Shown here: piece after piece, positions 1 to 64,000 of the stretch | Layout of the letters: each line of letters opens with the position of its first letter | Position numbering within the stretch: the first letter of the stretch is position 1 | Source of the DNA: Bacillota bacterium | GTDB taxonomy: Bacteria; Bacillota; Clostridia; Acetivibrionales; Acetivibrionaceae | DNA length: 64,000 nucleotides | NCBI GenBank assembly: GCA_049325575.1 | Contig: JBMOLK010000188.1 | Location: 2,758 to 66,757 of the forward strand | Reading direction: 5' to 3' | Made by a program: the position numbers and the translations under genes | Notes under the pieces: generated by a model | Databases searched by the model: none | The model's input: only the letters and a program-made list of their open reading frames with translations | Told to the model about the DNA's origin: nothing

Positions 1-1302
1 CAAATTAAGCTTATAGCTTATCATGATGCGCTGACCGGACTCCCAAACCGCTATCTGTTAAATGATTACCTGACTCAGACTCTCTTGCAGTGCAGAATTA
101 ATAAATCCCAACTGGGAGTAATGTTTATTGACCTGGATAGATTCAAGATTATAAATGACACAATGGGGCACAGCTTTGGAGACAGTATCCTAAAGCAAGT
201 ATCAGAGAGACTTAGTAAGTGTGTGCGCAGGGATGATATTGTTTCACGCTATGGCGGCGATGAATTTGTAATAGTATTAAACGGAATTGATAAGGATAGC
301 TGCTCACAAATAGCCCGTAGGGTAATTGATGCCTTCAGTCAGCCTTTTTGCGTAAACAGCCATGATGTATTCTCTACTCCAAGCATAGGAATAAGCTTTT
401 TTCCAAAGGACGGCGACAATGTTGAAACACTTCTTAGAAATGCCGATGCAGCAATGTATCTGGCAAAGGAGCTTGGTAAAAACAATTATCAATTTTACAA
501 TGAAAATATTAACAAGACAGTATCAAGAAAAATGGAACTGGAAAACGGTCTTAGGAAGGCTCTGGCTAACGGGGAGTTTGTGCTGCATTACCAGCCCCAG
601 GTAGATCTGGAGTCGGGCAAAATATCAGGAATTGAAGCTCTTATCCGCTGGCAAAACCCTGTTCACGGACTGATTCCTCCTTCCGAATTTATTCCACTTT
701 CAGAGGAGACAGGTCTTATAGTTCCTATTGGTCAATGGGTGCTTGAAACAGCTTGCAGGCAAAACAAGATGTGGCAGGAGGCGGGATTTCCTGCTGTTCC
801 AATAGCCGTCAATGTTTCGGTTAATCAGTTGTTGTATTCGGATTTTGTAACGGTCTTAAGACAGACACTGGATAAAACCAGGCTGGACCCACAGTATCTT
901 ATAATAGAGATAACTGAAAGCGTGATGCAGGATATAGAAAAAACATATGAAATTATAAAAAGCTTAAAGTCATTGGGGATTAAAGTAGCTATTGATGATT
1001 TTGGTACTGGGTATTCATCAATAAGCCTTCTTAAGAATCTTAAGTTTGATATATTAAAAATAGACCCTTCTTTCACAAGGGACTTTAGTGTCAATCACAG
1101 TTCGGTTGTTCTGGTAAAGTTCATTATAGATCTGGCCCACGAGCTTGATTATTTTGTGATTGCAGAAGGTATTGAAGATAAAAACCAGGCAATGATACTA
1201 AAGGAGAAGAACTGTGACTTAGGACAAGGATATTACTTTAGCAGACCTCTACCGGGCGAAAGTCTGGAAAAAATCCTGAACAATACATATCACCAAATCT
1301 AA
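1..1302 (+). CDS. GGDEF-EAL domain protein (diguanylate cyclase/phosphodiesterase), 5' end outside window
   Basis: Frame 1 is open from base 1 and reads [10 protein letters not shown]...RYGGDEF (GGDEF). It continues with EALIRW...DDFGTGYSS (EAL) motifs, so the ORF-track start at 85 is internal. Confidence 0.85.
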
Positions 1303-1355
1303 GCATTTAAAACAGAAAGAACCCTGTTCATTTTAACATGCCTCGCCTAAAAACC

Positions 1356-1380
1356 TAGTAAACCTATAGGAATTTATAAA
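1356..1380 (+). promoter_or_regulatory. CymR-type operator (AAACCTATAGGAATTT) just upstream of -35 TTGACA (1398-1403)
   Basis: Matches the ATMGGAATTW core of the B. subtilis CymR consensus. The same motif recurs at 1588-1600, 58005-58025, 58512-58524, 60884-60897 and 63318-63330 (minus strand). Confidence 0.55.
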
Positions 1381-1440
1381 AATATTTTTATAAAGTATTG
1401 ACATATTTTTCATGATGCTTTAAAATAATAACATACTAAA

Positions 1441-1457
1441 CATATAAGAATACTGGG
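1441..1457 (+). promoter_or_regulatory. second half-site-like box CATATAAGAATACTGGG downstream of the -10 (TAAAAT 1421-1426)
   Basis: Identical 17-mer at 60966-60983 in the cysK promoter, in the same relative position. Confidence 0.4.
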
Positions 1458-1587
1458 AAATAAAATATTTTATGGGGGAAATAAAAGATACTGTCCAAAA
1501 CCAATTTCCACAAGTCTTAAGAAGTAAAAAGAGCTGTTAATAGGGTTAATAAAAATGAGGCCTAAATTTGCATTAAACCCGAGTAAA

Positions 1588-1600
1588 CCTATAGGAATAC
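1588..1600 (+). promoter_or_regulatory. CymR-type operator copy (CCTATAGGAATAC) immediately before the RBS of the first operon gene
   Basis: Motif repeat; a roadblock position. Confidence 0.45.
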
Positions 1601-1612
1601 TAATAAAGGAGA

Positions 1613-1843
1613 ATGATTATGGCAGAAAAACCTATACGCAGTATAGTAAAGGCCGTTTCGTGGAGAGCAACCGGAACACTTGATACTATTATAATATCTT
1701 TCTTTATCACAGGCGAAATTAAATTTGCTATATCCATCGGATTTATTGAATTAATTACGAAAACAACACTTTACTTTATTCACGAAAGAATTTGGAATCG
1801 TATAAAATTTGGTAAAACTAAGGAACCGGAGTTTCATATTTAG
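1613..1843 (+). CDS. small membrane protein (DUF2061-like), first gene of sulfur operon
   Basis: 76 aa, two hydrophobic helices, a WRxxGxxDT motif and an AAAGGAG RBS. Confidence 0.5.
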   Translation: MIMAEKPIRSIVKAVSWRATGTLDTIIISFFITGEIKFAISIGFIELITKTTLYFIHERIWNRIKFGKTKEPEFHI

Positions 1844-1860
1844 TAAAGGAGGGAAAAAGC

Positions 1861-2580
1861 TTGAGCAAATTGAATGTGGAAGCGTTAAATAATGAGTACA
1901 AAGATAAGTCTGCCGAAGAAACAATGAGATTTATAATTGACAGCCTGGGGTCTAGTAGAGTGATTCTTGCTTCCAGTATGTCCATAGAGGACCAGGTACT
2001 TACCGATATGCTTCTTAGAATCGACCCAAAAGCAAGAATTTTCTTTATTGATACTGGCAGGCATTTTCAGAAGACCTATGACCTTATGGAAGAGACTATG
2101 GGTAGGTATAAGTTTAATTATGAGGTCTATGCACCGGAACGTAAAGAATTGGAGCCGGCTGTTTCAGAATACGGACCAAATTTCTTTTATGAGAGTGTTG
2201 AGCTTAGAAAGAAGTGCTGTGAGATAAGAAAGGTTAACCCCTTAAAAAGAGTTCTAAGTACAGTGGATGCTTGGATTTGCGGACTAAGGAGGGAGCAGTC
2301 CCAAACCCGCCAGGATATAGAAATTTTTGAGTGGGACGAAGCCCATTCCATTTATAAAATAAATCCAATTGCGTTTTGGGATGAAGAACGTGTATGGGGT
2401 TACATAAAAGAGAAGAATGTACCCTACAGCAGCTTGTATAATAATGATTTTAGAAGTATTGGCTGCCAGCCGTGCACCCGGGCGGTAAAGCCTGGTGAGG
2501 ATGTACGCAGCGGAAGATGGTGGTGGGAGGACCCGGATAAAAAGGAATGCGGCCTGCACCTTGGCGCAAGACATTGTTAA
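1861..2580 (+). CDS. cysH: adenylyl-sulfate/phosphoadenylyl-sulfate reductase (thioredoxin-dependent, Fe-S type)
   Basis: PAPS-reductase fold. The CC...CxxC cysteine pairs (KKCCEIR, GCQPCTR) are typical of APS reductases, and there is a C-terminal ECGLH catalytic motif. TTG start with GGAGGG RBS. Confidence 0.85.
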   Translation: MSKLNVEALNNEYKDKSAEETMRFIIDSLGSSRVILASSMSIEDQVLTDMLLRIDPKARIFFIDTGRHFQKTYDLMEETMGRYKFNYEVYAPERKELEPAVSEYGPNFFYESVELRKKCCEIRKVNPLKRVLSTVDAWICGLRREQSQTRQDIEIFEWDEAHSIYKINPIAFWDEERVWGYIKEKNVPYSSLYNNDFRSIGCQPCTRAVKPGEDVRSGRWWWEDPDKKECGLHLGARHC

Positions 2581-2658
2581 ATATGACCTTGATAAAAAGG
2601 ATTACATCCAGTTTGCTAGGAGGTATTCCGCTTACTTAAGTTTAAGGAGGAAGCAAAT

Positions 2659-3540
2659 ATGAATCATTTGGATAAGTTGGAAGCACAGAGTGTTTATATA
2701 TTTAGGGAAGCGTACAGGGAATTTAAAAATATCTGTATGCTGTGGTCCATAGGAAAAGACAGTACAGTGCTTTTATGGCTGGCCAGAAAGGCTTTTTTCG
2801 GCCATGTGCCCATACCCCTTGTGCATATAGATACAAACTATAAAATGCCGGAAATGATCAGATACAGGGATGAACTTGCACTTAAATGGAAATTGACCAT
2901 GATCTATGGCCAAAATAGAGAGGCTCTAGAGAAGAAAAACACGTTCCCTGACGGAAAGATAGACCGTATCAGCTGCTGTCAGGCACTAAAGTCCGAAGCC
3001 CTGAAAAACACCCTGTCAGGGGAATGGGACAGGTATATAATGGATCATAGTACCGGTAAATATGTAACTGATTCAAACAGGGAAAAGTTTACAGGTGTTA
3101 TTGTTGGTGTAAGGGCTGATGAAGAGGGAAGCCGTTCAAAAGAGAGGTACTTCTCCCCCAGGGATAAGGAAAATGACTGGGATGTTGGGGACCAGCCTCC
3201 GGAGTTCTGGAACCAGTTTAAGACGGATTTTGCTCCCGGAACACATATAAGGATTCATCCGCTGCTTGATTGGACTGAGCTTAATATCTGGGAATACATT
3301 GAAAGAGAAAATATACCCATTACTTCGCTCTATTTTGACCAGGGGAACGGCAAGCGCTACAGATCACTTGGGTGCTATCCATGTACTCTCCCGGTTGATT
3401 CAACAGCGAAAAATGTAAGCGAAATAATTGAGGAGTTAAAGAGTGGTAAATTTTCTAAAATCGCAGAAAGGTCTGGCCGTGCACAGGATAAGGATGACGG
3501 CGGAGGACTTGAAACCTTAAGAAGGGGAGGGTATATGTAA
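2659..3540 (+). CDS. cysD: sulfate adenylyltransferase subunit 2
   Basis: [16 protein letters not shown]-loop and typical CysD length. Confidence 0.9.
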
Positions 3541-3541
3541 T

Positions 3542-5338
3542 ATGGAAACCAGAGAACAGATGAACATTGTAATCGTTGGACATGTAGATCACGGTAAAAG
3601 TACTGTCATAGGGAGGCTCCTTGCAGATACCGGCTCTCTTCCCGAGGGTAAGCTTGAATCTGTAAAGAACTACTGTAAAAAGAACTCAAGGCCCTTTGAA
3701 TATGCATTTCTATTGGATGCCTTAAAGGATGAGCAGGCCCAAGGGATTACCATTGATACTGCAAGATGCTTTTTTAAGACGAAAAAACGGGATTACATTA
3801 TTATTGATGCGCCAGGACATATAGAGTTTCTAAAGAACATGGTTACTGGTGCGTCAAGGGCGGAGGCTGCACTTTTGGTCATAGATGCCAAGGAAGGGAT
3901 CAGGGAGAATTCAAAAAGACATGGACATATAGTTTCCATGCTGGGTATCAAGCAGGTGGTTGTGCTTGTTAACAAAATGGACCTGATAGATTTCGACAGG
4001 GAAGTATTTAACAACATCAGTACCGAGTTTACGGCGTTTTTGAACAAGATAAATATCAAGCCCATAAGCTTTATACCCATTAGTGCTTTTAATGGGGACA
4101 ATATTGCGGATAGATCGCCCAATACCTTGTGGTATGATGGACCTACGGTGTTGGAGCAGGTGGATGGTTTTATCAACAGGAAAGAAAATCAGGAGCTTCC
4201 ATTCCGCATGCCTGTACAGGATATCTACAAGTTTACTGAAGAAGGTGATGACAGACGAATTGTAGCAGGTACGGTTTTAAGCGGTACAATCAACACCGGT
4301 GACGAGGTTGTTTTCTTACCTTCCAAAAAGAGAAGTACTGTTAACAGTATTGAAGGATTTAATGTGAAACCAAGAGACACCGCATATGCAGATGAAGCAA
4401 TAGGGGTGACGCTTAAAACCCAAATCTACATTAAACCTGGAGAACTGATGGTTAAAGCCAGTGAAAAACTGCCTGTGGTGAGCTCTCGTTTCAGGGTAAA
4501 TATATTCTGGGTAGGCAAGGCACCCCTTATAAAAAATAAAAACTATAAGCTAAAAATCGGAACAATGAGAATACCGGTAAAGCTTGTTGAAATATTAAAC
4601 ATTATTGATGCTGCGGAGCTTAATATTGATACATTTAAGGACCAGGTAGAGAGGCATGATGTAGCAGAGATTATTTTAGAAACTGCAAAGCCTATAGCCT
4701 TCGATCCGGTTTCCGATATTGAACTGACCGGAAGGTTTGTAATAGTGGATAACTATGAAATATCAGGGGGCGGAATTATATTAGAGGGCGTATCCGATAC
4801 CGACAATACACTGGTAGAACACATAAAGGACAGAGAGTTCCTATGGGAAAAAGGTCTGGTATCATCTGCGCAAAGAGAAGAGGCTTATGGCCATAAGCCT
4901 AAATTTATAGTAATTACATCAGGCAGCGAGGGGAATGAAAAAGCTGTACAGGATATAGGAAAAGAATTGGAAGACAGACTTTTTAAAATGAAATACAAGG
5001 CATACTACCTTGGGGTTTCAAGCTTCCTTCATGGCCTAGCCGCAGACGCGGGTTCCAGTTATGAGGGAAGGGACGAACATATAAGGCAGATTGGAGAACT
5101 GGCAAGGATATTTACCGATTCGGGACAGATTTTCATAACTTCCATATTCAATCTGGATGATTATGAAGCAGGAAAGCTCAAACTTCTGAACCAACCAAAT
5201 GACATATTGGTTGTAAATGTCGGTGAAACACCCTTTGACAGTTTTAAGCCTGATGCAAGTATAAAGATAGATGGGGCTGTGGATGAAGTTTGTGATCTAT
5301 TGAAAAAACATGACATAATACTTGAATATTACCTGTAG
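3542..5338 (+). CDS. cysN: sulfate adenylyltransferase subunit 1 (GTPase) with C-terminal APS-kinase-like domain lacking a canonical P-loop
   Basis: [10 protein letters not shown]1 motif and EF-Tu-like domains. The last ~170 aa resemble CysC, but the P-loop position reads [10 protein letters not shown] instead of GLSGSGKST. Confidence 0.85.
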
Positions 5339-5386
5339 TGAGAAGCCTGGAACTTATAATGTGTTAAATATATAGGAGGTTTTAAA

Positions 5387-5596
5387 ATGAAAGTCGTTGT
5401 AAATGGAAAGGATGTATTACTCGAAAAGGAGATTACAATAAAAGAGCTCTTAATGACTCAGAAGGTTGAAATGCAAAATTATGTCACCGTACAGGTAAAT
5501 GATGAACTGATAGCAAGAGAGGACTTTGAAACCTTGACTGTCAAGGAGGGAGATGTGGTAGAATTCCTTTACTTCATGGGTGGAGGTGCTGTATGA
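5387..5596 (+). CDS. ThiS/MoaD-family sulfur-carrier protein (HcyS/CysO-like) with GG plus 2-residue C-terminal extension
   Basis: 69 aa beta-grasp protein ending FMGGGAV. Translationally coupled to the E1 gene. Confidence 0.7.
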   Translation: MKVVVNGKDVLLEKEITIKELLMTQKVEMQNYVTVQVNDELIAREDFETLTVKEGDVVEFLYFMGGGAV

Positions 5597-6405
5597 ACTT
5601 CACCAATGAGCAGCTGGAGAGGTATTCCAGACACATTATTCTAAAAGAGGTGGGAGCAAAGGGACAAAAAAAGCTTCTTGGGTCAAAGGTTCTGATCGTT
5701 GGAACAGGGGGTCTTGGAGCACCGGCAGCTATGTTCCTGGCGGCTGCGGGAATTGGGACTATAGGTCTTGTAGATTTTGATGCAGTGGAGCTTTCAAACC
5801 TTCAAAGACAGATTATCCACCTTACAAAGGACGTAGGTAAGCCCAAGGTTCTATCGGGAAAGGAAACAATAAATGAAATGAACCCTGATGTGGAGGTTGT
5901 CACATATAAGGAATGGGTAAGCGCGGCAAATATAAAGGATATTATAAATGACAGGGATTATGATTTTATTATAGACGGGACGGATAATTTTCCGGCAAAG
6001 TTCCTGATTAACGATGCTTGTGTTCTTACAAAAAAGCCGTTTTCGCATGCCGGTATCATAAGATTCCAGGGTCAGACAATGACCTATGTACCGGAAAAAG
6101 GCCCCTGCTACAGGTGTATATTTCAAAATCCCCCTCCGCCGGATGCCGTACCTACCTGTAAACAGGCCGGGGTGCTGGGTGTTATGGGGGGCATCATTGG
6201 TACTATCCAGGCAACTGAAGCCATTAAATATGTTCTTGGCGTAGGCGATTTACTGACAGGATATCTTCTGACTTATGATGCGCTGGATATGGATTTTAGA
6301 AAGATTAAGCTGCCGGATAATAAGAACTGCCAGGTTTGTGGAGAAAATGCAACAATAAAGGAGCTTATAGACTATGAACAGGCAGCCTGCGACTTGAAAC
6401 TGTGA
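5593..6405 (+). CDS. ThiF/MoeB-family E1-like sulfur-carrier adenylyltransferase (HcyF/MoeZ-like)
   Basis: GTGGLGAP Rossmann motif, CxxC...C zinc motif, and no rhodanese domain. Confidence 0.8.
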   Translation: MNFTNEQLERYSRHIILKEVGAKGQKKLLGSKVLIVGTGGLGAPAAMFLAAAGIGTIGLVDFDAVELSNLQRQIIHLTKDVGKPKVLSGKETINEMNPDVEVVTYKEWVSAANIKDIINDRDYDFIIDGTDNFPAKFLINDACVLTKKPFSHAGIIRFQGQTMTYVPEKGPCYRCIFQNPPPPDAVPTCKQAGVLGVMGGIIGTIQATEAIKYVLGVGDLLTGYLLTYDALDMDFRKIKLPDNKNCQVCGENATIKELIDYEQAACDLKL

Positions 6406-6456
6406 TAAACGGCGGATCAAAATAATATAAGTGTTTATTTAGGAAGGTGACTAATA

Positions 6457-6873
6457 TTGGTTGTAATAACAAAGCAACAATATAAAGACATATTGGATCA
6501 TTCCCTTGGGGCTTTACCAAATGAAGCCTGCGGGCTTTTGGGCGGCATAGCTGTAAACGATATAAAATATGTGAAAAGGGTATACCTGCTTACCAATATT
6601 GATAATAGCCCCGAGCACTTTTCAATGGACCCTAAGGAGCAGTTTTCGGCGGTAAAGGATATGAGGAGCAACGGGTGGGTGATGCTGGGGAATTTTCACA
6701 GCCATCCTGCCTCACCTTCACGTCCTTCTGAAGAAGACAAAAGGCTGGCATTCGATCCCGGGGTCAGCTACTTGATCATATCGCTGATGGATCAAGAGAA
6801 TATTGTTTTAAAGAGCTTTAGTATAATTAAGAGTGAGGCTTTAGAGGAAGAATTAGTTATAGAAGGAGAATGA
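6457..6873 (+). CDS. JAMM/MPN+ metalloprotease (HcyD/Mec+-like) that would trim the carrier C-terminus
   Basis: HSHPASPSRPSEED JAMM motif (HxHx7Sx2D) with an upstream E. Confidence 0.75.
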   Translation: MVVITKQQYKDILDHSLGALPNEACGLLGGIAVNDIKYVKRVYLLTNIDNSPEHFSMDPKEQFSAVKDMRSNGWVMLGNFHSHPASPSRPSEEDKRLAFDPGVSYLIISLMDQENIVLKSFSIIKSEALEEELVIEGE

Positions 6874-7742
6874 CTATGGCAGGTGTAGATTACAAGGAAC
6901 TTAAAAAAGGCGGTTTCATGCGTCAGGTACAAAAAGACAATTTTGCTCTAAGGCTAAGAATTGTAGGCGGCCAAATTGAGGCAGATCAATTGCTCAAGGT
7001 TTATGAAATCGCAAAGAAGTACGGACAGGGTTATATTCATATGACTGCACGTCAAAGTATTGAAATTCCCCATATTAAGCTTCAGGATATTGAGGCTGTA
7101 AAAAAAGAGCTGCTTGATGCTGGGCTGCAGCCTGGGGCATGCGGCCCGAGGGTAAGGACAATTACTGCATGCCAGGGCAGTACAATTTGTACCAGCGGAT
7201 TGATAGATACAAATTCCCTGGCAAAGGAATTTGACGAAAAATACTATGCCAGGGAATTACCTCATAAGTTTAAGCTTGGTATTACAGGCTGCCGCAACAA
7301 CTGTCTTAAGGCCGAGGAAAATGACCTTGGAGTGAAGGGCGGGATGAAACCGGAATGGATTGAGGGCAACTGTACTTTCTGTGGGCTCTGTGAAGTGGTT
7401 TGCCGTGAGAAGGCCATTATGGTAGATAAGAAAAATCGAAAGCTTGATTTTGATGAAAGCGCCTGCAATTACTGCGGACGCTGCGTAAAATCTTGTCCTG
7501 TGGAAGCCTGGGAAGGTAAAAGCGGGTTTATTATCTATTTCGGTGGGTTGTTTGGCAACAGGATTGCCATTGGAAAGCAGCTTTTTCCTATTATTTTTTC
7601 CAAAGAAGTACTCCACAGGGTAATAGAAACCACACTTGAATTCTTTAAAAAGCATGGAAAACAAAGTGAGCGTTTTGGGAACACCCTTGACCGTGTTGGT
7701 TGGGAGCTTTTTCAAAAAGAGCTGGAGGAGGTTATAAAATGA
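6870..7742 (+). CDS. small assimilatory sulfite reductase (nitrite/sulfite reductase siroheme-4Fe4S domain plus 2x[4Fe-4S] ferredoxin)
   Basis: CxxCxxC...CP ferredoxin motifs (CTFCGLCEVVC, CNYCGRCVKSCP) and a NiR/SiR-type Cys cluster. Confidence 0.65.
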   Translation: MTMAGVDYKELKKGGFMRQVQKDNFALRLRIVGGQIEADQLLKVYEIAKKYGQGYIHMTARQSIEIPHIKLQDIEAVKKELLDAGLQPGACGPRVRTITACQGSTICTSGLIDTNSLAKEFDEKYYARELPHKFKLGITGCRNNCLKAEENDLGVKGGMKPEWIEGNCTFCGLCEVVCREKAIMVDKKNRKLDFDESACNYCGRCVKSCPVEAWEGKSGFIIYFGGLFGNRIAIGKQLFPIIFSKEVLHRVIETTLEFFKKHGKQSERFGNTLDRVGWELFQKELEEVIK

Positions 7743-7984
7743 GTGAAATTAAAGCGGATTCCTTTGTAGATATTACCGATGTGGTTTGTCCCATGACTTT
7801 TGTGAAAGCCAAGGTTGCCATTGAGGAACTGGAGGACGGGCAGGTTCTAGAAGTGAGGATGAACGAGGGAGAGCCAATAATGAACGTGCCTAAAAGCTTT
7901 AAAGAGGAAGGCCACAAGGTTATAAACGTAACAAACAATAATGACGGAACATTTACAGTGTTTGTTGAAAAGGGTGGAATATAA
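7739..7984 (+). CDS. TusA/SirA-like sulfurtransferase
   Basis: DITDVVCPMTF matches the CPxP-type TusA motif. A likely start at 7739 has a GGAGGAGG RBS, whereas the ORF track starts at 7700. Confidence 0.55.
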   Translation: MSEIKADSFVDITDVVCPMTFVKAKVAIEELEDGQVLEVRMNEGEPIMNVPKSFKEEGHKVINVTNNNDGTFTVFVEKGGI

Positions 7985-9214
7985 ATGAGATTTAATACAG
8001 CTCTTTTACACGGTAATTTTACATCTGATGGTAAAACCGGTGCTACAACAACTCCCATATACCAGTCTTCCTCCTTTAAACACGGGACAGCTGAAGAATT
8101 GGAGAATGTTTTCAATGGACGTGAACCGGGCTACATCTACACAAGAATAAATAATCCCTCTATTGAAGCCTTCGAGATGCGCATTGCCTATCTTGAAGGC
8201 GGAGTTGGTGCCGTTGCATGTGCTTCCGGAATGGCGGCTGTAACACTTGCTCTGCTGAATATTTTAAAGAGCGGGGATGAGATTGTATCGGGAAGCGGTA
8301 TTTTCGGGGGCACCCATTCTCTTTTTAAGTGCTTTGAAGACTTCGGCATAACTGCAAGATTTGCCAAAGATAATAGCGTAGGCAGCTTTGAAGAATGCAT
8401 CAATGAGAAAACAAGAGTTATTTTTGTAGAAACCATAGGTAATCCCAGGCTTGATGTACCCGATATCAAAGCTTTGTCGGAGCTGGCGCACAGGTTTGGA
8501 ATTCCGCTTGTAGTAGACAGCACTGTTACAACTCCATACCTTGTAAAGCCTATAAGTCTTGGTGCGGATATTGTAGTTCACTCAACCTCAAAATATATAA
8601 ACGGAAGCGGTAATTCCATTGGAGGAATTATAGTTGACAGCGGAAAATTCAAATGGGATATTAATAAATACCCCTCATTAAAGGCTTATAAGAAATTTGG
8701 AGAGTTTGTATATCTTGCAAAGCTTAGAAAAAGCTTGTTCAAAGATTTTGGAGCATGTATGTCCCCTTTTAATGCATATCTTAGCAGTCTGGGGCTTGAA
8801 ACCCTGGCTTTAAGGATGGACCGGCTTTGCAGCAATGCACTGGGTCTTGCCAAAAGCTTACAGGATAATCCAAAGGTTGTTTCTGTAAATTATCCCGGGC
8901 TTAATGAAAGTGAATATTATACTTTGGCAGATGAGCAGTTTAATGGTAAATTTGGTGCTATTCTTACAATAAGGGTTGGCTCAAAAGAAAATGCCTTTAA
9001 GTTAATAAATTCACTTAAATATGCTGCAAACCTTGCCAATATTGGTGATGTAAGAACATTGGTTATCCATCCGGCTTCAACCATCTACGCAACTAATAAT
9101 ATCGAAGAGAAAGAAATAATGGGGGCCCATGAGGATTTGATAAGGATAAGTGTCGGGCTTGAGGACATTGAAGATATTGTGGAAGACTTCACTCAAGCGT
9201 TGAATATGGTATAA
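7985..9214 (+). CDS. metY: O-acetylhomoserine sulfhydrylase family PLP enzyme
   Basis: Cys/Met-metabolism PLP fold with the PLP-lysine region HSTSKYINGSGNSIGG. Its position follows a thiocarboxylate carrier module. Confidence 0.8.
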   Translation: MRFNTALLHGNFTSDGKTGATTTPIYQSSSFKHGTAEELENVFNGREPGYIYTRINNPSIEAFEMRIAYLEGGVGAVACASGMAAVTLALLNILKSGDEIVSGSGIFGGTHSLFKCFEDFGITARFAKDNSVGSFEECINEKTRVIFVETIGNPRLDVPDIKALSELAHRFGIPLVVDSTVTTPYLVKPISLGADIVVHSTSKYINGSGNSIGGIIVDSGKFKWDINKYPSLKAYKKFGEFVYLAKLRKSLFKDFGACMSPFNAYLSSLGLETLALRMDRLCSNALGLAKSLQDNPKVVSVNYPGLNESEYYTLADEQFNGKFGAILTIRVGSKENAFKLINSLKYAANLANIGDVRTLVIHPASTIYATNNIEEKEIMGAHEDLIRISVGLEDIEDIVEDFTQALNMV

Positions 9215-9232
9215 CTTGATGCGGAGGTAGCT

Positions 9233-10141
9233 TTGACGATGTATGATGTAATAATAGTAGGAAAGGGCCCGGCGGGCTTGTCGGCAGCACTTTATACATT
9301 AAGGGCAAATCTTAGGACACTGGTCATAGGTAAAAGTGACAGTGTTCTTTTAAAGGCTGAAAAAATAGAGAATTATTTCGGGTTTAAGGATACTGTAAGC
9401 GGCAGTGAACTGCTTAATGCAGGAGAACATCAAGCTCTGAAGCTGGGAGCCGATATTGTGGACGAAGAGGTTCTTGGTATAAACCAAAGCGAAGGCTTTG
9501 AAGTAATCACCTCTAAAAACAAGTACGCAGGCATAGCAGTGCTACTGGCAGCAGGTCAGCCCCAAAAGAAACTTAAGATTGAAGGGTTGCAGGAATTAGA
9601 GGGTAGAGGCGTAAGCTACTGTACGACCTGCGATGGTTTTTTCTACAGGGGATTGAAGGTTGGTGTTCTTGGCAACAGTGATTATGCAGTGCATGAAGCA
9701 GAGGAACTCAAGGCTTTTACCAATAATATCACAATATATACAAATGGACGTGATCTTCAGTATAAGGGCGATTATAATGACATTATGAAAAGTTTTAATA
9801 TCGAAAGTAAAAGTATCTTAAAGCTTGAAGGGGATGAATACCTTCAATACATATGCTTTAGTGATGGCTCAAAAGATAGAATAGACGGGCTGTTTATTGC
9901 AAATGAAAGCGCTTCCAGTATTGACTTCGCAAGAAAGCTGGGAGTAATTACAGAAGGTGCATCAATCATTGTTGACAAAGAACAAAAAACCAATGTGGAA
10001 GGGCTGTATGCCGCCGGCGACTGTACAGGAGGCTTTAAGCAGATAGCTACAGCAGTTGGCCAGGGGGCCCTTGCAGCAAGGCATATAATTGAATTTGTAA
10101 GGAATTTAAAAAAGGGCGCTGCATCTGATACTGTAATTTAA
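9233..10141 (+). CDS. trxB: thioredoxin-disulfide reductase-like FAD/NAD(P) oxidoreductase
   Basis: GKGPAGLSAALY FAD motif and CTTCDG redox CxxC. Confidence 0.7.
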   Translation: MTMYDVIIVGKGPAGLSAALYTLRANLRTLVIGKSDSVLLKAEKIENYFGFKDTVSGSELLNAGEHQALKLGADIVDEEVLGINQSEGFEVITSKNKYAGIAVLLAAGQPQKKLKIEGLQELEGRGVSYCTTCDGFFYRGLKVGVLGNSDYAVHEAEELKAFTNNITIYTNGRDLQYKGDYNDIMKSFNIESKSILKLEGDEYLQYICFSDGSKDRIDGLFIANESASSIDFARKLGVITEGASIIVDKEQKTNVEGLYAAGDCTGGFKQIATAVGQGALAARHIIEFVRNLKKGAASDTVI

Positions 10142-10211
10142 AAGACAAGCAAGAGATGATAGCAATTAAAAAGAGCACAGGAGCAAATAAAGCTTATCAT
10201 TGTGCGCTGGC

Positions 10212-10244
10212 AGCACCCTGCCTTTGGGGTGCTTTCTTCTTCTT
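10212..10244 (+). terminator. rho-independent terminator of sulfur operon
   Basis: AGCACCC-TGCCTTT-GGGGTGCT hairpin followed by TTCTTCTTCTT. Confidence 0.55.
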
Positions 10245-10663
10245 AATTCATTCCTATTTCATGTGAAACAGGTCTTGTAGTTTCCAGCCGTCAATTAATC
10301 AGTATTTATATTCGGATTTTGTAAAGTAGGCACATAGTCTTTACTGAATAATGATGCCTATTTTTCTTATGTCTACAAATAAATTTCCATAAGTGGTTTA
10401 TATACCTGCGTAGAGTATATAAAAAATATACCTTTTTTTACCCAGGTATTTAAATAATAATATCATTAAAAGTTCATTATTAAGAAAAAATCTATAGAAG
10501 TTAACCTTTCAAGTGGCAAGTGGCTCTGGGATTAAAAACAGCAGGCATTCAATGGTTGAAGAGAATACTGACAGGCATCAGCAGTTAGATATAGAGTAAA
10601 GGGTTTAAACAGCCTGGACAAGTATGAAGAGATACTTAATTAAGTTACAAGGGGGGAATTCCA

Positions 10664-11809
10664 GTGGTTATCAAAAATATTGTTGTTGGTGCCGGCTTTG
10701 CCGGAAGTATTATGGCCCGGCTTATTGCAGAAGAAAAGGGTGAAGAAGTATTAGTTGTTGAAAAAAGAAATCACATCGGTGGTAATGCATTTGATTTTTA
10801 CAATGAAGATGGAATCCTGGTACATAAGTATGGCCCGCACATATTTCATACCAACAGCAAGTCAGTTTGGGATTATCTGTCCCGGTTTACCAAGTGGAGA
10901 TTATATCAGCATAAGGTTCAAGCGTTTATTGATGGACAGAAAGTGCCAATTCCCATAAACATAGACACCATCAATAAGCTGTATGGTACATGTTATAACG
11001 CTGATAATATTGAGGCTTTTTATAACTCAATACGGGTATCCCGGGATAGTATTGAGAACTCTGAAGATATGGTAATAAGTAAGATTGGAACGGAGCTATA
11101 TACAAAGTTTTACAAGCACTATACAAAGAAACAGTGGGATTTATATCCAAATGAGTTGGATCCGGAAGTAACTGCCCGAATACCTGTTAGGCCAAATAGA
11201 GATAACAGATATTTTTCAGATATGTATCAGGGTATACCAAAGCATGGATATACAAGGATGTTTGAAAACATTCTGGACCACCCTGGAATACATGTATTAC
11301 TAAACACCGATTTCCAAAAAACCAAGGATCACTTTAATTGTGAGAAGATAATATATACCGGATGTATTGATGAGTTCTTTGGGTTTAAATTTGGCAAACT
11401 ACCATACCGTTCACTTGATTTTGAATTTGAAACCTTAGAGCAGAAAGAGTTTCAGGAAGTAGGAACAGTAAATTTTCCTAATGACTATGATTTTACAAGA
11501 ATTACGGAGTTCAAACACCTCACAGGTCAAAAGTCTTGCAAAACCACTATCATGAGAGAGTATCCATGTGCTGACGGGGAACCGTATTATCCCATACCTA
11601 AAAAAGAGAATAATGAATTATACAAAAAATATATCACAGAGACAAGAAAACTGGAGGGAGTTTATTTTTGCGGGAGGCTTGGGAGCTACCAATATTATAA
11701 TATGGACAAGGTTGTAGAAAATTCCATGCAACTTTTTACGTTGATTTTCAAAGACAGTTCTAGCAATAGGAGAGCAATAAAACCATACAACAAAACTATT
11801 AACTTTTAG
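10664..11809 (+). CDS. glf: UDP-galactopyranose mutase
   Basis: VVGAGFAGSIMARLIAE...HIGGNAFD...GPHIFHT N-terminal FAD motif typical of UGM. Confidence 0.85.
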   Translation: MVIKNIVVGAGFAGSIMARLIAEEKGEEVLVVEKRNHIGGNAFDFYNEDGILVHKYGPHIFHTNSKSVWDYLSRFTKWRLYQHKVQAFIDGQKVPIPINIDTINKLYGTCYNADNIEAFYNSIRVSRDSIENSEDMVISKIGTELYTKFYKHYTKKQWDLYPNELDPEVTARIPVRPNRDNRYFSDMYQGIPKHGYTRMFENILDHPGIHVLLNTDFQKTKDHFNCEKIIYTGCIDEFFGFKFGKLPYRSLDFEFETLEQKEFQEVGTVNFPNDYDFTRITEFKHLTGQKSCKTTIMREYPCADGEPYYPIPKKENNELYKKYITETRKLEGVYFCGRLGSYQYYNMDKVVENSMQLFTLIFKDSSSNRRAIKPYNKTINF

Positions 11810-12981
11810 TGGAAGTAGTGAATCTAAGTTTAAAAGTAACTATGCAACAAATCACTGCGAGGAGGGTTAAAATGAATAATTTGCAAAGCTATGAAAGCAT
11901 TTCAATTATTATAATTACGCATAACCGGCAGGAGCTGGTGAAAAGGTGTATTGAATCGGTAATGACTGCAGTGGGTTCTTATAGGGGACAAGTTGAACTT
12001 ATTATTGTTAATAGTTCTACCGAGCCTTTAGGTATTAAAGGAGATTTTATAAAAGAAATATATGTACCGGAGATACCAAAACCATATAAAAAGAGAAATA
12101 TAGGAGCAAAAGAGAGTAAGTTCGAATGGTTATTATATCTTGACGATGATTGTATAGTTGATAAGGATATACTAAACATTCTAAATGGCAATATTGCTAA
12201 GGCAGGTAATAAGGTTGGAGGCTTTTATGGAGTTACACAGTTTTTTGGAGATATGACTTATGCATCAAAGTGCTGTGAGAATTCAAATTTTACAAACATA
12301 TTCAAGGCTCCTGAGTATCAGGACGAAATGGCATGGGGTGCTGCAGTAGCTCCACTATTTAGAAAGAAAGCTCTTCTTGAGGTCAACGGATTTTCCGAGC
12401 AGTTTACATCGCCGGTTGGAGGAGAGGATTTGGATTTTGGGGTTAAACTAAATGAAAAAGGGTGGATTTTAAAGGGTATACCCAAGGTTCTTTCTTATCA
12501 CGGATATGAAACCTGGAACTCCTATACCGGCAACCTAAAAAGGTTCTTTAGATACGGGATGGCTGAAACCGGTATAGTGGAGAATCACCCAAGGCATACC
12601 TTTCTAAAGCTTAATTCCTTAATTTTTCTGATCATACCGGTTTTGATAGATCTAGTGCTTTTCTATTCAGGTATTGCTGCACTATTGATTAAAATTCTGA
12701 TTTACTTGTTTGCTACTTCTATTGTCTCTATCTTTTATTATAAATTTAAGAATAAGATACCGTTTCACTATGCAGTCGGACTTGTTTTTTATGATCGGGC
12801 CTTTGAACTTGGTGCAACATTTTCTTCTATTATAACAAGAAACATTAAGACTTTGTTTTTAAGATTTGAGTATCAGAAGCAACGAAAGTTTCTTATTAGA
12901 AATCCCCTTACAAATGTATTGCTTCTACTGGAGCTGTCCAGTGTTGTTATAACTATACTGTTAAATCACACTATTCTTTAG
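11809..12981 (+). CDS. family-2 glycosyltransferase with C-terminal multi-TM domain
   Basis: ISIIIITHNRQELVKRCIESV and YLDDDC (DxD) GT-A motifs, with ~5 TM helices in the C-terminal 130 aa. The more plausible start is 11872 (MNNLQ), which has an AGGAGGG RBS. Confidence 0.7.
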   Translation: MEVVNLSLKVTMQQITARRVKMNNLQSYESISIIIITHNRQELVKRCIESVMTAVGSYRGQVELIIVNSSTEPLGIKGDFIKEIYVPEIPKPYKKRNIGAKESKFEWLLYLDDDCIVDKDILNILNGNIAKAGNKVGGFYGVTQFFGDMTYASKCCENSNFTNIFKAPEYQDEMAWGAAVAPLFRKKALLEVNGFSEQFTSPVGGEDLDFGVKLNEKGWILKGIPKVLSYHGYETWNSYTGNLKRFFRYGMAETGIVENHPRHTFLKLNSLIFLIIPVLIDLVLFYSGIAALLIKILIYLFATSIVSIFYYKFKNKIPFHYAVGLVFYDRAFELGATFSSIITRNIKTLFLRFEYQKQRKFLIRNPLTNVLLLLELSSVVITILLNHTIL

Positions 12982-13036
12982 CAATACAAAATCAATATTA
13001 ACTGGTGATTTTATAAACAGGAGGGAGTAAAACCAA

Positions 13037-14644
13037 GTGTATATGGATATAGTACCAAAGCAGATAGATAGAATAGGTACAAGCAACAACGGAGCATTTT
13101 GTTTTGACGATTGTATTGCAACATACGCGGGATACATTGGACGAAGCTATGAAATGATGTATGGCAACTGCTGGAGCTTTAGTCTAATTCCAGGACGGAT
13201 GAATGATACAACTTCTTTGGTAGAAATAATGAATACTGATAGAAATGAAAGCTATAGATTACTTGAAAAGCTTCATGGTATTAAATTGAAGAGAGAGAAG
13301 CTTTTAGAGAGTAGTAAAGCAAAAAGCTATATATTAGAGGAGTTGGAAGCCGGAAGGCCTACGGTATTTATAACAGATGCTTTCTGGTGTCCCTGGGACC
13401 CTGTGTTTCAGAAATACCATAATATTCACGCTTTCCTGATAGTCGGCTTTGACGAAACAAATAATAGTTTTATTTGTGTAGACAGCTATTTCCTAAAGTG
13501 CAATTCAGTCCTGCCGATGGAGTGCTTTATTAATGGCTATAAAGGCATATACTCCTTTGAAGCATTACCTGAACCTGTCGTTATAAATTATGAGGAAGTA
13601 ATAAGAGATCATGCGAAAAGTTTACTTTCAGGATGCAGTGGGGAAAATCATTTTGAGTTGATGCGTAGTTTTGGCAGTGAATTAATGAATATAGACATAA
13701 AAAGGCAGCTTGAAGACAGCGGTGAGTTTTGGTTATGCCCTATATTCCAGGTATTCAATTATATAATTTCTACCCGGGTTTTATATGCAAACGCTTTAAA
13801 ATACATTGCTGATAAATCCAATATCAAATATGTGGCTGAAATTTTGGAGTCTTTCCTTCTGGTTATTGAAAAATGGAATGTGGCTAAGGGAATGCTTATT
13901 AAATCCTTTAGCCTAAATAACACGCATACCGAAGTAGTGAGGAAGCTTAGCGATACAATAATTGAGCTGGCCAAAGAAGAGGAAGGGCTTGCTTTGGATA
14001 TAACTAAAGCAAATATTGACCAACTGAATATCAAAGCATCTATAAAGGATAATAAAGTAAGCAGGCAAGATATAATAAATTATTCATGTAACGATTATGT
14101 TTTTATTGACCTGTCCGGCTATTTAAACAATAAAGGCTTTGATACATATCCTCCTAAAAGCCCTATGTCCGACTTTACAAGTTATGGACACTATTTCATT
14201 AGAGAGGAAGATTTTATAAGAGATACATGGAATGTTGGAGATATGTTGTTTAAAGTACACATAGACCCTAACGAAACATATGACAATGTATCATGCATGG
14301 GGCAGGAGATATCAGTTCCAGAGGGTTATTATGGAAGGATTCGGATTATGGGGTGTTCGGAATATGGAAGCTACACGGATAAAGTTGGTATATACACAAC
14401 AGGTGGAAATGTATATAGCATTCCCATAACGTTTTATGAGTGGTGTGATAATTCAAACAAGGATATCCTGGCATGGAAGGGAAGAATTGCTCACAAAAAA
14501 GAAAACGAAGTATTGATCATTGATCAGGAACACAAGATCTATGCAAAAGAGTTTGTACTAAGCTATAACGAGAAGATAAACAAAATTAAACTACCGGAGT
14601 GTCCCAATTTGCATTTGTTTGCAATATCAATGCTTAAGTCTTAG
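13037..14644 (+). CDS. hypothetical protein, possibly BtrH-N/papain-like (GAFCFDDC Cys motif)
   Basis: 535-aa ORF with strong coding periodicity and no confident family assignment. Confidence 0.3.
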   Translation: MYMDIVPKQIDRIGTSNNGAFCFDDCIATYAGYIGRSYEMMYGNCWSFSLIPGRMNDTTSLVEIMNTDRNESYRLLEKLHGIKLKREKLLESSKAKSYILEELEAGRPTVFITDAFWCPWDPVFQKYHNIHAFLIVGFDETNNSFICVDSYFLKCNSVLPMECFINGYKGIYSFEALPEPVVINYEEVIRDHAKSLLSGCSGENHFELMRSFGSELMNIDIKRQLEDSGEFWLCPIFQVFNYIISTRVLYANALKYIADKSNIKYVAEILESFLLVIEKWNVAKGMLIKSFSLNNTHTEVVRKLSDTIIELAKEEEGLALDITKANIDQLNIKASIKDNKVSRQDIINYSCNDYVFIDLSGYLNNKGFDTYPPKSPMSDFTSYGHYFIREEDFIRDTWNVGDMLFKVHIDPNETYDNVSCMGQEISVPEGYYGRIRIMGCSEYGSYTDKVGIYTTGGNVYSIPITFYEWCDNSNKDILAWKGRIAHKKENEVLIIDQEHKIYAKEFVLSYNEKINKIKLPECPNLHLFAISMLKS

Positions 14645-14653
14645 CGGATTTGC

Positions 14654-17600
14654 ATGGTGTTTAGGGGGGAGAATATGAGTAATGTTGGTATGGAAAATAA
14701 GGTTAAGCTTTATCCACTAACCCATCCTCAAAAGAGAATATGGTATGGGGAAGTGCTTAATAAAGATACTTCCCTTTACAATATCGGAGGACCTGTAAGA
14801 ATAAGGGGATATGTAGATTTTGGTACTCTGCAGCAATCCATAAACATTTTTATAAAAAAGAATGATAGCTTAAGGATGCGGTTTAATGAACAAAACGGTG
14901 AAATAAAGCAGTATATTAGTGAATTCAAAGAGACTAAAATAGATTTTTTTGATTTCAGTACATGCAAAAATCCTGAAGATGAGTTTAACAAGTGGATAGA
15001 ATACGAAGCCGGTAAGAGATTTGACTTAAAAGAAGATTATTTATATTATTTTGCAATGTTTAAAAATGGCGAGTACGATTCCGGATACTTTGTTAAATTT
15101 CATCACTTGATAGCCGATGGCTGGTCAATGCAGATTTTGACAAGCCAGATTTGTGATATTTACATGAAACTTTTACATGGCTCCAGGATAGATGAAGAGG
15201 TTGAATATTCGTATTTAGAATATATTGATAGGGAGCAGAAGTACTTATTATCCGATAAGTTCATTAAAAACAGGAATTTTTGGAAACAAAAATTTCAAAC
15301 ATTGGATGAGGTGTATTTTGGTAAATCTTCTGAAAGCATCAAAGGGAATAGAAAGACTTTCAGGATGGATAAGGATAAATCCCTGAAGATAAAAAACTTC
15401 TCAAAAGAAAATAAATGCTCCTTGAACACACTGTTTGTTTCCTTATATTTAATCTATTTGTATAAGACAACACAACATCAAGATTTGATTATTGGAGTCC
15501 CTGTACTAAATAGATCAGGAAAAAGAGAAAAAAGCATATTTGGGATGTTTACAAGTACAATGCCTTTTAGAATGTATATAAAAGGCTCAATGACGGCAGC
15601 AGAATTTATAAACCATGTAAACAGCGAATTGATGGAATGCTATTTCAATCAGAAATATCCCTATGATCTTTTGGTGCAGGATATTGAGCTTAAGAAAAAG
15701 GGCTATAATGAGTTGTTTAATGTATGCATTAATTATTATAATACCAGGCTTAATACCGAATTTAACGGTGCTTTAACAGAAAATACGGAGTTTTATAATG
15801 GGAATCAGCTTTATTCGATGCAGATTGTTATTAAAGAATGGGAAGACTTAGGAGAAATAAACCTGGACTTTGATTATAAGTCAGGTGATTTTAGTGAAGA
15901 ACAGATCGAAAATATGTACATGTATTTAAGTAACCTGATTGATCAGATTACAGCAGATTCAATGGCTGTTATCGGATCGTTAAGGCTGCTTCCCGACTCT
16001 TCCAGGAACAGACTCATTTATGAGTTTAATTCAACATGTGTAGATTACCCGAAAAACAATACAATATTCCAGCTGTTTGAGGAGCAGGTTTGCAGGACAC
16101 CTGATAAGACTGCGGTAAGCTTTAATGGGAAAAGCATTACTTATAGAAAGCTTAACAAAAAAGCAAACCAACTTGCCAGACTGTTAAGATACAAAGGTAT
16201 TGGAAGAAATACTGCTGTAGGATTTATGACAACCCACTCAATAGAAACTGTTATAGGAATCCTGGGTGTTATAAAAGCAGGGGGTGCTTATGTGCCTATC
16301 GATCCCTGCTATCCTATGGAAAGAATAAACTATATCCTTGAAGATTCCAAGGTATCAGTTCTGCTTGCCAATTGTAGTCTGGATGGCGGTTTGGATTATA
16401 AGGTGGATATTATTGATCTTAGGGATGAAACCATATATAAAGGTGAAGCAAGTAATCCTGATTTAATAAATGAAATGAATGACCTGGTTTATATTATTTA
16501 TACTTCAGGTTCTACAGGAAAGCCTAAAGGCACAATGATAGAGCACAGGGGGCTTGTTAACTATATATGGTGGGCAAAAAAGATGTATGTAAGACATGAG
16601 GATGATGTTTTTGCGCTTTATTCTTCTTTATCCTTCGATCTTACAGTAACCTCGGTTTTTACACCACTTATAAGCGGGAATAAAATCATGGTTTATGCAG
16701 ATGACGGCGAAGAGTTTGTTCTTTACAGGATACTTGGAGATAATCAAACTACTGTTCTAAAGCTAACACCGGCACATTTATCATTGATTAAGGATTTGGA
16801 TAATAGTAATTCATCAGTTAAAAGGCTTATCGTTGGAGGAGAAGACCTAAAGGTTGTTCTTGCGAAGAGTATCTATGACAGCTTCGGAGGAGACATAGAA
16901 ATATTTAATGAGTATGGCCCTACAGAGACAGTGGTTGGCTGTATGATCCACAAGTATGATGTTGAAAAAGATACTGAACAATCAGTGCCTGTTGGTATAC
17001 CTGCTGATAATGTGCAGATCTATATTCTTGATAAAAATCTTGAGCCTGTACCTTTAGGAGTAAGCGGAGAAATTTACATTTCGGGAGATGGTGTAGCAAG
17101 AGGTTATCTGAATAGACCGGAGTTAACAGCTCAAAAGTTCATTGACAATCCATTTATTAAAGATAAGAGAATGTATAAGACAGGTGATATTGCCAGACAC
17201 CTGCCTAACGGTATAATTGAGTATTCAGGCAGGGCAGACTTTCAGGTTAAGATAAGAGGTTACCGTATCGAATTGGGTGAGATAGAGAATCAGATATTAA
17301 AAATAAAAGGTGTTGATGATGTTGTAGTTATAGACAGGGAAGACTCTTTAGGCAGCAAATACCTGTGTTCATATATTGTTTCAAAGGTACAAATGCCGTT
17401 AACAGAGATAAGGCAGTATTTGTCAGGTGTTTTACCTGATTATATGATCCCATCAAGGTTTGTATCCTTAGATAGAATTCCCCTTACAACCAACGGGAAA
17501 GTAAACAGACAGCTTTTACCCGAACCTTTGGAGGAAAATATTGATGAATCTGACTGTGTTTGCTTTAATAATAAAACAGAAGAAAAGATTATAAAAACTA

Positions 17601-19189
17601 TCAAGGAAGTGCTTAATGTTGCCAGGATAAACAGGAGAGATAATTTCTACCGGCTTGGCGGCGATTCAATTAAGGCAATTCAAATTGCAGCAAGGCTAAA
17701 CGAACTTGGCCTTAAGATAAGAGTAAAGGATATTCTATCTAAAAATGTAATTGAAAAAATCATGGCATGTGTTGAGACTGACACTGCATTTGAAGCTTTG
17801 GAAAACAAAGCCTTAGAAGGAGAAATCGGAATAACGCCAATTGTATCATGGTTTTTTGAGCAGCATTTTAAAAACCCCAATTATTATAATCAATCGGTAT
17901 TACTTTCCCTAAATACAAATGTTGGACTTGACAATATGGAGCAGGCAATAAATATATTAATCAGACATCATGATGCCCTAAGAATAAATTACAGCAGCCA
18001 GAAGGGTATTTTATATTATAACAATGACTATCTAAATGAACATCAGAAACTGCAGATATTTGACCTATCTTTCGTTCCCTTAGATGAACAGAAGGTAAAA
18101 ATGAGACAAATCTGTGAAGAGATAAAATCATCCCTGGATATTGAAAAGGGGATTTTATTCAAGGCTTGTGCGTTAGAGCTTGGTCATTACGGCAGGAGGC
18201 TTCTTTTAACAGGGCATCACCTGATTGTGGATGGTGTATCCTGGAGAATTCTGCTTGAGGACCTTGCCAGGGTTTTAGGTTCTCTGGAGAAGAATATTGA
18301 GTTGTCTCTGCCTCAAAAGTCAAGCTCACTCAAGGAATGGGCTTCACAGCTTTTAAAGCTTGGTCAGGGCAGCCTTAAACAAGAAAGAGAATATTGGAAT
18401 AACGTTATAAGCAGTAGTTTCAGTTTTCCGGTTGATTTTGATCTCGGCCATGACAATATAGAAAACTGTAACGTGAAAAGGTTTGTAATTGATGCTGATG
18501 ATACTGAAAATCTGTTAACCACAGCAAATGCTCCTTATGGTACAAATCCTAACGATCTGCTCCTTACTGCTTTGGTTGCAGCTATTAGGAAGATGTATGC
18601 TGCTGATGAGGTTGTAATAGAGCTGGAGGGACATGGAAGAGAAGACCTGTTTGACAGGTTGGATGTTACAAGGACTGTTGGCTGGTTTACAAGTATCTTT
18701 CCTGTAAAGCTTAAAGCTGTTGGTTCGGATTTAGGATCACAAATCAAGTCTATCAAAGAGCAGCTAAGGAGAGTTCCCAATAAAGGGATTGGGTTTGGTG
18801 TTTTGAAGTACATGTCAAAATTAGTTCCAGTCTGCGATAAAAGGTATGCAAGATTTAATTACCTTGGGGAGTTTGACAATAGTCAGGATGAAAATATTTA
18901 TAAAATATCACTTGAAGACTCGGGTCCTGACTCGGCTAAATCCAACCACTTGACATGTTTATTAGATATAAATGCATTGGTTTTAGACAAAAATTTAAAT
19001 ATATCAATAACTTACAGCAGAAACAAATACCTGGACGAAACGGTTGAAAAACTTATGAAGGAATACAAAAATTCACTGGCAAGTGTAATAAAACATTGCT
19101 TAGGCAAAAGACACTCTGTTGATTTTACACCATCAGATTTTGAAACATTAAATATCTCACAGGATGAACTTGACCAACTTTTTATATAG
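14654..19189 (+). CDS. NRPS module C(starter)-A-T-E with asparagine-type specificity code; ClbN-like prodrug-motif loader
   Basis: HHLIADGWS (C); YTSGSTGKPKG, NEYGPTE, YKTGD, GRADFQVKIRGYRIELGEIE (A); LGGDSIKAIQ (T); ITPIVSWFFEQ and HHLIVDGVSW (E). The hand-aligned Stachelhaus positions give D-L-T-K-I-G-E-V-G-(K). Confidence 0.9.
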   Translation: MVFRGENMSNVGMENKVKLYPLTHPQKRIWYGEVLNKDTSLYNIGGPVRIRGYVDFGTLQQSINIFIKKNDSLRMRFNEQNGEIKQYISEFKETKIDFFDFSTCKNPEDEFNKWIEYEAGKRFDLKEDYLYYFAMFKNGEYDSGYFVKFHHLIADGWSMQILTSQICDIYMKLLHGSRIDEEVEYSYLEYIDREQKYLLSDKFIKNRNFWKQKFQTLDEVYFGKSSESIKGNRKTFRMDKDKSLKIKNFSKENKCSLNTLFVSLYLIYLYKTTQHQDLIIGVPVLNRSGKREKSIFGMFTSTMPFRMYIKGSMTAAEFINHVNSELMECYFNQKYPYDLLVQDIELKKKGYNELFNVCINYYNTRLNTEFNGALTENTEFYNGNQLYSMQIVIKEWEDLGEINLDFDYKSGDFSEEQIENMYMYLSNLIDQITADSMAVIGSLRLLPDSSRNRLIYEFNSTCVDYPKNNTIFQLFEEQVCRTPDKTAVSFNGKSITYRKLNKKANQLARLLRYKGIGRNTAVGFMTTHSIETVIGILGVIKAGGAYVPIDPCYPMERINYILEDSKVSVLLANCSLDGGLDYKVDIIDLRDETIYKGEASNPDLINEMNDLVYIIYTSGSTGKPKGTMIEHRGLVNYIWWAKKMYVRHEDDVFALYSSLSFDLTVTSVFTPLISGNKIMVYADDGEEFVLYRILGDNQTTVLKLTPAHLSLIKDLDNSNSSVKRLIVGGEDLKVVLAKSIYDSFGGDIEIFNEYGPTETVVGCMIHKYDVEKDTEQSVPVGIPADNVQIYILDKNLEPVPLGVSGEIYISGDGVARGYLNRPELTAQKFIDNPFIKDKRMYKTGDIARHLPNGIIEYSGRADFQVKIRGYRIELGEIENQILKIKGVDDVVVIDREDSLGSKYLCSYIVSKVQMPLTEIRQYLSGVLPDYMIPSRFVSLDRIPLTTNGKVNRQLLPEPLEENIDESDCVCFNNKTEEKIIKTIKEVLNVARINRRDNFYRLGGDSIKAIQIAARLNELGLKIRVKDILSKNVIEKIMACVETDTAFEALENKALEGEIGITPIVSWFFEQHFKNPNYYNQSVLLSLNTNVGLDNMEQAINILIRHHDALRINYSSQKGILYYNNDYLNEHQKLQIFDLSFVPLDEQKVKMRQICEEIKSSLDIEKGILFKACALELGHYGRRLLLTGHHLIVDGVSWRILLEDLARVLGSLEKNIELSLPQKSSSLKEWASQLLKLGQGSLKQEREYWNNVISSSFSFPVDFDLGHDNIENCNVKRFVIDADDTENLLTTANAPYGTNPNDLLLTALVAAIRKMYAADEVVIELEGHGREDLFDRLDVTRTVGWFTSIFPVKLKAVGSDLGSQIKSIKEQLRRVPNKGIGFGVLKYMSKLVPVCDKRYARFNYLGEFDNSQDENIYKISLEDSGPDSAKSNHLTCLLDINALVLDKNLNISITYSRNKYLDETVEKLMKEYKNSLASVIKHCLGKRHSVDFTPSDFETLNISQDELDQLFI

Positions 19190-19231
19190 CAGAATTCAGG
19201 TACTTTAATATTAAATTGTGAGGGCTTAACT

Positions 19232-30600: not shown

Positions 30601-32498
30601 GCAAAATTCTGATTTTTGCTGATGAAAAGGGGATGGCCGATAATCTTGCATCAAAGCTTAAAACTGCACAAACCGAAGTTGCTATGGTGAATTTCGGCTG
30701 TGAGTATTTTAAGATCAGTGATGAAAAATATATTATATCTTCTAAGGAAAGGGATTACAAACGATTATTTAGTGAAATTGACCTTAAAGATATTGCTCAC
30801 ATTATTCACATGTCCAGTATATTGGGGAATTCAGAAATAAAAGATGTTAATGAGCTTGAAAGAAGCCAGGATATGGGAGTGAGAAGCCTTTTTCATATTG
30901 TTAGGGAGCTGCTCGGTATTGGCACAACAAACAAAGTGAATGTGTATCTTATTTCCCAATATGCCAACAGGGTAACTGGAAAGGAAAAAAGGATAAATCC
31001 TGAAAATGCAACACTATTTGGACTGGGCAAAGTCATTGAGCAGGAGTATCCAAACCTTAGCTTAAGATGTATAGATATAGATTTGGAAACTTCCATAAAT
31101 GAAATTTTTAAAGAAATATCAGCTTATTTGCCATCCAACCTGGTTGCCTACCGCGCTGGAAAGCGATATGTTGAAGAATTTAGAAGGCTTGAGATCGGTC
31201 AGATTTTAAGGCAGGACGTTTCCATAAAAGACAATGGTGTTTATTTGATTACCGGAGGATTAGGCGGCATAGGGCTTGAAACAGGAAAGTATATTGCGTC
31301 CAAGAATAGGGCAAATATCGCATTAATAAGCCGGTCAGAGCTTCCACCAGGTGAAGAGTGGGAAAAGATTCTAAGAGACGGTACTGACAGTATGTTGTGT
31401 CACAAAATAAAGGCCATTAAAGAAATTGAAGGCATGGGGTCAAGGGTAACATGTATTAGTGCTGATGTATCAAATGAAGAAGAAATTGCAGCTGCCGTTA
31501 ATGGATTGCGCCAAGTTTACGGAAGAATAAGGGGTGTAATACATAGTGCAGGGCTGGCGGGAGACGGGTTTATAATCAAAAAGAATCAAGAAGAATTTGA
31601 TAAGGTACTGTCCCCAAAGGTTAGAGGTACATGGCTTTTGGATATGTTAACCAGGCAGGATAAACCTGATTTCTTCATTATGTTTTCTTCAAATAATACT
31701 TTAATGGGTGTACCGGGGCAGGGGGATTATACAGCGGCAAACAGCTACCTGTGTGCATTTTCCGACTATAGGAATATAAGAGGTGAGAGAACACTGGCTA
31801 TAAACTGGCCTGCATGGAAGGAAACAGGTATGGCAGTTAACCATGGTGTCAACTTTGACAGTATTTTTAAGGCTATGCCTACAAAGCAGGCTCTAGATGC
31901 TTTCGATTTAGCCATAGGTCTTAATGTGAACAGGGTTATAATCGGTGAATTGAATGTTGGCGGTTCTATACACGGTAAAACAATATATGATGCAAAGATT
32001 AGTTTGTCAGAGCAAATAAAATCAAGGATAGACAGGAAAAACGAAAGTACCCCTGTAAAGAAGGGACTTAACGAAAAGGTTAAAGATATAAAGGTGGCAC
32101 TTAAAGGTAAAAAAACTGGAGACTTTACGGAGGAAGAAAAAATAATGGCAGGAATATGGAAGGAGGTTCTTGGATTTGAAGAGTTTGATATTTATGAAGA
32201 CTTCTTTGATATAGGAGGAGACTCTATACTGATAACAAAGGTACAGGCTTTGGCAGAGGAACGATTTCCCGGAAGAATTTCAGTTTCAGATCTTTTTTCT
32301 TACAGGACTATTTCAGATTTGGCTAAGCATTTATCAAAAGAACAGGATAAGCTTAAAGAGCAGCATTATATAGATATAAAGCCTATGTCATCCAGCTCTG
32401 ATATGGACAAAGGCATAAACGAACTTCTAGATGCAATACATAAGGGTGATATTGATATTGACAAGGCTGTTGAAAGCTATAAGTCTATGGGGGTATAG
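27681..32498 (+). CDS. trans-AT PKS module KS-(AT-less linker)-DH-KR-ACP
   Basis: DTTCSSSL, EAHGTGTKLGDPIE, SNIGHLD (KS); HxxxGxxxx-type DH motif (HRIMGDCVLVG); ITGGLGGIGL (KR); IGGDSILITK (ACP). No AT domain lies between the KS and the DH. Confidence 0.9.
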   Translation: MLNFENIRLNINKKPAPVELEEISKKDIAIIGAAIKLPMANTLEEYWNNLRNGIDCVRSIPDSRKRDADDILSQMDIDVSTVKYAEAAYLDEIDRFDYSFFKLAPKEACLMDPNQRLFLETAWNAVEDSGYGGTKLVGSRTGVYVGYGSDPDYKRLISSAEPEAASFALTGNVRPIIASRLSYLMDFRGPSLLVDTTCSSSLMAVHLALRGIRNGECELAIAGGVQVHILPVRQTKIGIESSDGRAKTFDDGSDGTGTGEGVIAIVLKSLSKALEDGDNIYAVIKGSAANHDGASIGLTAPNAEAQEDVIVRAWKESGIDPSTISYIEAHGTGTKLGDPIEIDGIQRAFRRFTGRKSFCAVGSVKSNIGHLDNTAGIAGLLKAVLALENKQIPPTLHFKYPNRKINFEESPVYVNNKLSDWNTEGFPRRCGVSAFGLSGTNVHIILEEAPLRSKEEYVTEAALNVFTLSAKSKAVLREMADNYTKFLEKNKGLNIKDICYTANTGRGHYGFRLAVLAKDNYELLERLRELSVSEFDYISNRRIFYGEHKLAPVNKEVLGEGEVTEAVVKETSIAAESKIRDFLSSAKESEDLIVEICKAYVKGAEINWEEFYKGRKYKRISLPSYAFEKKRCWVEAKGSSKRKVDYARDVQWSLLDNQVAESMGVDIYSTSFSVDSHWVLNEHRIMGDCVLVGTAYLEMAIQACHKHFQGVFVEFRDIVFVKPLVVREGEYKDVQTIITSRNGFYEFTVVSNGGFDDLGQVIWVRHVEGKILGCRERDIKAVDVSEIRDRNREGYFIPDIDSYNADSVFEFGPRWKNIREMYIGDGELLSHIKMPDMFTGELMDYVLYPSLMDNAIATMPLLDKLLKNSPFSGENGIFLPFSYKRLRILRSLPAEFYSYVKLKGDISDGSESVTFDIVLLDKSGEAFAEIEEYTLKKAKKNQMPQSKAGTSDIYYEVAWIPQDITVREKDIKKGKILIFADEKGMADNLASKLKTAQTEVAMVNFGCEYFKISDEKYIISSKERDYKRLFSEIDLKDIAHIIHMSSILGNSEIKDVNELERSQDMGVRSLFHIVRELLGIGTTNKVNVYLISQYANRVTGKEKRINPENATLFGLGKVIEQEYPNLSLRCIDIDLETSINEIFKEISAYLPSNLVAYRAGKRYVEEFRRLEIGQILRQDVSIKDNGVYLITGGLGGIGLETGKYIASKNRANIALISRSELPPGEEWEKILRDGTDSMLCHKIKAIKEIEGMGSRVTCISADVSNEEEIAAAVNGLRQVYGRIRGVIHSAGLAGDGFIIKKNQEEFDKVLSPKVRGTWLLDMLTRQDKPDFFIMFSSNNTLMGVPGQGDYTAANSYLCAFSDYRNIRGERTLAINWPAWKETGMAVNHGVNFDSIFKAMPTKQALDAFDLAIGLNVNRVIIGELNVGGSIHGKTIYDAKISLSEQIKSRIDRKNESTPVKKGLNEKVKDIKVALKGKKTGDFTEEEKIMAGIWKEVLGFEEFDIYEDFFDIGGDSILITKVQALAEERFPGRISVSDLFSYRTISDLAKHLSKEQDKLKEQHYIDIKPMSSSSDMDKGINELLDAIHKGDIDIDKAVESYKSMGV

Positions 32499-32502
32499 TT
32501 TG

Positions 32503-34548
32503 ATGGACAAAGTCTATAAAATGTTATTTGAGAATATTACTTCAGGAAAAGTTGACAGGAAAGCAGGGGTGGATATTCTAAAAGCTTTAAAGGAAGAAGA
32601 AAATCACAATACCAGAGATGATATGGCCATTATTGGAATATCTGCAAAGTTCCCTGGTGCGGAGAATATAAGTGAATTCTGGACAAACCTAAGAAGCGGA
32701 GTAAACAGTATTACAGATTTTCCGGAAAACAGACGCCAGGACTCGGATGCTTTTGTACCATTCACATATATGAAGAATGAAGATGTAAAATACTGCAAAG
32801 GTGGATATCTTAAGGAAGTAGACAAGTTCGACCATAGGTTTTTTGGAATTTCACCCAAAGAAGCAAGTCTTATGGATCCAAGTCAAAGAATCTTCCTTGA
32901 AACAGCATGGAATGCCATTGAAGATGGAGGGTACGGAGGCAAAAAACTTATGGGAAGCAGGACGGGCTTGTATATTGGATATTCCGGGTGGCCCATGTAT
33001 GGACAGTTTGTATCCCATGTTGAGCCAGCAGCTTTTGATGTCTCGGTTACAGGAAATATTTCAGCCATTATTTCAAGAAGAATACCTTACCTGATGGATA
33101 TGAGCAGTCCCAGCATGCTTATAGATACTGCATGCTCATCATCCCTTGTAGCACTCCATCTAGCATGCCAGGGCATAAGAAATGGTGATTGTGACCAGGC
33201 ATTGGTGGGAGCAATAAGACTTTTGCTGATGCCAATTGAAGGGATGATTTCATATGGCATTGAATCAAAGGACTATAACTCCAAACCTTTTGACGATAGT
33301 GCAGATGGTACAACCCTTAGCGAAGGCGTGGCTGCTATTTTGATTAAACCTTTAAGGAAAGCAATCAAGGATAGAGATAATGTCTATGCTGTTATAAAAG
33401 GAACTGCCTGCAACCAGGATGGAGGTTCAGTCGGACTTACTGCTCAAAGCGCTGCTGCCCAGGAAAATGTAATTGTTAAGGCCTGGGAGGATTCAGGCAT
33501 AAATCCGGAAACAATTTCATATATCGAAGGTTTCGGGGCTTGTACCAAGCTGGGTGATACCTTGGAAATAGAAGGCATTCAAAGGGCGTTTGGAAGATAT
33601 ACCCATAGAAAACAATTCTGTGGGATAGGATCAGTAAAATCAAATATTGGCCATCTTGATAGCTGTTCAGGACTGGCCGGACTGATAAAGTCGGTTCTTT
33701 CCCTAAAGCATAGGGAGATACCTCCTACTTTGAACTTTAGAAACCCTAATAAATCGATAAATTTTGAACAGTCACCAGTTTACATAAATGATAGATTAAA
33801 AAAATGGGACTCTGATATTGCTAAAAAAAGGTGCGGTATAAGCTCCTTTGGTTTTAGCGGTACAAACGCCCATGTTGTACTTGAAGAGGCAGCAGAGATT
33901 AATGTAGAAAGGAATTTAACAAAAAAACACTTCTTTATATTTGTTCTGTCTGCAAAAAGTAAGGAATCCCTGGAGGAGCTTATAAAAGCATATAAAGATT
34001 ATGTAAGAAATGAGAAAGAGGTAAGACTTCATGATATATGCTATACTTCCAGTACCGGAAGGGGGCATTACAATTACAGGCTGGCATTGATAGCAGAGAG
34101 TGAAGCAGAATTTACAGAGAAGCTGGAAAAACTTGACGCAGCGGAAGTCATTAATAATAGGGAAGATAATGTTTATTTTGGGTGGCATAAAGCTGTACCG
34201 GCTAATAAGGAGTTTAGACAGGACGGGGAATTGACCGAGTCTGAAATAAGAGAATACGGGAAAGCAGCAAACTTGCTGATAGACAAATACAAAAAAGATA
34301 TTTATGGGGAAAAAAGTATATTAGCAGAACTGTGCGGGTTATATGTAAAAGGAGCTGATTTAGATTGGGAGCGACTATACGAGGGTGATAAATACTACAG
34401 GATAAGTTTACCCGTATATCCCTTTGAAAGAAAAAGGTGCTGGATTAATGTAAAGAAAAAGCCTGAAGAATATATAAAACCAGGTACCAAAACAGATAAA
34501 GCCCGTTTAGAGAATGTACTTGATGAAAATATTGATTTTAAGTTTTAG
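32503..34548 (+). CDS. stand-alone non-elongating ketosynthase (KS0) with flanking linker subdomain
   Basis: The active-site Cys is retained (DTACSSSL), but the HGTGT histidine is replaced (IEGFGACTKLGD) and SNIGHLD is present. The probable start is at 32503 (MDKVYK) with a GGGGGTA RBS, not 32431. Confidence 0.75.
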   Translation: MDKVYKMLFENITSGKVDRKAGVDILKALKEEENHNTRDDMAIIGISAKFPGAENISEFWTNLRSGVNSITDFPENRRQDSDAFVPFTYMKNEDVKYCKGGYLKEVDKFDHRFFGISPKEASLMDPSQRIFLETAWNAIEDGGYGGKKLMGSRTGLYIGYSGWPMYGQFVSHVEPAAFDVSVTGNISAIISRRIPYLMDMSSPSMLIDTACSSSLVALHLACQGIRNGDCDQALVGAIRLLLMPIEGMISYGIESKDYNSKPFDDSADGTTLSEGVAAILIKPLRKAIKDRDNVYAVIKGTACNQDGGSVGLTAQSAAAQENVIVKAWEDSGINPETISYIEGFGACTKLGDTLEIEGIQRAFGRYTHRKQFCGIGSVKSNIGHLDSCSGLAGLIKSVLSLKHREIPPTLNFRNPNKSINFEQSPVYINDRLKKWDSDIAKKRCGISSFGFSGTNAHVVLEEAAEINVERNLTKKHFFIFVLSAKSKESLEELIKAYKDYVRNEKEVRLHDICYTSSTGRGHYNYRLALIAESEAEFTEKLEKLDAAEVINNREDNVYFGWHKAVPANKEFRQDGELTESEIREYGKAANLLIDKYKKDIYGEKSILAELCGLYVKGADLDWERLYEGDKYYRISLPVYPFERKRCWINVKKKPEEYIKPGTKTDKARLENVLDENIDFKF

Positions 34549-37500
34549 TGCTGGGGGGATATAATTTGACAAAAACGATTCAACAGTTGTTTGAAGAGCA
34601 GGTAGAAAAAACACCTGATAGTACTGCAGTATGGTATGAGGGTAATAAGCTTACCTTTAGAGACCTAAATGAAAAAGCCAATCAGCTTGCAAGGAAACTG
34701 CGTGAAAAAGGCGCAGGTCCCGATTGTATAACAGGTATTCTCTTTGAAAGGTCTTTGGACATGATAATTGCTATTGTTTCTGTACTAAAGGCTGGTAGTG
34801 CATATATGCCTGTTGCAGTTGATTATCCTGAAAACAGGAAAAAATACATATTGGAAGACAGCGGAGCGAAAATATTGCTGACTCAAAAACACCTTGCAGA
34901 AAGCCTTCCGCTGCTGCCAGGAGTTGATATAATTGCTATTGACGATGATAAAATCTATGGTGGAGATACGTCAAACCTCCAGGAAGGAAACAGCCCCAAG
35001 GATCTTGCATACGTTATATATACATCGGGAACTACAGGAAAGCCAAAAGGAGTTATGATTGAGAATAAAAGCGTTGTAAATCTTGTAAATGGGCTTTTCA
35101 GTCATATTTATAAAAGGTATGATTTCAGTTTAAATATTGCCCTTTTGGCGCCTTATACCTTTGATGCATCAATTAAACAGATCTTTCCATCCCTTCTTCT
35201 AGGGCATACACTATTTATTGTACCCGAGAGCATCCGGCTAGACGGAAAGGAACTTTTGAACTATTTTAACAGGAATTCAATTGACATAGCGGACGGAACT
35301 CCGGCGCATATCGGAATGCTTGCAAGTTATACGCCGCTTCTTAAAGACGAACTTGCGGTAAAGCACTTTGTTATAGGGGGAGAAGCCTTACCAGCAAAAC
35401 TGGTAAAGGAATTTTTAGACTCTATTGAAGAAAGAAAGCCTCTTGTTACAAATGTATATGGCCCTACAGAGTGCTGTGATGTTTCAACACTCTACACCAT
35501 TTATCCAAAAGAAGCTTATAGTAATAATATTATACCTATTGGGTCTCCCATAGAAAATGTAACCGTTTATATACTGGATGAAAATGAAAAAGCGGTAAAG
35601 GAAGGGACTGTGGGAGAATTATATATATCTGGAGAAGGAGTAGGTAGGGGATATTTAAATAAACCCCAGCTGACAAGCGAAAGGTTTATACCTGATCCGT
35701 TTATTAAAGGGAGAACCATGTATAAGACCGGTGATAAGGCAAGAATACTTCCGGACGGGAATATTGAATACCTGGGAAGGAATGACCATCAAGTAAAAGT
35801 TAGGGGCTTTAGAATTGAACCTGCAGAAATTGAATCGGAAATTATGGATTATGAAGCCGTAAAAGAAGCAGTAGTTATAGTAAGAGAAGAATATAGTGGT
35901 GATAAATATTTATGTGCCTACTACATATCCGACAGGGAAATCCAATCACAGGAACTTAAGGAGTTTTTAGCAAAAAGCTTGCCTTATTATATGATTCCGG
36001 CATACTTTATAAGGATGGTGAGCTTACCGCTTACGCACAACGGCAAGGTTGACAGGAATGCACTGCCCGAACCGGATATATGGGCTAACAAGGTTAAGAT
36101 TTATACAGCCCCTAAAAACGACACTGAAGAAAGAATGGCACATATATGGAAAGAAGTATTAGGTATTGGTCGGATTAGTATGGAAGATAACTTCTTTGAT
36201 TTGGGAGGACATTCCCTGAAAGCCAATATACTTGCATTCAAAATACATAAGGAGTTTAATATTGAAATACCTATAGCCGAAATTTTTGCAAATCCTACGG
36301 TCAATGATATGATAAGGTTTATGGAAGGAGCGGCAAGTAGAGATTATAAAAGTATACAACCTGTAGAGCATATGGATTTGTATCCTCTTTCCCTATCACA
36401 GAAATGGATTTTTGTCTCTAGCAGAGTAAACAGGGGAGATATTTTATGGAATATGCCGTGCTTGATGATGATTGATGGTAAACTTGATATAAAGCGTTTT
36501 GAAAATGCCCTGAACATGTTAGTGAAAAGACATGAAGCCTTTAGGACATCTTTTGAGATGACTGAACGGGGGCCGATGCAGAGAATTTATGATAATGTAA
36601 AATTGGATATATCATACATAGAGTCGGATGAAGATCAAATAGAAGGATTATTAAAGGAATTTATAAAACCCTTTGATTTAAACACCGTACCTTTATTAAG
36701 AGCGGGCCTTGCAAGAATATCTGAAGGCAAACATGCATTCTTATTTGATATTCACCATATCATATTTGATGGCTTGTCAGTAAATATCCTGTTGCGGGAA
36801 TTGGAAACTCTGTATGATGGCGGACAGCTGCCTGAATTAAAGATTCATTACAAGGACTTTGCTTACTGGGAAAATGAGCATTACATGTCAGGAGGGTTTA
36901 AAAAACAGGAAGATTACTGGTTGAAAGTTTTTAATGGCAAGATTCCGGAGCTTGATTTACATACGGATTTTCCAGGAAAACAGGAAATCGGCAATGAGGG
37001 TGACAGGGTAGTATTATCTCTAGGAGTTGATCTTACTGCCCATTTAAGAAAGTTTGCCTCAAAAGCAGGCTCATCCATTTACATGGTGTTGTTAGCTGCA
37101 TATAATATCTTGCTGTTTAAATATTCAGATCAGGAAGAAATTGTGGTAGGTACATTAACAGCAGGCAGACAGCATGCTGATCTGGAAAATATAATCGGCA
37201 TGTTTGTTAGGACCCTTGCAATGAAAAACCATCCCAAGCCATACAAAACTGCTGCTGAATTTTTAAGAGAAGTAAGGGATAACTCCTTAGCCGCATTTGA
37301 TAATCAGGAGTATCCGTTAAATCAACTTTTGGATGTACTCAAATTACCAAGAAATCTATCCAATCATCCATTATATAAAGTTATGTTTATAATGCAGAAT
37401 ATGGATAGCCCAAAGTTTAAAACGGATGGCCTTTTATTTAGACAGCATGACATTAATTTAAGGATCTCGGCATGTGATCTTATCCTGGAGGCTAGAGAAA

Positions 37501-37703
37501 ACCAAGAGGGAATAAAGCTAACTATGACTTACAAGACCAGGTTGTTTAAGAAGGAAACAATAGAGACCATGGTTTTAAACTATCTAAAGACATTGGAATT
37601 GTTAATTGTGAATCCGGATATTAAACTGTGTGATTTTGAATTGGAAGGACTACGTAAGGCTCTGGATAATGTTCTTGATGAAGATATTAATTTTAATTTT
37701 TGA
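34548..37703 (+). CDS. NRPS module A-T-C (terminal condensation domain)
   Basis: YTSGTTGKPKG, NVYGPTE, YKTGD (A); LGGHSLKANI (T); HHIIFDGLS (C). A TTG start at 34567 with a GGGGGGAT RBS is plausible. Confidence 0.9.
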   Translation: MLGGYNLTKTIQQLFEEQVEKTPDSTAVWYEGNKLTFRDLNEKANQLARKLREKGAGPDCITGILFERSLDMIIAIVSVLKAGSAYMPVAVDYPENRKKYILEDSGAKILLTQKHLAESLPLLPGVDIIAIDDDKIYGGDTSNLQEGNSPKDLAYVIYTSGTTGKPKGVMIENKSVVNLVNGLFSHIYKRYDFSLNIALLAPYTFDASIKQIFPSLLLGHTLFIVPESIRLDGKELLNYFNRNSIDIADGTPAHIGMLASYTPLLKDELAVKHFVIGGEALPAKLVKEFLDSIEERKPLVTNVYGPTECCDVSTLYTIYPKEAYSNNIIPIGSPIENVTVYILDENEKAVKEGTVGELYISGEGVGRGYLNKPQLTSERFIPDPFIKGRTMYKTGDKARILPDGNIEYLGRNDHQVKVRGFRIEPAEIESEIMDYEAVKEAVVIVREEYSGDKYLCAYYISDREIQSQELKEFLAKSLPYYMIPAYFIRMVSLPLTHNGKVDRNALPEPDIWANKVKIYTAPKNDTEERMAHIWKEVLGIGRISMEDNFFDLGGHSLKANILAFKIHKEFNIEIPIAEIFANPTVNDMIRFMEGAASRDYKSIQPVEHMDLYPLSLSQKWIFVSSRVNRGDILWNMPCLMMIDGKLDIKRFENALNMLVKRHEAFRTSFEMTERGPMQRIYDNVKLDISYIESDEDQIEGLLKEFIKPFDLNTVPLLRAGLARISEGKHAFLFDIHHIIFDGLSVNILLRELETLYDGGQLPELKIHYKDFAYWENEHYMSGGFKKQEDYWLKVFNGKIPELDLHTDFPGKQEIGNEGDRVVLSLGVDLTAHLRKFASKAGSSIYMVLLAAYNILLFKYSDQEEIVVGTLTAGRQHADLENIIGMFVRTLAMKNHPKPYKTAAEFLREVRDNSLAAFDNQEYPLNQLLDVLKLPRNLSNHPLYKVMFIMQNMDSPKFKTDGLLFRQHDINLRISACDLILEARENQEGIKLTMTYKTRLFKKETIETMVLNYLKTLELLIVNPDIKLCDFELEGLRKALDNVLDEDINFNF

Positions 37704-37726
37704 TGACCATAGAGGGAGGTAATAGA

Positions 37727-38753
37727 ATGGAAATTAAGGATTACACTAAGGAAGACGTAAAGTTCGATAAGGAGAGATCATATTGGCTCAATAAACTCCA
37801 TGGCATGTATACCAAATGATTTCCCGGATAAAGGAGAAAACGGCTATAAAAGTGCTGTTATGAGTTTTTCCTTTGACAAGGAAGTTTATGAAAGGATGAC
37901 AGCAATCAGCAATAAATCTGATTTTGCGCTATTTATTATATTACTTTCGGGGGTTAAATATATTCTGCATGAATACACCCAAAACAGCGATGTATTAACC
38001 ATAATGCCGGTATTTAAACAAAACTCTAAGAATGCTTTGCTTATAAACAGCATTCTTCCGCTCTTAACCAAACTAGATAGGAACAGAACTTTCAAGGAAT
38101 ATTTGAATGAAGTAAAAAATACCGTAGTTGATGCCAACGCCAACCAGAATTTTCCCATAATGAGTCTTATTGACCTCCTGAACGTAGAATTTGATGAAAA
38201 TGGACTCCCAATACTTGGTACGGTAGTTTCGTTAGATTCTGTTCACGATAAGGAATATATTGGAAGCTATAAGGCGGATACCCTCTTTTATTTTTACAAG
38301 GACAATGGGGACTTAAGGGTTGAAGTTGAATATAATTCCAATGCTTATGGCCAAGAAACTATAAGCCAGTTTGTAAAATATTTATTTGAATTTTTTGATG
38401 CTGTACTTAAGGTGCCGGAGAAAAGGTTAATAGATATTGAAATAATTCCAAATGAAGAGAGACAATTGATTAAGGAACGTATTGAGAGAATATGTGATTC
38501 AAAGAATAAACTAAGTTTCATGAACATAGAAGAGATTGAGGAAAAGTTAATAGAAATATGGCAGGATTTATTGGGAGTAGAAAGAGACGAAATAGAAAAT
38601 AATTCATTTTTTGAACTTGGAGGAAACTCCATGCTGGCAATTAAGCTGGAAATCGAAACTTCAAAGAAAGGGATTGTTATGAAATCTTCAGACATTTATA
38701 AATTTCAAACGGTTAAAGAGCTGTCAGCTTATATTGCAAGTAAAAATGAATGA
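37727..38753 (+). pseudogene. relic condensation-domain C-lobe plus PCP, interrupted by a frameshift near 37800-37815
   Basis: The 37727 frame reads MEIKDYTKEDVKFDKERSYWLNKLHG and stops at 37814. The 37800 frame continues with C-lobe-like FALFIILLSGVKYILHEYTQNSDVLTIMPV and FFELGGNSMLAIK (T). Confidence 0.5.
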
Positions 38754-38960
38754 TTTGAGCTGCTTGAAGTGAGGCTTAGGCAGAAATATGTTAAAAACTG
38801 ATTTTCTCAAATTATAACCTAAAGCCAAGAAAGGGTAAGAACATCATATGACTAAAACTATAAGGAAAGTATGGCGGATATATGATAGACAGTAATATAA
38901 AAGGCATGAGAAGAAAAAGGCTTATGATGTTTCTACTGGTTGCCAGTTAGCCCATGGTTG

Positions 38961-38998
38961 AACTTGTTTAAAAAAAAATACAAGTTTTAATTTTTCTG
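38961..38998 (+). terminator. putative terminator after the biosynthetic island
   Basis: AACTTGT-loop-ACAAGTT hairpin followed by TTAATTTTTCTG. Confidence 0.4.
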
Positions 38999-39077
38999 TA
39001 ACCATTTTTAGCCATGTACGATATATAATTACTTTAGATGAGACCTATAGTCTAAAAATTTAAAAGGTGGTGTCAAA

Positions 39078-39413
39078 ATGGAATTAATGCAGATAAGAAA
39101 TTTGGCACAAAAGGTGAAGGAGAATATCAGCCGGTTCATTGTCGGTAAAGATGAAGTAGCCGACTTACTGCAGGTTGTACTGATTTCATCGGGACGTGTA
39201 CTTTTGGAGGATGTGCCCGGAACGGGTAAAACACTGCTCTCCAAAGCAATGGCCAAATCACTTAACACTTCATTTAGAAGGATTCAATTCACTCCAGATC
39301 TTCTTCCTCCAGATCTTCTTCCTCCAGATCTAAGCGGTATCAGTTTTATAACCAAGAGATGGAAAGTTCGAGTTCCGGACGGGTTCGATCTTTTCAAATA
39401 TATGCTGTTTTAA
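39078..39413 (+). pseudogene. truncated MoxR-family AAA+ ATPase fragment with in-frame 15-bp tandem duplication
   Basis: VLLEDVPGTGKTLLSKAMAKSL (Walker A) and RIQFTPDLLP, then PDLLPPDLLPPDL. After this, similarity to MoxR is lost and the ORF ends at 111 aa. Full-length MoxR proteins are ~320 aa. Confidence 0.6.
39294..39331 (+). repeat. tandem direct repeat CCAGATCTTCTTCCT x2.5
   Basis: Exact 15-mer copies at 39294-39308 and 39309-39323, then a partial copy. Confidence 0.9.
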
Positions 39414-39881
39414 ACTAAGTTTTAATGGACTAAGAAAAATGGCCCTACCACAAAAGGCAAAATGAGTATATTATAATAATCAAAATAGAGAACCTATGAA
39501 AGCTATTACTTGTATTTAGACTATAAATCTGCAAACAATGAAGTTAATTCTAGGAGGGTGTAATTTGAATATGTATTTAGCAGCTGTTACTTTAATAATA
39601 ACAGTAATCTATATAACTCAGGTTAAAAGCAACATTACTTTCAGTTATAGCTTAATATCTGAATATATAAAAATAATTTTACTGTTACTCTCATCAATAA
39701 AAATCGCTATTCTTTCTATAAAAACGAAAAACTGGAATTGTATCGCCAAGTGAAGAATATATCCAATGAGACAGCCATAATAAGTCATGCAATAAATAAT
39801 GAGATAGCTTAGGTTTCTATATGCATTGATAATATTGAAAACAATAATTGTAATAATGAAGATATATTCAGGGGGCGAACT

Positions 39882-40499
39882 ATGCATAAAATTAAAGTTA
39901 TGATTATTGACGATGATTTAGATTGGATTGAGACAATGAGGGGTTTCCTAGATAATTATGATGAGATTTCAATTATTGCAACTGCAAACAATAGAACGGA
40001 TGCTGTTGAACTTGTAAAAACTCTTGATATTGACATAGTTCTATTGGATGTAAACTTTAAAGGCAAAAATGAAGGAATGTGTATAGCATCGGATATACAC
40101 AGATTAAAGAACCAAACAAAGATTATAATGCTAACTTGTATGGACCAGGAGGAAATTATTCTAAACTCTTTTTTGATGGGGGTATCAAACTATATCTACA
40201 AAACAAACTATAGACAAGTTCCTTATATAATAAGAGACATGTATAACAATGTTTCGCCAATCGAAATACTTGCAAGAAAGTACTTTAACCAGCAAAAAGA
40301 AAAACAACTTGAAGTGTTAACTCGTACAGAAAAGGAGATCTTTAAACTGATTGAAAGTGGATATACCCAATCACAGATAGCGCGGCTGCAGTTTAAAACA
40401 AAAGGTACTCTTAGGAGTCAAGTCAATAAAATAATAAAGAAGCTAGGTGTTAGAAACAGCAAGGAAGCTGTAAACATTTTTAGACTTGAGAACACTTGA
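39882..40499 (+). CDS. orphan response regulator, receiver + LuxR/FixJ-type HTH
   Basis: MIIDDD...LLDV receiver, and C-terminal LTRTEKEIFKLIESGYTQSQIA...GTLRSQVNKIIKKLGV. Confidence 0.8.
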   Translation: MHKIKVMIIDDDLDWIETMRGFLDNYDEISIIATANNRTDAVELVKTLDIDIVLLDVNFKGKNEGMCIASDIHRLKNQTKIIMLTCMDQEEIILNSFLMGVSNYIYKTNYRQVPYIIRDMYNNVSPIEILARKYFNQQKEKQLEVLTRTEKEIFKLIESGYTQSQIARLQFKTKGTLRSQVNKIIKKLGVRNSKEAVNIFRLENT

Positions 40500-40682
40500 A
40501 ATAAGAGTTTAGTACTACATAAACAATGTGGAAATGCTCAGAGTCAGCGAATCTTAATAATATAAAAAAAGAGGTTTAATGTTATTGTATTATTTTAAAC
40601 TATGTAAGTTTATAGTACCATTCTTAAACAACATATTGTATAATATAACAATGCGGCACAATGAAGGCTTAGAAATTAAGAG

Positions 40683-41228
40683 GTGGTTTGGCAAGTGAGC
40701 TTACATGATGGCAGAAGTACAGAAGAGTTTGATGATATACCTAAGGTTCGACCCTGGATAAGGTATTGGGCCAGAGTTATGGATATACTTTTATTTGGCA
40801 TAATTGTTGGCATAATTCAGGTTGTATTCTTTCCGAGGAAAGTTTTTGATGATCCAATGCTGGGAGCAGGACTTCTAATTTTCTGGATCTTTATAGAAGC
40901 AAAGCTGTTATCAACATGGGGAACAACCCCGGGTAAATGGCTCCTTAAAACAAAAGTCAGGGGTTCTGATTCAAATATACTCACTTTCGTAGCTGCCCTA
41001 AAGAGAAGCTTTCTGGTGTGGCTTATAGGTATGGGAATGGGCTTGTTTTCTCTTGTTACAATGATTATCGCTTACTTAAATTTAAGTACCAGGGATATTA
41101 CATCGTGGGACAGGCAATGCGGGTGCAGAGTTATTCATGAGAAAATAGGTTTTGCGAGGGCTGTTGCTGTTGTACTGATAGTGCTTTTGTTTTATTTGTT
41201 GGTTTTTGTCTCGGCAATCATAAGATAA
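40683..41228 (+). CDS. membrane protein, possibly RDD family
   Basis: 3-4 TM helices and an RYWARVMDILLF N-terminal region. Confidence 0.35.
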   Translation: MVWQVSLHDGRSTEEFDDIPKVRPWIRYWARVMDILLFGIIVGIIQVVFFPRKVFDDPMLGAGLLIFWIFIEAKLLSTWGTTPGKWLLKTKVRGSDSNILTFVAALKRSFLVWLIGMGMGLFSLVTMIIAYLNLSTRDITSWDRQCGCRVIHEKIGFARAVAVVLIVLLFYLLVFVSAIIR

Positions 41229-41407
41229 AACAATTAAAACAATATTGACAAATACAGTATATTGTATTTAAAATTAAATAATATAGATATATTACATAGA
41301 AAATTCAAATTACTTAGCCAATGTGAGTAAACTTGTTCTTTCAATTTCTGCTTAATAGTTATGAGATTTAGAAGGGTTTACAATTTTCCACAAAACAAAG
41401 GAGATAA

Positions 41408-42037
41408 GTGATGTTTGAATTATTAAAAACAGCCATAACAGGAGTAAATATTATTCCTACTACACTGTTGGGGTTGGCTGTTTTATACTGGTTGATTGTT
41501 ATTCTAGGGGCAATTGATATTGATTTTCTCGATTTTGATCTGGACGTTGAAGGTGATCCTGTAACGGGTCCTTTTCATGGAATTTTGGCATTTCTGAATG
41601 TGTCCTATCTTCCATTCATGCTTGTGTTCAGTATTATCACTCTTATTTTTTGGGTTTTATCAATGTTGATGCACCTGTTACCAATCGAAACCGGTGGTCT
41701 TATTAGTGGCATTTTGTTTATTCCAAACCTGGTGCTAAGTGTAGTTATTACAGGAGCTGTCACATATCCTCTAAAAGGCTTGTTTAAAGATGCGTATAAG
41801 GCCGGTAACAAAGAGGATAGGATTGAGGGCAAGCTGTGCACCCTTTTGTGCGACCTGACCTTTGGACGCCTTGGGCAGGCTGAAGTAAAGAGAGATGGAG
41901 CCTCTTATGTTATTAATGTGAAGGTAGAGGAAGGCGAAAACCTCAAAAAGGGAGATAAAGCACTGGTAATAAGCAAAGATGTTGAGAAGAGTTTTTATAT
42001 TGTAAAAAAATTTGAAGGAGTGGGGGTAGAAAGATGA
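41408..42037 (+). CDS. NfeD-like membrane protein (C-terminal OB-fold)
   Basis: N-terminal TM helices. The C-terminal segment KLCTLLCDLTFGRLGQAEVKRDGASYVINVKVEEGENLKKGDKALVI resembles an NfeD beta-barrel. The stop overlaps the flotillin start. Confidence 0.6.
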   Translation: MMFELLKTAITGVNIIPTTLLGLAVLYWLIVILGAIDIDFLDFDLDVEGDPVTGPFHGILAFLNVSYLPFMLVFSIITLIFWVLSMLMHLLPIETGGLISGILFIPNLVLSVVITGAVTYPLKGLFKDAYKAGNKEDRIEGKLCTLLCDLTFGRLGQAEVKRDGASYVINVKVEEGENLKKGDKALVISKDVEKSFYIVKKFEGVGVER

Positions 42038-44136
42038 ATTTTCCATTACAAATCACAGTTGCTGCAATAGTAGTTGCCTTTATTTTTATTTTAGGCTTGT
42101 TTGCTATGTTCTCAAAATTTTACCGCAAGGTAGAGCAGGGTAAAGTAATTCTTAGAAACGGTGTGGGAGGCCCCGTTGTTTCTTTTGGTGGTATTATTGT
42201 AATTCCCATACTGCACCATGCAGAAATTATGGATATATCTGTAAAGAGAGTTGAAATTGCAAGAGAAGGTAAGGATGGACTTATTTGTAAGGACAATTTG
42301 AGGGCGGATATTAGGGTTGCATTCTTTGTACGCGTCAACCAGACAAGGGAAGATGTACTGAAGGTTGCACAGCTCCTAGGCTGTCAAAAAGCTTCAGATC
42401 CCGGAACACTTATGGAATTCTTTGATGCCAAGTTTTCTGAGGCATTGAAAACCGTTGGTAAACAATTCGACTTTGTACAGCTCTATACTGAAAGAGAAAA
42501 ATTTAAGTATGAGATTCTTCAGATCATAGGCACTGATCTTAACGGCTATGTTCTTGATGATGCTGCCATTGATTATCTTGAGCAGACTGATATAGGAAAG
42601 CTAAACAGCAATAATATACTTGATGCGGAAGGTATCAAAAAGATTACCGAGCTGACTTCAAAGCAGCTGGTTCTTGCCAATCAAATCGAGCGCGATAAGG
42701 AAAAAACCATAAAGCAGCAGAATATTACCTCCAGAGAGGCAATTTTGGAACTTGAAAAGCAAAACCAGGAAGCGGAAGCCCGTCAAGAAAGGGAGATCGC
42801 AATTATTAGGGCAAGAGAGAAGGCTGAAGCGGATAAGGTAGCACAGGAAGAACGCCTGAAGGCTGAAATGGCACGTATTAAAGCAGATGAAGAAATAGCC
42901 ATTGCAGAGGAAAACAGACAAAGACAGGTAATAGTCGCACAAAAATCAAAAGAGAGTACTGAAGTAGTAGAAGCAGAACGTGTTGATAGAAAACGACTGC
43001 TTGAGAAGACTGAAAAGGAAAAGCTGGTTGAGCTGGCTGAAATTGATAAGCTTAAATCTGTTGAAGAAGAAAAGAAGAATATTCAGACTGTTATCCGTGA
43101 AAGAGTAGCAGTTGAAAAAGACGTTGTAATTGAAGAAGAGAGAATCAAGGATACCAGGGCAATTGCCGAAGCAGAACGTCTAAAGGCAATCGCTTTAAAG
43201 AAGGCTGAAGAGCAGGCTGAAATGAAGCTTATTTTGGATGTTAAGACCGCAGAAGCAGCAAAGCAGGCTTCGGAAAAGCTTGCCGAACAAAGAATAATTG
43301 AAGCGGATGCCAAACTAAAGTCTTCTGAAAAAGAGGCTGAAGCAATTAAGACCATTGTTGACGCCGAGGTGCTACAAGAAGCTACTAAAGGACTTGCAGA
43401 GGCTCGCGTCATCGAAGCAAAAGCAAGTGCTCTTGAAAAAGAAGGGGCTTCAAAGGCTAGAATACTGCAGTCAACCGCTGAAGCTGAAGCCAAGGCAATT
43501 GAGGCGAAGGCTCTTGCTGAAGCTAAGGGTGAGGAAGCAAAGGTTAGTGTTAAGGAAAAAGCCGGAACAGTCGAGGCTGAAATTCTAGCTAAAAAATACC
43601 ATGCCGAGGCTGAAGGTATTGCTCAAAAGGCAAACAGCATGAAAGCTCTTGATGAAGCAGGAAGAATTCATGAAGAGTTTAAGCTTAAGCTTGATAAAGA
43701 GAAGGAAATTGAGCTTGCCAATATTAATATAATGAAGGAAGTTGCAGAGGCACAGGCTTCAGTCATAAGGGAAGCACTGAAGTCTGCAAAAATCGATATT
43801 GTGGGCGGGGAAACAATGTTCTTCGACAAGATCATAGGATCAATATCACAAGGTAAGTCGTTTGACCGTATGATAGGAAGCAGTGATGTGTTAAAGGACA
43901 TAAAAGAGACATTTATTGTTGGTGATCCTGATTATTTTAAAGGTCAGCTTGAGAAATTTGTATCAAGGTTTAATATGACTTCGGAAGACATAAAGAACCT
44001 TACAATTTCCGGAGCAATTCATAAAATGATGCGCAGTGCAAATTCATCGGAAATACCTATGCTTTCAAAGCTTTTGGATGCAGTAGAAAAAGCAGGCTTT
44101 GCCGATGCACCTGCAGCTTCTGTAACAGAAAAATAG
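42034..44136 (+). CDS. flotillin/SPFH (band 7) family protein with extended E/A/K-rich coiled coil
   Basis: N-terminal TM, SPFH domain, then ~350 aa of EA-repeat coiled coil (AEAERLKAIALKKAEEQAE...). Confidence 0.8.
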   Translation: MNFPLQITVAAIVVAFIFILGLFAMFSKFYRKVEQGKVILRNGVGGPVVSFGGIIVIPILHHAEIMDISVKRVEIAREGKDGLICKDNLRADIRVAFFVRVNQTREDVLKVAQLLGCQKASDPGTLMEFFDAKFSEALKTVGKQFDFVQLYTEREKFKYEILQIIGTDLNGYVLDDAAIDYLEQTDIGKLNSNNILDAEGIKKITELTSKQLVLANQIERDKEKTIKQQNITSREAILELEKQNQEAEARQEREIAIIRAREKAEADKVAQEERLKAEMARIKADEEIAIAEENRQRQVIVAQKSKESTEVVEAERVDRKRLLEKTEKEKLVELAEIDKLKSVEEEKKNIQTVIRERVAVEKDVVIEEERIKDTRAIAEAERLKAIALKKAEEQAEMKLILDVKTAEAAKQASEKLAEQRIIEADAKLKSSEKEAEAIKTIVDAEVLQEATKGLAEARVIEAKASALEKEGASKARILQSTAEAEAKAIEAKALAEAKGEEAKVSVKEKAGTVEAEILAKKYHAEAEGIAQKANSMKALDEAGRIHEEFKLKLDKEKEIELANINIMKEVAEAQASVIREALKSAKIDIVGGETMFFDKIIGSISQGKSFDRMIGSSDVLKDIKETFIVGDPDYFKGQLEKFVSRFNMTSEDIKNLTISGAIHKMMRSANSSEIPMLSKLLDAVEKAGFADAPAASVTEK

Positions 44137-44308
44137 TAAATGATGAAACAGGGTGCACATCCTTTTTTGCCCCAAGTTGTGTAGAGAGCTTTGAAACTTA
44201 AGTTCTTGGAACAATCTGGGGCATATATGAAAAATGCACCAGGTAAAATAAAAAGGGTCAATAATGTTTGCGCTATCCCTTAAAGGAAAAGATGAGGTGT
44301 AAATAGCT

Positions 44309-47300
44309 GTGGATGAAATAAAGACGGAACAGACCGAACAAAAATCTGCACATTTGGACAGTGGCGCATATGAGGTTATAAAAAACAGGTTAATCAAGCA
44401 TGGTAATGACCTTAAAGAGCGCCTTGATAAATTAAACACTGCCAGAAAGAATGTTTTTGGTTCAATAGAAACAACCCTTTTAGGAAGCGAACGGATTATT
44501 ACAGAAAACAACTGTATCCCACGAGATATGGCTCCCGTGGGAACTTCCTTTATTTTTGGGTATAATGTATATATGGGGCTTAAGTCTAAAATAGATCTTG
44601 AGGATGTTTTTTCCATATATGAGTTTAAGGATCATGCTTTCCAGAAGCTCTCTTTATCACTCATAGAAGATGGTCAGTTTAAGACTGATTTCAATGAGCT
44701 GTATACCTATTATAAAAACACTTTTTTCGCAAAATTCTCTGTAATCGGGCCGTATCTTTACATGATATTCCAAATCGGAAAAAATGCATCCGATATCAAA
44801 GCCTTCAAGTGGATTATTGAAGATGGAAAGCTTAGATACATCGATAACAGAAGTGACCATGAGGTAAGGTTTACAGCCCGGCAGGAATTTGGCTGGGTCA
44901 GGGTCAGAAGGGAAGACCACAGAGATGGACTGCATCCTCATGTCTCTATCCTGGATAAGGTCTTTGTTGAGACTATAGGCGGAGACCTTACCATAAAGGT
45001 TGAGGATAACACCGATACCGGGAAGGGAATCTACTCTGAAGAAGTAGAGGATAAGGATCAAACCCTGGATGATGCGGAGATGTTGTATGCGGTGGTAGGG
45101 CATATAATCCTGCTTAAGATCCGTCCCTACAAGGAAAAAAGATATCGCCACTTTATTTTTAATGAGAAGCTTAAGAATGTTGTCCGTATTGATGCCATAG
45201 AAGATGCATGTGTGCTGCTGCCGGATGATCACGGCCTTATTTTTCCCAAAGGCTATTATTTAAAAAGCGGAGAATATAAATTGTTCGATGTTCCGGTTGA
45301 GACATGCATTTTTGAGCAAAGGATCGAGTCTCCAAACGGTGAAGATTATCAGTACTTTTTCTATAATATAGAGAGCGGAATTTATCTTATTTATTCATAC
45401 AATGTGATTGAACAGACACTGGAAACACCCATTGTTTGTAACGGTTATTCCCATTTTAAAAACGGTGAAATGATTGTTTTCAGGCAGGAGAATGAGCCCA
45501 GGAAGAACCATATGATCCAGATATGGCAGACTCCTTATGTAGGGAAAAATCATGTAACCGAAACAAAAAACGACTCTATCCTTTTTAAGATAGGAAACAA
45601 GGATATTGTCCGCTCCATGGCAGACTGCAAAGTGGTGTACAACCTGATACAAAAGGGAGAGAGCTATGCAGACATCTATGTGGATATTGTAAAAGAAGCG
45701 GACCAAATTATTGATTCCTATTTCTGGCTAAGCAAGGAAGAGGCCTTTGATTTAAAAAGCGTTCTTGTGAATATAAGAGAAGCTTCAGCTTCTGCTGTAG
45801 CAGAGTTTGAAAAAGTTACAAGAATCAAAACTGCAACTTTAAAACAAATTAATGACGTGGATGAGAAAGCTCAAAAGCTGTTAAAGGATATTGAATATGG
45901 AAATTTCAACAGCATCAGTGAATATGTTGGAGTTTTGGCAAACTTGAGAATTCTAAGGGGAGAGGTTGCCTCGTTAAAAGACTTGAGGTATACAAATCTT
46001 CCTATGGTTGAATCACTGGAAGCTAAGGTTAAGGAAAAAAACGAGCTGTTCTCCCAAAGATGTGTGGAGTTTTTACTGCATCCCGATGGTTTGAAGCCCT
46101 ATATGGAAAGGGTAAAGGAGCATGAGCAGGCAATTGCCCAGGTAAGTAAGGCATCAATAGGTAAAGAGCTTTCAGATGGCATGTCCAAAACTTCTTCAGA
46201 TCTTGAGCTGTTGATTGATATTGTAAGTAATTTCAAGATAGAGGATGCTACTAAAACAACGGAGATTATTGAAAATATTTCTCTTATATATTCACAATTA
46301 AATGGAGCCAAAGCAAAGCTCAAAACCCGTATGGATGAGCTTTCACAAAAGGAGGGAGCAGCCCAGTTTAACTCCCAGGTGAAGCTTTTGGACCAGGCGG
46401 TAGTCAATTATCTCGATATATCGGATTCTATAGAAAAGTGTGAACAATACCTAAGTAAGGTAATGGTTCAAATTGAGGAATTGGAAGGAAAGTTCGCAGA
46501 TTTTGAGGAGTATGTCTTAAAACTTTCGGAAAAGCGAGAAGAGCTTTACAACGCTTTTGAGACCAAAAAGCAGGCACTTCTGGAAAAACAAAATAAAAAG
46601 CTGACAGCTCTGGCAGGTGCATCCGACCGTATTTTAAAGGGGATTGTAAACAGGCTGCAGGGCTTTAACACTATAGATGAGATCAATGGCTATTTTGCCA
46701 CTGATATTATGATAGAAAAGGTCAGAGATATTGTAGACCAGCTTACTGCTTTAGGTGACAGTGTAAAGGCTGATGAGCTTGAGGGCAGGCTTAAAACCAT
46801 AAAAGAGGATGCGGTACGTCAGCTAAAGGATAAACAAGACCTTTTTGTAGGCGGAAAAAATGTTATAAAGTTTGGAAACCATTATTTTTCTGTAAATACC
46901 AAGCAGCTTGACCTTTCAATGGTACAAAAGGATGATGAGCTATACTTTCATATTTCAGGAACGGATTTTTGGGAAAAGGCAGAATCAGATAAATTAAACC
47001 GGTTCCGTCATGTATGGGATCAGGAGATTCCATCGGAGAACAGGGAGGTTTACCGGGCCCAGTATCTTGCTTATAAGATATTTGAAGCTTCACAGAATAA
47101 AGAAGCAGATAGTGTTGAAGTACTCTTAACGTACCCGGATGAACAGCTGCTTTTATTTATACAAAAGTTTATGGAATCCCGCTACCAGGAGGGCTATACC
47201 AAGGGAGTACATGATGTTGACTGTCATAAGATACTAAAAGCTCTTATGAATTTGTATAAAAGTATTGATCTTTTGATTTACAGTTCTTCCGCAAGGGCCC

Positions 47301-49270
47301 TGGCACAGCTTTACTGGTGCCGCTTTGCAAGAGAGGAAATGAAGGAAACCCTGGGCACTAGATTAAGAGAACTTTCAAAAATCTCAATGTATTTTAAAAC
47401 CAAACCGGACTTAAAGGATTATATACCTGCAGTAAAGGCTTCCATAGAGGAAGCCATACCGGGTATCCCGTTTTTTGATAGAAAATTTGTTCCTGAAGCT
47501 GCAGAATACCTATGCAGCGAATTAATGAGGGGAGATACCTTTGTAATAAGTCTTGAGGCCCAGGAGATTTATCTTAAGTTTATTAGTCATCTTAAAGAGA
47601 AGAAAGCCCTTGAGTTCTTTAACGAATCACTTAAGGCTGTCTCTAAGGACCTGGAGGGCTCATTCTACCTTATCCGCGAGTGGTTATTTGCACTTTTTGA
47701 TGAACTAGGGTTAAAGAACCGGTTTGATGTAATTGATGAAGTAATTATAATGATTATGCTAAACAGCTATAACAGCAAGCAGGTAGTAGAGACAAGGACA
47801 AAGCTTAATGTTACAGGCCTTGGCGGAAATCATCCTAATATTAAAAACGGGGAATTTACCGCCTCTTATACAGAGTTCATAGAAAGGCTTAAAAATTATG
47901 ACAGTACTATAGTTAGAGACTTTATAGAGTTTCAGGCCTTAAAGAAAGAGCTTACACAAAACTTACGGGAAGAGCTTAGGCTTGATGAATTCAAACCGGG
48001 TGTGCTGTCGTCCTTTGTAAGAAACAAGCTTATAGATAAGGTTTATCTTCCGCTTATTGGAGACAATCTTGCCAAGCAGATAGGAGTGGCAGGTGAGAAC
48101 AAGAGGACCGACCTGATGGGAATGCTTTTGCTGATTTCTCCTCCGGGGTATGGAAAAACGACTCTTATGGAGTATATTGCAAGCCGTCTTGGCATTACCA
48201 TGATAAAAATAAACGGACCTGCCCTAGGCCACGAAGTCACTTCATTAGACCCTACCATGGCTAAGAATGCAAGTGCAAAGGAGGAGCTAAGGAAGCTGAA
48301 CCTGGCTTTTAAAATGGGAAACAACGTTATGATTTATGTTGATGATATTCAACACTGCAACCCAGAGTTCTTACAGAAGTTTATTCCTCTATGTGACGGG
48401 CAGAGAAAGATAGAAGGCGTATATAAAGGGGTTGGTCAGACCTATGACCTAAGGGGAAAGAAGGTTGCGGTTGTAATGGCAGGAAACCCTTATACCGAAA
48501 GCGGTGAGAAGTTTAAGATCCCTGACATGCTTTCCAACAGGGCGGATGTTTACAACCTGGGAGATATGCTAAAAGAAAATAAGGAAGCCTTTATGCTAAG
48601 TTATATTGAAAACTGTATAACGTCCAATCCAGTTTTAAGTAAGCTTTCAAACAAGAGCCAGAAAGATATCTATACCTTTATTGAAATTGCGGAGAGAGGG
48701 GAAAGGGATGGACTAAACTTTGAAGGCAATTACTCTATCGAAGAGATAAATGAATTTGTTGAGGTAATAAAAAAGCTTATAAGGATTCGGGATATTGTAT
48801 TAAAAATAAACATGGAATACATTCATTCTGCCGCTCAAGCCGATGAGTACAGGAAAGAACCTCCCTTTAAGCTTCAAGGCTCTTATAGGAATATGAATAA
48901 AATTGCTGAAAGAATAGTGCCTGTTATGAACGACCAGGAGCTTTCAGAGCTTGTCCTGGGTGTTTATGAAAATGATGCCCAGACCTTGACAACAGGTACA
49001 GAGGCAAATATGCTCAAGTGGAAAGAGATCGCGGGCTGTCTTAGTGAGAAGGAGAGCTTACGCTGGGAAGAAATAAAGGTCCTGTTTAACAAGAATAAAC
49101 TTGTAAAAGGTGACGATAAAATAGGTCAGGCAGTTTTAATGTTAAGCGACTTTGGTTCATCCCTAAAAGACCTGGTTGATGTAATGACCAAGATAAAAGA
49201 AACCCACAGTCTTGGAGTTGACAAATTTGTTGAACGCTTGTCACAGGTTAATAAAAAAAGTGAAAAATAG
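44309..49270 (+). CDS. 1653-aa uncharacterized protein: N-terminal globular region, long central coiled coil, C-terminal AAA+ (MoxR/AAA_5-like) ATPase
   Basis: Walker A LLLISPPGYGKTTL (~48.13 kb), Walker B VMIYVDDIQH, and an AGNPYTE...IPDMLSNRADV sensor region. Heptad-rich E/K segments span 45.7-46.9 kb. Confidence 0.5.
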   Translation: MDEIKTEQTEQKSAHLDSGAYEVIKNRLIKHGNDLKERLDKLNTARKNVFGSIETTLLGSERIITENNCIPRDMAPVGTSFIFGYNVYMGLKSKIDLEDVFSIYEFKDHAFQKLSLSLIEDGQFKTDFNELYTYYKNTFFAKFSVIGPYLYMIFQIGKNASDIKAFKWIIEDGKLRYIDNRSDHEVRFTARQEFGWVRVRREDHRDGLHPHVSILDKVFVETIGGDLTIKVEDNTDTGKGIYSEEVEDKDQTLDDAEMLYAVVGHIILLKIRPYKEKRYRHFIFNEKLKNVVRIDAIEDACVLLPDDHGLIFPKGYYLKSGEYKLFDVPVETCIFEQRIESPNGEDYQYFFYNIESGIYLIYSYNVIEQTLETPIVCNGYSHFKNGEMIVFRQENEPRKNHMIQIWQTPYVGKNHVTETKNDSILFKIGNKDIVRSMADCKVVYNLIQKGESYADIYVDIVKEADQIIDSYFWLSKEEAFDLKSVLVNIREASASAVAEFEKVTRIKTATLKQINDVDEKAQKLLKDIEYGNFNSISEYVGVLANLRILRGEVASLKDLRYTNLPMVESLEAKVKEKNELFSQRCVEFLLHPDGLKPYMERVKEHEQAIAQVSKASIGKELSDGMSKTSSDLELLIDIVSNFKIEDATKTTEIIENISLIYSQLNGAKAKLKTRMDELSQKEGAAQFNSQVKLLDQAVVNYLDISDSIEKCEQYLSKVMVQIEELEGKFADFEEYVLKLSEKREELYNAFETKKQALLEKQNKKLTALAGASDRILKGIVNRLQGFNTIDEINGYFATDIMIEKVRDIVDQLTALGDSVKADELEGRLKTIKEDAVRQLKDKQDLFVGGKNVIKFGNHYFSVNTKQLDLSMVQKDDELYFHISGTDFWEKAESDKLNRFRHVWDQEIPSENREVYRAQYLAYKIFEASQNKEADSVEVLLTYPDEQLLLFIQKFMESRYQEGYTKGVHDVDCHKILKALMNLYKSIDLLIYSSSARALAQLYWCRFAREEMKETLGTRLRELSKISMYFKTKPDLKDYIPAVKASIEEAIPGIPFFDRKFVPEAAEYLCSELMRGDTFVISLEAQEIYLKFISHLKEKKALEFFNESLKAVSKDLEGSFYLIREWLFALFDELGLKNRFDVIDEVIIMIMLNSYNSKQVVETRTKLNVTGLGGNHPNIKNGEFTASYTEFIERLKNYDSTIVRDFIEFQALKKELTQNLREELRLDEFKPGVLSSFVRNKLIDKVYLPLIGDNLAKQIGVAGENKRTDLMGMLLLISPPGYGKTTLMEYIASRLGITMIKINGPALGHEVTSLDPTMAKNASAKEELRKLNLAFKMGNNVMIYVDDIQHCNPEFLQKFIPLCDGQRKIEGVYKGVGQTYDLRGKKVAVVMAGNPYTESGEKFKIPDMLSNRADVYNLGDMLKENKEAFMLSYIENCITSNPVLSKLSNKSQKDIYTFIEIAERGERDGLNFEGNYSIEEINEFVEVIKKLIRIRDIVLKINMEYIHSAAQADEYRKEPPFKLQGSYRNMNKIAERIVPVMNDQELSELVLGVYENDAQTLTTGTEANMLKWKEIAGCLSEKESLRWEEIKVLFNKNKLVKGDDKIGQAVLMLSDFGSSLKDLVDVMTKIKETHSLGVDKFVERLSQVNKKSEK

Positions 49271-49294
49271 TTTTATACCGAAAATTTGCTGTTT

Positions 49295-49350
49295 AAAAAA
49301 AAGATGCATTGAACACACAAGTCATGATAAGTGCTCGATGCATCTTTTTT
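49295..49350. terminator. bidirectional terminator between convergent genes
   Basis: Perfect 13-bp stem AAAAAAGATGCAT/ATGCATCTTTTTT with A-run and T-run flanks. Confidence 0.7.
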
Positions 49351-49366
49351 ACGTATATTTTATAAA

Positions 49367-49576
49367 CTACCATGATCCAGAGTACTGTTTTCTCGGAATG
49401 ATAAACCAGCATATAAAGTAAGCCAGAATTGAACTTCCAGCGAAAAAGGCAAATAATACCCAAATAATTCTTACTATTGTGGTATCAATACCAAAATACT
49501 CACCGAGGCCGCCGCAAACGCCTCCTATTTTTTTGTCTGTATCCGAAAGGTATAGTTTTTTCTCCATTATAAACAC
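49367..49576 (-). CDS. PspC-domain membrane protein
   Basis: [33 protein letters not shown] followed by a TM helix. Confidence 0.7.
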
Positions 49577-49823
49577 TCCAATCCATGTGATTTTATAAAT
49601 ATATACGGCTAAGTCCGATTATTTGTCTGACTAAATTCGATAAAAATCAGGGCGTTTTAATTTTTATAAAGGTAACTTTAGCTGTTTTAGTTTTATATAC
49701 TAAAGATAGAAAGAATACTTTAACATTATTTTGCAATAACCTTGATTTGAGAGTTATATACTGGTAAAATATTTAAATGAATTTTATAAGGGTGTGAGTT
49801 TTTTAGGAGGAAAGAGAAGTTAA

Positions 49824-50990
49824 ATGAAATTTAAAAGCTTTGTCGTACTGGCTTTAATATTAACTATGCAGATTCTGCCACTGAATGCTTTTGGGTTATA
49901 CAATAAAACCTATAGATTAGAGGATTTAAAAACTGATTGTATTCCGATAATAGAACTTGTAAGTGATAGTGGGGGAAATATTGAATGGGATTTGGAAAAT
50001 ATAATAGCAAAGGTATCTTTAGAAGAAGTTACATATGGGTTCAAAATAAATACTGATCATACAGTAGACCTCTTAAAAGAAGGTGTCAACTACGGAAAGT
50101 TTGATACCGAGGACGCAAGATATGTCATGGAGTTTCAAGACGGGAGGCTAAATGCTGGTTTGTATATAAATAGAAGCTCCTTTAACAGGTGTTTTGATAA
50201 ACTTAATAAAGGGACTTATACAAAGAATGACTTTTTTAGAGCCGGTGACGAAAGATTGTCCGATTTGGCCAAAAGTATCATTGTAGATATTGAAAATCAG
50301 TATGGCAACCTTACTGGTAATGTTGTTCCAAGAGCAGAAGCGGAGCTTGTAAGAACACTTGATAAGGCTGTGAAAAAACATAAAATCAGAGGACCCGGAA
50401 ACAAATATAATATTAAGACAACATTACATACCATTATGAGTTTACAGAAGGATATAGACTACTACAGTAAAACCACCGGAATTCCGCGGGAGATGGTAAG
50501 CTCAATATTATTCAGGGAAATGATGTGTATTGGAATTGATGATGTTTTTGATGGTATCAATTCTGATAAGAATACAAAGGGCATTGGGCAGCTAAGCGTC
50601 GCAGGCGTTAGAATTAATGAAAACAAGATAGAAGAGCTTTCGCAAGGCAGAAGGCCTGCAAAATTCAAAAATATAAAGGACTATCAATTAAACAAGATGT
50701 TACTGGACCCTGGTGATTGTGTATACTTTACATCTAGTCAGCTTAAGGCAAGGGCAATGGAATATGCGGGGTTTGCATATGAAGAGGAAATTGACATATA
50801 TGATGAAAACAGTATTAAAATGATTTTGGCAGAGTATAATCAGGCTGACGGAAAAGCTATATTTAATTTGCCGGACATATACAACTTTTATAAAGACAAG
50901 ATTACTTACGGTGAACAGGTTTATGAATATTACAAGGCCTTCCGGGAGTATTACAGGGTTGTAAGTGCAAATAAGGTGGTGGACACCTAA
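49824..50990 (+). CDS. secreted hypothetical protein (signal peptide)
   Basis: MKFKSFVVLALILTMQILPLNAFG signal, with no confident domain. Confidence 0.35.
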   Translation: MKFKSFVVLALILTMQILPLNAFGLYNKTYRLEDLKTDCIPIIELVSDSGGNIEWDLENIIAKVSLEEVTYGFKINTDHTVDLLKEGVNYGKFDTEDARYVMEFQDGRLNAGLYINRSSFNRCFDKLNKGTYTKNDFFRAGDERLSDLAKSIIVDIENQYGNLTGNVVPRAEAELVRTLDKAVKKHKIRGPGNKYNIKTTLHTIMSLQKDIDYYSKTTGIPREMVSSILFREMMCIGIDDVFDGINSDKNTKGIGQLSVAGVRINENKIEELSQGRRPAKFKNIKDYQLNKMLLDPGDCVYFTSSQLKARAMEYAGFAYEEEIDIYDENSIKMILAEYNQADGKAIFNLPDIYNFYKDKITYGEQVYEYYKAFREYYRVVSANKVVDT

Positions 50991-51111
50991 AGTACTTTAT
51001 TTCTTTTAGATAAAGGCAAATATGAAATGTCATTATAAAAAGTGTAAAAGAAATCTGGCTTTATTACGATATAGTGATAAGGATAGTATAGAAAGGGGTG
51101 TATTGCTATAG

Positions 51112-52247
51112 CAAGAATCCTTATTGCGGACGACTCGACAACAGCCAGAAACCTGTTGAAACGTGCGTTAAAGAATTCCAGTCATCAGGTTGTCTCAGAA
51201 GCAGACAGCGGTGAGAAGGCAATCATTGAATATGGTAAATGCCGCCCTGATATAGTGACTATGGATTGGGATATGCCCGGTATAGGAGGCATTGAGGCTG
51301 CAAAGGGTATTATTGCTATTGACCCTGATGCAAAGATTGTTTTTGTAACAGCCCACGATTGCAATGACTTATTGGAGATTGCCGGACAAAGCAGGTTCAA
51401 ATATATTATAAATAAACCCGTTACCGAAGCTAATGTTTTAGCTGTATTTGAAAAAATACTAAATGATAAAACCCATAATAAAAATAGCATGGAAGATGCC
51501 AAAAGTCAGGAAGTGAAGAATGACACAGCTCTAGAGGATGCTGTAAGCCAAAAAAATGATTCTTTAGAGGAGAGAATACAGGAAAGTGATTGGGGTGCTG
51601 AAGGAGAGCAGGATAAAGAGATTAAAAAAGGTCAAGCTGTAATAATCAGTCATTATTCAAGACTTAAGTGCTTTAAAGGAACTATTGAAGCGATCGGAAG
51701 AAATACCTTGACTCTAAAGACAGAACATGGAATAAGCGTTAATAATTTCTTCGAACATGATTCTATAGTTATAGGATATAAAAGTAAAGACAAATTCTTT
51801 GTTTGTGGATACAGGATACTATCCATGAATACTAAGGACAGAACTATAGATATCCGGTATAATTCATGCTTTGATCTTTCCAGCAGGGCAGCTTCGGGCA
51901 GACTTCCCGTTTCACTATGTGTTGACATTAAAGCAAATAGTCAAAGCAAGAAACTTACTGCTGTAGTAAAGGATCTTGATATTAATAACATGACCATTAG
52001 TTCAGGCACTGAATTGGATACTAAATACAGTCTCGAGTTTTTAATGCCCCTATTTGAAAATCTGGCTAACATAAAAGCAGCGATTATCCAAAAGAATAAT
52101 AGACCGGGATATTTTGATTATGACTTAAAAATTATGCATACAAGTCTTGATAACAAACAAAATGCGGTTAAATGGTATATAAATGCGTTAAAGGAACAGT
52201 ATATAAAGTCTATAGAAGAATTGGACAACAGTACTAATCAGGAGTGA
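51112..52247 (+). CDS. CheY-like receiver protein with uncharacterized C-terminal domain; start codon unclear
   Basis: The in-frame translation after the TAG at 51109 reads QESLIADDSTTARNLLKRAL...DIVTMDWDMPGIGG, a receiver domain. No ATG/GTG/TTG lies before the DD motif (the first TTG is at 51157). Confidence 0.55.
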
Positions 52248-52266
52248 TGCAAACCATATCATATAA

Positions 52267-52290
52267 AAAAGTGACAAAAGTCACTTTTAT
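52267..52290 (+). terminator. rho-independent terminator
   Basis: AAAAGTGAC-AAA-GTCACTTTTATT. Confidence 0.6.
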
Positions 52291-52377
52291 TGTGCATAAA
52301 TATATATATATTTACCAATAAATGCTTTAGTGTTATAATCTTCCTAGAGAATATTTTTTAGGGGAGGTTGTTTTTTT

Positions 52378-53139
52378 ATGAAAAAGAATAAAATGGTATT
52401 ATGCTGCATTTTGACGGCTGTGTTGGTTCTGGTTAATGGAGGACTTTATGGATTTGCACAACCTGTGCAGGAGAGTGGTACCTTGTTTAACGAACTTTCC
52501 GAGCCGGATACCATTATGTTTGGGGATACAAATGGAGACGGCATAGTAAACTCTACGGACTATATACTGGTATCAAGATATATTCTTGGCACTATCAGCA
52601 GCTTTCCATATGATAAGGGCATTATTACAGCAGACACAAATGCAGACGGATTTGTAAATTCAACAGACTCTTCACTTATTAAAAGGTATGTTTTAGATAT
52701 TATTAGTAAGTTTCCGGCTGAAGCCGTAGTTCAAAATATGCCCCAGAAGGTTTTTGAGTTTAACTATACAAACCATGCCTGGGCTTATTATAATAGGGGA
52801 TGGTACATAGACAACAGCGGGAATATCTACTATTACGACTATGCAAAGGAACCAAAAGAGGAAAAGCTTATAGGCAGTATTTCAAAAAAAGAGCTTGTGG
52901 AAAAGTTTTTATATCTTTTAAAAGCTTCTAATAATGAAAAATATGAGTCATATCATAGGGGGTTTGATATGGGAGCTTTGACCTACAAGGGGTATGTGCC
53001 AGGGGCAGCAGTTGGTGAGGAGAAAGAGGTTGTTCTTTTTGTGGATGGTGATTGGGTAGAATACAATACTTGCCCATTTGCAAAGTCTTTGGTGGACTGG
53101 ATGAAAAGCTTGGAAGAGACTTATCCTGAAATTTATTAA
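52378..53139 (+). CDS. cellulosomal dockerin type I protein with small unknown C-terminal domain
   Basis: Signal peptide, then duplicated Ca-binding segments DTNGDGIVNSTDYILVSRYILG and DTNADGFVNSTDSSLIKRYVLD. Confidence 0.85.
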   Translation: MKKNKMVLCCILTAVLVLVNGGLYGFAQPVQESGTLFNELSEPDTIMFGDTNGDGIVNSTDYILVSRYILGTISSFPYDKGIITADTNADGFVNSTDSSLIKRYVLDIISKFPAEAVVQNMPQKVFEFNYTNHAWAYYNRGWYIDNSGNIYYYDYAKEPKEEKLIGSISKKELVEKFLYLLKASNNEKYESYHRGFDMGALTYKGYVPGAAVGEEKEVVLFVDGDWVEYNTCPFAKSLVDWMKSLEETYPEIY

Positions 53140-53248
53140 TTTTTATATAAAACTATGATATAATAACCCTCTGTATATATTAACGGAATTATCACTGATT
53201 CTATAAATAATTTCCAAACTGCCTAATGATACAGGGGGTTATATAAGT

Positions 53249-54316
53249 ATGAGTAAATATTGGAGCGATGTTGTTAAAGAAATCAAGCCCTATGTTCCAG
53301 GTGAACAGCCAAAGGATAAAGTTTATATTAAATTAAATACAAACGAAAACCCATATCCGCCGTCACCATATGTGATTAAGGCTATTGAGAGGGCTGCAAA
53401 TGAAAGCCTAAGGCTGTATCCGGACCCTGCATGTGACAGCCTTAGGTCTGTAATAGCCAGGTATAACAACCTGAAAAAAGAGCAGGTCTTTGTTGGTAAC
53501 GGCTCTGATGAGGTGCTGGCTTTTTCGTTTATGGCCTTTTTTAATCCGGGGGATACCATAGTCTTTCCCGATATTACTTACAGCTTTTATGAAGTATATG
53601 CATCCTTGTTCAGGTTAAACTATAGAAATATACCGCTGAACGAAGATTTTGAACTTCCCGTATCGAAGTTCTTTGGTGAAAGTGACGGTGTAGTTGTTGC
53701 AAATCCTAATGCACCTACCGGAAAGGCTGTATCAGCTAATGATATAAAAAGCATTGCCATAGGGAATATGGATAAGGTTGTTATAGTTGACGAGGCTTAT
53801 ATTGATTTTGGAGGAGAGTCTTCAGTTAAGCTTGTCAATGAGTATCCAAATGTACTGGTCATCCAGACCTTGTCAAAATCCCGCTCCCTGGCAGGACTTA
53901 GGTTAGGCTTTGCCATAGGACATGAAGATTTGATCGAAGGTCTTTTGCGTATAAAGAACTCCATAAACTCATATACTTTAGACCGCATTGCTCTTGCGGG
54001 AGCAGAACAGGCATTCTTGGATGAAGCCTACTTCAAGGAGAACGTATCGAAAATTATAAATACAAGAGAAACAATAACTGAAAAACTAAGGTGTTTAGGA
54101 TTTTATGTGCTGGATTCAAAAGCAAATTTCATATTCATAAGTCACCCAAATGTAAGTGCTGAAAAGCTTTTTTGGCTGCTTAGAGAAAACAATATCCTGG
54201 TTCGCCACTTCCATAAACCAAGGATTGACAACTACCTAAGGGTCAGTATTGGTACAGATGAAGAAATGGACTATTTCCATAAGGTTGTAAAAAACATTCT
54301 AAAGAATATGACATAG
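53249..54316 (+). CDS. hisC: histidinol-phosphate aminotransferase
   Basis: IKLNTNENPYPPSP and a PLP-lysine region SKS. Confidence 0.9.
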   Translation: MSKYWSDVVKEIKPYVPGEQPKDKVYIKLNTNENPYPPSPYVIKAIERAANESLRLYPDPACDSLRSVIARYNNLKKEQVFVGNGSDEVLAFSFMAFFNPGDTIVFPDITYSFYEVYASLFRLNYRNIPLNEDFELPVSKFFGESDGVVVANPNAPTGKAVSANDIKSIAIGNMDKVVIVDEAYIDFGGESSVKLVNEYPNVLVIQTLSKSRSLAGLRLGFAIGHEDLIEGLLRIKNSINSYTLDRIALAGAEQAFLDEAYFKENVSKIINTRETITEKLRCLGFYVLDSKANFIFISHPNVSAEKLFWLLRENNILVRHFHKPRIDNYLRVSIGTDEEMDYFHKVVKNILKNMT

Positions 54317-54788
54317 ATTATATTTACCACACTACCTACCGGTAAGAGAGTCAATTATTACAGTTGGTTTTTTTATCTTCATAAAATCTTCATAAAAGTG
54401 TTCTAGAATAATAATGAAAGATATTTCACTTTATGTATCATGTATGAGGTGATAATTTGGTTAAGTTTTGGGCAAGACTTAAGGCTGCAGTTCAAAATTA
54501 TCTTGAGAAAATGGCAAAGGAAAATGAAAAAGCCTTTGGAAACGGTAAGCTGGACTGCTGCAGCTTAAATAAGCCGGACAGTGATAAGTAGTCTATATAT
54601 TGACACTATGCTTCTCCCTTGTTTAGTTGATATATTTCCCCATAACTTGCAGGTAATATAAAGTTATGGGGTATTTGCTTGTTTCTTTATAGTATAAAGG
54701 ATATAAATTGATTTTATGTTAAATTTTTTATATATATAATGAAATAATAAACAGGTATACTTGACTTTAATAATAAGGAGGCGAAAAC

Positions 54789-55490
54789 ATGGTTAATAAC
54801 AGTAAAAAAATTCTCGTAGTGGATGATGAAGAGAAAATTGTTGATGTTGTCAAATCATATCTTCAACATGCCGGTTTTACTGTTTTTGTAGCCTATGACG
54901 GGAGGCAGGCTCTGGAAGAATTTGAAAGATTGAATCCGTCATTGTTAATACTGGACCTTATGCTTCCCGATATTACAGGTGAAGAAATATGTAAACTTCT
55001 TAGAAAAAAGTCCAGGGTACCTATAATAATGTTAACGGCAAAGGTTGAAGAAGAGGATATTCTAAAAGGCCTTGATATAGGTGCTGATGATTATATAACA
55101 AAACCATTTAGTCCAAAACAGCTGGTGGCAAGAGTAATAGCACTTTTAAGAAGGTCGGCTGACAATGCCGGGCTTCTTTCAAATATCATTGCTTTTAATG
55201 ATAATGATCTTGTCATAGATTCTTTAAAATTTGAAGTTAAGAAAAAGGGGGAAATTCTGAATCTTACCCCTAATGAGTATAAAATTTTAACAACACTAGT
55301 GAAATACCCCTCCAAGGTTTTTACCAGGGATGAACTTGTATCACTGGCATTAGGAGATGATTTTGATGGGTTTGACAGGACAATAGATACACATATAAAG
55401 AATTTGAGGTATAAGATAGAAACCAACCCTAAAAGTCCACAGTATATTGTTACTGTACATGGGGTTGGTTATAGATTCGGTGGTGATTAG
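54789..55490 (+). CDS. OmpR-family response regulator
   Basis: KILVVDDE...ILDLMLPD receiver and a C-terminal winged helix (YRFGG). Confidence 0.9.
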   Translation: MVNNSKKILVVDDEEKIVDVVKSYLQHAGFTVFVAYDGRQALEEFERLNPSLLILDLMLPDITGEEICKLLRKKSRVPIIMLTAKVEEEDILKGLDIGADDYITKPFSPKQLVARVIALLRRSADNAGLLSNIIAFNDNDLVIDSLKFEVKKKGEILNLTPNEYKILTTLVKYPSKVFTRDELVSLALGDDFDGFDRTIDTHIKNLRYKIETNPKSPQYIVTVHGVGYRFGGD

Positions 55491-56886
55491 AGTGAAATAC
55501 GGACTAAAAACAAAACTATCTCTCTCATATGTTTTGGTATCACTGATTTCTGTTATTTTAATCATAATTCTTATTAACTTCCTGTTTGAAAGGCAGTTTG
55601 GGGAGTATATAAAGAAAAATCAGGATATGCAGAATAAAAAGATTGTAGAGAGATTGGGTCAGCTGTACCTGGGGGACGGAAAATGGGACGAGGAATCAAT
55701 TGAGGATATAGGTGTTAACGCACTGGAGAGCGGTCTAATTATAAAAATCAGGGATATATCAGGCAATGTTATTTGGGATGCAACGGTTCACAATAACGGT
55801 ATGTGCCAAAGAATAATTGAGCAAATGGCGCAGAATATGAACAGTAAGTATCCTTTCCTGAACGGAGGGTACAAGGAAGAACCCTTTAATGTTGTTCGTG
55901 GATTGAACAAAGTGGGGTATGTAGATATAGGTTATTATGGCCCCTTTTATCTCACAGAGAACGACCTGGCCTTTATAAATACCCTTAACAAGTTTATAAT
56001 CGGGGCAGGTATATTTTCTCTGATGCTTGCTCTTGTAATAGGAAATGTAATGGCTAAAAGGCTTAGTAAACCTATAACAAGGGTAACGAATACTGCAGAA
56101 ATGATTTCCAAAGGTCACCTGGAAGAGAGAATAGATTTTAGTTCAAACACTCGTGAGATAATCCAGCTCACCGCATCTGTCAACAATCTGGCAGATACGC
56201 TGGAAAAGCAGGAGAAGCTAAGGAAGAGATTGACTGCTGATGTAGCTCATGAACTTAGAACCCCGCTGTCAACACTCCAGAGTCATATGGAGGCTATGAT
56301 TGACGGGATATGGGAGGCTGACTCCGAGAGACTCAAAAGCTGCCATGAAGAGATATTAAGGATCAGCAAGCTGGTTGGTGACCTGGAAAGACTTGCAAAG
56401 TTTGAGGGCGAAAACCTTATACTGGATAAGACAAAGTTTGACTTAAATGAGCAGATAGGGAGAATAATAAGAAACTTCCAAAGCGACTTTATTAATAAAG
56501 GAGTAGATTTAAGCTATAACGGTGATAAGGAAAACATATTTGCAGATAAGGATAAAATCAGTCAGGTAGTGGTTAATTTACTGTCAAATGCATTAAAGTA
56601 TACGCCCGAAGGCGGAAGGGTTGAAGTTACTATAAAGGGCAACCAGGACATAACAGAGATATGTATAAAGGATACGGGAAGCGGTATCCAGGTAGAGGAT
56701 CTGCCTTATATTTTCGAAAGGTTTTATCGTGCAGATAAATCACGGAACAGACTGACGGGAGGATTTGGAATAGGTCTTACCATAGCAAAGGCAATAGTGG
56801 AAGCACATAATGGAAAGATCAAGGTTAGAAGTGAAGTAGATAAAGGTACAGAATTTGTAGTATCCTTACCAAAGCAGATGGAATAG
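55447..56886 (+). CDS. sensor histidine kinase (2 TM, HAMP, HisKA, HATPase_c)
   Basis: HELRTPLS H-box and N/G1/G2 boxes (NLLSNALKYT, DTGSGI, GGFGIGL). A real start near 55493 (GTG, after the response-regulator stop) is more likely. Confidence 0.9.
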   Translation: MLLYMGLVIDSVVIRVKYGLKTKLSLSYVLVSLISVILIIILINFLFERQFGEYIKKNQDMQNKKIVERLGQLYLGDGKWDEESIEDIGVNALESGLIIKIRDISGNVIWDATVHNNGMCQRIIEQMAQNMNSKYPFLNGGYKEEPFNVVRGLNKVGYVDIGYYGPFYLTENDLAFINTLNKFIIGAGIFSLMLALVIGNVMAKRLSKPITRVTNTAEMISKGHLEERIDFSSNTREIIQLTASVNNLADTLEKQEKLRKRLTADVAHELRTPLSTLQSHMEAMIDGIWEADSERLKSCHEEILRISKLVGDLERLAKFEGENLILDKTKFDLNEQIGRIIRNFQSDFINKGVDLSYNGDKENIFADKDKISQVVVNLLSNALKYTPEGGRVEVTIKGNQDITEICIKDTGSGIQVEDLPYIFERFYRADKSRNRLTGGFGIGLTIAKAIVEAHNGKIKVRSEVDKGTEFVVSLPKQME

Positions 56887-57004
56887 GCCATCTGCTTTGG
56901 CCACTTATGAAAAATTCACTTGTTTCTAAAAATATAACAGCTATTTTTGTCCGTCTACATATTTTCTTCATAAATATTTGCTATTTTAATATTAACGTAA
57001 ATTT

Positions 57005-57562
57005 ATGAAAGGTGGATTATTAATGGGTAATAAAAAGAGGGTTAACGGGAAAAAGACTCAGACTAAACCAAAGTCAGACAAAAAAATTTATGTGGTTCTT
57101 TCAGCAGTTATACTTACTGTTGTATTTTCTGCAGTAGTCTATTTTGCAAGAGGGGGATCCGATGATAATGGCTCCGGCGCATCATCAGGTGGGGATTTGG
57201 TTATACCAAAGAGTGAAATAACCGAAACAGCCAAGTTCTATTCTTATAAGGCTGGAAAAACAAATATGGAAGTATTAGCTATAAAAGCCAGTGATGGTAC
57301 TATAAGAACAGCATTTAATACATGCCAGGTATGCTATGACTCTGGAAGGGGTTATTATGTACAGGATGGAAACGAAGTAGTGTGCCAGAACTGTGGAAAC
57401 AGGTTTAAGAATGACAAGATTGAAGTGGTTAAAGGCGGATGCAACCCTGTACCAATATTTAAGGAAAACAAGGTTGATGACGGTGAGAACATAATAATTA
57501 AAAAAGAATTCCTTGAACAGGATGAGTATAAAACTCTTTTCAGTAATTGGAAAAAGTCGTAA
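57005..57562 (+). CDS. membrane-anchored Cys-rich protein (two CxxC pairs)
   Basis: N-terminal TM, then CQVCYD...CQNCGNRF. Confidence 0.35.
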   Translation: MKGGLLMGNKKRVNGKKTQTKPKSDKKIYVVLSAVILTVVFSAVVYFARGGSDDNGSGASSGGDLVIPKSEITETAKFYSYKAGKTNMEVLAIKASDGTIRTAFNTCQVCYDSGRGYYVQDGNEVVCQNCGNRFKNDKIEVVKGGCNPVPIFKENKVDDGENIIIKKEFLEQDEYKTLFSNWKKS

Positions 57563-57620
57563 TAAAGGTGAAATTTAATATAAAACTAAAAGCATAAGTT
57601 CTGAAGTAACCAGGAGAGAT

Positions 57621-57650
57621 AAAAGGAGGCAATAGACCTCCTTTTATCTT
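57621..57650 (+). terminator. rho-independent terminator
   Basis: AAAAGGAGGC-AATAGA-CCTCCTTTTATCTTTTG. Confidence 0.7.
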
Positions 57651-58004
57651 TTGATAAGTACATTTGTAAGTCCTTATAATATCTGTAGCTGTCAAATCCG
57701 CTGCAGAAGCAGGACAAATTCATTACCGAACTGAAACCAAAACCCCTTTCAGACATTAAATATACCTCAAGTTTGATAATTTGACTTGAATGAACCAAGA
57801 ATTGTGTGTTTATCAAATATACCTCCTAATAAACCCCCTTTTAGCCATTGTATTTAAAACCTCCTTATTAAAATATTTTTATGAAGCGCTTAATCTAATA
57901 ACATAATATTAACAAGGTAAAAAATGTGTTACTCAAATGGAAAAATTTCAAACTTATAAAGATTGACATATATTAATATGATGTAGTAATATAATGGTAT
58001 AAAA

Positions 58005-58025
58005 CATATAGGAATACTAGGAATT
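58005..58025 (+). promoter_or_regulatory. CymR-type operator (CATATAGGAATACTAGGAATT) between promoter (TTGACA 57963-57968) and the Rrf2 gene: autoregulation
   Basis: Tandem ATAGGAAT/CTAGGAAT cores. Confidence 0.5.
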
Positions 58026-58040
58026 GAGAGAGGTGGAAAT

Positions 58041-58488
58041 TATGCGTATTTCAACAAAGGGAAGATATGGTTTAAGGGCGATGTTGGACCTCGCAATCAA
58101 TTCCCATGGTGACCATGTACCGCTAAAAAGCATAGCTGAAAGGCAGGATGTTTCAGAGAGTTATATGGAACAGGTTTTTTCCGCACTTAGAAAAGCTGGA
58201 TTGGTTAAAAGTGTTAAGGGCCCACAGGGGGGATATATCCTGGCAGTCAATCCTTCAAATATAACAATAGGCGATATTTTAAGAGTTTTAGAAGGAACCT
58301 TGTCGGTAGTTGATGAAAACAATGAAGAGGCAGCCAGAAATAACGATGTTGAACGTTGTCTGACTGAAAAAGTTTGGAATTTGATAAATGAAAGTATTAA
58401 CGGTATTGTTGACTCCATAACATTGGAAGATTTGATGCAGGAGTACAAAAAGATGAATAACAATAAAGCTATTATGTATTACATTTAA
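58041..58488 (+). CDS. cymR: Rrf2-family repressor, CymR-like (no IscR-type Cys triad)
   Basis: MRISTKGRYGLRAMLDLA HTH and only one Cys in the C-terminal half. The ORF track starts at 58024; 58041 has a GAGAGGTGG RBS. Confidence 0.65.
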
Positions 58489-58549
58489 CTTTTTTGAGAA
58501 GATCTATAAAACTATAGGAATAATGTTGATTATGGGGGTGGAGCCTTTT

Positions 58550-59704
58550 ATGCCGAACAATTCAAAACACATTGATACAAAACTGGTTCATGGTAGTAAA
58601 GGATTTGATACTGTAACCGGCGCAGTAAGTTTTCCTATTTATCAGAGTGCTACTTTCAGGCATCCGGGTCTCAATCAAACAACCGGATATGATTATTCCA
58701 GGCTTCAGAACCCTACGAGAGAAGAGTTGGAAAATACTGTAGCAGCTCTTGAAAGTGGGTGCTTTGGTTTTGCTTTTACAAGTGGAATGGCTGCAGTTTC
58801 AACAATTCTTTCACTTTTCTCACCGGGTGACCATATAATTGTATCAAACGACCTGTACGGAGGAACTTACAGGCTTTTTGAGGAAATATACAAAAAGTAC
58901 GGATTGGAATTTTCGTATATTGATACATGCTGCATCGAAAAAACTGTAGAAAATATAAGGAGCAATACCAAGGCTGTTTTTATAGAAACTCCTTCAAATC
59001 CCATGATGAAGGTATGTGATATTAAGGCAACTTCAGAGGCTGCAAAATCAAAAGGAATACTGACTATTGTAGATAATACCTTTCTGACTCCATATTTTCA
59101 AAGACCCCTTGAGCTTGGGGCTGACATTGTTGTACACAGCGGAACCAAGTACCTGGGAGGCCATAACGATACTCTTGCAGGCTTTTTGGTTGTAAACGAC
59201 GAAGGTTTGTCAGAGAGTATAAAGCTTGTTCAAAAATCTGCAGGTGCTGTATTACCACCTTTTGACAGCTGGCTAATTCTAAGAGGGATAAAGACTTTGG
59301 GAGTAAGACTTGAAAAGCAGCAAGAAAATGCTATGATAATATCTAAATGGCTTAAGGAAAATAAAAATATAGAGAAGGTTTACTACATTGGTCTTTGTGA
59401 CCATGAGGGCTATGAAATATCCAAAAGACAGGCATCAGGCTTTGGAGCTATGATTTCCTTTACTGTTAAGGACAAGGGAATGGTTCATAGGATTTTAGAC
59501 AGTGTAAAAGTAATAGCTTTTGCAGAGAGCCTTGGCGGAGTAGAGAGTCTTATAACCTATCCTATAGTACAGACTCATTCGGCAATACCGGAAAGTATGA
59601 GGGAGGCTATAGGTGTTAATGAAAGGCTTTTAAGGTTATCTGTAGGTATTGAAGCTGCCGAAGACTTGATTTATGATCTGGAGCAGGCCATGGGGATAGT
59701 ATAG
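58550..59704 (+). CDS. cystathionine gamma-synthase/beta-lyase family PLP enzyme
   Basis: Cys/Met-metabolism PLP fold with SGTKYLGGH PLP-lysine. A CymR-like box at 58512-58524 overlaps the annotated 58523 start, so 58550 (MPNNSKH, with a GGGGGTGGAG RBS) is preferred. Confidence 0.8.
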   Translation: MPNNSKHIDTKLVHGSKGFDTVTGAVSFPIYQSATFRHPGLNQTTGYDYSRLQNPTREELENTVAALESGCFGFAFTSGMAAVSTILSLFSPGDHIIVSNDLYGGTYRLFEEIYKKYGLEFSYIDTCCIEKTVENIRSNTKAVFIETPSNPMMKVCDIKATSEAAKSKGILTIVDNTFLTPYFQRPLELGADIVVHSGTKYLGGHNDTLAGFLVVNDEGLSESIKLVQKSAGAVLPPFDSWLILRGIKTLGVRLEKQQENAMIISKWLKENKNIEKVYYIGLCDHEGYEISKRQASGFGAMISFTVKDKGMVHRILDSVKVIAFAESLGGVESLITYPIVQTHSAIPESMREAIGVNERLLRLSVGIEAAEDLIYDLEQAMGIV

Positions 59705-59718
59705 AGGAGGTGGAATAA

Positions 59719-60858
59719 ATGAAATTCGGAACTAAACTTATCCACAGCAATAACTCAATCGATAAGCATACAGGAGCGTTAAGCATACCTATTTACCAGG
59801 TTTCAACCTATCATCAGTTTGATATTGAAAAAGGAAATGAATTTGACTATTCAAGGTCCGGGAATCCTACCAGGAAAGCATTGGAGGAGACAATAGCACT
59901 ATTGGAAGGCGGAGATAAAGGCTATGCATTTTCATCGGGAATGGCTGCAACTTCTTCAGTATTGTCAATATTTTCCAAAGGGGATCATATATTGGTCTGT
60001 GAAGATGTATATGGTGGAACTTACAGGGTAAGCACAAACTTTTTTCCAAGGTTTGGTCTTGAAATAGAGTTCTTTAATGCTGCTGACACTGATGAATTTA
60101 AAGGGAAGATAAAAAGCAATACCCGGGCAGTGTTTTTGGAGACCCCTTCAAATCCATTAATGAAAATAACTGACCTTAAAGGTATTATCAAAGCTGCAAA
60201 AGAACATGGTTTAACCGTTATAGTTGATAACACCTTTATGTCTCCATATTTGCAAAGACCTATAGAACTCGGGGCAGATATAGTTATACACAGTGCAACG
60301 AAATTTATAGGCGGGCACAGTGATGTTGTGGGCGGACTTGTGGTTGTAAAGGGAGAAGAACTTTCTAAAAAAGTATATTCAATTCAAAACGGATTTGGTG
60401 CAATATTGGGGCCGCAGGACAGTTGGCTCCTGCTTAGGGGAATTAAAACACTAAAGGTAAGGATGGATTTTCAGCAGCAAAATGCTATGAAGCTTGCAAG
60501 CTGGCTTTCAGAAAACAGGAAGGTTTTAAAGGTGTTCTATCCAGGGCTTAACAGCCATGAGGGCAAAGAAGTTCACCTTTCCCAGGCTGATGGGGCGGGT
60601 GCTGTTTTATCGTTTCTGACAAAGGATACCGCTACAGCAAAAGGCTTTATGAGAAGTGTAAAAACAGCTGCTGTTGCTGTAAGTCTTGGAGGAGTAGAGA
60701 CTATTGTTTCATACCCTGTTAAGATGTCCCATGCTGCCATGCCTAAGGATGAAAGAGAAAAACATGGGATTACGGAAAACCTTATAAGGGTTTCAGTTGG
60801 ACTAGAGGAAGTAGATGATCTGATCTATGACTTTGATAAAGCACTTAATGCTGATTAA
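59719..60858 (+). CDS. cystathionine beta-lyase/gamma-lyase family PLP enzyme (paralog of the upstream gene)
   Basis: SATKFIGGH PLP-lysine. Confidence 0.8.
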   Translation: MKFGTKLIHSNNSIDKHTGALSIPIYQVSTYHQFDIEKGNEFDYSRSGNPTRKALEETIALLEGGDKGYAFSSGMAATSSVLSIFSKGDHILVCEDVYGGTYRVSTNFFPRFGLEIEFFNAADTDEFKGKIKSNTRAVFLETPSNPLMKITDLKGIIKAAKEHGLTVIVDNTFMSPYLQRPIELGADIVIHSATKFIGGHSDVVGGLVVVKGEELSKKVYSIQNGFGAILGPQDSWLLLRGIKTLKVRMDFQQQNAMKLASWLSENRKVLKVFYPGLNSHEGKEVHLSQADGAGAVLSFLTKDTATAKGFMRSVKTAAVAVSLGGVETIVSYPVKMSHAAMPKDEREKHGITENLIRVSVGLEEVDDLIYDFDKALNAD

Positions 60859-60883
60859 TTTTTTTAGCATAAATCCTACTAAA

Positions 60884-60983
60884 CCTATAGGAATTTAATA
60901 AAATATTTTTAAAAACCTATTGACAAAAAATGCATAACATATTAAAATTATAATAACCCATAAAACATATAAGAATACTGGGT
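60884..60983 (+). promoter_or_regulatory. duplicated promoter-operator module (CymR box, TTGACA 60920-60925, TAAAAT 60943-60948, second box 60966-60983)
   Basis: Near-identical in layout and sequence to 1356-1457. Confidence 0.55.
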
Positions 60984-61057
60984 ATTAAAAAAATAATTTA
61001 CAGACGCAATTATTGGGTATAATATAACAACAGATATTAAATGAACGGAGTGATTAT

Positions 61058-61993
61058 ATGAGTAAGATTGCAAAAAATCTGACCGATCTTATCGGGAATA
61101 CGCCTCTTTTGGAACTGACAAACTATAACAAAAGTAATGGCATTGAGTCCAGACTTATTGCAAAGCTTGAGTATTTTAATCCTGCGGGAAGTGTAAAGGA
61201 CAGGATAGGATATGCAATGATTAAGGATGCAGAAGAAAAAGGACTTTTAAATAAAGATTCAGTGATTATTGAGCCTACCAGCGGCAATACAGGTATAGCA
61301 CTGGCATTTGTTTCGGCAGCAAAAGGATACAGACTAATACTGACCATGCCGGATACGATGAGTATTGAAAGAAGAAATCTTTTAAAAGCTCTTGGAGCTG
61401 AACTTGTGCTTACACCTGGGAGTGAAGGTATGAAAGGTGCTATTAAAAAAGCTGAAGAGCTTGCAGAAGAGACACCTAATTCATTTGTCCCACAGCAGTT
61501 TAAGAACCCGGCAAATCCACAGATCCACAGGGTAACAACAGCTGAAGAAATCTTTAGAGATACCGATGGAGAGATTGATATATTTGTTGGCGGTGTCGGG
61601 ACAGGTGGTACAATTACTGGAGTAGGTGAAGTACTAAAACAAAAGAAGCCTTCTGTTAAAATCATAGCAGTAGAACCTTTTGATTCACCGGTACTTTCCG
61701 GAGGCAAGGCAGGCCCGCACAAGATACAGGGAATAGGGGCAGGCTTTGTACCCGACATATATAATACAGATGTGGCAGATGAGATTTTTAAGGTAAAGAA
61801 TGAAGATGCCTTCGAGACATCCAGAAAACTTGCAAAAGCTGAAGGGTTGCTTGTCGGTATATCTTCCGGAGCAGCAGCCTTTGCTGCAACCGAAATAGCA
61901 AAAAGACCTGAAAATAAGGGTAAGACAATAGTTGTACTGCTTCCCGATACAGGCGAAAGATATCTATCCACAGTTCTATATCAGGAATCCTAA
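61058..61993 (+). CDS. cysK: cysteine synthase A (O-acetylserine sulfhydrylase)
   Basis: SVKDR PLP-lysine, [12 protein letters not shown], and a [10 protein letters not shown] loop. Confidence 0.9.
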
Positions 61994-62002
61994 CGAACAT
62001 AA

Positions 62003-62098
62003 ACCCCCATTATACTATTCTTCTTTTTATAACAGCGGAGTTTTCTCAAGGGACTGGAGTTTCCGCTGCTATATTGGATAGACCGTAATGGGGGTTAA
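62003..62098 (+). other. nested stem-loop element 3' of cysK
   Basis: AACCCCCATTAT pairs with GTAATGGGGGTT ~75 nt downstream, enclosing ACAGCGGAG...TTCCGCTGCT. Confidence 0.45.
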
Positions 62099-62192
62099 GT
62101 TTATTGGGAATTTGTTATGTTAAAAAGCACTAGTTTACTGTATAAAAAAGCGCTGGAATATGTTAGAATATATTTACTAACTGACTATTGAG

Positions 62193-62903
62193 GTGACTGG
62201 TGTGCTTGAAGTTTATGCAGTGAAAATAAATGATGAAGTTGAAAGAGACAAGTTTGAAAAAGTTTTACATAATTTACCCGAAGACAAAAAAGAAAAAATT
62301 AAAAAGTTCAGAAGATTTGAAGATGGTTTAAGGGCACTTTCTGCTGAAATACTTATAAGGGTTATTATTACTACAAAGCTCGGTATAAAGAATGATGAGA
62401 TAGTGTTTGAGACTGGTCAGCACGGGAAGCCATACCTTACAGGTTTTGATAATTTTCACTTTAATCTTTCACATTCAGGTAAATGGGTAGTATGTGCGGT
62501 AAGTGACCTGCCTGTAGGTATTGATGTTGAGCAAATAAAGGAAATAGAATTAAACATAGCAAACAGGTTTTTTTCACAAATTGAAGCAAAGGATTTGTTT
62601 CACAAAAATGAAAATGAGAGACTGGGATACTTTTTTGATCTTTGGACTCTGAAGGAAAGCTACATAAAAGCAGATGGAAAGGGTCTATCAATGCCGCTGA
62701 ATTCATTCTCCTTTAGAGTAGAGAACGATGAAATATTTTTTGAAACTGACAATGAACTAAAAGACTGTTACTTTAAGCAATATAGCATTGATAGAGATTA
62801 TAAGCTTTCGGTGTGTTCTCAAGTGGCAAAGTTTCCTAAAAGTGTATTGGTAAAAGAATTTGATGATATTTGTGTTGAGTTTTTACGGTACGTAACTTCG
62901 TGA
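62193..62903 (+). CDS. Sfp-type 4'-phosphopantetheinyl transferase
   Basis: GKPYL, FNLSHSG and GIDVE motifs, with a W..KES region. Confidence 0.8.
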   Translation: MTGVLEVYAVKINDEVERDKFEKVLHNLPEDKKEKIKKFRRFEDGLRALSAEILIRVIITTKLGIKNDEIVFETGQHGKPYLTGFDNFHFNLSHSGKWVVCAVSDLPVGIDVEQIKEIELNIANRFFSQIEAKDLFHKNENERLGYFFDLWTLKESYIKADGKGLSMPLNSFSFRVENDEIFFETDNELKDCYFKQYSIDRDYKLSVCSQVAKFPKSVLVKEFDDICVEFLRYVTS

Positions 62904-62974
62904 TTTCAATATTTAAGAAGAACCAAGAAGGAATTTGATCTCTCCATGTCGAATAGATAATTAGTGTAAATCTA

Positions 62975-63202
62975 GTGACTGGAGGGTTTACAATGAGAGT
63001 ATTGAAGTTAAAGGACGGAAGTGAAGTCAAGCTCAATGAAATAAGAAGTTTGCAGAATGGGTGGCAGGAAGCATTGGTTCAGGTCAAGGAAGGAAATAGT
63101 TCTTATTGGGGAAAGGAGAAGAATTATATTATTTGCGGATCTGATTCCCTAAAATACATAATAATAAATGGAGAAAAAGTTTTTATAAACGGCTTTAAGT
63201 AA
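62975..63202 (+). CDS. small hypothetical protein
   Basis: 75-aa ORF with a GGAGGG RBS and a terminator immediately downstream. Confidence 0.4.
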   Translation: MTGGFTMRVLKLKDGSEVKLNEIRSLQNGWQEALVQVKEGNSSYWGKEKNYIICGSDSLKYIIINGEKVFINGFK

Positions 63203-63219
63203 TGGATTTAAATAAAGGA

Positions 63220-63265
63220 CCTTGTTTTGGGATAATAGTTTATACTCAAAACAGGTTTTTTTATT
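63220..63265 (+). terminator. rho-independent terminator
   Basis: TGTTTTG...CAAAACA stem followed by GGTTTTTTTATT. Confidence 0.6.
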
Positions 63266-63317
63266 GTCCTGATTTAGTTAGTGCTGTAACTATATATGTA
63301 AATAGTAACAAATTTTA

Positions 63318-63330
63318 GTATTCCTATAGA
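63318..63330 (-). promoter_or_regulatory. CymR-type operator copy on minus strand (CTATAGGAATACT)
   Basis: The reverse complement of AGTATTCCTATAG matches the other five sites. It lies in an AT-rich non-coding tail. Confidence 0.35.
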
Positions 63331-64000
63331 GTTTAGAGCGTATTTTATTAAGGAAAAATTGAAAAATTGTTGAAACACAAAAAAAAGTAATATATAATAA
63401 AACCAAGTACGAAAAATATTACTGAATTAATGAGCATGAAAATAAAGCTGTTGTATTAATTTGTGATATTTATTGAAGCTCATGCATTTCAGTATAGATC
63501 GCGTCTGTTTTATAGCATTTACTTGGAATTTCCTTTAATTATTCGGCAGGATGTGGCATACTGTATAAAGTAAGAGGGAATTAGTTATAAAAGTGAATTA
63601 TGTCCGTTTTAACAATATAAGTAACTACCTGAACAAAGTATATACATAACAATATACAATTCTTCATAATACGTACTTTCCATAAAAGCATATACATCAA
63701 TCAAAGCTTGCATACTATCAATCTTCATACCAATTTGCTATTCGTCTTGTTTCTATGTAAAAAGAATGCTATTAGTTTGAAAAAACACAGAATAATTTAA
63801 CTGGGTGTGTATACCTGATATGCTGGCTCTTATGTTAAAACTACTGGTTATTGACGGGTTTTAGCAGCCGCATTAGTGTATCATGGCGTTTTTTAATGCC
63901 TATAAAACAATATATATATGCTGTGAGGAATACCGATAGTGATAAAAATAGATATATAAACGTATTTTATAGGATTTAATAGGCTAAAAGGTATTTTCTT

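Follow-up and report, generated by a model that had tools for sequence, protein, structure and literature searches.

A stretch of 64 kb, called the window here and analysed over its full length, very probably contains a regulon of CymR type for cysteine and sulfur metabolism, from an uncultured clostridium that degrades cellulose (an Acetivibrionales-like MAG). The observations on which this reading rests are the operator boxes, their positions, their conservation and the features of the proteins. Eight operator boxes (27-mers, b1 to b8) are found in the window: three at the sulfur operon, one at the Rrf2 gene, one at the gene following it, two at cysK and one orphan. A sequence-only reading of this DNA had proposed ATAGGAAT-core operators before the sulfur operon, the Rrf2 gene, the transsulfuration genes and cysK, and this proposal is supported by the protein features, the motif fit, the cross-species conservation and the absence of riboswitches. 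Every place named in that reading does carry a box, but its count of six must be raised to eight. Boxes b1 to b7 were scored by leave-one-out with a 30-nt matrix, against a background of 100 Markov-random 64-kb sequences.

Three of the boxes accompany the promoter and leader of the sulfur operon, as follows.

1349..1375, plus strand: operator b1 (AAAAACCTAGTAAACCTATAGGAATTT), with its centre near -71 relative to the predicted transcription start of the sulfur operon; leave-one-out score 25.6 bits; kept in L091 at 9466
1378..1394, plus strand: UP-element-like A/T tract, 3 nt 5' of the -35 hexamer, with one mismatch to AAAWWTWTTTTNNAAAA
1398..1426, plus strand: sigma-A-type sulfur-operon promoter, TTGACA-17-TAAAAT, matching 11 of 12 consensus positions
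1427..1453, plus strand: operator b2 (ATAAGAAT variant), directly adjoining the -10 hexamer and spanning the predicted transcription start; leave-one-out score 26.4 bits
1574..1600, plus strand: operator b3, about 150 nt 3' of the promoter and just 5' of the first gene's ribosome-binding site; leave-one-out score 26.3 bits
1619..10141, plus strand: sulfur operon, assigned from gene content and synteny with L091

The operon begins with genes for a DUF2061 protein, cysH, cysD, cysN, a ThiS-like carrier, a ThiF/MoeB-like protein and a JAMM protease, and its remaining genes encode a small sulfite reductase, a TusA-like protein, an O-acetylhomoserine sulfhydrylase and a TrxR-like protein. The same hexamers at the same spacing (TTGACA-17-TAAAAT) also occur in L091, L095, L100 and L102, the ATAAGAAT variant stands in the place of b2 in L091, L095 and L102, and b3 has a counterpart in L091 at 9715. 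No promoter-like site is found between b2 and b3, and b3 is likely a roadblock or looping partner. In the two species compared (n = 2), the spacing between b2 and b3 is 147 and 167 bp, near-integral numbers of helical turns.

The sequence-only reading had also held that no S-box or T-box leader is present, and this is borne out across the whole 64-kb window, in which Rfam gives no match at gathering score; permissive Rfam scans of the leaders (E<=1) return nothing relevant. The sulfur-operon leader (about 185-197 nt) folds no better than shuffled sequences (z = +0.44), and searches of it for an attenuator, riboswitch or leader peptide yield neither an Rfam match nor excess folding energy, while a small ORF at 1473 is not kept in L091. 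Control of these sulfur genes thus appears, as judged from sequence, to be protein-based. The further step in the sequence-only reading, that the repressor acts alone on sulfate assimilation, goes beyond what sequence can show, which is that known RNA leaders are absent.

The candidate for that protein is encoded in the second part of the regulon, where the Rrf2 gene is followed by two transsulfuration genes.

57963..57992, plus strand: predicted promoter of the Rrf2 (cymR-like) gene, TTGACA-18-TAATAT
57991..58017, plus strand: operator b4, which runs over the end of the cymR-like gene's -10 hexamer; leave-one-out score 20.3 bits
58042..58488, plus strand: Rrf2-family regulator, CymR-like, 148 aa, with a single Cys (Cys105) and C-terminal IMYYI
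58497..58523, plus strand: operator b5, the weakest box, 9 nt past the cymR stop and before the first transsulfuration gene; self score 22.1 bits, leave-one-out score 8.6 bits
58550..60858, plus strand: two PF01053-family transsulfuration enzymes identified by profile matches, MccB/MetI-like (58550-59704) and MetC-like (59719-60858)

Both operators of this part recur in other genomes. A b4-like box, ATAAAACATATAGGAATACT(A/G)GG, lies about 45 nt 5' of cymR in L083, L085, L087 and L090, a one-base variant of it (ATATTGGAAT) precedes cymR in L003, and most other CymR-like loci have a box at the b4 position too. A box directly 3' of cymR, as b5 is, has been kept in L004, L005, L009, L010, L013, L015, L016 and L099. 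The overlap of b5 with the start of the first transsulfuration gene, as described in the sequence-only reading, is correct only if an upstream ATG (58523 or 58532) is used. It does not hold for the ATG at 58550, which has a good Shine-Dalgarno sequence (GGGGGTGGAG) and agrees with where the family models start aligning; with this start, b5 is intergenic. In the closest relative, L097, the transsulfuration block is missing between cymR and the PPTase gene.

The third part of the regulon is cysK, which has a promoter of its own and two further operators.

60870..60896, plus strand: operator b6 (TAAATCCTACTAAACCTATAGGAATTT), with its centre near -72 relative to the predicted transcription start of cysK; leave-one-out score 25.4 bits
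60899..60915, plus strand: UP-element-like A/T tract, 4 nt 5' of the -35 hexamer
60920..60948, plus strand: predicted cysK promoter, TTGACA-17-TAAAAT
60952..60978, plus strand: operator b7 (ATAAGAAT variant), 3 nt past the -10 hexamer; leave-one-out score 26.9 bits
61058..61993, plus strand: cysK (O-acetylserine sulfhydrylase A; TIGR01139, 474 bits against a cutoff of 351)

CysK itself is conserved at 85-89% across many taxa, too similar to single out the closest relative's copy (sample SRR16297623).

The sulfur-operon and cysK promoters follow one design, in which an operator, a near-consensus UP element, TTGACA-17-TAAAAT and a second operator occur in the same order over about 110-120 bp. 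Within the window, only 1378-1394 and 60899-60915 come within one mismatch of the UP-element consensus (AAAWWTWTTTTNNAAAA, as quoted in PMC2425493). The spacings of the elements in the two modules agree within 1-4 nt, and the modules have a mean column identity of 84% in pairwise alignment and a strict identity of 76% over 1349-1456. The two operators of a pair are 78 bp apart in one module (b1-b2) and 82 bp in the other (b6-b7), and the helical phase is not shared. The complete module (TAGGAATTT-N19-26-TTGACA-N34-46-ATAAGAATACT) had no match in a scan of JGI metagenome contigs. Among the genomes compared here, at least three others carry this cassette before cysK or before sulfur operons; in L100 it stands in front of a cysK on its own, and in A. 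alkalicellulosi (L102) in front of an operon of cysK plus sulfur genes.

The sequence-only reading had taken the shared module as a sign of promoter duplication. The ordered blueprint it described is indeed the same in both places, but the likeness is limited to functional elements (operators, UP element, -35 and -10 hexamers), and the 17-nt promoter spacer is identical at only 7/17 positions (p = 0.14). Given that the same cassette is present at cysK and sulfur operons of other Acetivibrionales, any duplication would be ancient rather than recent. The word TGCAT(A/G)A, found at the same spacer position in 4/6 promoters, hints at old common ancestry, and the module is best described, from such comparisons, as an old, shared promoter design whose duplication, if any, predates these lineages. 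A wider version of this idea, which we regard as speculative and on balance unlikely, is that operator, UP element, TTGACA-17-TAAAAT and operator form an ancient portable cassette and that the CymR-like clade is a cluster-less descendant of Gram-positive IscR acting as a two-signal repressor. The cassette may have been copied repeatedly across the Acetivibrionales, before cysK, the sulfate-reduction operon and sulfate or sulfonate transporters, and the invariant Cys of the CymR-like clade may be a relic of the third Fe-S ligand, adding a thiol, persulfide or redox input beside CysK/O-acetylserine. If true, a two-signal repressor would govern the protein-thiocarboxylate route to homocysteine, replacing the usual S-box control.

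A recent duplication within this genome, by which the cysK promoter was copied from the sulfur-operon promoter when a metB-metC-cysK block was inserted 3' of cymR, is a quite improbable account of the resemblance. The common order and spacings of the elements and the 76-84% identity are what it would predict, and the spacer between the first box and the -35 hexamer is more alike in the two modules than in shuffles (p ~0.002). Additionally, a separate cysK promoter is lacking in the nearest relatives, where the gene lies 20 nt after cymR or the whole block is absent, so that a cysK promoter at this position is derived. However, the spacer that exceeds the shuffles is the UP element in both modules, and the neutral promoter spacer does not exceed them. 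The cysK module also shows 76% identity both to the sulfur promoter of its own genome and to the orthologous promoter in a different organism, whereas these two orthologues are 83% identical to each other. Over the part that starts with the -35 hexamer, promoter pairs between genes and between genomes are all 64-85% identical, and common ancestry, if real, must be old; the cassettes of L100 and L102 count against a recent copy as well.

Membership of the regulator in the Rrf2 family of winged-helix DNA-binding proteins is clear from TIGR00738 (141.8 bits against a cutoff of 73.3) and a PF02082 match. Among specific NCBIfam models, the CymR equivalog model NF047409 fits best, at 151.3 bits, a score below its curated cutoff of 195, and the protein is therefore filed as CymR-like, of a clostridial clade, rather than as the Bacillales CymR equivalog. 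By sequence similarity alone, CymR and IscR are not separable for this protein, which scores 104 bits to Bacillus subtilis CymR and 106 bits to Escherichia coli IscR. Its best solved relative, at 133 bits, is the clostridial Rrf2 regulator 4cic of Thermincola potens, which we take to be an IscR. The [2Fe-2S] cluster of IscR has ligands of the type Cys92/Cys98/Cys104/His107. The single Cys of the regulator (Cys105) aligns with the third IscR cluster ligand (Cys104-equivalent), and the position of His107 is occupied by Glu; with one Cys, the three-Cys Fe-S site that marks IscR, NsrR and RirA is absent. CymR-like relatives likewise have one or two Cys each. The protein ends in ...KAIMYYI, and M[YF][YF]I is present in 19/19 CymR-like relatives examined and absent from 5/6 multi-Cys relatives. 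Since 4cic and L012 also have an MYYI-type tail, the tail is not exclusive to CymR. In Staphylococcus aureus, the CymR tail (...GYMFYI) plugs the active site of CysK, to which it binds at nM affinity (bioRxiv 10.1101/2024.09.19.614015). On the features of its sequence and its surroundings, the assignment of this protein as a CymR-like Rrf2 repressor is well supported.

These same features bear on the possibility that the boxes are IscR-type (type 2-like) sites bound by a cluster-less IscR derivative or by a separate IscR encoded outside the window, and that the regulon reports Fe-S status instead of cysteine or O-acetylserine. IscR type 2 sites have a CC-N13-GG spacing, which is also the spacing of the boxes in the window. 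The closeness of 4cic, the equal distance to E. coli IscR and B. subtilis CymR, and the alignment of the one Cys with a cluster ligand would fit such an origin, as would the reported resemblance of the IscR and CymR motifs (PMC3828012). In spite of this, we consider an Fe-S regulon very unlikely, because the protein lacks the His ligand and all but one of the three Cys ligands, and thus could bind no cluster in the manner of IscR. Furthermore, none of the boxes in the window is followed by isc or suf genes, nor are any such genes close to the regulator, and the targets are all genes of sulfur assimilation or of cysteine and homocysteine metabolism. The CysK-binding tail and the linkage to cysK favour sensing of CysK/O-acetylserine, and the multi-Cys (IscR-like) Rrf2 paralogue loci of related Firmicutes contain no box match in 64 kb.

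Turning to the motif of the CymR-type regulon, the octamer ATAGGAAT occurs 14 times in the window against 5.3 expected, a number reached in 0/100 shuffles. Six of the copies are in coding DNA and have nothing in common outside the octamer, with no extended motif. The operator is a 27-bp asymmetric pseudo-palindrome with the consensus aAAAaCntAttAAACaTATAGGAATanTA. The 27-bp operator consensus of B. subtilis CymR is presumably TAAWNCN2ANTWNAN3ATMGGAATTW, and at its specified positions b6 has no mismatch, b1 one and b3 two; a consensus from 36 sites departs from it, among the specified positions, only at the final TT, where it has A/T. Under leave-one-out scoring, b5 reaches 8.6 bits and six other boxes 20-27 bits, and these six exceed the best score in all 100 Markov-random sequences (19.6 bits). 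Matches of at least 15 bits all lie within the 6.3 kb of non-coding DNA in the window and adjoin sulfur genes. That the motif might be equally common in AT-rich intergenic DNA was one objection anticipated in the sequence-only reading, and in the other AT-rich intergenic regions of the window there are no matches of at least 15 bits.

Conservation across genomes was assessed with a matrix trained on the boxes of this window alone. In 14 clostridial loci with a 1-2-Cys Rrf2 gene (148 kb), all 14 matches of at least 18 bits fall just 5' of cymR or between cymR and cysK, whereas proteobacterial IscR loci (657 kb) contain one box match. In L091, L093, L095, L100 and L102, operons for the assimilation or transport of sulfur have boxes in front of them too, and in most relatives cymR is co-operonic with or adjacent to cysK. 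The last box was left out of matrix training.

63318..63344, minus strand: orphan box b8, with one extra base between TAAAC and TATAGGAAT; 19.9 bits

There is no minus-strand gene downstream of b8 and no plausible target. It lies 5' of a plus-strand promoter (63370-63398) which in the relative L097 precedes a scaffoldin gene with CBM3 and cohesin domains; b8 is missing in L097, and its core has a G-to-T change in a 99.8%-identical strain. Although b8 has no evident target and the intergenic DNA of the window is 70% AT, there is next to no likelihood that the boxes are a small dispersed repeat or a chance AT-rich motif without regulatory role, as their scores are far above random expectation, they are strictly placed and oriented relative to promoters and start codons, orthologous positions keep the box in many species while the flanks diverge, and the box co-occurs with one regulator subclass only.

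For the CymR-type regulon, a mechanism can be proposed by analogy with Bacillus and Staphylococcus. The 148-aa Rrf2 protein, as a dimer, would bind the 27-bp pseudo-palindrome, and we infer from the arrangement of the boxes that it does so in the cell, with CysK and O-acetylserine providing the signal and roadblock or looping as the role of downstream operators. Two strong promoters would drive the sulfate-to-homocysteine operon and cysK, each predicted to be clamped between an operator at about -71 and another that abuts or closely follows the -10 hexamer and covers the transcription start; with the promoter clamped in this way, bound repressor would exclude or trap RNA polymerase. From about 150 nt downstream, b3 would probably add a roadblock or a looping partner. 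The regulator may repress its own promoter via b4, and b5 may gate read-through from cymR into the two transsulfuration genes. The IMYYI tail of the regulator would enter the CysK active site, stabilising DNA binding, and the cysK product would be co-repressor and sensor as well as a regulated target. When sulfide or cysteine is scarce, O-acetylserine would build up, compete for the CysK site and dissolve the complex, leaving the regulon derepressed. Formation of the CysK complex and its release by O-acetylserine are predicted here from the tail and the cysK linkage.

This is an ordinary further example of known CymR-type regulation, and the understanding of CymR is unchanged by it. It does provide a regulon map for an uncultured cellulolytic clostridium and its relatives, which sets out the operator consensus, how the promoters are built, the predicted autoregulation and where internal operators lie. 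In the cellulolytic clostridia used for biomass conversion, both growth and redox balance are influenced by sulfur supply. Synthesis of homocysteine, the precursor of methionine, is commonly riboswitch-controlled in Firmicutes; in this window it appears to answer to the same protein repressor as cysteine synthesis. A strong promoter held between two such operators could be used for gene expression that is tightly repressed and responds to sulfur.

Among known systems, sulfur genes of other clostridia are under S-box and cysteine/methionine T-box control, as in Clostridium perfringens and the ubiG operon of Clostridium acetobutylicum (PMC2940859). Those systems and the present one both regulate cysK, transsulfuration and methionine or homocysteine synthesis genes, but no such RNA element is found in this window. 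With IscR of E. coli and 4cic, the regulator shares the family and the CC-N13-GG pseudo-palindrome, and with 4cic also the highest overall similarity and the MYYI tail; unlike IscR, it lacks two of three Cys and the His ligand, and Fe-S assembly genes are not its targets. The likeness to CymR of B. subtilis and S. aureus comprises an Rrf2 fold that lacks the Fe-S site, the conserved positions of the 27-bp operator including ...ATAGGAAT (taking the B. subtilis consensus as given above), targets that include cysK and Met/Cys interconversion genes, and an M(F/Y)YI tail as in S. aureus. In Bacillus and Staphylococcus, the CymR-CysK complex is the master repressor of cysteine metabolism and is released by O-acetylserine, while B. 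subtilis leaves its genes for sulfate assimilation and methionine to other regulators and to S-boxes. The clostridial regulator differs from these in its predicted autoregulation, in being co-operonic with cysK in most clostridia, and in having an invariant single Cys within a loop that is deleted in Bacillales CymR; here, moreover, the whole sulfate-reduction pathway and the ThiS/ThiF/JAMM carrier route to homocysteine appear to be controlled. In C. acetobutylicum, a CymR regulon has been predicted that includes CAC2236 beside cysK (CAC2235) and the sulfate-assimilation operon CAC0102-0110 (Wang et al. 2013, PMC3828012). As in the window, predicted CymR-type boxes there precede cysK, the regulator and the sulfate-assimilation operon, with the Rrf2 gene beside cysK. 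In the present Acetivibrionales-like lineage, by contrast, two transsulfuration genes split cymR from cysK, cysK has its own promoter and two operators, and the sulfur operon has three operators and includes thiocarboxylate-carrier genes.

Eight putative 27-bp operator boxes of the CymR type (b1-b8) are found in the window, including every box described in the sequence-only reading, and they have a 27-30-nt pattern in common when aligned on their ATAGGAAT core.

Operator boxes and genes of the window
85-1302: GGDEF/EAL gene, on one flank of region 1340-1612
1349-1375: b1, AAAAACCTAGTAAACCTATAGGAATTT
1427-1453: b2, AATAACATACTAAACATATAAGAATAC
1574-1600: b3, TAAACCCGAGTAAACCTATAGGAATAC
1619-10141 (+): sulfur operon of eleven genes, on the other flank of region 1340-1612
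14654-37703: hybrid NRPS-PKS cluster, between the sulfur operon and regulator ends
57991-58017: b4
58042-58488 (+): Rrf2 regulator gene, at the opposite end of the window from the sulfur operon
58497-58523: b5
58550-60858: two PF01053 transsulfuration-family enzymes
60870-60896: b6, TAAATCCTACTAAACCTATAGGAATTT
60952-60978: b7
61058-61993: cysK; a phosphopantetheinyl transferase (PPTase) gene (62193-62903) is also at this end
63318-63344, minus strand: b8

The bare octamer occurs 14 times in the window against 5.3 expected, and its six copies in coding regions show no likeness past the octamer itself. With a scoring matrix trained only on b1-b7 of the window, leave-one-out scores were 20-27 bits for six boxes and 8.6 bits for b5, while b8, outside the training set, scored 19.9 bits; the top score among 100 Markov-random 64-kb sequences was 19.6 bits. 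All matches of at least 15 bits lie within the 6.3 kb of non-coding DNA in the window, and its other AT-rich spacers gave none at this threshold. Within the limits of one window, the motif is not as common in random AT-rich intergenic DNA, a doubt that the sequence-only reading had itself raised.

In the module heading the sulfur operon, b1 is followed by a 22-nt A/T tract, a TTGACA-17-TAAAAT promoter (1398-1426) with 11 of 12 consensus positions, and b2, which abuts the -10 hexamer. Box b3 lies about 120 nt past b2, its end a few bases 5' of the ribosome-binding site of the first gene. The cysK module comprises b6, a 23-nt A/T tract, TTGACA-17-TAAAAT (60920-60948), and b7, 3 nt past the -10 hexamer. 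Both A/T tracts lie 3-4 nt upstream of the -35 hexamer with one mismatch to the E. coli UP-element consensus, AAAWWTWTTTTNNAAAA (PMC2425493), and are the only window matches to it with at most one mismatch. Each module can be read as a very strong promoter clamped by a putative operator centred near -71 and another over the transcription start. Between their centres, the operator at the start site (b2) and the one by the ribosome-binding site (b3) are 147 bp apart in the window (1440 to 1587) and 167 bp apart in L091, a contig from a related genome (9561 to 9728), or 14.0 and 15.9 helical turns; with two cases only, the b2-b3 spacing is compatible with same-face looping.

The regulator gene has a TTGACA-18-TAATAT promoter, and the overlap of b4 with the end of its -10 hexamer implies probable autoregulation. 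Box b5 starts 9 nt past the regulator stop codon; it had been described as overlapping the start of the first transsulfuration gene, and the box stands, but the overlap probably does not, given that ATG 58550, with its strong Shine-Dalgarno sequence, is the likely start. If so, b5 would be an intergenic internal operator. In agreement with the earlier claim that no S-box or T-box leader is present, Rfam gave 0 matches at gathering score across the 64 kb, and permissive scans of the leaders returned spurious eukaryotic snoRNA matches and nothing else. The 197-nt leader folds no more stably than shuffles (z = +0.44), and the nearest relative has no conserved counterpart of its small ORF.

Related loci were scanned with the matrix from this window alone. 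In 14 clostridial loci of Rrf2 proteins with one or two cysteines (148 kb), the matrix gave 14 matches scoring 18 bits or more, and each of these sits either about 45-80 nt upstream of the regulator or in the interval that separates it from cysK. Six Firmicute loci of multi-Cys Rrf2 paralogues (64 kb) gave no match at this threshold, and 60 proteobacterial IscR loci (657 kb) gave one match. The nearest relatives by regulator (68-70% identical) have a cymR-cysK operon with a box, ATAAAACATATAGGAATACT(A/G)GG, past the -10 hexamer. The sulfur operon is syntenic in L091, whose CysH is 86% identical; its three boxes all lie at equivalent places, and the leader between them has diverged. Boxes also precede sulfate/sulfonate transporter and assimilation operons in L093, Pseudobacteroides cellulosolvens (L095) and Acetivibrio alkalicellulosi (L102). 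The consensus of 36 sites, aAAAaCntAttAAACaTATAGGAATanTAg, has a near-invariant right half-site and a weaker left half (AAAaC), and the operator is an asymmetric pseudo-palindrome with CC-N13-GG spacing.

The two window modules share the order and spacing of their elements, for which a promoter duplication had been proposed. They are 89% identical in the upstream operator, 74% in the UP-like tract (p about 0.002 against shuffles), 100% in the -35 and -10 hexamers, and 73% in the downstream operator. The 17-nt promoter spacer, the only stretch of the module without an assigned function, is at chance level (41%, 7/17; p = 0.14). The cysK module is 76% identical to the window sulfur promoter and equally 76% to that of L091, these orthologous sulfur promoters being 83% alike. 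When the part starting at the -35 hexamer is compared, identity is 64-85% for every pair across genes and genomes, without clustering by gene or by genome. The same cassette occurs with two operators before a stand-alone cysK in L100, and with one operator before a single cysK-transporter-ThiS-ThiF-JAMM-Sir-TusA operon in A. alkalicellulosi, which suggests a possible route for the splitting of one operon. The spacers of six cassette promoters are on average about 9/17 alike, compared with about 6/17 to a cymR promoter spacer, and four of the six carry TGCAT(A/G)A at one common position. A recent duplication within this genome is unsupported, as the non-functional spacer is at chance and other genomes share the cassette, so the proposal is reduced to an ancient shared cassette. 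The two modules are best read as members of one old family of CymR-clamped promoters, whose common descent is plausible.

The best specific NCBIfam model for the regulator is CymR (151 bits, below the curated cutoff of 195), and IscR models score slightly lower. The closest solved structure is a clostridial Rrf2 regulator, 4cic (133 bits), from Thermincola potens, which we take to be an IscR. Since the regulator scores about equally against E. coli IscR (106 bits) and B. subtilis CymR (104 bits), overall similarity cannot settle its assignment; the features that do settle the predicted CymR assignment are the loss of the Fe-S site, a CysK-binding tail and the operator fit. Cys105, the sole cysteine, aligns with the third Fe-S ligand, and the other two cysteines and the histidine are missing. 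Against the B. subtilis CymR consensus (TAAWNCN2ANTWNAN3ATMGGAATTW, partly as quoted in the sequence-only reading), b6, b1 and b3 have 0, 1 and 2 mismatches. The regulator ends in ...KAIMYYI; the S. aureus CymR tail, ...GYMFYI, enters the active site of CysK (KD 25 nM), its last five residues being enough for binding (bioRxiv 10.1101/2024.09.19.614015). An M[YF][YF]I terminus is present in 19/19 clostridial relatives examined with one or two cysteines and missing in 5/6 multi-Cys relatives. Taken together, a CymR-type regulon is very probable.

An M[YF]YI tail is also found on a multi-Cys clostridial IscR-like protein (locus L012) and on 4cic, which suggests that the tail for docking to CysK may be older than the loss of the Fe-S site. 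Every clostridial CymR-like protein (L003-L017, L085-L099) has one invariant cysteine in E-x-C-[IL]-x-x-x-[VI]-W, whereas Bacillales CymR has a deletion there. This residue corresponds in the alignment to the third Fe-S ligand of IscR; it may be a remnant, or it may provide a second site for thiol-based sensing.

In gene order, the products of the sulfur operon are a DUF2061 membrane protein, CysH, CysD, CysN, a ThiS-like carrier, a ThiF/MoeB-like adenylyltransferase, a JAMM protease, a small ferredoxin-type sulfite reductase, a TusA-like protein, O-acetylhomoserine (OAH) sulfhydrylase and a thioredoxin-reductase-like protein. The set of ThiS-like, ThiF/MoeB-like, JAMM, sulfite reductase, TusA-like and OAH sulfhydrylase genes (5387-9214, with 1861-5338) matches the protein-thiocarboxylate homocysteine route described in Wolinella (HcyS/HcyF/HcyD/MetY). 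The carrier ends in ...GGGAV, where two further residues follow the Gly-Gly, and the same gene set is also present in A. alkalicellulosi, L091 and Thermoanaerobacterium (L096). CysN (3542-5338) matches APS-kinase models only weakly in its C-terminal third (56.9 bits over residues 429-536; PF01583 also weak) and CysH is above the cutoff of the thioredoxin-dependent APS reductase model, so the pathway may run via APS instead of PAPS, with a degenerate CysN kinase domain.

The exact CymR-like protein is known only from one NCBI MAG ('Bacillota bacterium') and two Logan assemblies, with relatives in Acetivibrio, Ruminiclostridium, Herbivorax and Pseudobacteroides. Dockerin and scaffoldin genes within and beside the window indicate that the host is a cellulosome producer. 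The NRPS-PKS cluster contains C-A-T modules, a KS-DH-KR-ACP module and a beta-lactamase-fold/ABC fusion, and the Sfp-type PPTase gene adjoins cysK, 25 kb from the cluster. In the closest relative (L097/L098, same sample as L091), the PPTase gene comes immediately after cymR, and a TTGAAACACA... promoter comes next (L097, 4314-4455 and 5146-5160). The metB-metC-promoter-cysK block (58489-62100) and the orf75-plus-b8 block (62910-63350) are thus each read as an indel between lineages, an insertion here or a deletion in the L097 lineage. The orphan box b8 lies on the strand opposite a TTGAAA-17-TATAAT promoter (63370-63398), about 25 nt upstream of its -35 hexamer, and its core has a G-to-T change in a 99.8%-identical strain. 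The L097 orthologue of this promoter precedes a leader of about 750 nt and a CBM3-plus-cohesin scaffoldin gene.

Onto the observed operator positions relative to promoter elements, the cross-species conservation and the protein features, a mechanism can be placed that is borrowed from work in B. subtilis and S. aureus (PMC3828012; PMC2940859; bioRxiv 10.1101/2024.09.19.614015). CysK would stabilise the repressor dimer via its C-terminal tail, and the dimer on the start-site and -71 operators would shut RNA polymerase out of an otherwise very strong promoter, with distal b3 and internal b5 acting as roadblocks or cooperative partners. Under sulfide or cysteine limitation, O-acetylserine would dislodge the tail from CysK, and all units would be derepressed.

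The literature searched holds no link of CymR to cellulolytic Acetivibrionales. A CymR regulon was already predicted in C. acetobutylicum, in which cysK adjoins the regulator gene and the sulfate-assimilation operon has boxes in front of it (PMC3828012), and the window boxes likewise precede cysK and a sulfate-assimilation operon. Compared with known CymR regulons, the additions are modest: the three-operator layout, the strong promoter with a UP element, a thiocarboxylate-carrier homocysteine route under putative CymR-type control without an S-box, and the invariant single cysteine of the clostridial clade.

What the first reader, a model, noticed from the sequence alone, without database searches (positions are those of the whole stretch)
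10160..10330. Decayed fragments of a GGDEF/EAL gene in the junction before the island
10176-10215 (AAATAAAGCTTATCATTGTGCGCTGGCAGCACCC) matches the window start (AAATTAAGCTTATAGCTTATCATGATGCGCTGACCGGACTCCC). 10275-10318 (AGCCGTCAATTAATCAGTATTTATATTCGGATTTTGTAA) matches 804-848 of the intact gene. The two pieces lie ~100 nt apart instead of ~800, and the first carries a 7-nt deletion and a stop. This is a paralog remnant that marks an old rearrangement or insertion boundary next to the accessory island.
Basis: seen in the sequence. Interest (0 to 1): 0.55.

Follow-up and report, generated by a model that had tools for sequence, protein, structure and literature searches.

The report
Decayed GGDEF-EAL gene relic at junction
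About 165 bases after the last gene of a sulfur-assimilation operon are the shrunken, dead remains of a second copy of the c-di-GMP signalling gene that sits just upstream of that operon: an ordinary pseudogene fossil that marks an old rearrangement point.

Summary
Window 10163-10326 aligns collinearly, on the same strand, with the PAS-GGDEF-EAL gene whose 3' part is window 1-1302 ("gene A"). Identity is 128/161 aligned bases. The spliced-alignment score is 130, against 57 +/- 6.4 (max 81) for shuffles.

10200-10285 matches A 641-725, the conserved EAL motif RWQHP..FIP..ETGL, so the relic is continuous rather than two islands.

About 870 nt of parent sequence have shrunk to about 164 nt. The losses are 625 nt (or 7+617), 78 nt and 8 nt, with stops and frameshifts.

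The relic's conceptual peptide is closer to A (38/53) than to any of A's 120 nearest database homologs (at most 30/53). It also shares residues that are rare in the family. It is therefore a dead sister copy of A.

The relic starts 21 nt after the stop of the trxB-like gene. In most of the nearest relatives siroheme/haem genes follow that gene. Here the relic and a roughly 28-kb NRPS/PKS cluster follow instead, so this is a genuine synteny break.

The only terminator-like hairpin after the operon lies inside the relic. That may be exaptation, which is inferred and not shown.

This is ordinary biology and of low interest.

The parts
1..1302 (+). 3' 1302 nt of the intact PAS-GGDEF-EAL gene 'A'. 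The full gene is 2577 nt / 858 aa, and the window starts at its nt 1276. It is the closest known relative of the relic.
   Evidence: Pfam GGDEF 2.7e-50 and EAL 1e-75. The full gene was recovered on L089:1494-4070, which is identical to the window over a 5421-nt overlap.
9239..10141 (+). trxB-like NAD(P)/FAD oxidoreductase, the last gene of the sulfate-assimilation operon (DUF2061, cysH, cysD, cysN/C, thiS, thiF, JAB, sulfite reductase, tusA, O-acetylhomoserine sulfhydrylase, trxB-like). Its stop is at 10139-10141.
   Evidence: Pfam. The operon block is conserved in L001-L015.
10142..10162 (.). Breakpoint interval. These 21 nt lie between the trxB-like stop and the first base recognisably derived from the GGDEF-EAL gene.
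   Evidence: No similarity to gene A above chance: score 15 against shuffles 16.1 +/- 2.2.
10163..10197 (+). Relic piece 1: the PAS-to-GGDEF linker (conceptual LKRAQEQIKLI vs A IKSAEEQIKLI). It corresponds to gene A window-equivalent -20..14.
   Evidence: 30/35 identical. BLASTN 28/31, E 7e-7. The linker also matches homologs P0003, P0043 and P0015.
10198..10209 (+). Ambiguous junction. Either CATTGTGCGCTG is A 22-33 (HDAL, 10/12), followed by a 617-nt deletion at the repeated CGCTG. Or it is the start of A 641-651 (9/11), after a single 625-nt deletion at the repeated TTAT.
   Evidence: Direct reading; alternative alignments.
10200..10285 (+). Relic piece 2: the start of the EAL domain (conceptual IVRWQHPAFGVLSSS*FIPISCETGLVV). 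It corresponds to A 641-725 and has an in-frame TAA at 10246-10248 and a 1-nt insertion at 10281.
   Evidence: 61/85 identical. E 2.6e-13, z 12.5. tblastn hits to many EAL proteins at 5e-10.
10286..10326 (+). Relic piece 3: EAL domain (conceptual AVN / SINQYLYSDFV). It corresponds to A 804-812 and 821-852. A 726-803 (78 nt) and 813-820 (8 nt) are missing.
   Evidence: 9/9 and 28/32 identical. Gene A ranks first of 121 proteins for this piece. Repeat family D11.
10212..10244 (+). Terminator-like element inside piece 2: an 8-9 bp G+C-rich hairpin (AGCACCC(U)...GGGGUGCU) followed by UUUCUUCUUCUU. It lies 71 nt after the trxB-like stop.
   Evidence: It is the only terminator-like site in 9900-10900 on either strand. 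MFE -15.2 kcal/mol, against -7.8 and no such hairpin for the homologous stretch of gene A.
10327..10663 (+). The rest of the spacer up to glf. It shows only marginal, AT-rich similarity to the remainder of gene A (for example 10416-10451 vs 1050-1085, 27/36). It presumably holds the promoter of the glf/NRPS-PKS cluster.
   Evidence: Spliced score 42 against 33.2 +/- 4.3, with 6 of 200 shuffles as good. Promoter-like sites at 10437-10466 and 10568-10597.
10664..38753 (+). The 'island': glf, GT2, a BtrH_N/C39-like protein, NRPS modules, a beta-lactamase-ABC fusion, a trans-AT acyltransferase and PKS modules.
   Evidence: Pfam. Absent from this position in all relatives examined.

Best explanation
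Window 10163-10326 is a non-functional relic of a second copy (a sister paralog or duplicate) of the PAS-GGDEF-EAL gene A. Gene A ends at window 1302, just upstream of the sulfate-assimilation operon.

The copy was cut off on its 5' side in the PAS-GGDEF linker (A nt about 1255 of 2577). The cut falls exactly where the operon now ends, 21 nt after the trxB-like stop. Being useless, the copy was then whittled down by the deletional decay typical of bacterial pseudogenes. One deletion of about 620 nt between short direct repeats (TTAT or CGCTG) removed the GGDEF domain. Further 78-nt and 8-nt deletions, a 1-nt insertion and about 20% substitutions followed. Everything 3' of A position about 852 was lost or is unrecognisable.

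The relic therefore marks a lineage-specific rearrangement joint. In most of the nearest relatives the cys operon runs on into hemA and/or a sirC-type siroheme gene. Here it abuts the relic and an NRPS/PKS gene cluster.

Shown: the homology, the lesions, the sister relationship to A and the synteny break.

Inferred: the history. One possibility is that the relic is the novel joint of a segmental duplication spanning [A 3' half ... trxB-like], whose second copy was later lost or replaced. The other is that the cys block landed inside the second gene of a tandem A-A' pair. I cannot separate these.

Also inferred: the hairpin plus U-run at 10212-10244, built from former EAL coding sequence, now serves as the operon's intrinsic terminator.
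For: Homology: (128/161 identical; collinear; same strand; spliced score 130 vs 57 +/- 6.4, max 81).

EAL identity of the middle piece: (tblastn 5e-10 to 6e-6).

Lesions. There are stops in all frames, the longest ORF is 36 aa, and 625 + 78 + 8 nt are missing.

Sister relationship to A. The relic matches A at 38/53 positions and the 120 nearest homologs at no more than 30/53. It shares Ser at the (A)EETG position, which only A has among 121 sequences, and also N275 (not among the five commonest residues in that column), L278 (2/120) and Y279 (6/120). A ranks first for piece 3.

Synteny break. 14 of the 19 nearest loci carry a sirC-type gene within about 2 kb after trxB-like. hemA starts 28-36 nt after trxB-like in L001 and L084. 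No such gene lies in the 54 kb downstream in the window.

No GGDEF/EAL gene lies beside the cys operon in L001-L015.

Not an artefact: (three independent contigs).

Terminator.

Deletional decay of bacterial pseudogenes is established knowledge (PMC2916853, PMC2817411, PMC6054270, titles and abstracts seen).
Against: No genome of intermediate relatedness was found. The nearest TrxB-like proteins are only 74-79% identical. An intact version of the second copy, or the pre-rearrangement state, was therefore never observed.

For the middle piece alone, many unrelated EAL proteins score as well as A or better. The sister relationship rests on about 53 codons.

Identity is uneven: 86-90% in pieces 1 and 3, and 72% in piece 2.

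No trace of the rest of a duplicated segment survives right of 10326. No trace of a 5' half survives in 1303-1860. The origin scenario therefore has no direct support.

Terminator function is predicted only. The hairpin's z-score against shuffles is a modest -1.9.
Confidence: 0.85

Rival explanations
1. Origin variant 1 (segmental duplication joint). A tandem duplication of the segment running from A nt about 1255 through the trxB-like stop created the joint 'trxB-like stop | A linker'. The redundant second copy was then deleted or replaced by the NRPS/PKS cluster, leaving only its first about 165 nt.
For: One event explains the same orientation, the mid-gene start immediately after the trxB-like stop, and the sister relationship to the gene lying directly upstream of the operon.
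Against: No residual similarity to the rest of A, to DUF2061 or to the cys genes exists right of 10326: 95 vs 98 +/- 8 against the whole operon, and only marginal (6/200 shuffles) against A's 3' end. This variant also needs separate events to bring A next to the operon and to remove the hem/sirC genes.
Confidence: 0.35
2. Origin variant 2 (insertion into a tandem paralog). Gene A had a tandem duplicate A'. The cys block (promoter-DUF2061-cysH...trxB-like) was relocated into A' at the linker. The 5' half of A' was deleted and the 3' half decayed.
For: Both flanks of the cys block differ from the relatives. There is no GGDEF/EAL gene beside it in L001-L015, hem/sirC genes lie downstream in most relatives, and a sulfate-transporter-sized gene set lies between the conserved promoter and cysH in L009. 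A single relocation would explain both flanks.
Against: No trace of a 5' half of A' exists in 1303-1860. Only about 40 nt separate A's stop from the first operator-like box of the cys promoter region (D2). No mobile-element hallmarks are present: no tRNA, no flanking repeats, and no integrase or transposase among the ORFs scanned.
Confidence: 0.35
3. The relic is not a duplicate of A. It is the stump of an unrelated EAL-family gene, for example one that arrived as the edge of the NRPS/PKS island.
For: The middle piece matches generic EAL proteins as well as it matches A. The island is absent from relatives.
Against: Across all pieces A is clearly the nearest: 38/53 vs at most 30/53. The shared rare Ser in SEETG is unique to A among 121 sequences, and A ranks first for piece 3. 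The nucleotide identity of 86-90% in pieces 1 and 3 is far above what A shares with its best database homolog (64% aa). Glf relatives in metagenomes (at most 58% identity) have no GGDEF/EAL neighbour.
Confidence: 0.08
4. The region is a functional element, either the 36-aa ORF at 10156-10266 or a cis-regulatory RNA for glf. Its resemblance to the EAL gene is then incidental to its present role.
For: An ATG ORF of 36 aa exists. The region lies in the 3' UTR of one operon and upstream of another.
Against: There is no Rfam family in 9900-10900 at E <= 1 apart from an rli43 chance-level hit, and none at gathering score in the whole window. The ORF has no spaced Shine-Dalgarno sequence, mixes two ancestral reading frames and runs through the terminator hairpin. 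Conservation cannot be assessed, because only same-strain copies exist.
Confidence: 0.03
5. The similarity is due to chance or low complexity.
For: The spacer is AT-rich. Matches beyond 10326 are at noise level.
Against: z = 12.5 (local) and z = 11.5 (spliced) against dinucleotide shuffles. The reverse-complement control scores 66 vs 130. Among 181-nt tiles of the rest of the window (from 1401 on) scored against A, the highest-scoring tile (45, at 10270) lies in the relic, and the tile starting at 10089 scores 31.
Confidence: 0.01

Closest known systems
Bacterial pseudogene relics shrinking under deletional bias (Kuo & Ochman, PMC2916853 and PMC2817411; indel spectra in PMC6054270)
   Same: It is a duplicated or disrupted gene with an intact relative. 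It has stops and frameshifts. Deletions far outweigh insertions: about 711 nt lost against 1-2 nt gained across the aligned span. The largest deletion is flanked by a 4-5 nt direct repeat.
   Different: It is unusually far gone, with about 19% of the covered parental span left, yet still recognisable. It was identified in a free-living cellulolytic-clade Clostridia genome, not in a reductive symbiont or pathogen.
PAS-GGDEF-EAL c-di-GMP turnover proteins (Pfam PF00990 + PF00563), e.g. the window's own gene A
   Same: The relic retains the pre-GGDEF linker, the RWxHP...FIPxxEETGL block and the (V)NxSxxQ block of the EAL domain, in the right order and orientation.
   Different: There is no GGDEF domain, no EAL signature triplet and no open reading frame. 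It cannot encode an enzyme.
Intrinsic (rho-independent) terminators
   Same: It has a G+C-rich 8-9 bp stem, a 4-6 nt loop and a U-rich tail, 71 nt after the last stop codon of an operon, on the same strand.
   Different: It lies within sequence that is homologous to the coding sequence of an EAL domain. The homologous stretch of the live gene has no such hairpin. Function is untested.

Membership tests
EAL domain gene (PF00563), as a derived remnant | Sequence homology to the EAL domain, collinear with an intact family member | tested here: met
   10200-10285 and 10286-10326 align with A 641-725 and 804-852. tblastn hits to EAL proteins reach E 5e-10.
EAL domain gene (PF00563), as a functional member | Uninterrupted ORF covering the about 236-residue domain, including the EAL signature and downstream catalytic residues | tested here: not met
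   At most 45 codons survive. There is a TAA at 10246-10248, frameshifts at 10281 and after 10294, nothing beyond A 852, and the E-A-L triplet itself is replaced by K-L-I/I-V.
GGDEF domain gene (PF00990) | Presence of GGDEF-domain sequence | tested here: not met
   A 16-640 (or 34-645) is absent. At most 12 nt (HDAL) of the domain's first residues may remain.
Duplicated-gene pseudogene | A closest intact relative in the same genome, with shared derived characters | tested here: met
   38/53 to A against at most 30/53 to the 120 nearest homologs. The Ser in SEETG is unique to A among 121 sequences.
Duplicated-gene pseudogene | Neutral evolution, meaning no conservation in relatives | not testable with these tools
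   Only same-strain contigs carry the region. The nearest other genomes are 74-79% identical in TrxB-like protein and lack the region.
Intrinsic terminator | G+C-rich hairpin followed by a U-run, downstream of and co-oriented with the last gene | tested here: met
   9 pairs (5 G-C), 4-nt loop, then TTCTTCTTCT. MFE -15.2 kcal/mol.
Intrinsic terminator | Transcripts end there in vivo | not testable with these tools
   Needs Term-seq or 3' RACE.
Integrative genomic island boundary (att site, tRNA, integrase) | tRNA or tmRNA target, flanking direct repeats, integrase or transposase gene | tested here: not met
   No tRNA in the window. No direct repeat pairs the junction with the far side of the cluster. 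No integrase or transposase domains in the ORFs scanned.
Known cis-regulatory RNA (Rfam, e.g. c-di-GMP riboswitches) | Covariance-model match | tested here: not met
   No hit at gathering score in the window. Only an rli43 hit at E 0.68 in 9900-10900.

The most novel reading that the evidence does not exclude
After the rearrangement severed the cys operon from the downstream hem/sirC genes, the operon acquired its intrinsic terminator by mutation of dead EAL-domain coding sequence. The relic persists because about 35 nt of it are now under selection as that terminator. This would be a documented case of a terminator born from a pseudogene.
Probability: 0.35. Interest if true: 0.3.

Novelty: new member of a known kind. 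Interest (0 to 1): 0.15.

Why it matters
The main value is for annotation and genome history. The relic shows that the 522-nt 'intergenic' spacer between the sulfate-assimilation operon and the NRPS/PKS cluster is partly a gene fossil. It pins a lineage-specific breakpoint to a 21-nt interval. It also shows that the neighbouring c-di-GMP gene once had a local duplicate. It gives a clean small example of deletional pseudogene decay: about 870 nt reduced to about 164 nt, with the main deletion between short direct repeats. It may also show coding sequence being recycled into a terminator. It opens no new mechanism or long-standing question.

Tried and rejected
(1) Synteny in related genomes. A genome-contig scan with the TrxB-like protein and a 5.8-billion-protein search found nothing closer than 79% aa identity apart from same-strain contigs. 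No relative has a GGDEF/EAL gene beside the cys operon. No intact ancestor of the relic could be found.

(2) A search with gene A. The best homolog is only 64% identical, so there is no candidate for an intact second copy.

(3) A metagenome scan with Glf, to look for the island elsewhere with a GGDEF-EAL neighbour. The best hit is 58% identical, with no GGDEF/EAL gene and no shared neighbours.

(4) Extending the relic rightwards. 10416-10451 vs A 1050-1085 (27/36) and other small collinear blocks are at or near shuffle level. I do not count them.

(5) Extending it leftwards into 10142-10162: no signal.

(6) Looking for the missing 5' half of the second copy in 1303-1860: nothing.

(7) Looking for other A-like DNA in the 64 kb: none.

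(8) Rfam on the spacer and on the whole window: nothing.

(9) A microhomology claim for the 78-nt deletion. I considered it (GTTCC at 721-725 and 796-800). It needs an extra 3-nt deletion, so I left it open.

(10) The small ORF 10156-10266. I rejected it as a gene because it has no properly spaced RBS, mixes two ancestral frames and reads through the hairpin.

(11) Exact-protein look-ups failed for the TTG-start TrxB-like ORF and for the DUF2061 ORF. OAH sulfhydrylase and CysD worked.

Full report
CONTEXT

The window comes from a low-G+C member of the Ruminiclostridium/Acetivibrio group. The nearest TrxB-like proteins belong to R. cellobioparum, R. hungatei, R. papyrosolvens and related MAGs, at only 70-79% aa identity.

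- Window 1-1302 is the 3' part of a GGDEF-EAL gene (Pfam).
- 1613-10141 is a sulfate-assimilation operon: DUF2061, cysH, cysD, cysN/C, thiS, thiF, JAB, sulfite reductase, tusA, O-acetylhomoserine sulfhydrylase and a trxB-like oxidoreductase.
- 10664-38753 is a glf-GT2-BtrH_N-NRPS/trans-AT-PKS cluster.
- The finding lies in the 522-nt spacer between the trxB-like stop (10139-10141) and glf (10664).

Yes.

10200-10295 aligns with 641-736 at 70% identity over 96 nt (E 2.6e-13). Its score is 49, against 20.4 +/- 2.3 (max 31) in 1000 dinucleotide-preserving shuffles, z = 12.5. The minus strand gives only noise.

Conceptually this piece reads IVRWQHPAFGVLSSS*FIPISCETGLVV. That is the conserved start of the EAL domain, and dozens of EAL proteins hit it at about 5e-10.

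I recovered the whole parent gene on Logan contig L089. It is 858 aa, with PAS domains, GGDEF and EAL, and the contig has a 5421-nt overlap with the window and no mismatch. The match then extends 20 nt beyond the window start. 10163-10197 aligns with the PAS-GGDEF linker at 30/35 (28/31 by BLASTN, E 7e-7).

A spliced alignment that allows long deletions scores 130. Shuffles give 57.1 +/- 6.4 (max 81) and the reverse complement gives 66.

Three independent metagenome contigs carry the same spacer with 0-1 SNP. It is not an assembly artefact.

ANATOMY

In the core, 128 of 161 aligned bases are identical (79.5%). By piece this is 86% in piece 1, 72% in piece 2, and 100% and 88% in the two blocks of piece 3.

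Relative to gene A the relic lacks the following.
- A 16-640 (625 nt, at a repeated TTAT). Equally well, it lacks one unit of the AGCTTAT tandem plus 617 nt at a repeated CGCTG. The two alignments score alike.
- A 726-803 (78 nt).
- A 813-820 (8 nt).

It has a 1-nt insertion at 10281. Everything from A 853 on is gone or unrecognisable: 42 vs 33.2 +/- 4.3, with 6/200 shuffles as good.

The first deletion removes essentially the whole GGDEF domain and the first third of the inter-domain region. All three frames carry stops, and the longest ORF in the spacer is 36 aa.

To the left, 10142-10162 shows no similarity to A. The relic therefore begins 21 nt after the trxB-like stop.

WHOSE REMNANT IS IT?

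Many EAL proteins match the conserved middle piece as well as A does. Over all surviving codons, however, A is clearly the nearest. It matches at 38/53 positions, against at most 30/53 for each of the 120 closest database homologs of A.

The relic and A share states that are rare in the family:
- Ser in place of Ala in the (A)EETG motif (A is the only one of 121 sequences with Ser; 118 have Ala).
- Asn275.
- Leu278 (2/120).
- Tyr279 (6/120).

For piece 3, A ranks first of 121. A's own best database homolog is only 64% identical. The parent of the relic was therefore a lineage-specific sister copy of A. No other A-like DNA occurs in the 64 kb.

IS IT A BOUNDARY?

Yes. The cys block from cysH to trxB-like is conserved in order in L001-L008, L012, L015 and L084, with shorter versions of it in several other relatives. 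In L001 hemA starts 28 nt after trxB-like and is followed by a sirC-type gene (NAD_binding_7), hemC and hemD/cobA. L084 has the same layout with a 36-nt gap. A sirC-type gene lies within about 2 kb of trxB-like in 14 of the 19 nearest loci.

The window has no such gene in the 54 kb downstream. None of L001-L015 has a GGDEF/EAL gene on either side of the operon. So both the intact gene A upstream and the relic downstream are specific to this lineage, and the right-hand break falls within 10142-10162.

The NRPS/PKS cluster shows no integrative-element hallmarks. There is no tRNA, no flanking repeats and no integrase domains. No close relative of the cluster was found in JGI metagenomes.

HOW IT MOST LIKELY AROSE AND WHAT IT DOES NOW

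Shown: a sister copy of A, truncated in the PAS-GGDEF linker at the end of the cys operon, and shrunk by deletions.

Inferred: the route. Two histories fit equally well.

(a) A segmental duplication spanning A nt about 1255 to the trxB-like stop. Its novel joint is exactly 'trxB-like stop | linker', and the redundant second copy was later lost or replaced by the cluster.

(b) A tandem pair A-A' into whose second member the cys block was relocated.

History (a) is not backed by any residual cys-like sequence right of the relic. History (b) is not backed by any 5'-half remnant left of the operon. Only about 40 nt separate A's stop from the operon's first operator-like box. I give each about 0.35.

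The decay pattern matches the deletional bias documented for bacterial pseudogenes: many deletions, almost no insertions, and a short direct repeat at the largest deletion (PMC2916853, PMC2817411 and PMC6054270, seen).

The relic has no coding function. The only terminator-like structure between trxB-like and glf lies inside it, at 10212-10233 plus a U-run. Its MFE is -15.2 kcal/mol. The homologous stretch of live gene A folds to -7.8 kcal/mol without that hairpin.

In L001 and L084 trxB-like runs straight into hemA, so a terminator at this point would be a novelty of this lineage. Recruitment of dead EAL coding sequence as the cys-operon terminator is therefore plausible (about 0.35-0.4) but untested.

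COMPARISON WITH KNOWN KINDS AND VERDICT

This is a pseudogene relic of a GGDEF-EAL gene. It is not a member of the functional EAL or GGDEF families, because it fails the ORF and catalytic-motif tests and lacks the GGDEF domain. It is not a known RNA family. It is not an att-type island boundary.

It is a new instance of a well-known kind of feature. It is useful for annotating the spacer and for reconstructing the locus history, but it would not surprise a specialist.

Interest 0.15.

Noticed in passing
window 10664-38753: A roughly 28-kb biosynthetic cluster with an unusual start: UDP-galactopyranose mutase, a GT2 glycosyltransferase and a BtrH_N/peptidase-C39-like protein. These are followed by NRPS modules, a beta-lactamase-ABC-ATPase fusion (19232-22387), a free acyltransferase (trans-AT) and PKS modules. 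A PPTase lies further right at 62193-62903. The closest Glf in JGI metagenomes is only 58% identical, and none shares the neighbouring genes.
   Followed up: partly
window 1345-1373, 1423-1465, 1570-1598, 56053-56081, 57989-58029, 60866-60915, 60950-60990; L009:1350-1448: A repeated operator-like motif, (C/T)AGTAAACCTATAGGAAT or ACTAAACATATAAGAATACT. It sits upstream of the cys operon, of an Rrf2-family regulator gene (58024-58488) and of the cysK-like gene (61058). Around 1395-1470 it forms part of a TTGACA/TAAAAT promoter. That promoter is 76% conserved with a site upstream of a four-ORF set that precedes cysH in relative L009 (the ORF sizes would fit a sulfate ABC transporter, not checked). 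It looks like a CymR-type sulfur regulon (from memory of the B. subtilis CymR box, not tested).
   Followed up: partly
window 41408-49270: A co-oriented three-gene set. Proteins of 209 aa and 700 aa have no Pfam match. They are followed by a 1653-aa protein with DUF3686 ('ATPase involved in DNA repair'), DUF7902 and an AAA domain. This could be a defence-type or repair-type system. It was not scanned against PADLOC.
   Followed up: no
window 1-64000: There is no Rfam family at gathering score and no tRNA anywhere in the 64 kb. Several sulfur-amino-acid genes are present (cys operon, two Cys/Met PLP enzymes at 58523-60858, cysK-like at 61058), and in many Firmicutes such genes carry S-box or T-box leaders. 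Regulation here appears to be protein-based (Rrf2).
   Followed up: partly
window 10100-10141 (last ~10 codons of the trxB-like gene): The C-terminal tail of the TrxB-like protein (...RNLKKGAASDTVI) does not align with relatives. Their matches stop at residue 288-291 of 300, and L001 ends ...REKSSRSEAK. The true rearrangement breakpoint could therefore lie a few codons inside the gene's 3' end and not strictly after its stop.
   Followed up: partly
L087:1200-5950: In this relative (ENA ERZ24910820) the cysD, cysN, thiS, JAB and OAH-sulfhydrylase genes are called as many short ORFs (43-197 aa). This is either a frameshift-ridden assembly or a decaying cys operon.
   Followed up: no
L089:1494-4070: The organism is barely represented in public data. 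Exact copies of its proteins occur only in contigs from SRR22138397, SRR22138398 and SRR32167786. The 858-aa gene A was not returned by the large protein search, whose best hit was 64% identical, although a Logan contig encodes it.
   Followed up: partly

Follow-up and report, generated by a model that had tools for sequence, protein, structure and literature searches.

The cluster at 10664-38753 raises the question of how a hybrid peptide-polyketide assembly line is unloaded when no thioesterase (TE) is encoded. The window, i.e. the whole 64-kb stretch of DNA that was analysed, belongs to an uncultured Bacillota bacterium, and the cluster is a genuine cryptic antibiotic-like locus whose product is made as a capped prodrug. 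Domains were called from Pfam and NCBIfam profiles, and these calls bear out the description as a hybrid NRPS/trans-AT PKS given in an earlier note, which had proposed release through the C domain of the A-T-C protein. Its statement that a TE, a reductase and a PBP-type cyclase are missing also holds: no Thioesterase domain, NAD_binding_4 domain or stand-alone PBP-type protein was found among the ORFs of at least 100 aa across the 64 kb, and the three functions were likewise absent from the recovered parts of three orthologous clusters. The domains listed in that note are correct, but three genes had been omitted, namely those for a UDP-galactopyranose mutase (Glf, 10664-11809), a membrane family-2 glycosyltransferase (GT2, 11809-12981) and a 535-aa BtrH_N protein (13037-14644), here called X, the last being the gene most likely responsible for release.

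All eleven ORFs in 10664-38753 lie on the + strand. That they form one co-directional cluster for a hybrid peptide-polyketide, taken together with the whole explanation set out below, is given about an even chance. The cluster may be an accessory island, as the earlier note suggested: the orthologous clusters have differing flanks, but no GC contrast between the cluster and its surroundings was seen and no tRNA or mobility genes were found at it. Directly upstream is an operon for sulfate activation that yields PAPS; its sulfur genes look like primary metabolism. Glf (TIGR00031, 406 bits at a cut-off of 304; Pfam GLF, E 1.5e-80), whose membership in the pathway is uncertain, is the first gene past a terminator-like hairpin at 10212-10233 detected in a terminator scan. 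GT2 (Pfam Glycos_transf_2) has a likely start at 11872 and C-terminal membrane helices (hydrophobic segments at residues 264-311 and 366-390); in L063, a cluster of another type, a 70%-identical GT2 adjoins a 44%-identical homolog of X. An Sfp-type 4'-phosphopantetheinyl transferase (62193-62903, + strand; Pfam AASDHPPT_N and ACPS) is encoded 23 kb downstream of the cluster and is a possible activator of its five carrier domains.

Biosynthesis is predicted to begin with an N-acyl-D-Asn cap. NRPS 1 (14654-19189; C-A-T-E by Pfam) carries the motifs HHLIADG, HHLIVDG and GGDS, an Asn-like A-domain code (DLTKIGEVCK) and a COM-like tail. Its C domain is of the starter type: of the 16 C domains in other loci that are best matched by it, 15 are N-terminal. 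Together with the Asn-type A, the T and the E domain, this starter C would deliver the acyl-D-Asn cap. The gene at 19232-22387 encodes a ClbP-like S12 peptidase of beta-lactamase fold fused to an ABC exporter (Pfam, NCBIfam and PDB matches). The exporter half reached 372 bits with TIGR01194 (cut-off 286), and the peptidase has a signal/TM segment and STSK at residues 101-104, matches Flp (4gdn) at E 8e-59 and is matched by full-length ClbP (7mdc, 7mde and 7ul6) at E ~1e-57 in an alignment that spans residues 47-483 and takes in the membrane region. The fusion is predicted to be a prodrug-cleaving exporter of the PamJ/ZmaM type, which would strip the cap during export. Because a C-A-T-E module with an Asn code is combined with a ClbP-like peptidase-ABC exporter, the locus is read as an N-acyl-D-Asn prodrug system, a logic overlooked before. 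The same module/peptidase pair is described for the colibactin, xenocoumacin and zwittermicin pathways, and paenilamicin has the PamJ fusion (PMC8264950, PMC9054821).

The second residue would be appended by NRPS 2 (22555-26328; C-A-T-half-C by Pfam; A-domain code DLKNFGTDIK), whose C domain is DCL-type and was the best match for seven of eight C domains following an E domain in other loci. Its 210-aa tail is a diverged C-lobe of a C domain without the His motif; it scored 29.3 bits with the Condensation profile, slightly below the cut-off of 30.6, matches the end of the C domain of the A-T-C protein (BLASTP E 2e-6) and is present in the orthologous cluster L002 at 31% identity. One malonyl unit would then be added by a free-standing malonyl-type, FabD-like trans-AT (26344-27621; TIGR00128, 318 bits at a cut-off of 261; GHSLG), whose 140-aa C-terminal extension gave no family match in the profile search, and by a trans-AT PKS module of KS-DH-KR-ACP architecture (27681-32498; Pfam), in which remnants of the KS-AT linker are present and the AT is absent. 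The KS of this module has Cys-His-His (DTTCSSS, EAHGTGT, NIGH), the DH His lies within HRIMGDCVLV and the KR motifs are present; KS-DH-KR processing would convert residue 2 to a vinylogous amino acid, a gamma-amino-enoyl unit. A second KS, KS2 (32431-34548; likely start ~32500), consists of a KS and a linker without a carrier and ends in the tail LENVLDENIDFKF. By alignment, KS2 has retained its Cys and the His of NIGH, but FGAC stands in place of HGTG (33526-33546) and it is therefore a KS0 in the window lineage, in agreement with the earlier assignment; HGTG is retained in its three orthologs. KS2 would pass the chain to residue 3 on the A-T-C protein, possibly by KS0 transfer or by CalA3-like C-N bond formation.

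The A-T-C protein, NRPS 3 (34548-37703, Pfam; likely start ~34566), has the A-domain code DAKDVGVDVK, which is identical in the orthologs, a C domain with intact HHIIFDG and the C-terminal tail LDNVLDEDINFNF. Judged by its sequence, this C domain is of the ordinary LCL type: among solved structures it comes closest to an elongation domain, that of TycC module 6 (2jgp, E 5e-102), and its best-matching C domains from unrelated NRPS loci stand in ordinary T-C-A positions (66 cases). Both findings contradict the assumption of a special terminal type. Nor is the domain strictly last, as a carrier-bearing subunit comes after it. Because the domain is LCL-type and a downstream module exists, release through it is weakened and survives as a rival only.

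The last subunit (37727-38753) consists of a half-C, which matches positions 211-455 of the Pfam C profile only, and a T domain with GGNS. The half-C is the C-lobe and begins at a YW..KL motif. In the three orthologous clusters the last subunit is a half-C/A*/T protein of 545-553 aa, A* being the C-terminal part of an A domain only, with altered catalytic residues (Lys517 to Thr in L001 and L002; the A7 Asp changed). As half-C/A*/T is kept under purifying selection in the orthologs (dN/dS 0.27, equal to that of its neighbours), the subunit is no relic in the family, and the term used previously is wrong for it; the window copy, however, is freshly damaged by a 14-nt frameshift. The C / half-C-A-T junction is also found in unrelated NRPSs, where the downstream A domains are fully functional; the architecture alone therefore signals elongation, not release. 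The LCL-type C domain and the half-C/T subunit may represent a degenerate last module.

The component that would unload this module is X (13037-14644; Pfam BtrH_N, 38.1 bits at a cut-off of 29.7). X is soluble, with a BtrH/CtaG/AziU3/CcbD-like papain fold at residues 1-335 and an AziU2-like beta domain at residues 350-535; its AF2 model has a pLDDT of 90.7, and its profile matched AziU2 at E 2e-17 and AziU3 at E 1e-3 in the PDB. The putative catalytic triad is formed by Cys22, His131 and Asp149, conserved in 149, 143 and 149 of 151 family members, respectively, and the AziU2-like domain holds a second near-invariant motif set (DN(I/V)SC..Q, P520 and H526). Some relatives of X adjoin UvrA-like ATPases (L062/L069, weak signature), and one in L071 adjoins an AlkD-like DNA-alkylation repair protein. 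An exhaustive search yielded 2,077 representative relatives. Among the best 150 of these, all 12 proteins longer than 1,000 aa are NRPSs or PKS/NRPSs; X is located at the extreme C-terminus in every one, after the last PP-binding domain in 11 of the 12 (in P0155 it follows a further Condensation-type domain), and no Thioesterase domain was found in these 12. By domain order, X in these 11 takes the place expected of a thioesterase. Two of the fused proteins, P0151 and P0221, have the order half-C/A/T/X, i.e. the type of the window's last subunit plus X, and X is also found beside the orthologous cluster L001.

BtrH, CtaG and AsbE are carrier-protein-dependent transacylases using a Cys-His-Asp triad (PMC7183216, PMC12865890). 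X is proposed to be a carrier-protein-dependent chain-release or transacylase enzyme, which in place of a thioesterase would take the finished chain from the carrier onto Cys22 and then hand it to an amine, water or an internal nucleophile. A prodrug cluster whose chain is released by X rather than by a TE or the C domain of NRPS 3 is the preferred explanation, held at roughly even odds. Against it, X is encoded at the 5′ end of the cluster, right before the C-A-T-E gene, and not at the end of the assembly line; since in the mini-cluster L062/L069 X is accompanied by nothing but a C-A-T-E protein, it could serve the cap module and not termination. Moreover, AziU3/AziU2, the closest solved relatives by sequence, make an aziridine and transfer no acyl groups, according to the title of Kurosawa 2022 (via PMC9570651) and a comment in PMC12865890.

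Alternatively, the C domain of NRPS 3 might condense the chain with a free amine, e.g. a polyamine, with half-C/(A*)/T providing only structural support. This is rather unlikely but stays a live rival, because in glidonin a C domain derived from the LCL type and adjoining a dead A*-T has been established experimentally to use free putrescine, with A*/T required for stability (PMC10587159); by analogy, such a pair could itself free chains here, which counts against release by X. The intact HHIIFDG is consistent with amine capture, as are the purifying selection on an orthologous subunit whose partial A domain is catalytically altered and the fact that paenilamicin, which has a PamJ-type peptidase-exporter fusion, terminates in spermidine. 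However, the domain is of the ordinary LCL type, an amine-supply gene is absent from the cluster, the same junction elsewhere precedes functional A domains, and the conserved X would be left without a role.

Release by X presupposes a working pathway, and the end of the pathway is damaged in the window strain: in KS2 the catalytic His of HGTG has given way to Phe, A* has been deleted, and a frameshift interrupts the last subunit. The true start of the last gene is 37727, not 37800; a 14-nt deletion near 37806 has left a 30-codon ORF (37727-37819) and a restart Met at 37800. A second assembly, L068, shows this break too, both assemblies being derived from one sample (SRR32167786), and in the linker between half-C and T 13 substitutions are clustered in 213 nt. 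It is nevertheless unlikely that the cluster is non-functional in this strain and that its anatomy reflects decay rather than a working release mechanism. The remaining genes are intact including their catalytic motifs, KS0 domains are normal in trans-AT systems, the 99.4%-identical contig L064 of a sister strain has an intact last-subunit gene (346 aa), and the restart Met is the native Met29, so that a near-full-length last subunit is possible.

It is more improbable still that X is an AziU3/AziU2-like tailoring enzyme that closes a strained or electrophilic ring while the intermediate is bound to a carrier, with release through amine capture, by spontaneous cyclisation or by a hydrolase whose gene lies elsewhere: its strongest sequence and structure matches are both AziU3/AziU2 subunits, in collinear order, and the second motif set, the UvrA- and AlkD-like neighbours and the PAPS supply upstream would fit, but a sulfotransferase and an amino-group carrier protein are absent from the cluster, the sulfur genes resemble primary metabolism, the invariant Cys-His-Asp points to covalent acyl transfer, and the place after the last carrier in 11 of 12 TE-less fused megasynthases is that of a terminating domain.

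The locus, read as a prodrug cluster with release by X, resembles the pathways of colibactin (ClbN/ClbP), xenocoumacin (XcnG), zwittermicin (ZmaO/ZmaM) and paenilamicin (PamJ) in its initiating C-A(Asn)-T-E module and in an S12 peptidase homologous to ClbP in its catalytic and membrane parts; as in PamJ, the peptidase is fused to a cyclic-peptide-type ABC exporter. The hybrid NRPS/PKS character and the location in a Bacillota genome add to this likeness. In contrast to these N-acyl-D-Asn prodrug pathways, the assembly line is far smaller, uses a trans-AT PKS module, is devoid of a TE, has its last module split into A-T-C and half-C-T, and is accompanied by an extra conserved AziU3/AziU2-like papain-fold protein, GT2 and Glf. 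Glidonin GdnB, C13-A*-T13(-TE), likewise has an LCL-like C domain followed by a C-terminal A remnant and a retained T, and its release is independent of the TE; in the window, however, the last module lies on two proteins, the second headed by an extra half-C, A* is wholly lost and a TE is absent. KS2 is comparable to CalA3, a PKS module that lacks an ACP and makes a C-N bond with its KS, in that KS2 comprises a KS and a linker without a carrier and is placed where a polyketide chain has to be linked to an amine in the absence of a C domain for that step. CalA3 keeps Cys-His-His, the first His being needed for amidation, and releases its chain, whereas KS2 is without that His, which the orthologs keep, and its chain would continue. 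X shares with CtaG, BtrH, AsbE and CcbD the BtrH_N family and the setting among carrier-protein pathways, and its triad spacing (22/131/149) is similar to that of CtaG (11/128/144); identity to these proteins is only 11-17%, X adds a 185-aa AziU2-like domain, and its family is fused to megasynthase ends, a fusion not described for them in the literature examined. AziU3/AziU2 (Azi29/Azi28) are the aziridine-forming heterodimer of azinomycin, whereas X, encoded in a cluster without a sulfotransferase or amino-group carrier protein, is a single polypeptide with an invariant catalytic Cys.

The region between positions 10664 and 38753 contains eleven ORFs, all of which are read in the same direction on the + strand, and every item of the domain inventory drawn up in an earlier note was borne out by Pfam and NCBIfam. 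The assembly line comprises a C-A-T-E protein (14654-19189), an S12 β-lactamase-fold domain fused to an ABC exporter (19232-22387), a C-A-T protein ending in a diverged C-lobe of 210 aa (NRPS 2; 22555-26328), a free FabD-like acyltransferase (AT) of 425 aa (26344-27621), a KS-DH-KR-ACP protein without AT (27681-32498), a KS without a carrier (32431-34548), an A-T-C protein (34548-37703) and a last subunit in which only positions 211-455 of the Condensation profile are present together with a T domain (37800-38753). In the first of these proteins Pfam located C at residues 19-454, A at 475-949 and T at 977-1039, followed by a second Condensation stretch with the motif HHLIVDG, which is the E domain and in which TIGR01720 spans residues 1360-1509. 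Both KS proteins carry CurL-like_PKS_C/RhiE-like_linker remnants and lack Acyl_transf_1, and the AT is a separate protein, as is characteristic of a trans-AT PKS. The C-terminal extension of this AT (140 aa, 27196-27618) matches no detectable family. Motif inspection found all His motifs and carrier serines of the cluster, and the Cys-His-His set is present in the first KS. The second KS was rightly named a KS0, since it keeps the Cys and the second His and has FGAC in place of HGTG. Specificity codes gave no substrate assignment for the second and third A domains; with Lys239 and Asp330, we take these codes to resemble those for Glu/Gln. Three further genes within the cluster, which had not been listed before, encode a UDP-galactopyranose mutase, a membrane GT2 and a 535-aa BtrH_N protein (13037-14644; hereafter X).

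Three orthologous clusters were found in metagenomic contigs (L001, L002 and L066/L067) with the gene order of the window, namely C-A-T-x, AT, KS-DH-KR-ACP, KS, A-T-C and half-C-...-T, and with different flanks. Moreover, the Logan assemblies L065, L068 and L064 contain pieces identical or 99.4% identical to the window. The His-to-Phe change of the second KS is common to the window and L064 and absent from L001, L002 and L066. A scan of 185,579 species-representative genomes gave no ortholog, its hits being generic NRPSs with identities no higher than 48%; it follows that the GTDB representatives do not include the source species, and no ortholog from a cultured organism came to light.

An Asn-type C-A-T-E protein and a ClbP-like peptidase-exporter together form a prodrug pair, which the earlier note had overlooked. 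The code of the first A domain, extracted against GrsA without a predictor, is DLTKIGEVCK, presumably the Asn code (Stachelhaus code DLTKIGEVGK) except at position nine. The S12 domain aligns with full-length ClbP (7mdc, 7mde) at an E-value of about 1e-57 over residues 47-483, through the membrane helices, and has an STSK motif, an N-terminal hydrophobic segment and TM helices from residue 393, while the exporter half scores above the cut-off of the cyclic-peptide exporter model TIGR01194. An initiating C-A-T-E protein, an Asn-like A domain and a predicted membrane-anchored, extracytoplasmic S12 peptidase are the features of ClbN/ClbP-type systems, and the cluster can with high confidence be read as an N-acyl-D-Asn prodrug NRPS/PKS pathway. 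Pairs of this kind are known from colibactin, xenocoumacin and zwittermicin (PMC8264950), and PamJ of the paenilamicin pathway is a peptidase-ABC fusion (PMC9054821). The S12 domain was also considered as a PBP-type (SurE-like) off-loading cyclase; this was rejected, because the only S12 domain present resembles ClbP, carries an N-terminal signal/TM segment and is joined to an ABC exporter.

How the chain leaves the assembly line is less evident. The claim that a thioesterase (TE) is missing holds: among all ORFs of 100 aa or more across the window, none codes for a thioesterase, a terminal reductase or a stand-alone PBP-type protein. X is a soluble protein that passes the BtrH_N model. A word-indexed search with 3 relatives had made X appear extremely rare, which was overturned by an exhaustive HMMER profile search giving 2,077 representative proteins at E ≤1e-3 and 544 at E ≤1e-30. 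The putative catalytic triad is nearly invariant among 151 aligned members (Cys22 in 149, His131 in 143, Asp149 in 149), and a second near-invariant motif set, DN(I/V)SC..Q with P520 and H526, lies in the C-terminal domain. An AF2 model from a 70-sequence alignment reached a pLDDT of 90.7 (a model from three sequences, with a pLDDT of 48, was discarded) and predicts a papain-like N-terminal domain and a helical domain, with the Cys-His-Asp triad, as in CtaG and BtrH. Against solved structures the profile of X matched AziU2 (E 2e-17) and AziU3 (E 1e-3), so that X is homologous to both subunits. CtaG, BtrH and AsbE are carrier-protein-dependent transacylases using a Cys-His-Asp triad (PMC7183216; PMC12865890), and for CcbD a crystal structure with a PCP domain is on record.

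The decisive observation for X, at the level of sequence, is the architecture of its natural fusions. Among the best 150 of the 2,077 relatives, 12 proteins exceed 1,000 aa and all of them are NRPS or PKS/NRPS megasynthases, in which X occupies the extreme C-terminus, its triad is kept (12/12) and a Thioesterase domain is absent (0/12). X follows directly after the last PP-binding domain in 11 fusions and after a further Condensation-type domain in the twelfth. When the T domains preceding the fused X were compared with the carriers of the window, no carrier stood out clearly, N2_T being the best match in 6 cases and the other carriers in 2 each. Two of the megasynthases (P0151 and P0221) have the domain order half-C/A/T/X, starting with Met and a half-C head (YW..L.G); by this architecture they are the same subunit type as the last protein of the window, with X attached. 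X also adjoins the orthologous cluster L001, where a small carrier-like ORF follows it, as it does in locus L062. The fusions and these ORFs suggest, indirectly, that X may use carrier-bound acyl donors. In the searchable literature, which leaves out most subscription journals, the X family was not found described as a terminal domain of megasynthases. We tentatively propose, at somewhat less than even confidence, that the 535-aa AziU3-AziU2-like papain-fold unit is a previously unrecognised chain-terminating domain or enzyme of NRPS/PKS systems, which would substitute for a TE via an acyl-Cys and might be coupled to amide or ring formation. For the cluster itself, release of the chain by X is judged about an even prospect.

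The earlier note had instead assigned release to a terminal C domain in the A-T-C protein, for example by capture of a free amine or by cyclisation. In order to type the C domains, C domains of unrelated NRPS loci were grouped by their context and the best-matching C domain of the window was recorded for each. Those best matched by the first C were N-terminal in 15 of 16 cases (starter type), domains following an E domain best matched the second C in 7 of 8 cases (DCL type), and 66 ordinary T-C-A elongation domains best matched the third C (LCL type). This third C, in the A-T-C protein, is closest to the elongation C of TycC module 6 (2jgp, E 5e-102) and much more distant from free-standing or ester-forming C domains; it is thus an LCL domain and not a special terminal one, and the half-C/T subunit comes after it. 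A full C domain ending one subunit, followed after a stop by a new protein that starts with only the C-lobe (YW..KL motif), was also seen in Paenibacillus caseinilyticus (L009, 13144-14033), a Bacteroidetes MAG (L017, 2058-2914) and a Clostridium MAG (L023, 5681-6496). Since complete A domains lie downstream in these three loci, the junction is an elongation junction, and from these sequences the last module of the window is best described as its degenerate descendant.

Nor is the last subunit a relic, as had been assumed. In L001, L002 and L066 it has 545-553 aa and consists of a C-lobe starting at a YW..KL..G motif, an A domain reduced to its last ~215 residues (A*; A6-A10) with changed catalytic residues, and a T domain. 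Its dN/dS in the L001-L002 comparison is 0.27 (half-C 0.24, A* 0.30, T 0.32), compared with 0.26 for the A-T-C protein and 0.36 for the second KS, and this equality with its neighbours indicates maintenance by selection. A* is absent in the lineage of the window. The gene is intact in L064, with 346 codons and a start equivalent to 37727, and in the window a 14-nt deletion near 37806 breaks the frame, a break that recurs in a second assembly. The window and L064 show 24 differences, 13 of them within 213 nt (38312-38525) in the half-C/T linker where A* was lost, a clustering suggestive of local recombination or relaxed constraint. Pairwise comparison gave no significant similarity between the half-C tail of NRPS 2 and the half-C head of the last subunit (E 0.07). 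Near-identical tails of 13 residues, LENVLDENIDFKF and LDNVLDEDINFNF, end the second KS (34510-34548) and the A-T-C protein (37665-37703) and are kept by each of the three orthologs. Acidic FxF tails of a similar kind (IEFTF, EEFNF, FDFDFDF, EIEFDF) occur on unrelated NRPS subunits ending in C, and may represent a docking motif.

For amine capture at the C domain of the A-T-C protein, which we consider a less likely but serious alternative, the C13-A*-T13 module of glidonin (PMC10587159) provides a direct experimental precedent, and the dead A* of the orthologs is consistent with it. In GdnB, the C-domain residues S9963, D9965 and E9984 line the pocket that binds the diamine. The layout of an intact C, a core-less A and a T is seen in L001, L002 and L066; in the window A* is absent, the subunit is frameshifted and an extra half-C lies in between. 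The copy in the window may also be inactive, in view of its frameshift, its KS0 and its missing A*.

Other loci with X homologs bear on what X does. The family is recurrently linked to ClbP-type prodrug export, including mini-clusters from gut metagenomes with UvrA-like genes. The mini-cluster L062/L069 (1-12000) encodes a β-lactamase-fold protein of 327 aa and two ABC-type ATPases whose UvrA DNA-binding signature is weak, along with C-A(DLTKIGEVGK)-T-E, an ABC exporter, an X homolog of 32% identity and a carrier-like ORF of 89 aa, with no further NRPS visible within 10 kb; L070, a contig of this type, carries the label human gut metagenome. X may accordingly serve the cap module instead of termination, as C-A-T-E is its sole NRPS companion there, beside S12-like and ABC proteins, and as X lies directly upstream of the C-A-T-E gene in the window. 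Finally, X could be an AziU3/U2-like ring-forming tailoring enzyme, given that relatives adjoin the weakly UvrA-like ATPases and an AlkD-like repair protein, but Pfam found no sulfotransferase or amino-group carrier protein among the cluster genes, and the sulfate-activation genes upstream are not sulfotransferases. A distant X homolog at L071 (3060-7462; 27% identity) has a Peptidase_C39_2 protein on one side and an AlkD-like "DNA alkylation repair enzyme" on the other. In a different cluster (L063, 106-12881) a GT2 70% identical to that of the window adjoins a 44%-identical X, together with a radical SAM/SPASM protein, a GT28, an amidohydrolase, a second BtrH_N protein, a peptidase-ABC fusion (46-50% identity), a type II thioesterase and a C-T protein; GT2 and X apparently travel as a pair.

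With X as the release catalyst, a route can be outlined from what is read in the sequence, that is the domain order, the catalytic motifs, the prodrug pair and the predicted fold and triad of X. Residue 2 would extend an acyl-D-Asn cap, and one malonyl unit would be added and processed to an enoyl, yielding a vinylogous amino acid; barnesin A, an NRPS-PKS hybrid product of an anaerobe, is reported to contain a vinylogous arginine (PMC13096860). The carrier-less KS would then hand the chain to residue 3 on the A-T-C protein, and CalA3 is an ACP-less KS that makes a C-N bond (PMC10006239). The degenerate last module would offer the chain to X, which would off-load it via acyl-Cys22 to an amine, water or an internal nucleophile, and the peptidase-exporter would strip the cap.

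GC content ranges from 0.34 to 0.42 within the cluster and from 0.33 to 0.43 beyond it. The window contains no tRNA or mobility genes, and tRNA, Rfam and PADLOC scans returned nothing bearing on the cluster. A terminator-like hairpin (10212-10233) separates the first cluster gene from the sulfur operon. Upstream, 1861-10141 encodes sulfate activation and assimilation functions (two PAPS-reductase family proteins, CysN/CysC-like, ThiF, JAB, sulfite reductase, a Cys/Met PLP enzyme and a thioredoxin-reductase-like protein), and further Cys/Met PLP enzymes and a cysteine-synthase-like protein are found downstream (58523-61993). Directly after the cluster, a truncated MoxR-type AAA gene (39078-39413; the first 42 of 131 profile positions, then a PDLLP repeat) may be a rearrangement scar. 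Three co-directional genes follow at 41408-49270, encoding a 209-aa membrane protein, a 700-aa family-less protein and a 1653-aa DUF3686/DUF7902/AAA ATPase, none of which had a PADLOC match. A dockerin type I protein (52378-53139) is indicative of an organism with a cellulosome, and an Sfp-type phosphopantetheinyl transferase is encoded 23 kb downstream of the cluster (62193-62903).

As far as the searchable literature shows, the X family is large, uncharacterised and found in the thioesterase position at the ends of NRPS/PKS megasynthases. If X is the release catalyst, cluster-mining tools now label such pathways "TE-less" and mispredict their products, and engineers would gain a new off-loading module. 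The half-C-headed subunits and the shared acidic FxF tail are two recurrent elements, both of which may encode rules of subunit docking. [quoted passage not shown]

Follow-up and report, generated by a model that had tools for sequence, protein, structure and literature searches.

The window, by which is meant the whole 64,000-nucleotide stretch of DNA that was analysed, contains a run of forward-strand genes for nonribosomal peptide synthetase (NRPS) and polyketide synthase (PKS) proteins, among them a putative initiation NRPS, here called the loader, with condensation (C), adenylation (A), carrier (T) and epimerisation (E) domains. The features are as follows.

13037–14644, forward strand: BtrH_N/C39-like protein of 535 aa (Pfam BtrH_N, 38.1 bits; cut-off 29.7).
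14675–19189, forward strand: loader, initiation NRPS, C-A-T-E (Pfam Condensation twice, AMP-binding and PP-binding, with NCBIfam matches).
14708–16015, forward strand: N-terminal condensation domain of the loader, a starter C by position, with the HHxxxDG motif intact (FHHLIADGWS, 15098–15127).
16076–17500, forward strand: adenylation domain of the loader (A1), code DLTKIGEVGK; first bases of the code codons are D235 16637, L236 16640, T239 16649, K278 16760, I299 16829, G301 16835, E322 16910, V330 16934, G331 16937 and K517 17498.
17582–17770, forward strand: carrier domain of the loader with a GGDSI motif, phosphopantetheine-attachment Ser codon at 17666.
17801–19186, forward strand: epimerisation domain of the loader (HHLIVDGVSW, 18212–18244 including the preceding G; LEGHGRE, 18623–18643).
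19232–22387, forward strand: predicted ClbP-type S12 prodrug peptidase fused to transmembrane (TM) helices and an ABC exporter, 1051 aa (Pfam Beta-lactamase and ABC_tran); S12 peptidase at about 19370–20326, three TM helices at about 20408–20743, ABC exporter at about 20759–22351.
22555–26328, forward strand: module 2, C (D-donor type)-A2-T followed by a tail of about 210 aa; A2 code DLKNFGTDIK, homoserine-like.
26344–27621, forward strand: free-standing (trans-acting) malonyl acyltransferase (Pfam Acyl_transf_1; TIGR00128, fabD, above cut-off).
27681–32498, forward strand: trans-AT PKS module KS-DH-KR-ACP, with HGTGT and KSNIGH present.
32431–34548, forward strand: stand-alone KS, with DTACSS and KSNIGH present and HGTGT absent.
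34548–37703, forward strand: A3-T-C protein, A3 code DAKDVGVDVK.
37727–38753, forward strand: last carrier protein, made up of a C-terminal C-domain lobe and T, with an apparent frameshift near 37800.

Beyond the last carrier gene lies an AAA ATPase gene fragment (39078–39413), and a dockerin-domain protein is also encoded in the window.

The loader is deposited as a protein of 1504 aa, with the first in-frame ATG at 14654, and is 100% identical to a protein from a Bacillota metagenome-assembled genome (MAG). The specificity code of A1 was extracted by MAFFT alignment to GrsA (PheA), using a reference segment that is 100% identical to residues 180–526 of PDB 1AMU chain A and shares its numbering. 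A1 reads DLTKIGEVGK, and alignment of the other two A domains to GrsA gives DLKNFGTDIK for A2 and DAKDVGVDVK for A3. Control extractions returned the expected codes for GrsA (DAWTIAAICK) and for ZmaJ of the zwittermicin cluster (the Ser code DVWHFSLIDK). A sequence-only reading had derived all three window codes by hand, and the automated alignment reproduces them exactly. The four A1 motifs that it used, FDLTVTS (16634–16654), TVLKLTP (16751–16771), RLIVGGED (16823–16846) and FNEYGPTETVVGC (16904–16942), are in the frame of the ORF at 14654/14675–19189 and all lie within 16450–17000, where it had placed them; K517 (17498) falls beyond that range. Both D235 (16637) and K517, the anchors for the α-amino and α-carboxyl groups of the substrate, are present, as are the pocket residues L236, T239, K278, G301, E322, V330 and G331, of which E322 is unlike the H322 of Asp codes. 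The canonical Asn code, reportedly from Stachelhaus in 1999, is DLTKLGEVGK; A1 equals it at 9/10 positions, as expected from the earlier description of a conservative L299I substitution.

An alignment shift had been named as a danger to this assignment. The automated code is unchanged, and residue 331 does vary with gap placement: A1 carries one extra residue relative to GrsA after position 330, so some alignments lack G at 331, which reads C in a MAFFT family alignment and M in a phmmer alignment with LgrA. Reading A1 without gaps from the NxYGPTE motif anchor gives V330/G331, which appears to be the convention in which the canonical Asn code ends in EVGK. Moreover, the local sequence TE[AT][TV]VGCMI is common to A1, ClbN and ZmaO, so the comparison of their codes is independent of gap placement.

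The A1 code is identical to that of ZmaO, the zwittermicin loader (10/10), and matches E. coli ClbN (DLTKVGEVGK, sequence taken from Nissle 1917) at 9/10 positions; ClbN forms N-acyl-D-Asn in vitro, and its use of Asn has been demonstrated (PMC8264950). The match to ClbN is beyond chance, as nine code residues are common to both despite the lowest overall A-domain identity (37.5%), compared with 42.1% for GrsA and 43.4% for A3 of the same cluster, which each have 3/10 code residues in common with A1. DLTKIGEVGK is kept in 119/120 of the closest homologues, the last of which differs at one position. Among 199 background A-domain codes, taken from loci found in a genome-contig scan with generic NRPS motifs (NEYGPTET, YxIYTSGS) and mostly belonging to unrelated NRPS, identity to the Asn code splits into two groups (≤5 or ≥7), and both the Asn-type E322 and the Asp-type H322 occur; the true relatives among the scan loci are only L003, L004 and L005, with L002 a relative of the elongation module. 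A full-text literature search with the three code strings returned one survey only, which lists DLTKIGEVGK itself among Asn-activating signatures (PMC12283262); the strings are absent from its supplement. These comparisons support an Asn-selecting pocket in A1, with Asn as the probable substrate. According to the same survey, an albicidin-type domain that converts Asn to cyanoalanine has the code of A1 (PMC12283262). Assignment of A1 to this type was rejected, as A1 is of normal length (aa 475–949) with no inserted domain.

The domains around A1 are those of an initiation module. The N-terminal C domain comes first, with no carrier upstream; its PDB matches, at about 1e-27, include RzmA-Cs (which we take 7c1h to be) and ordinary C domains alike and so do not discriminate between the two. 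The GGDSI motif of the T domain is said, by Linne et al. in 2001, to be typical of carriers ahead of E domains. The best PDB matches of the final domain are all E domains (TycB 6ta8, GrsA 5isw, PvdL, BacC and TycA; E-values 7e-88 to 7e-68), and TIGR01720 scores above its cut-off; judged from these matches and its motifs, the E domain is intact. Neither an acyl-activating enzyme nor an acyl carrier for the lipid turned up in the cluster.

For the C domain of module 2, PDB matches to TycB1, SrfA-C and the C domains that follow E domains in PvdL and BacC score 1e-66 to 1e-78, against only 6e-32 for the TycC C domain. The former structures are of the D-donor subtype and the TycC domain of the L-donor subtype, and the module 2 C domain accordingly looks like the type that would take a D-configured donor. 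Its tail of about 210 aa has weak C-domain similarity. A2 had been left without a confident match; it is in fact equal at 8/10 positions to the homoserine code DLKNFGSDVK of laxaphycin/scytocyclamide modules, from which it differs by the conservative replacements S to T and V to I, a likeness of code alone. A code identical to that of A2 occurs in Paenibacillus plantiphilus (L004) behind a syntenic loader and peptidase. The description of A3 as closest to Glu/Gln-type codes holds insofar as A3 agrees with 7/10 positions of the Glu code. The resemblance is superficial, however, as the signature DAKD[VI]GVD[VI]K is kept in orthologues and differs from the Glu-like DAKD[LI]GVVDK. The A3 code is conserved in approximately 50%-identical A-T-C orthologues located in syntenic clusters, and neither the code nor near variants gave a match in a full-text literature search. 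The stand-alone KS is probably non-elongating, as it lacks HGTGT. No thioesterase was found in the cluster, and a search of the literature on clostridial or homoserine prodrug clusters found nothing relevant.

The BtrH-like gene lies immediately upstream of the loader gene and is possibly a cluster member; homologues stand beside related NRPS genes in loci L083 and L002, and PADLOC gave no match for this protein or for a large ATPase region at 41408–50990. At the other end, the first approximately 25 codons of the last carrier gene are out of frame with the rest and follow a good ribosome-binding site (37711–37718), and the gene lacks an internal stretch of some 215 aa found in two orthologues. 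This gene looks damaged, and so the pathway in the MAG may fall short of full function, or there may be errors in the assembly. The best surviving alternative, still an unlikely one, is that the cluster is decaying or misassembled, with an intact Asn pocket and no mature product. The frame change, the missing segment and the ATPase fragment that comes next are what such a cluster would present, whereas the remaining genes are intact long ORFs with catalytic motifs, and a single-base indel is a frequent assembly error in MAGs. This alternative is also compatible with an Asn-selecting A1.

The gene adjacent to the loader bears on the fate of the Asn unit. Full-length ClbP (7mdc) matches the fusion protein at an E-value of 2e-57, TM region included, and hydrophobic segments are found at aa 393–432, 438–459 and 475–504. 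The catalytic residues S95, K98 and Y186 of ClbP are kept as S101, K104 and Y195, the D-Asn-recognition residues E92, S/T188, H/N257 and N331 as E98, T197, N266 and N339, and the TM-domain tryptophans W460 and W466 as W470 and W476. In ClbP, recognition of D-Asn involves S/T188, H/N257 and the strictly conserved N331, which is oriented by E92 (PMC9889268). The S. aureus protein Flp, a non-prodrug S12 enzyme and the best-scoring PDB match, has N at 188 and L at 331. The fusion protein also passes TIGR01194 (372.5 bits; cut-off 286.2) and aligns with ZmaM at 45.8% identity across 94% of its length. Loader and peptidase/ABC genes adjoin in all 3 of the related genomes that offer sufficient flanking sequence (L003, L004, L005) and are near each other in the zwittermicin cluster. 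These features support the adjacent gene as the matching ClbP-type unmasking peptidase, which would cleave after the D-Asn unit.

It is improbable, by comparison, that N-acyl-D-Asn is a permanent lipopeptide cap and that the neighbouring β-lactamase-fold/ABC protein serves merely in export or resistance. In favour of such a cap, ordinary elongation modules with no peptidase nearby often carry Asn codes of this type; however, conservation of S/T188, N331, W460 and W466 is specific to prodrug-activating peptidases rather than the wider S12 family (PMC9889268), and all four are in the window peptidase. Loader and peptidase genes also occur together, both in the relatives and in the clusters for zwittermicin and colibactin. 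That the substrate of A1 is instead aspartate or some other polar amino acid, giving an N-acyl-D-Asp or similar terminal unit, is very improbable: Asp and Asn codes are close (DLTKVGHIGK is 7/10 identical to A1), and the survey has one signature common to both kinds of domain (PMC12283262), but A1 has the Asn-class E322 and V330 rather than H322, its code is that of ZmaO and nearly that of the Asn-using ClbN, and the E92–N331 pair through which ClbP selects Asn over Asp is kept in the adjacent peptidase (PMC9889268).

The favored reading, a confident one drawn from sequence, is that the ORF at 14675–19189 starts a small trans-AT PKS/NRPS prodrug line as its Asn-loading, N-acyl-D-Asn initiation module. 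The proposal of a prodrug loader made from the letters of the DNA is supported by the code, the C-A-T-E order, the D-donor-type C domain downstream and the adjacent ClbP-type peptidase. First, L-asparagine would be selected by A1 and loaded onto the T domain. Next, the starter C domain would N-acylate it, probably using a fatty acyl thioester. The E domain would then invert the residue to D-Asn, and the resulting N-acyl-D-Asn would be handed to the D-donor-accepting C domain of module 2. Finally, the masked product would be exported, and the serine peptidase/ABC fusion, acting on the external side of the membrane, would cut after D-Asn to free the active compound.

One of the closest known systems is the zwittermicin line, here from plasmid pBMB422 of Bacillus thuringiensis YBT-1520. 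ZmaO equals the loader in length, C-A-T-E order and code (47.8% identity end to end), ZmaM carries the residue of the window peptidase at every D-Asn position of ClbP (T188, N257 and N331 in ClbP numbering), and the N-terminal C-lobe of ZmaQ resembles window ORF9. A review presents what ZmaO and ZmaM do as proposals rather than experimental results (PMC8264950). The two lines otherwise differ, as the window encodes one homoserine-like NRPS module, a trans-AT KS-DH-KR-ACP, the probably non-elongating KS and the A-T-C protein, and lacks the aminomalonyl/hydroxymalonyl extender genes, the ZmaJ-type Ser domain and the loader-adjacent α/β hydrolase of zwittermicin. ClbN, from the colibactin pks island of E. 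coli, has the same C-A-T-E logic, is colinear with the loader at 28.6% identity and differs in code by a single conservative change, at position 299 (V instead of I). ClbP has the catalytic triad, D-Asn-binding residues and three-helix TM region with W460/W466 in common with the window peptidase at approximately 28% identity, and the activities of both ClbN and ClbP are experimentally established (PMC8264950, PMC9889268). In contrast to the window protein, ClbP is without a fused transporter, export being the task of the MATE protein ClbM; ClbP has H at 257 where the window peptidase has N, and K235 of ClbP is replaced by M. PamJ (paenilamicin) and EdeA (edeine) belong to a subset of long peptidase/ABC fusions for which "cyclic peptide transporter" is a common annotation (PMC9889268). 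The window fusion, which passes TIGR01194, has this architecture as judged from the published description.

Assignment of A1 to Asn is routine annotation, a standard antiSMASH-type call. Knowledge of the prodrug logic goes back to studies of xenocoumacin, zwittermicin and colibactin, and hundreds of candidate peptidases, mostly in Firmicutes, are already listed in a published network analysis; consequently, the present finding adds an example rather than a concept. A masked precursor and a released N-acyl-D-Asn fragment would offer predictable mass-spectrometry handles toward the product. It is possible, and proposed here tentatively, that the cluster represents an uncharacterised family of small prodrug-masked peptide-polyketides built, in this predicted order, from N-acyl-D-Asn, a homoserine-like residue, one reduced C2 unit and an amino acid selected by the unassigned DAKD[VI]GVD[VI]K signature. 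Such a family would recur among metagenomes of anaerobic Bacillota and, at least as regards the first modules, in Paenibacillus plantiphilus. It has no thioesterase, and release could involve the recurrent BtrH-like protein or the unusual half-C/T protein. The Asn pocket and the matching peptidase mark the cluster as one for a self-protected bioactive compound, probably toxic or antibiotic. Clusters of this kind are useful genome-mining targets, and the present one comes from an uncultured Bacillota bacterium.

The region at 16450-17000 lies within a 4.5-kb ORF (14654/14675-19189, + strand) that encodes the initiation NRPS, or loader, whose Pfam domains comprise Condensation, AMP-binding (here the first A domain, A1), AMP-binding_C, PP-binding, and a second Condensation-like domain. 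A deposited Bacillota bacterium MAG protein matches it at 100% identity, and the nearest other sequence at just 56%. The four A1 motifs quoted in the sequence-only reading were all located in a single frame of this ORF:

16634-16654, + strand: FDLTVTS
16751-16771, + strand: TVLKLTP
16823-16846, + strand: RLIVGGED
16904-16942, + strand: FNEYGPTETVVGC

The specificity codes of the three A domains in the window were extracted by MAFFT alignment to GrsA/PheA (positions 235, 236, 239, 278, 299, 301, 322, 330, 331, and 517), using a GrsA reference (residues 180-526) that is 100% identical to PDB 1AMU chain A with equal numbering. This procedure returned DLTKIGEVGK for A1, DLKNFGTDIK for A2 (module 2), and DAKDVGVDVK for A3 (A3-T-C protein), exactly the strings that had been read by hand, plus the invariant K517. 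The controls behaved as expected, with GrsA yielding DAWTIAAICK and ZmaJ from the zwittermicin cluster yielding the Ser code DVWHFSLIDK. An alignment shift, which had been named as grounds for rejecting the A1 code, does affect one residue. Between motif A5 and the conserved block that follows, A1 is one residue longer than GrsA, and position 331 becomes C in the family-wide MAFFT alignment and M in the phmmer alignment to LgrA. V330/G331 come from an ungapped reading anchored on NxYGPTE; read in this way, the canonical Asn code would end in EVGK. The shift is harmless, as A1 and the colibactin and zwittermicin loaders, ClbN and ZmaO, all contain the local sequence TE[AT][TV]VGCMI, making their comparison independent of gap placement.

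The canonical Asn code is said to have been given by Stachelhaus et al. in 1999 as DLTKLGEVGK. A1 matches this string at 9/10 positions, with L299I as the sole change. The exact string DLTKIGEVGK appears among the Asn-activating signatures in a 2025 survey, and also in an albicidin domain that turns Asn into cyanoalanine via a 342-aa insertion (PMC12283262); A1 lacks this insertion. ClbN has been demonstrated in vitro to make N-acyl-D-asparagine (PMC8264950). The clbN gene was found in E. coli Nissle 1917 by means of published PCR primers, and the extracted code, DLTKVGEVGK, shares 9/10 pocket residues with A1, while GrsA and A3 each share 3/10; overall A-domain identity to A1 runs in the opposite order (ClbN 37.5%, GrsA 42.1%, A3 43.4%). 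Identity to the Asn code has a bimodal distribution (<=5 or >=7 positions) across 199 background A-domain codes from ~80 other NRPS loci, and A1 falls in the top class and carries E322, unlike the Asp class, which has H322. Furthermore, DLTKIGEVGK is retained in 119 of the 120 closest loader homologues (48-56% identical), which include Clostridia, Paenibacillus, Brevibacillus, and Bacillus; the remaining homologue has F236 in place of L. The A1 code also matches ZmaO at 10/10 positions. The observation of an Asn code bearing L299I is confirmed, and its interpretation as Asn specificity is supported.

The proposal that this protein is a prodrug loader agrees with its own last domain, with the next C domain, and with the gene that separates the two NRPS genes. 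PDB matches to the last domain of the loader are epimerization domains only (TycB, GrsA, PvdL, BacC, and TycA; E 7e-88 to 7e-68); this domain retains HHLIVDG and EGHGRE, and the preceding T domain contains GGDSI. The C domain of module 2 (22555-26328) matches post-E or D-donor C domains (TycB1, SrfA-C, PvdL 557-1014, and BacC 476-921) at 1e-66 to 1e-78, and matches the L-donor C domain of TycC at just 6e-32. The intervening gene is:

19232-22387: peptidase/ABC fusion, 1051 aa

This protein joins an S12 beta-lactamase-fold domain to a complete ABC exporter and also has a signal or anchor segment and three hydrophobic helices; full-length ClbP (7mdc), the colibactin peptidase, aligns to it through the TM region (E 2e-57). 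In ClbP the D-Asn side chain is bound by S188, H257, and N331, plus E92, which positions N331 and keeps D-Asp out; prodrug peptidases have S or T at 188 (N in the wider S12 family) and H or N at 257, N331 is strictly conserved in these peptidases only, and W460 and W466 are TM2-TM3 linker residues defined in the structure paper (PMC9889268). At the ClbP positions the window peptidase has E98, S101, K104, Y195, T197, N266, N339, W470, and W476. Its top-scoring PDB match, S. aureus Flp, is not a prodrug peptidase and has N at 188 and L at 331, where the window protein has T197 and N339. EdeA, PamJ, and ZmaM are examples of a long peptidase subclass with a fused ABC transporter (PMC9889268).

A tblastn search of plasmids with the window peptidase identified the zwittermicin cluster of B. 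thuringiensis YBT-1520, in which zmaJ is annotated. The NRPS at the ZmaO position (1498 aa) shares 47.8% identity with the window loader along its entire length, and the codes are identical; the protein at the ZmaM position is 45.8% identical to the peptidase/ABC protein with equal residues at all ClbP positions. The loader is also directly followed by a peptidase/ABC fusion in Paenibacillus tritici, P. plantiphilus, and a Clostridia MAG.

The sequence-only reading had found no confident match for A2, but its code is identical at 8/10 positions (S-to-T and V-to-I) to DLKNFGSDVK, the homoserine code at the Hse positions of the laxaphycin/scytocyclamide synthetases (PMC7524897). DLKNFGTDIK recurs in other NRPS proteins, and P. 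plantiphilus has it after its loader and peptidase. For A3, the suggested likeness to acidic Glu/Gln-type codes holds to the extent that 7/10 positions match the Glu code DAKDLGVVDK. However, DAKD[VI]GVDVK is kept in A-T-C orthologues merely ~50% identical to the A3 protein, which argues that the signature marks a distinct specificity and that its difference from the Glu code is not noise. The A3 pocket (K239, D278, and D330) is similar to the Hse code except that D replaces N278, and we speculate that the substrate could be a gamma-amino analogue such as Dab.

Module 2 is followed, in order, by:

free-standing malonyl acyltransferase
KS-DH-KR-ACP module
KS lacking HGTGT, probably non-elongating judging by this motif
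A3-T-C protein
half-C + T protein (37727-38753)

This gene order is common to two metagenomic contigs (L083 and L084). A ~210-aa C-terminal tail of module 2 (25696-26328), after the T domain, bears just a weak resemblance to the central part of a condensation domain and is kept in P. plantiphilus and L084. Of a C domain, the last small protein has just the C-terminal lobe, together with a T domain. Its half-C and the N-terminus of ZmaQ (zwittermicin cluster, L082 23721-24320) share 37% identity (E 4e-42), so a truncated C-lobe may be common to this pathway group. The orthologues in L083 and L084 are 545-553 aa long, and the window protein lacks ~215 internal residues that they have between the half-C and the T domain. 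Within 37690-38753, a 30-codon frame (MEIKDYTKEDVKFDKERSYWLNKLHG...) with an RBS (gagggagg, 37711-37718) and ATG 37727 matches the orthologue N-terminus, and the rest of the protein is in another frame from 37800. The first ~25 codons lie in a different frame behind a good RBS, so the gene is apparently frameshifted near 37800, and this last carrier gene looks damaged.

No thioesterase was found in the cluster. Directly upstream of the loader is:

13037-14644: BtrH_N/C39-like protein

Homologues of this protein adjoin related NRPS genes in L083 (16729-18281) and in a further related locus (L002, 1668-2582), so it may belong to the pathway; given the lack of a thioesterase, it could perhaps act in chain transfer or release.

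Genes for sulfate assimilation, for a dockerin protein, and for two-component systems are found in the flanks. A short ORF at 39078-39413 is similar to the N-terminal region of a MoxR-type AAA ATPase (VPGTGKT), has a PDLLPPDLLPPDL repeat at its end, and probably represents a gene fragment marking the downstream cluster edge. Three co-directional genes at 41408-49270 encode a 209-aa membrane protein, a Glu-, Lys-, and Ala-rich coiled-coil protein of 700 aa without Pfam matches, and a 1653-aa DUF3686/DUF7902/AAA ATPase; PADLOC matched none of the three. The type I dockerin-domain protein (52378-53139) suggests a cellulosome-bearing host, and a gene for an Sfp-type phosphopantetheinyl transferase is found 24 kb downstream of the cluster (62193-62903). 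Genes of sulfate assimilation and sulfur amino-acid metabolism, with an Rrf2 regulator, occupy 1861-9214 and 58523-61993; their products are two PAPS-reductase-family proteins, a GTPase that has an APS-kinase domain (CysN/CysC-like in our reading), ThiF, sulfite reductase, and three Cys/Met PLP enzymes. A tie between this set and the supply of homoserine-type building blocks is speculation.

On the strength of sequence comparison, the loader and peptidase very probably carry out an N-acyl-D-Asn prodrug strategy of the ZmaO/ZmaM subtype. This mechanism is already known, standard tools would return the A1 assignment, and a catalogue of candidate prodrug peptidases in Firmicutes already exists (PMC9889268). 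The remaining interest lies in the product of this compact cluster family, the specificity of A3, and the release mechanism.

What the first reader, a model, noticed from the sequence alone, without database searches (positions are those of the whole stretch)
32503..37703. KS0 and shared C-terminal tails DENIDFKF / DEDINFNF
The stand-alone KS keeps the active-site Cys but has EGFGACT in place of EAHGTGT, the loss of the decarboxylation histidine that defines a non-elongating KS0. Its C-terminus (…LENVLDENIDFKF) and the C-terminus of the next NRPS (…LDNVLDEDINFNF) carry the same acidic/aromatic tail. This looks like a recurring docking motif.
Basis: seen in the sequence. Interest (0 to 1): 0.55.

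Follow-up and report, generated by a model that had tools for sequence, protein, structure and literature searches.

The report
KS0 and shared subunit docking tails
A non-elongating ketosynthase and the next peptide-synthetase subunit of an antibiotic-type assembly line both end in the same short, floppy acidic/aromatic tail, a widespread tag that almost always sits just upstream of a subunit starting with half a condensation domain, which looks like a docking system absent from a 2021 review of docking-domain classes.

Summary
Both observations hold. The stand-alone KS (32503-34548) keeps Cys211 and His384 but has Phe344 in place of the HGTGT histidine. Among the 120 closest KS clusters, 106 keep that His and 8 lack it. 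All 8 are stand-alone KS proteins that carry the same tail.

The KS and the following A-T-C subunit (34548-37703) end in ...LENVLDENIDFKF and ...LDNVLDEDINFNF. The tail is neither chance nor peculiar to this window. It ends 24 of 120 KS homologue clusters (0.17 expected). It also occurs on large NRPSs and on B12 radical-SAM enzymes.

A search started from the other side gave the same link. Of 69 unique proteins encoded just upstream of subunits that begin with an orphan C-terminal half of a condensation domain ('C), 63 end in [FWY]x[FLIVYW]-COOH (2.2 expected). No KS-first or full-C-first subunit has a tailed upstream neighbour.

The window has such a 'C-T gene (37727-38753, frameshifted) directly after the two tailed genes. 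AlphaFold models the tails as disordered and 'C as an autonomous fold.

Best reading: a portable C-terminal short linear motif that docks on a half-C domain. This resembles SLiM/beta-hairpin docking but uses a different receptor. Binding itself was not tested.

The parts
32503..34548 (+). Stand-alone KS0 subunit (681 aa): N-terminal helical docking region, KS, flanking subdomain/linker, tail.
   Evidence: Pfam ketoacyl-synt, Ketoacyl-synt_C, KAsynt_C_assoc and CurL-like linker, with no ACP or AT. 49% identical to the in-window elongating KS.
33124..33144 (+). DTACSSS: the active-site Cys211 is retained.
33520..33558 (+). YIEGFGACTKLGD: Phe344 replaces the HGTGT histidine.
   Evidence: Gap-free alignment to YIEAHGTGTKLGD. 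106 of 120 homologue clusters have His at this position.
33637..33654 (+). KSNIGH: the second catalytic His384 is retained.
34501..34545 (+). KS0 C-terminal tail ARLENVLDENIDFKF.
34548..37703 (+). NRPS subunit A-T-C. The C domain is full-length with HHIIFDG at 36753-36773.
   Evidence: Pfam AMP-binding 15-370, PP-binding, and Condensation covering profile positions 3-442 of 456. AF2 of C plus tail gives pLDDT 86.2.
37659..37700 (+). NRPS C-terminal tail ALDNVLDEDINFNF.
   Evidence: AF2 gives the last 15 residues pLDDT below 50, as coil.
37727..38753 (+). 'C-T subunit: an orphan C-terminal half of a condensation domain followed by a carrier protein. It is the proposed receptor of the tails. It reads 37727-37804, then continues in the +1 frame from about 37806 (one-base frameshift). 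NCBI calls only 37800-38753.
   Evidence: Pfam Condensation profile positions 211-455 plus PP-binding. The upstream piece FDKERSYWLNKLHG matches the N-termini of 'C proteins.
25726..26325 (+). Divergent second half-C domain at the C-terminus of the C-A-T subunit ORF 22555-26328. It is a possible alternative receptor.
   Evidence: Pfam 29.3 bits, just under the cut-off. hhalign of six relatives against the C-half profile gives probability 99.0 and E 3.4e-18, with no match to the N-half.
27681..27710 (+). N-terminal peptide MLNFENIRLN of the KS-DH-KR-ACP subunit. It resembles the tail and is conserved only on KS subunits that follow a C-A-T-'C subunit.
   Evidence: 7 of 7 such KS subunits, and none of the other KS subunits in the loci.
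26344..27621 (+). Discrete acyltransferase, which establishes the trans-AT context.
   Evidence: Pfam Acyl_transf_1.

Best explanation
The 32503-34548 protein is a non-elongating ketosynthase (KS0) of a trans-AT PKS/NRPS hybrid line. The line has a ClbP-type prodrug layout.

The KS0 and the next subunit (A-T-C) each end in a disordered tail of about 15 residues: acidic, then hydrophobic-x-Phe-x-Phe-COOH. This tail is a portable short linear motif found on many NRPS/PKS subunits and on some tailoring enzymes.

Its partner is an N-terminal 'half condensation domain' ('C). 'C is the C-terminal lobe of a C domain, without the HHxxxDG catalytic motif. It starts the next assembly-line subunit, here the 'C-T protein at 37727-38753.

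Proposed mechanism: the last residues of the tail bind the 'C lobe, probably as an added strand with the two Phe side chains buried. This tethers the tail-bearing protein to the subunit that carries the acceptor carrier protein. In this window both the KS0 and the A-T-C subunit would be recruited to the same 'C-T hub. The KS0 would take the chain from the ACP of ORF 27681 on its Cys and pass it on without decarboxylative extension.

Shown: the motifs, their recurrence, their genomic linkage to 'C, predicted disorder of the tail, and the autonomous fold of 'C.

Inferred: binding, geometry, and which of the two 'C domains receives the KS0 tail.
For: KS0:
- Cys211 and His384 are kept and HGTGT His is replaced by Phe344.
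- His is present in 106 of 120 relatives. The 8 exceptions are all stand-alone KS proteins with the tail.
- A discrete AT is present and there is no AT domain in the PKS proteins.

Tail recurrence:
- 24 of 120 KS homologue clusters, against 0.17 expected.
- 24 of 149 large NRPSs found through an unrelated query.

Linkage to 'C:
- From the tail side, the next megasynthase gene begins with 'C in L002, L004, L005, L006, L007 and L009 (twice) and in the window.
- From the 'C side (metagenome scan), 63 of 69 unique upstream proteins end in [FWY]x[FLIVYW]-COOH (2.2 expected). 56 of 69 end in the strict form (0.28 expected).
- Junction table, upstream protein tailed strict / loose / none: downstream 'C 61/7/7; KS 0/0/17; full C 0/0/5.
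- The layout 'two tailed proteins, then one 'C' recurs as NRPS-tail | B12-rSAM-tail | 'C-NRPS in at least 13 loci. This mirrors KS0-tail | A-T-C-tail | 'C-T.

Structure:
- Window C domain plus tail: pLDDT 86.2 overall, last 15 residues below 50.
- P0006 'C plus tail: 'C pLDDT 82.8 and pTM 0.83, tail below 50.
- The 'C model matches half of solved C domains (2jgp, E 5.6e-20, TMq 0.77, TMt 0.40).

N-terminal 'C is common: 84 of about 149 best hits in the representative search start with it.
Against: - No binding or complex prediction could be run.
- AF2 did not place the tail of P0006 on its own 'C.
- The gene directly after the KS0 starts with a bare A domain, not 'C. The same holds in L004 and L006 and in L001 and L002. 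So for the KS0 tail the pairing is indirect.
- The window has a second, divergent 'C at the end of ORF 22555 that could be the real partner.
- The 80 metagenome loci come from one 'C subfamily and are not phylogenetically independent.
- Tails within one cluster are no more alike than tails across clusters (30 of 120 permutations). The motif alone therefore cannot encode partner specificity.
- The window's 'C-T gene is frameshifted and is followed by broken genes, so this copy of the pathway may be decaying.
Confidence: 0.6

Rival explanations
1. The tail is the upstream remnant of a C-A interdomain linker left by gene fission. It docks on, or merely precedes, the A domain of the next protein. 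It has no relation to the half-C domain.
For: - The KS0 is followed at once by a protein starting MLGGYNLTKTIQQLFEEQ. This looks like the second half of a C-A linker (..YPxxxTIxQLFEEQ).
- Relatives have KS-C-tail | A-T-C (L001).
- The hydrophobic-x-aromatic-x-aromatic pattern resembles ..ILYDF|N.. of canonical linkers.
Against: - Spacing differs. The linker aromatic sits 15 residues after the end of the C-half model in 323 of 361 cases. Tails end at 20-24 residues, and four tails follow a complete canonical linker helix at 35-43 residues.
- The tail also occurs on stand-alone KS and on radical-SAM enzymes, which never had a C-A linker.
- Only 3 of 7 A-first junctions in the survey have a tailed upstream protein, against 68 of 75 'C-first junctions.
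Confidence: 0.13
2. The tail is a functional C-terminal motif but its receptor is something else. Candidates are the divergent half-C at the end of ORF 22555, the trans-AT, the ClbP-like peptidase/ABC transporter (membrane tethering), or a protease or chaperone.
For: - A second half-C exists in the line.
- The two tails in the window are 8 of 12 identical, so both could fit one common receptor.
- Cluster-encoded candidates exist.
Against: - Linkage to N-terminal 'C holds in many clusters that have no ClbP/ABC fusion or trans-AT, such as the pure NRPS/rSAM loci.
- No other protein type is shared by all tail-bearing loci examined.
Confidence: 0.15
3. The tail is an ordinary SLiM of the known SLiM/beta-hairpin docking (betaHD) class.
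For: It is a short, disordered C-terminal peptide with alternating hydrophobic residues, like the five-residue strand of Kj12B (PMC6195595; review PMC9113145).
Against: - No betaHD/TubC_N-type domain was found in any cluster protein or in the downstream proteins of related loci (Pfam).
- 'C subunits have only about 20 residues before the half-C. A betaHD is described as much larger than its SLiM and is joined to the next domain by a further linker of about 20 residues.
- The betaHD recognition rule relies on two salt bridges. Here the invariant features are two aromatic residues.
Confidence: 0.04
4. The similarity of the two tails is chance or a neutral relic without function.
For: The motif is short.
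Against: Enrichment is more than 100-fold at C-termini. The motif is conserved across proteins that are only 45-55% identical and across unrelated protein families.
Confidence: 0.02

Closest known systems
Non-elongating ketosynthases (KS0) of trans-AT PKSs
   Same: KS fold, retained active-site Cys, loss of the HGTGT histidine needed for decarboxylative condensation, a discrete AT in the cluster, and a position at a PKS-to-NRPS transition.
   Different: It is a free-standing protein with no carrier protein of its own. The His is replaced by Phe (Met in six related clusters). It ends in a docking-type tail instead of being fused to the next domain.
SLiM / beta-hairpin docking (betaHD) pairs (Kj12, TubB/C, EpoA/B, enacyloxin Bamb_5917/5915)
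   Same: A very short, intrinsically disordered C-terminal peptide on the upstream protein serves as the ligand. One receptor can serve several SLiM-bearing proteins. It is used at varied junctions, including by tailoring enzymes.
   Different: [quoted passage not shown] The motif is acidic-x-Phe-x-Phe-COOH rather than a salt-bridge code.
DHD (dehydratase docking) regions of trans-AT PKSs
   Same: A disordered C-terminal extension of a KS is proposed to bind directly to the surface of a catalytic-type domain in the next subunit.
   Different: DHD regions are about 70 residues long, occur only at KS/DH junctions, and sit on KSs that lack the flanking subdomain. Here the tail is about 15 residues, the KS keeps its flanking subdomain, and the partner is C-like.
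N-terminal truncated-C ('ADA') domain of fungal alpha-aminoadipate reductase Lys2 (own knowledge; NCBIfam TIGR03443)
   Same: An orphan C-terminal half of a C domain sits at the N-terminus of an NRPS-like protein. The window's 'C aligns to model positions 13-222. L005 and L009 have the same 'C-A-T-R layout.
   Different: In Lys2 it is described as supporting the adjacent A domain. To my knowledge no tail ligand is known for it. In the window 'C is followed by a carrier protein only, with no A domain.
COM domains and trans-AT four-helix-bundle docking domains
   Same: They are also terminal elements that order subunits. The window appears to use both elsewhere: ORF 14654 ends TPSDF..LDQLFI, and the ORF 27681 C-terminus and KS0 N-terminus are helical.
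   Different: The tails are not helical pairs and do not sit at E|C or ACP|KS junctions.

Membership tests
KS0 (non-elongating KS, trans-AT PKS) | Ketosynthase fold | tested here: met
   Pfam PF00109 at 3.2e-68 and PF02801 at 1.3e-37.
KS0 (non-elongating KS, trans-AT PKS) | Active-site Cys (DTACSSS) retained for transacylation | tested here: met
   Cys211, at 33124-33144.
KS0 (non-elongating KS, trans-AT PKS) | HGTGT histidine absent | tested here: met
   Phe344 in a gap-free alignment. 106 of 120 relatives have His.
KS0 (non-elongating KS, trans-AT PKS) | Trans-AT context (discrete AT, KS with AT-less flanking subdomain) | tested here: met
   ORF 26344 is Acyl_transf_1, and the KS proteins carry linker domains only.
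KS0 (non-elongating KS, trans-AT PKS) | No chain extension in vitro or in vivo | not testable with these tools
   Needs enzymology or product analysis.
SLiM/betaHD docking | Short disordered C-terminal peptide on the upstream protein | tested here: met
   AF2 pLDDT below 50 for the last 15-16 residues.
SLiM/betaHD docking | N-terminal beta-hairpin docking domain on the partner | tested here: not met
   No such domain in the Pfam scans of cluster and partner proteins. The leader before 'C is only about 20 residues.
SLiM/betaHD docking | Recognition by paired charged residues in the last five positions | tested here: not met
   The invariant positions are Phe/Trp at -3 and Phe at -1. Position -2 is mostly Gly, Asp or Glu, and no basic residue is among the frequent residues at any tail position.
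COM (E|C) docking | Donor helix after an E domain and acceptor at a full C-domain N-terminus | tested here: not met
   The tails follow a KS or a C domain. None of 5 full-C-first junctions has a tailed upstream protein.
DHD docking | Region of about 70 residues after a KS that lacks the flanking subdomain, with the partner starting with DH | tested here: not met
   The KS keeps its flanking subdomain. About 31 residues follow the conserved CW of the RKRCWINV segment that ends the KS-linker region, and the conserved tail is 15 residues. The next proteins start with A and with 'C.
Half condensation domain ('C; Lys2 ADA-like) | Homology to the C-terminal lobe of a C domain only, with no HHxxxDG | tested here: met
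   Pfam profile positions 211-455 of 456. TIGR03443 positions 13-222. A relative's AF2 model covers half of solved C domains.
Half condensation domain ('C; Lys2 ADA-like) | Directly precedes and supports an A domain | tested here: not met
   In the window 'C is followed by PP-binding only. The feature is met in L005 and L006.

The most novel reading that the evidence does not exclude
The acidic-FxF-COOH tail and the N-terminal half-condensation domain form a widespread docking system that, as far as I could find, has not been described. In it a catalytically dead C-lobe acts as a hub. The hub recruits the preceding assembly-line subunit and also extra partners: an A-T-C module here, and B12 radical-SAM enzymes elsewhere. 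A mirror-image version (C-terminal half-C plus an N-terminal M-x-x-F-x-x-I peptide) may operate at the NRPS-to-KS junction of the same line.
Probability: 0.45. Interest if true: 0.75.

Novelty: new variant of a known kind. Interest (0 to 1): 0.62.

Why it matters
Docking elements decide the order in which megasynthase subunits assemble, and they are the main handles for re-wiring these pathways. A five-residue portable tag with a defined receptor of about 240 residues would be a simple engineering tool.

It would also explain two things. One is why so many bacterial NRPS subunits begin with a seemingly useless half C domain. The other is how free-standing enzymes (KS0, radical-SAM) are brought to the line.

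For genome mining, the tail/'C pair would let subunit order be predicted where genes are not colinear.

Tried and rejected
1. Tail as a truncated canonical C-A linker. Rejected on spacing (15 versus 20-43 residues after the C-half model end) and on its occurrence on KS and rSAM proteins.
2. Cluster-specific tail code (tails of one cluster more alike than tails across clusters). Not supported: 30 of 120 permutations reach the observed value.
3. Word-indexed homologue searches with the 'C domain and with the ORF 22555 C-terminus returned only self or nothing. This was replaced by the exhaustive representative search and a local hhalign.
5. AF2 of natural single chains gave disordered tails and no self-docking.
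6. Literature searches for truncated or half C-domain docking found no description. The 2021 docking-domain review lists no such class.
7. No MbtH-like motif is present in the window.
8. Alignment A1 was too diverse for the locus scan, so A2 was used.
Full report
**Context**

The window comes from a Bacillota metagenome-assembled genome (P0001, 100% identical). From about 13.0 to 38.8 kb the plus strand carries one hybrid cluster:
- a BtrH_N/C39-like protein (13037-14644);
- an NRPS (14654-19189) with two condensation-family domains, C-A-T plus a second C-like domain, ending in a COM-like TPSDF..LDQLFI;
- a beta-lactamase-fold peptidase fused to an ABC transporter (19232-22387), a ClbP-like prodrug layout;
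- a C-A-T-X NRPS (22555-26328);
- a discrete AT (26344-27621);
- KS-DH-KR-ACP (27681-32498);
- a stand-alone KS (32503-34548);
- A-T-C (34548-37703);
- a short protein with half a condensation domain and a carrier protein (37800-38753).

**The KS0 observation**

BLASTP against the in-window elongating KS (49% identity) aligns YIEGFGACTKLGD with YIEAHGTGTKLGD without gaps. Cys211 (DTACSSS) and His384 (KSNIGH) are present, and Phe344 replaces the HGTGT histidine. No shifted His can rescue the motif.

Loss of this histidine is the accepted sequence criterion for a non-elongating KS0 (PMC4661987).

Among the 120 closest homologue clusters, 106 have His at this position and 8 do not: 2 have Phe and 6 have Met. 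All 8 are stand-alone KS proteins of 634-681 aa that end in the same tail. Three further stand-alone tailed KSs keep the His (P0003, P0013, P0021).

**The tails**

The KS0 ends ...ARLENVLDENIDFKF and the A-T-C subunit ends ...ALDNVLDEDINFNF. The coding DNA is 33/45 identical. Only these two of 225 six-frame ORFs in the window end this way.

The motif ends 24 of 120 KS homologue clusters, against 0.17 expected. It occurs after stand-alone KS, KS-C, KS-half-C and KS-ACP-C architectures. It also ends 24 of 149 large NRPSs retrieved with an unrelated query.

**What lies downstream of tails**

In related loci the next megasynthase gene takes one of two forms:
- It begins with a bare A domain. This happens only in the orthologous A-T-C family: window, L001, L002, L004, L006.
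- It begins with an orphan C-terminal half of a condensation domain ('C; Pfam profile positions about 188-455, starting ..E(R/K)xYWLxKLSG). This is seen in the window, L002 ('C-DH-KR-ACP), L004 ('C-T-C-A-T-C), L005 ('C-A-MT-T-R), L006, L007 and L009 (twice).

The window's 'C gene really starts at 37727. MEIKDYTKEDVKFDKERSYWLNKLHG matches the N-termini of other 'C proteins. It carries a one-base frameshift near 37805.

**Test from the receptor side**

An exhaustive HMMER search with the window's 'C showed that 84 of about 149 best representatives are megasynthetases that start with a leader of about 20 residues followed by 'C.

An alignment of such N-termini (A2) retrieved 80 metagenome loci. 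Of 69 unique proteins encoded immediately upstream:
- 63 end in [FWY]x[FLIVYW]-COOH (2.2 expected);
- 56 end in [DE]..[FW]x[FL]-COOH (0.28 expected).

The consensus is (D/E)(D/E)(D/E)-G-D-F-(G/D/E)-F.

A junction table over all loci gives these counts for the upstream protein:

| Downstream subunit starts with | Strict tail | Loose tail | No tail |
|---|---|---|---|
| 'C | 61 | 7 | 7 |
| KS | 0 | 0 | 17 |
| full C | 0 | 0 | 5 |
| A | 3 | 0 | 4 |
| other | 20 | 1 | 17 |

The 20 tailed 'other' junctions are mostly NRPS-tail | B12-binding radical-SAM-tail | 'C-NRPS triplets (Pfam). So two tailed proteins in front of one 'C is a recurrent layout. The window's KS0-tail | A-T-C-tail | 'C-T follows it.

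**Is the tail only a piece of the C-A linker?**

No. The conserved aromatic residue of canonical C-A linkers lies 15 residues after the end of the C-half model in 323 of 361 cases. Tails end 20-24 residues after it. Four tails come after a complete canonical linker helix, at 35-43 residues. The tail also sits on KS and rSAM proteins, which never had such a linker.

**Structure**

AF2 results:
- Window C domain plus tail: mean pLDDT 86.2 and pTM 0.85. The last 15 residues are below 50 and form coil.
- P0006 'C plus tail: 'C is confident (82.8, pTM 0.83) and the tail is below 50.

Foldseek places the 'C model on half of solved C domains (TycC PCP-C 2jgp, E 5.6e-20, TMq 0.77, TMt 0.40). So 'C is an autonomous fold and the tail is a disordered peptide that does not pack on its own protein.

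**A second half-C**

The last 200 residues or so of ORF 22555 and of five relatives match the C-half profile (hhalign probability 99.0, E 3.4e-18) and do not match the N-half (Pfam 29.3 bits).

The KS-DH-KR-ACP subunits that follow these proteins all begin M-(L/V/I)-x-F-x-x-(I/V/L)-x-L, which in the window is MLNFENIRL. Other KS subunits start with helical docking sequences. This may be a mirror-image use of the same principle. It also means the KS0 tail could alternatively bind this second 'C.

**Comparison with known docking classes**

The 2021 review of docking domains lists class 1 and 2 cis-AT bundles, trans-AT four-helix bundles, DHD, COM, PAX and SLiM/betaHD (PMC9113145). The tails resemble betaHD SLiMs in being very short disordered C-terminal strands (PMC6195595). 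However, no betaHD is present and the conserved features are two aromatic residues rather than salt bridges.

'C itself resembles the N-terminal truncated-C domain of fungal Lys2: TIGR03443 positions 13-222, with the interpretation from my own knowledge. A C-domain review notes that the C-terminal subdomain is the part that contacts the A domain (PMC11546977). That explains 'C-A starts, but not 'C-T or 'C-DH starts.

Literature searches found no description of a tail/half-C docking pair. The library does not cover all subscription journals.

**Verdict**

Both observations are confirmed. The KS0 call is sound by sequence.

The tail is a genuine, widespread and probably portable docking motif. 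Its most likely receptor is the half-C domain at the start of the third gene.

This is best filed as a new variant of SLiM-type docking. It rests on strong genomic linkage and has no physical evidence yet.

**Caveats**
- The metagenome loci are related to one another.
- The pairing for the KS0 tail is indirect.
- Tails show no cluster-specific code.
- This copy of the cluster shows signs of decay: the frameshift, no release domain, and a broken MoxR-like gene at 39078-39413.

Noticed in passing
window 37727-37819 and 37800-38753: The half-C/carrier-protein gene is split by a one-base frameshift near 37805. The 30-codon ORF from 37727 (RBS GGAGG) encodes the true N-terminus (..FDKERSYWLNKLHG). 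This is either an assembly error or a pseudogene.
   Followed up: partly
window 38754-39900: No thioesterase or reductase release domain follows 'C-T. Instead there is a broken MoxR-like AAA fragment (39078-39413) with a repeated PDLLPPDLLPPDL stretch. The 3' edge of the cluster looks truncated compared with L004, where the homologous gene encodes 'C-T-C-A-T-C (2229 aa).
   Followed up: partly
window 25726-26325 (end of ORF 22555) and 27681-27710: A divergent C-terminal half-C domain ends the C-A-T subunit. The following KS-DH-KR-ACP subunit starts with a tail-like peptide, MLNFENIRLN, conserved in all relatives with this layout. This may be a mirror-image docking pair at the NRPS-to-PKS junction.
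   Followed up: partly
L014, L016, L018-L022, L026, L027, L030, L042, L045, L047 (metagenome loci), about 1-4000: B12-binding radical-SAM enzymes of about 570 aa carry the same ..GDF/WxF-COOH tail. They are encoded between a tailed NRPS subunit and a 'C-first NRPS subunit. This suggests tail-mediated recruitment of a tailoring enzyme.
   Followed up: partly
window 14654-22387: An NRPS with two condensation-family domains sits next to a beta-lactamase-fold peptidase fused to an ABC transporter. This resembles the ClbN/ClbP-type N-acyl-D-Asn prodrug activation layout of colibactin-like and zwittermicin-like pathways (own knowledge).
   Followed up: no
window 13037-14644: A free-standing BtrH_N/peptidase-C39-like protein. 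In many relatives of the KS this domain is fused as KS-ACP-BtrH_N, for example edeine EdeG (P0097).
   Followed up: no
window 32380-32610 (ORF 27681 C-terminus and KS0 N-terminus)..GINELLDAIHKGDIDIDKAVESYKSMGV and MDKVYKMLFENITSGKVDRKAGVDILKALK look like a trans-AT helical (four-helix-bundle type) docking pair at the ACP|KS0 junction. The same N-terminal pattern recurs on KS subunits that follow ACP-ending subunits.
   Followed up: no
window 34546-34566: The KS0 stop codon overlaps a GTG start of the A-T-C gene. An independent gene call (L008) uses the TTG at 34566 instead, which follows a GGGGGG run.
   Followed up: no
P0211 (1582 aa, representative search): A natural fusion of a full C domain directly to a half-C domain, with no tail between them (..NPNIRIREIGLEN-VYPRMVISGAEFENERRY..). 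It could serve as a covalent model of the docked state.
   Followed up: no
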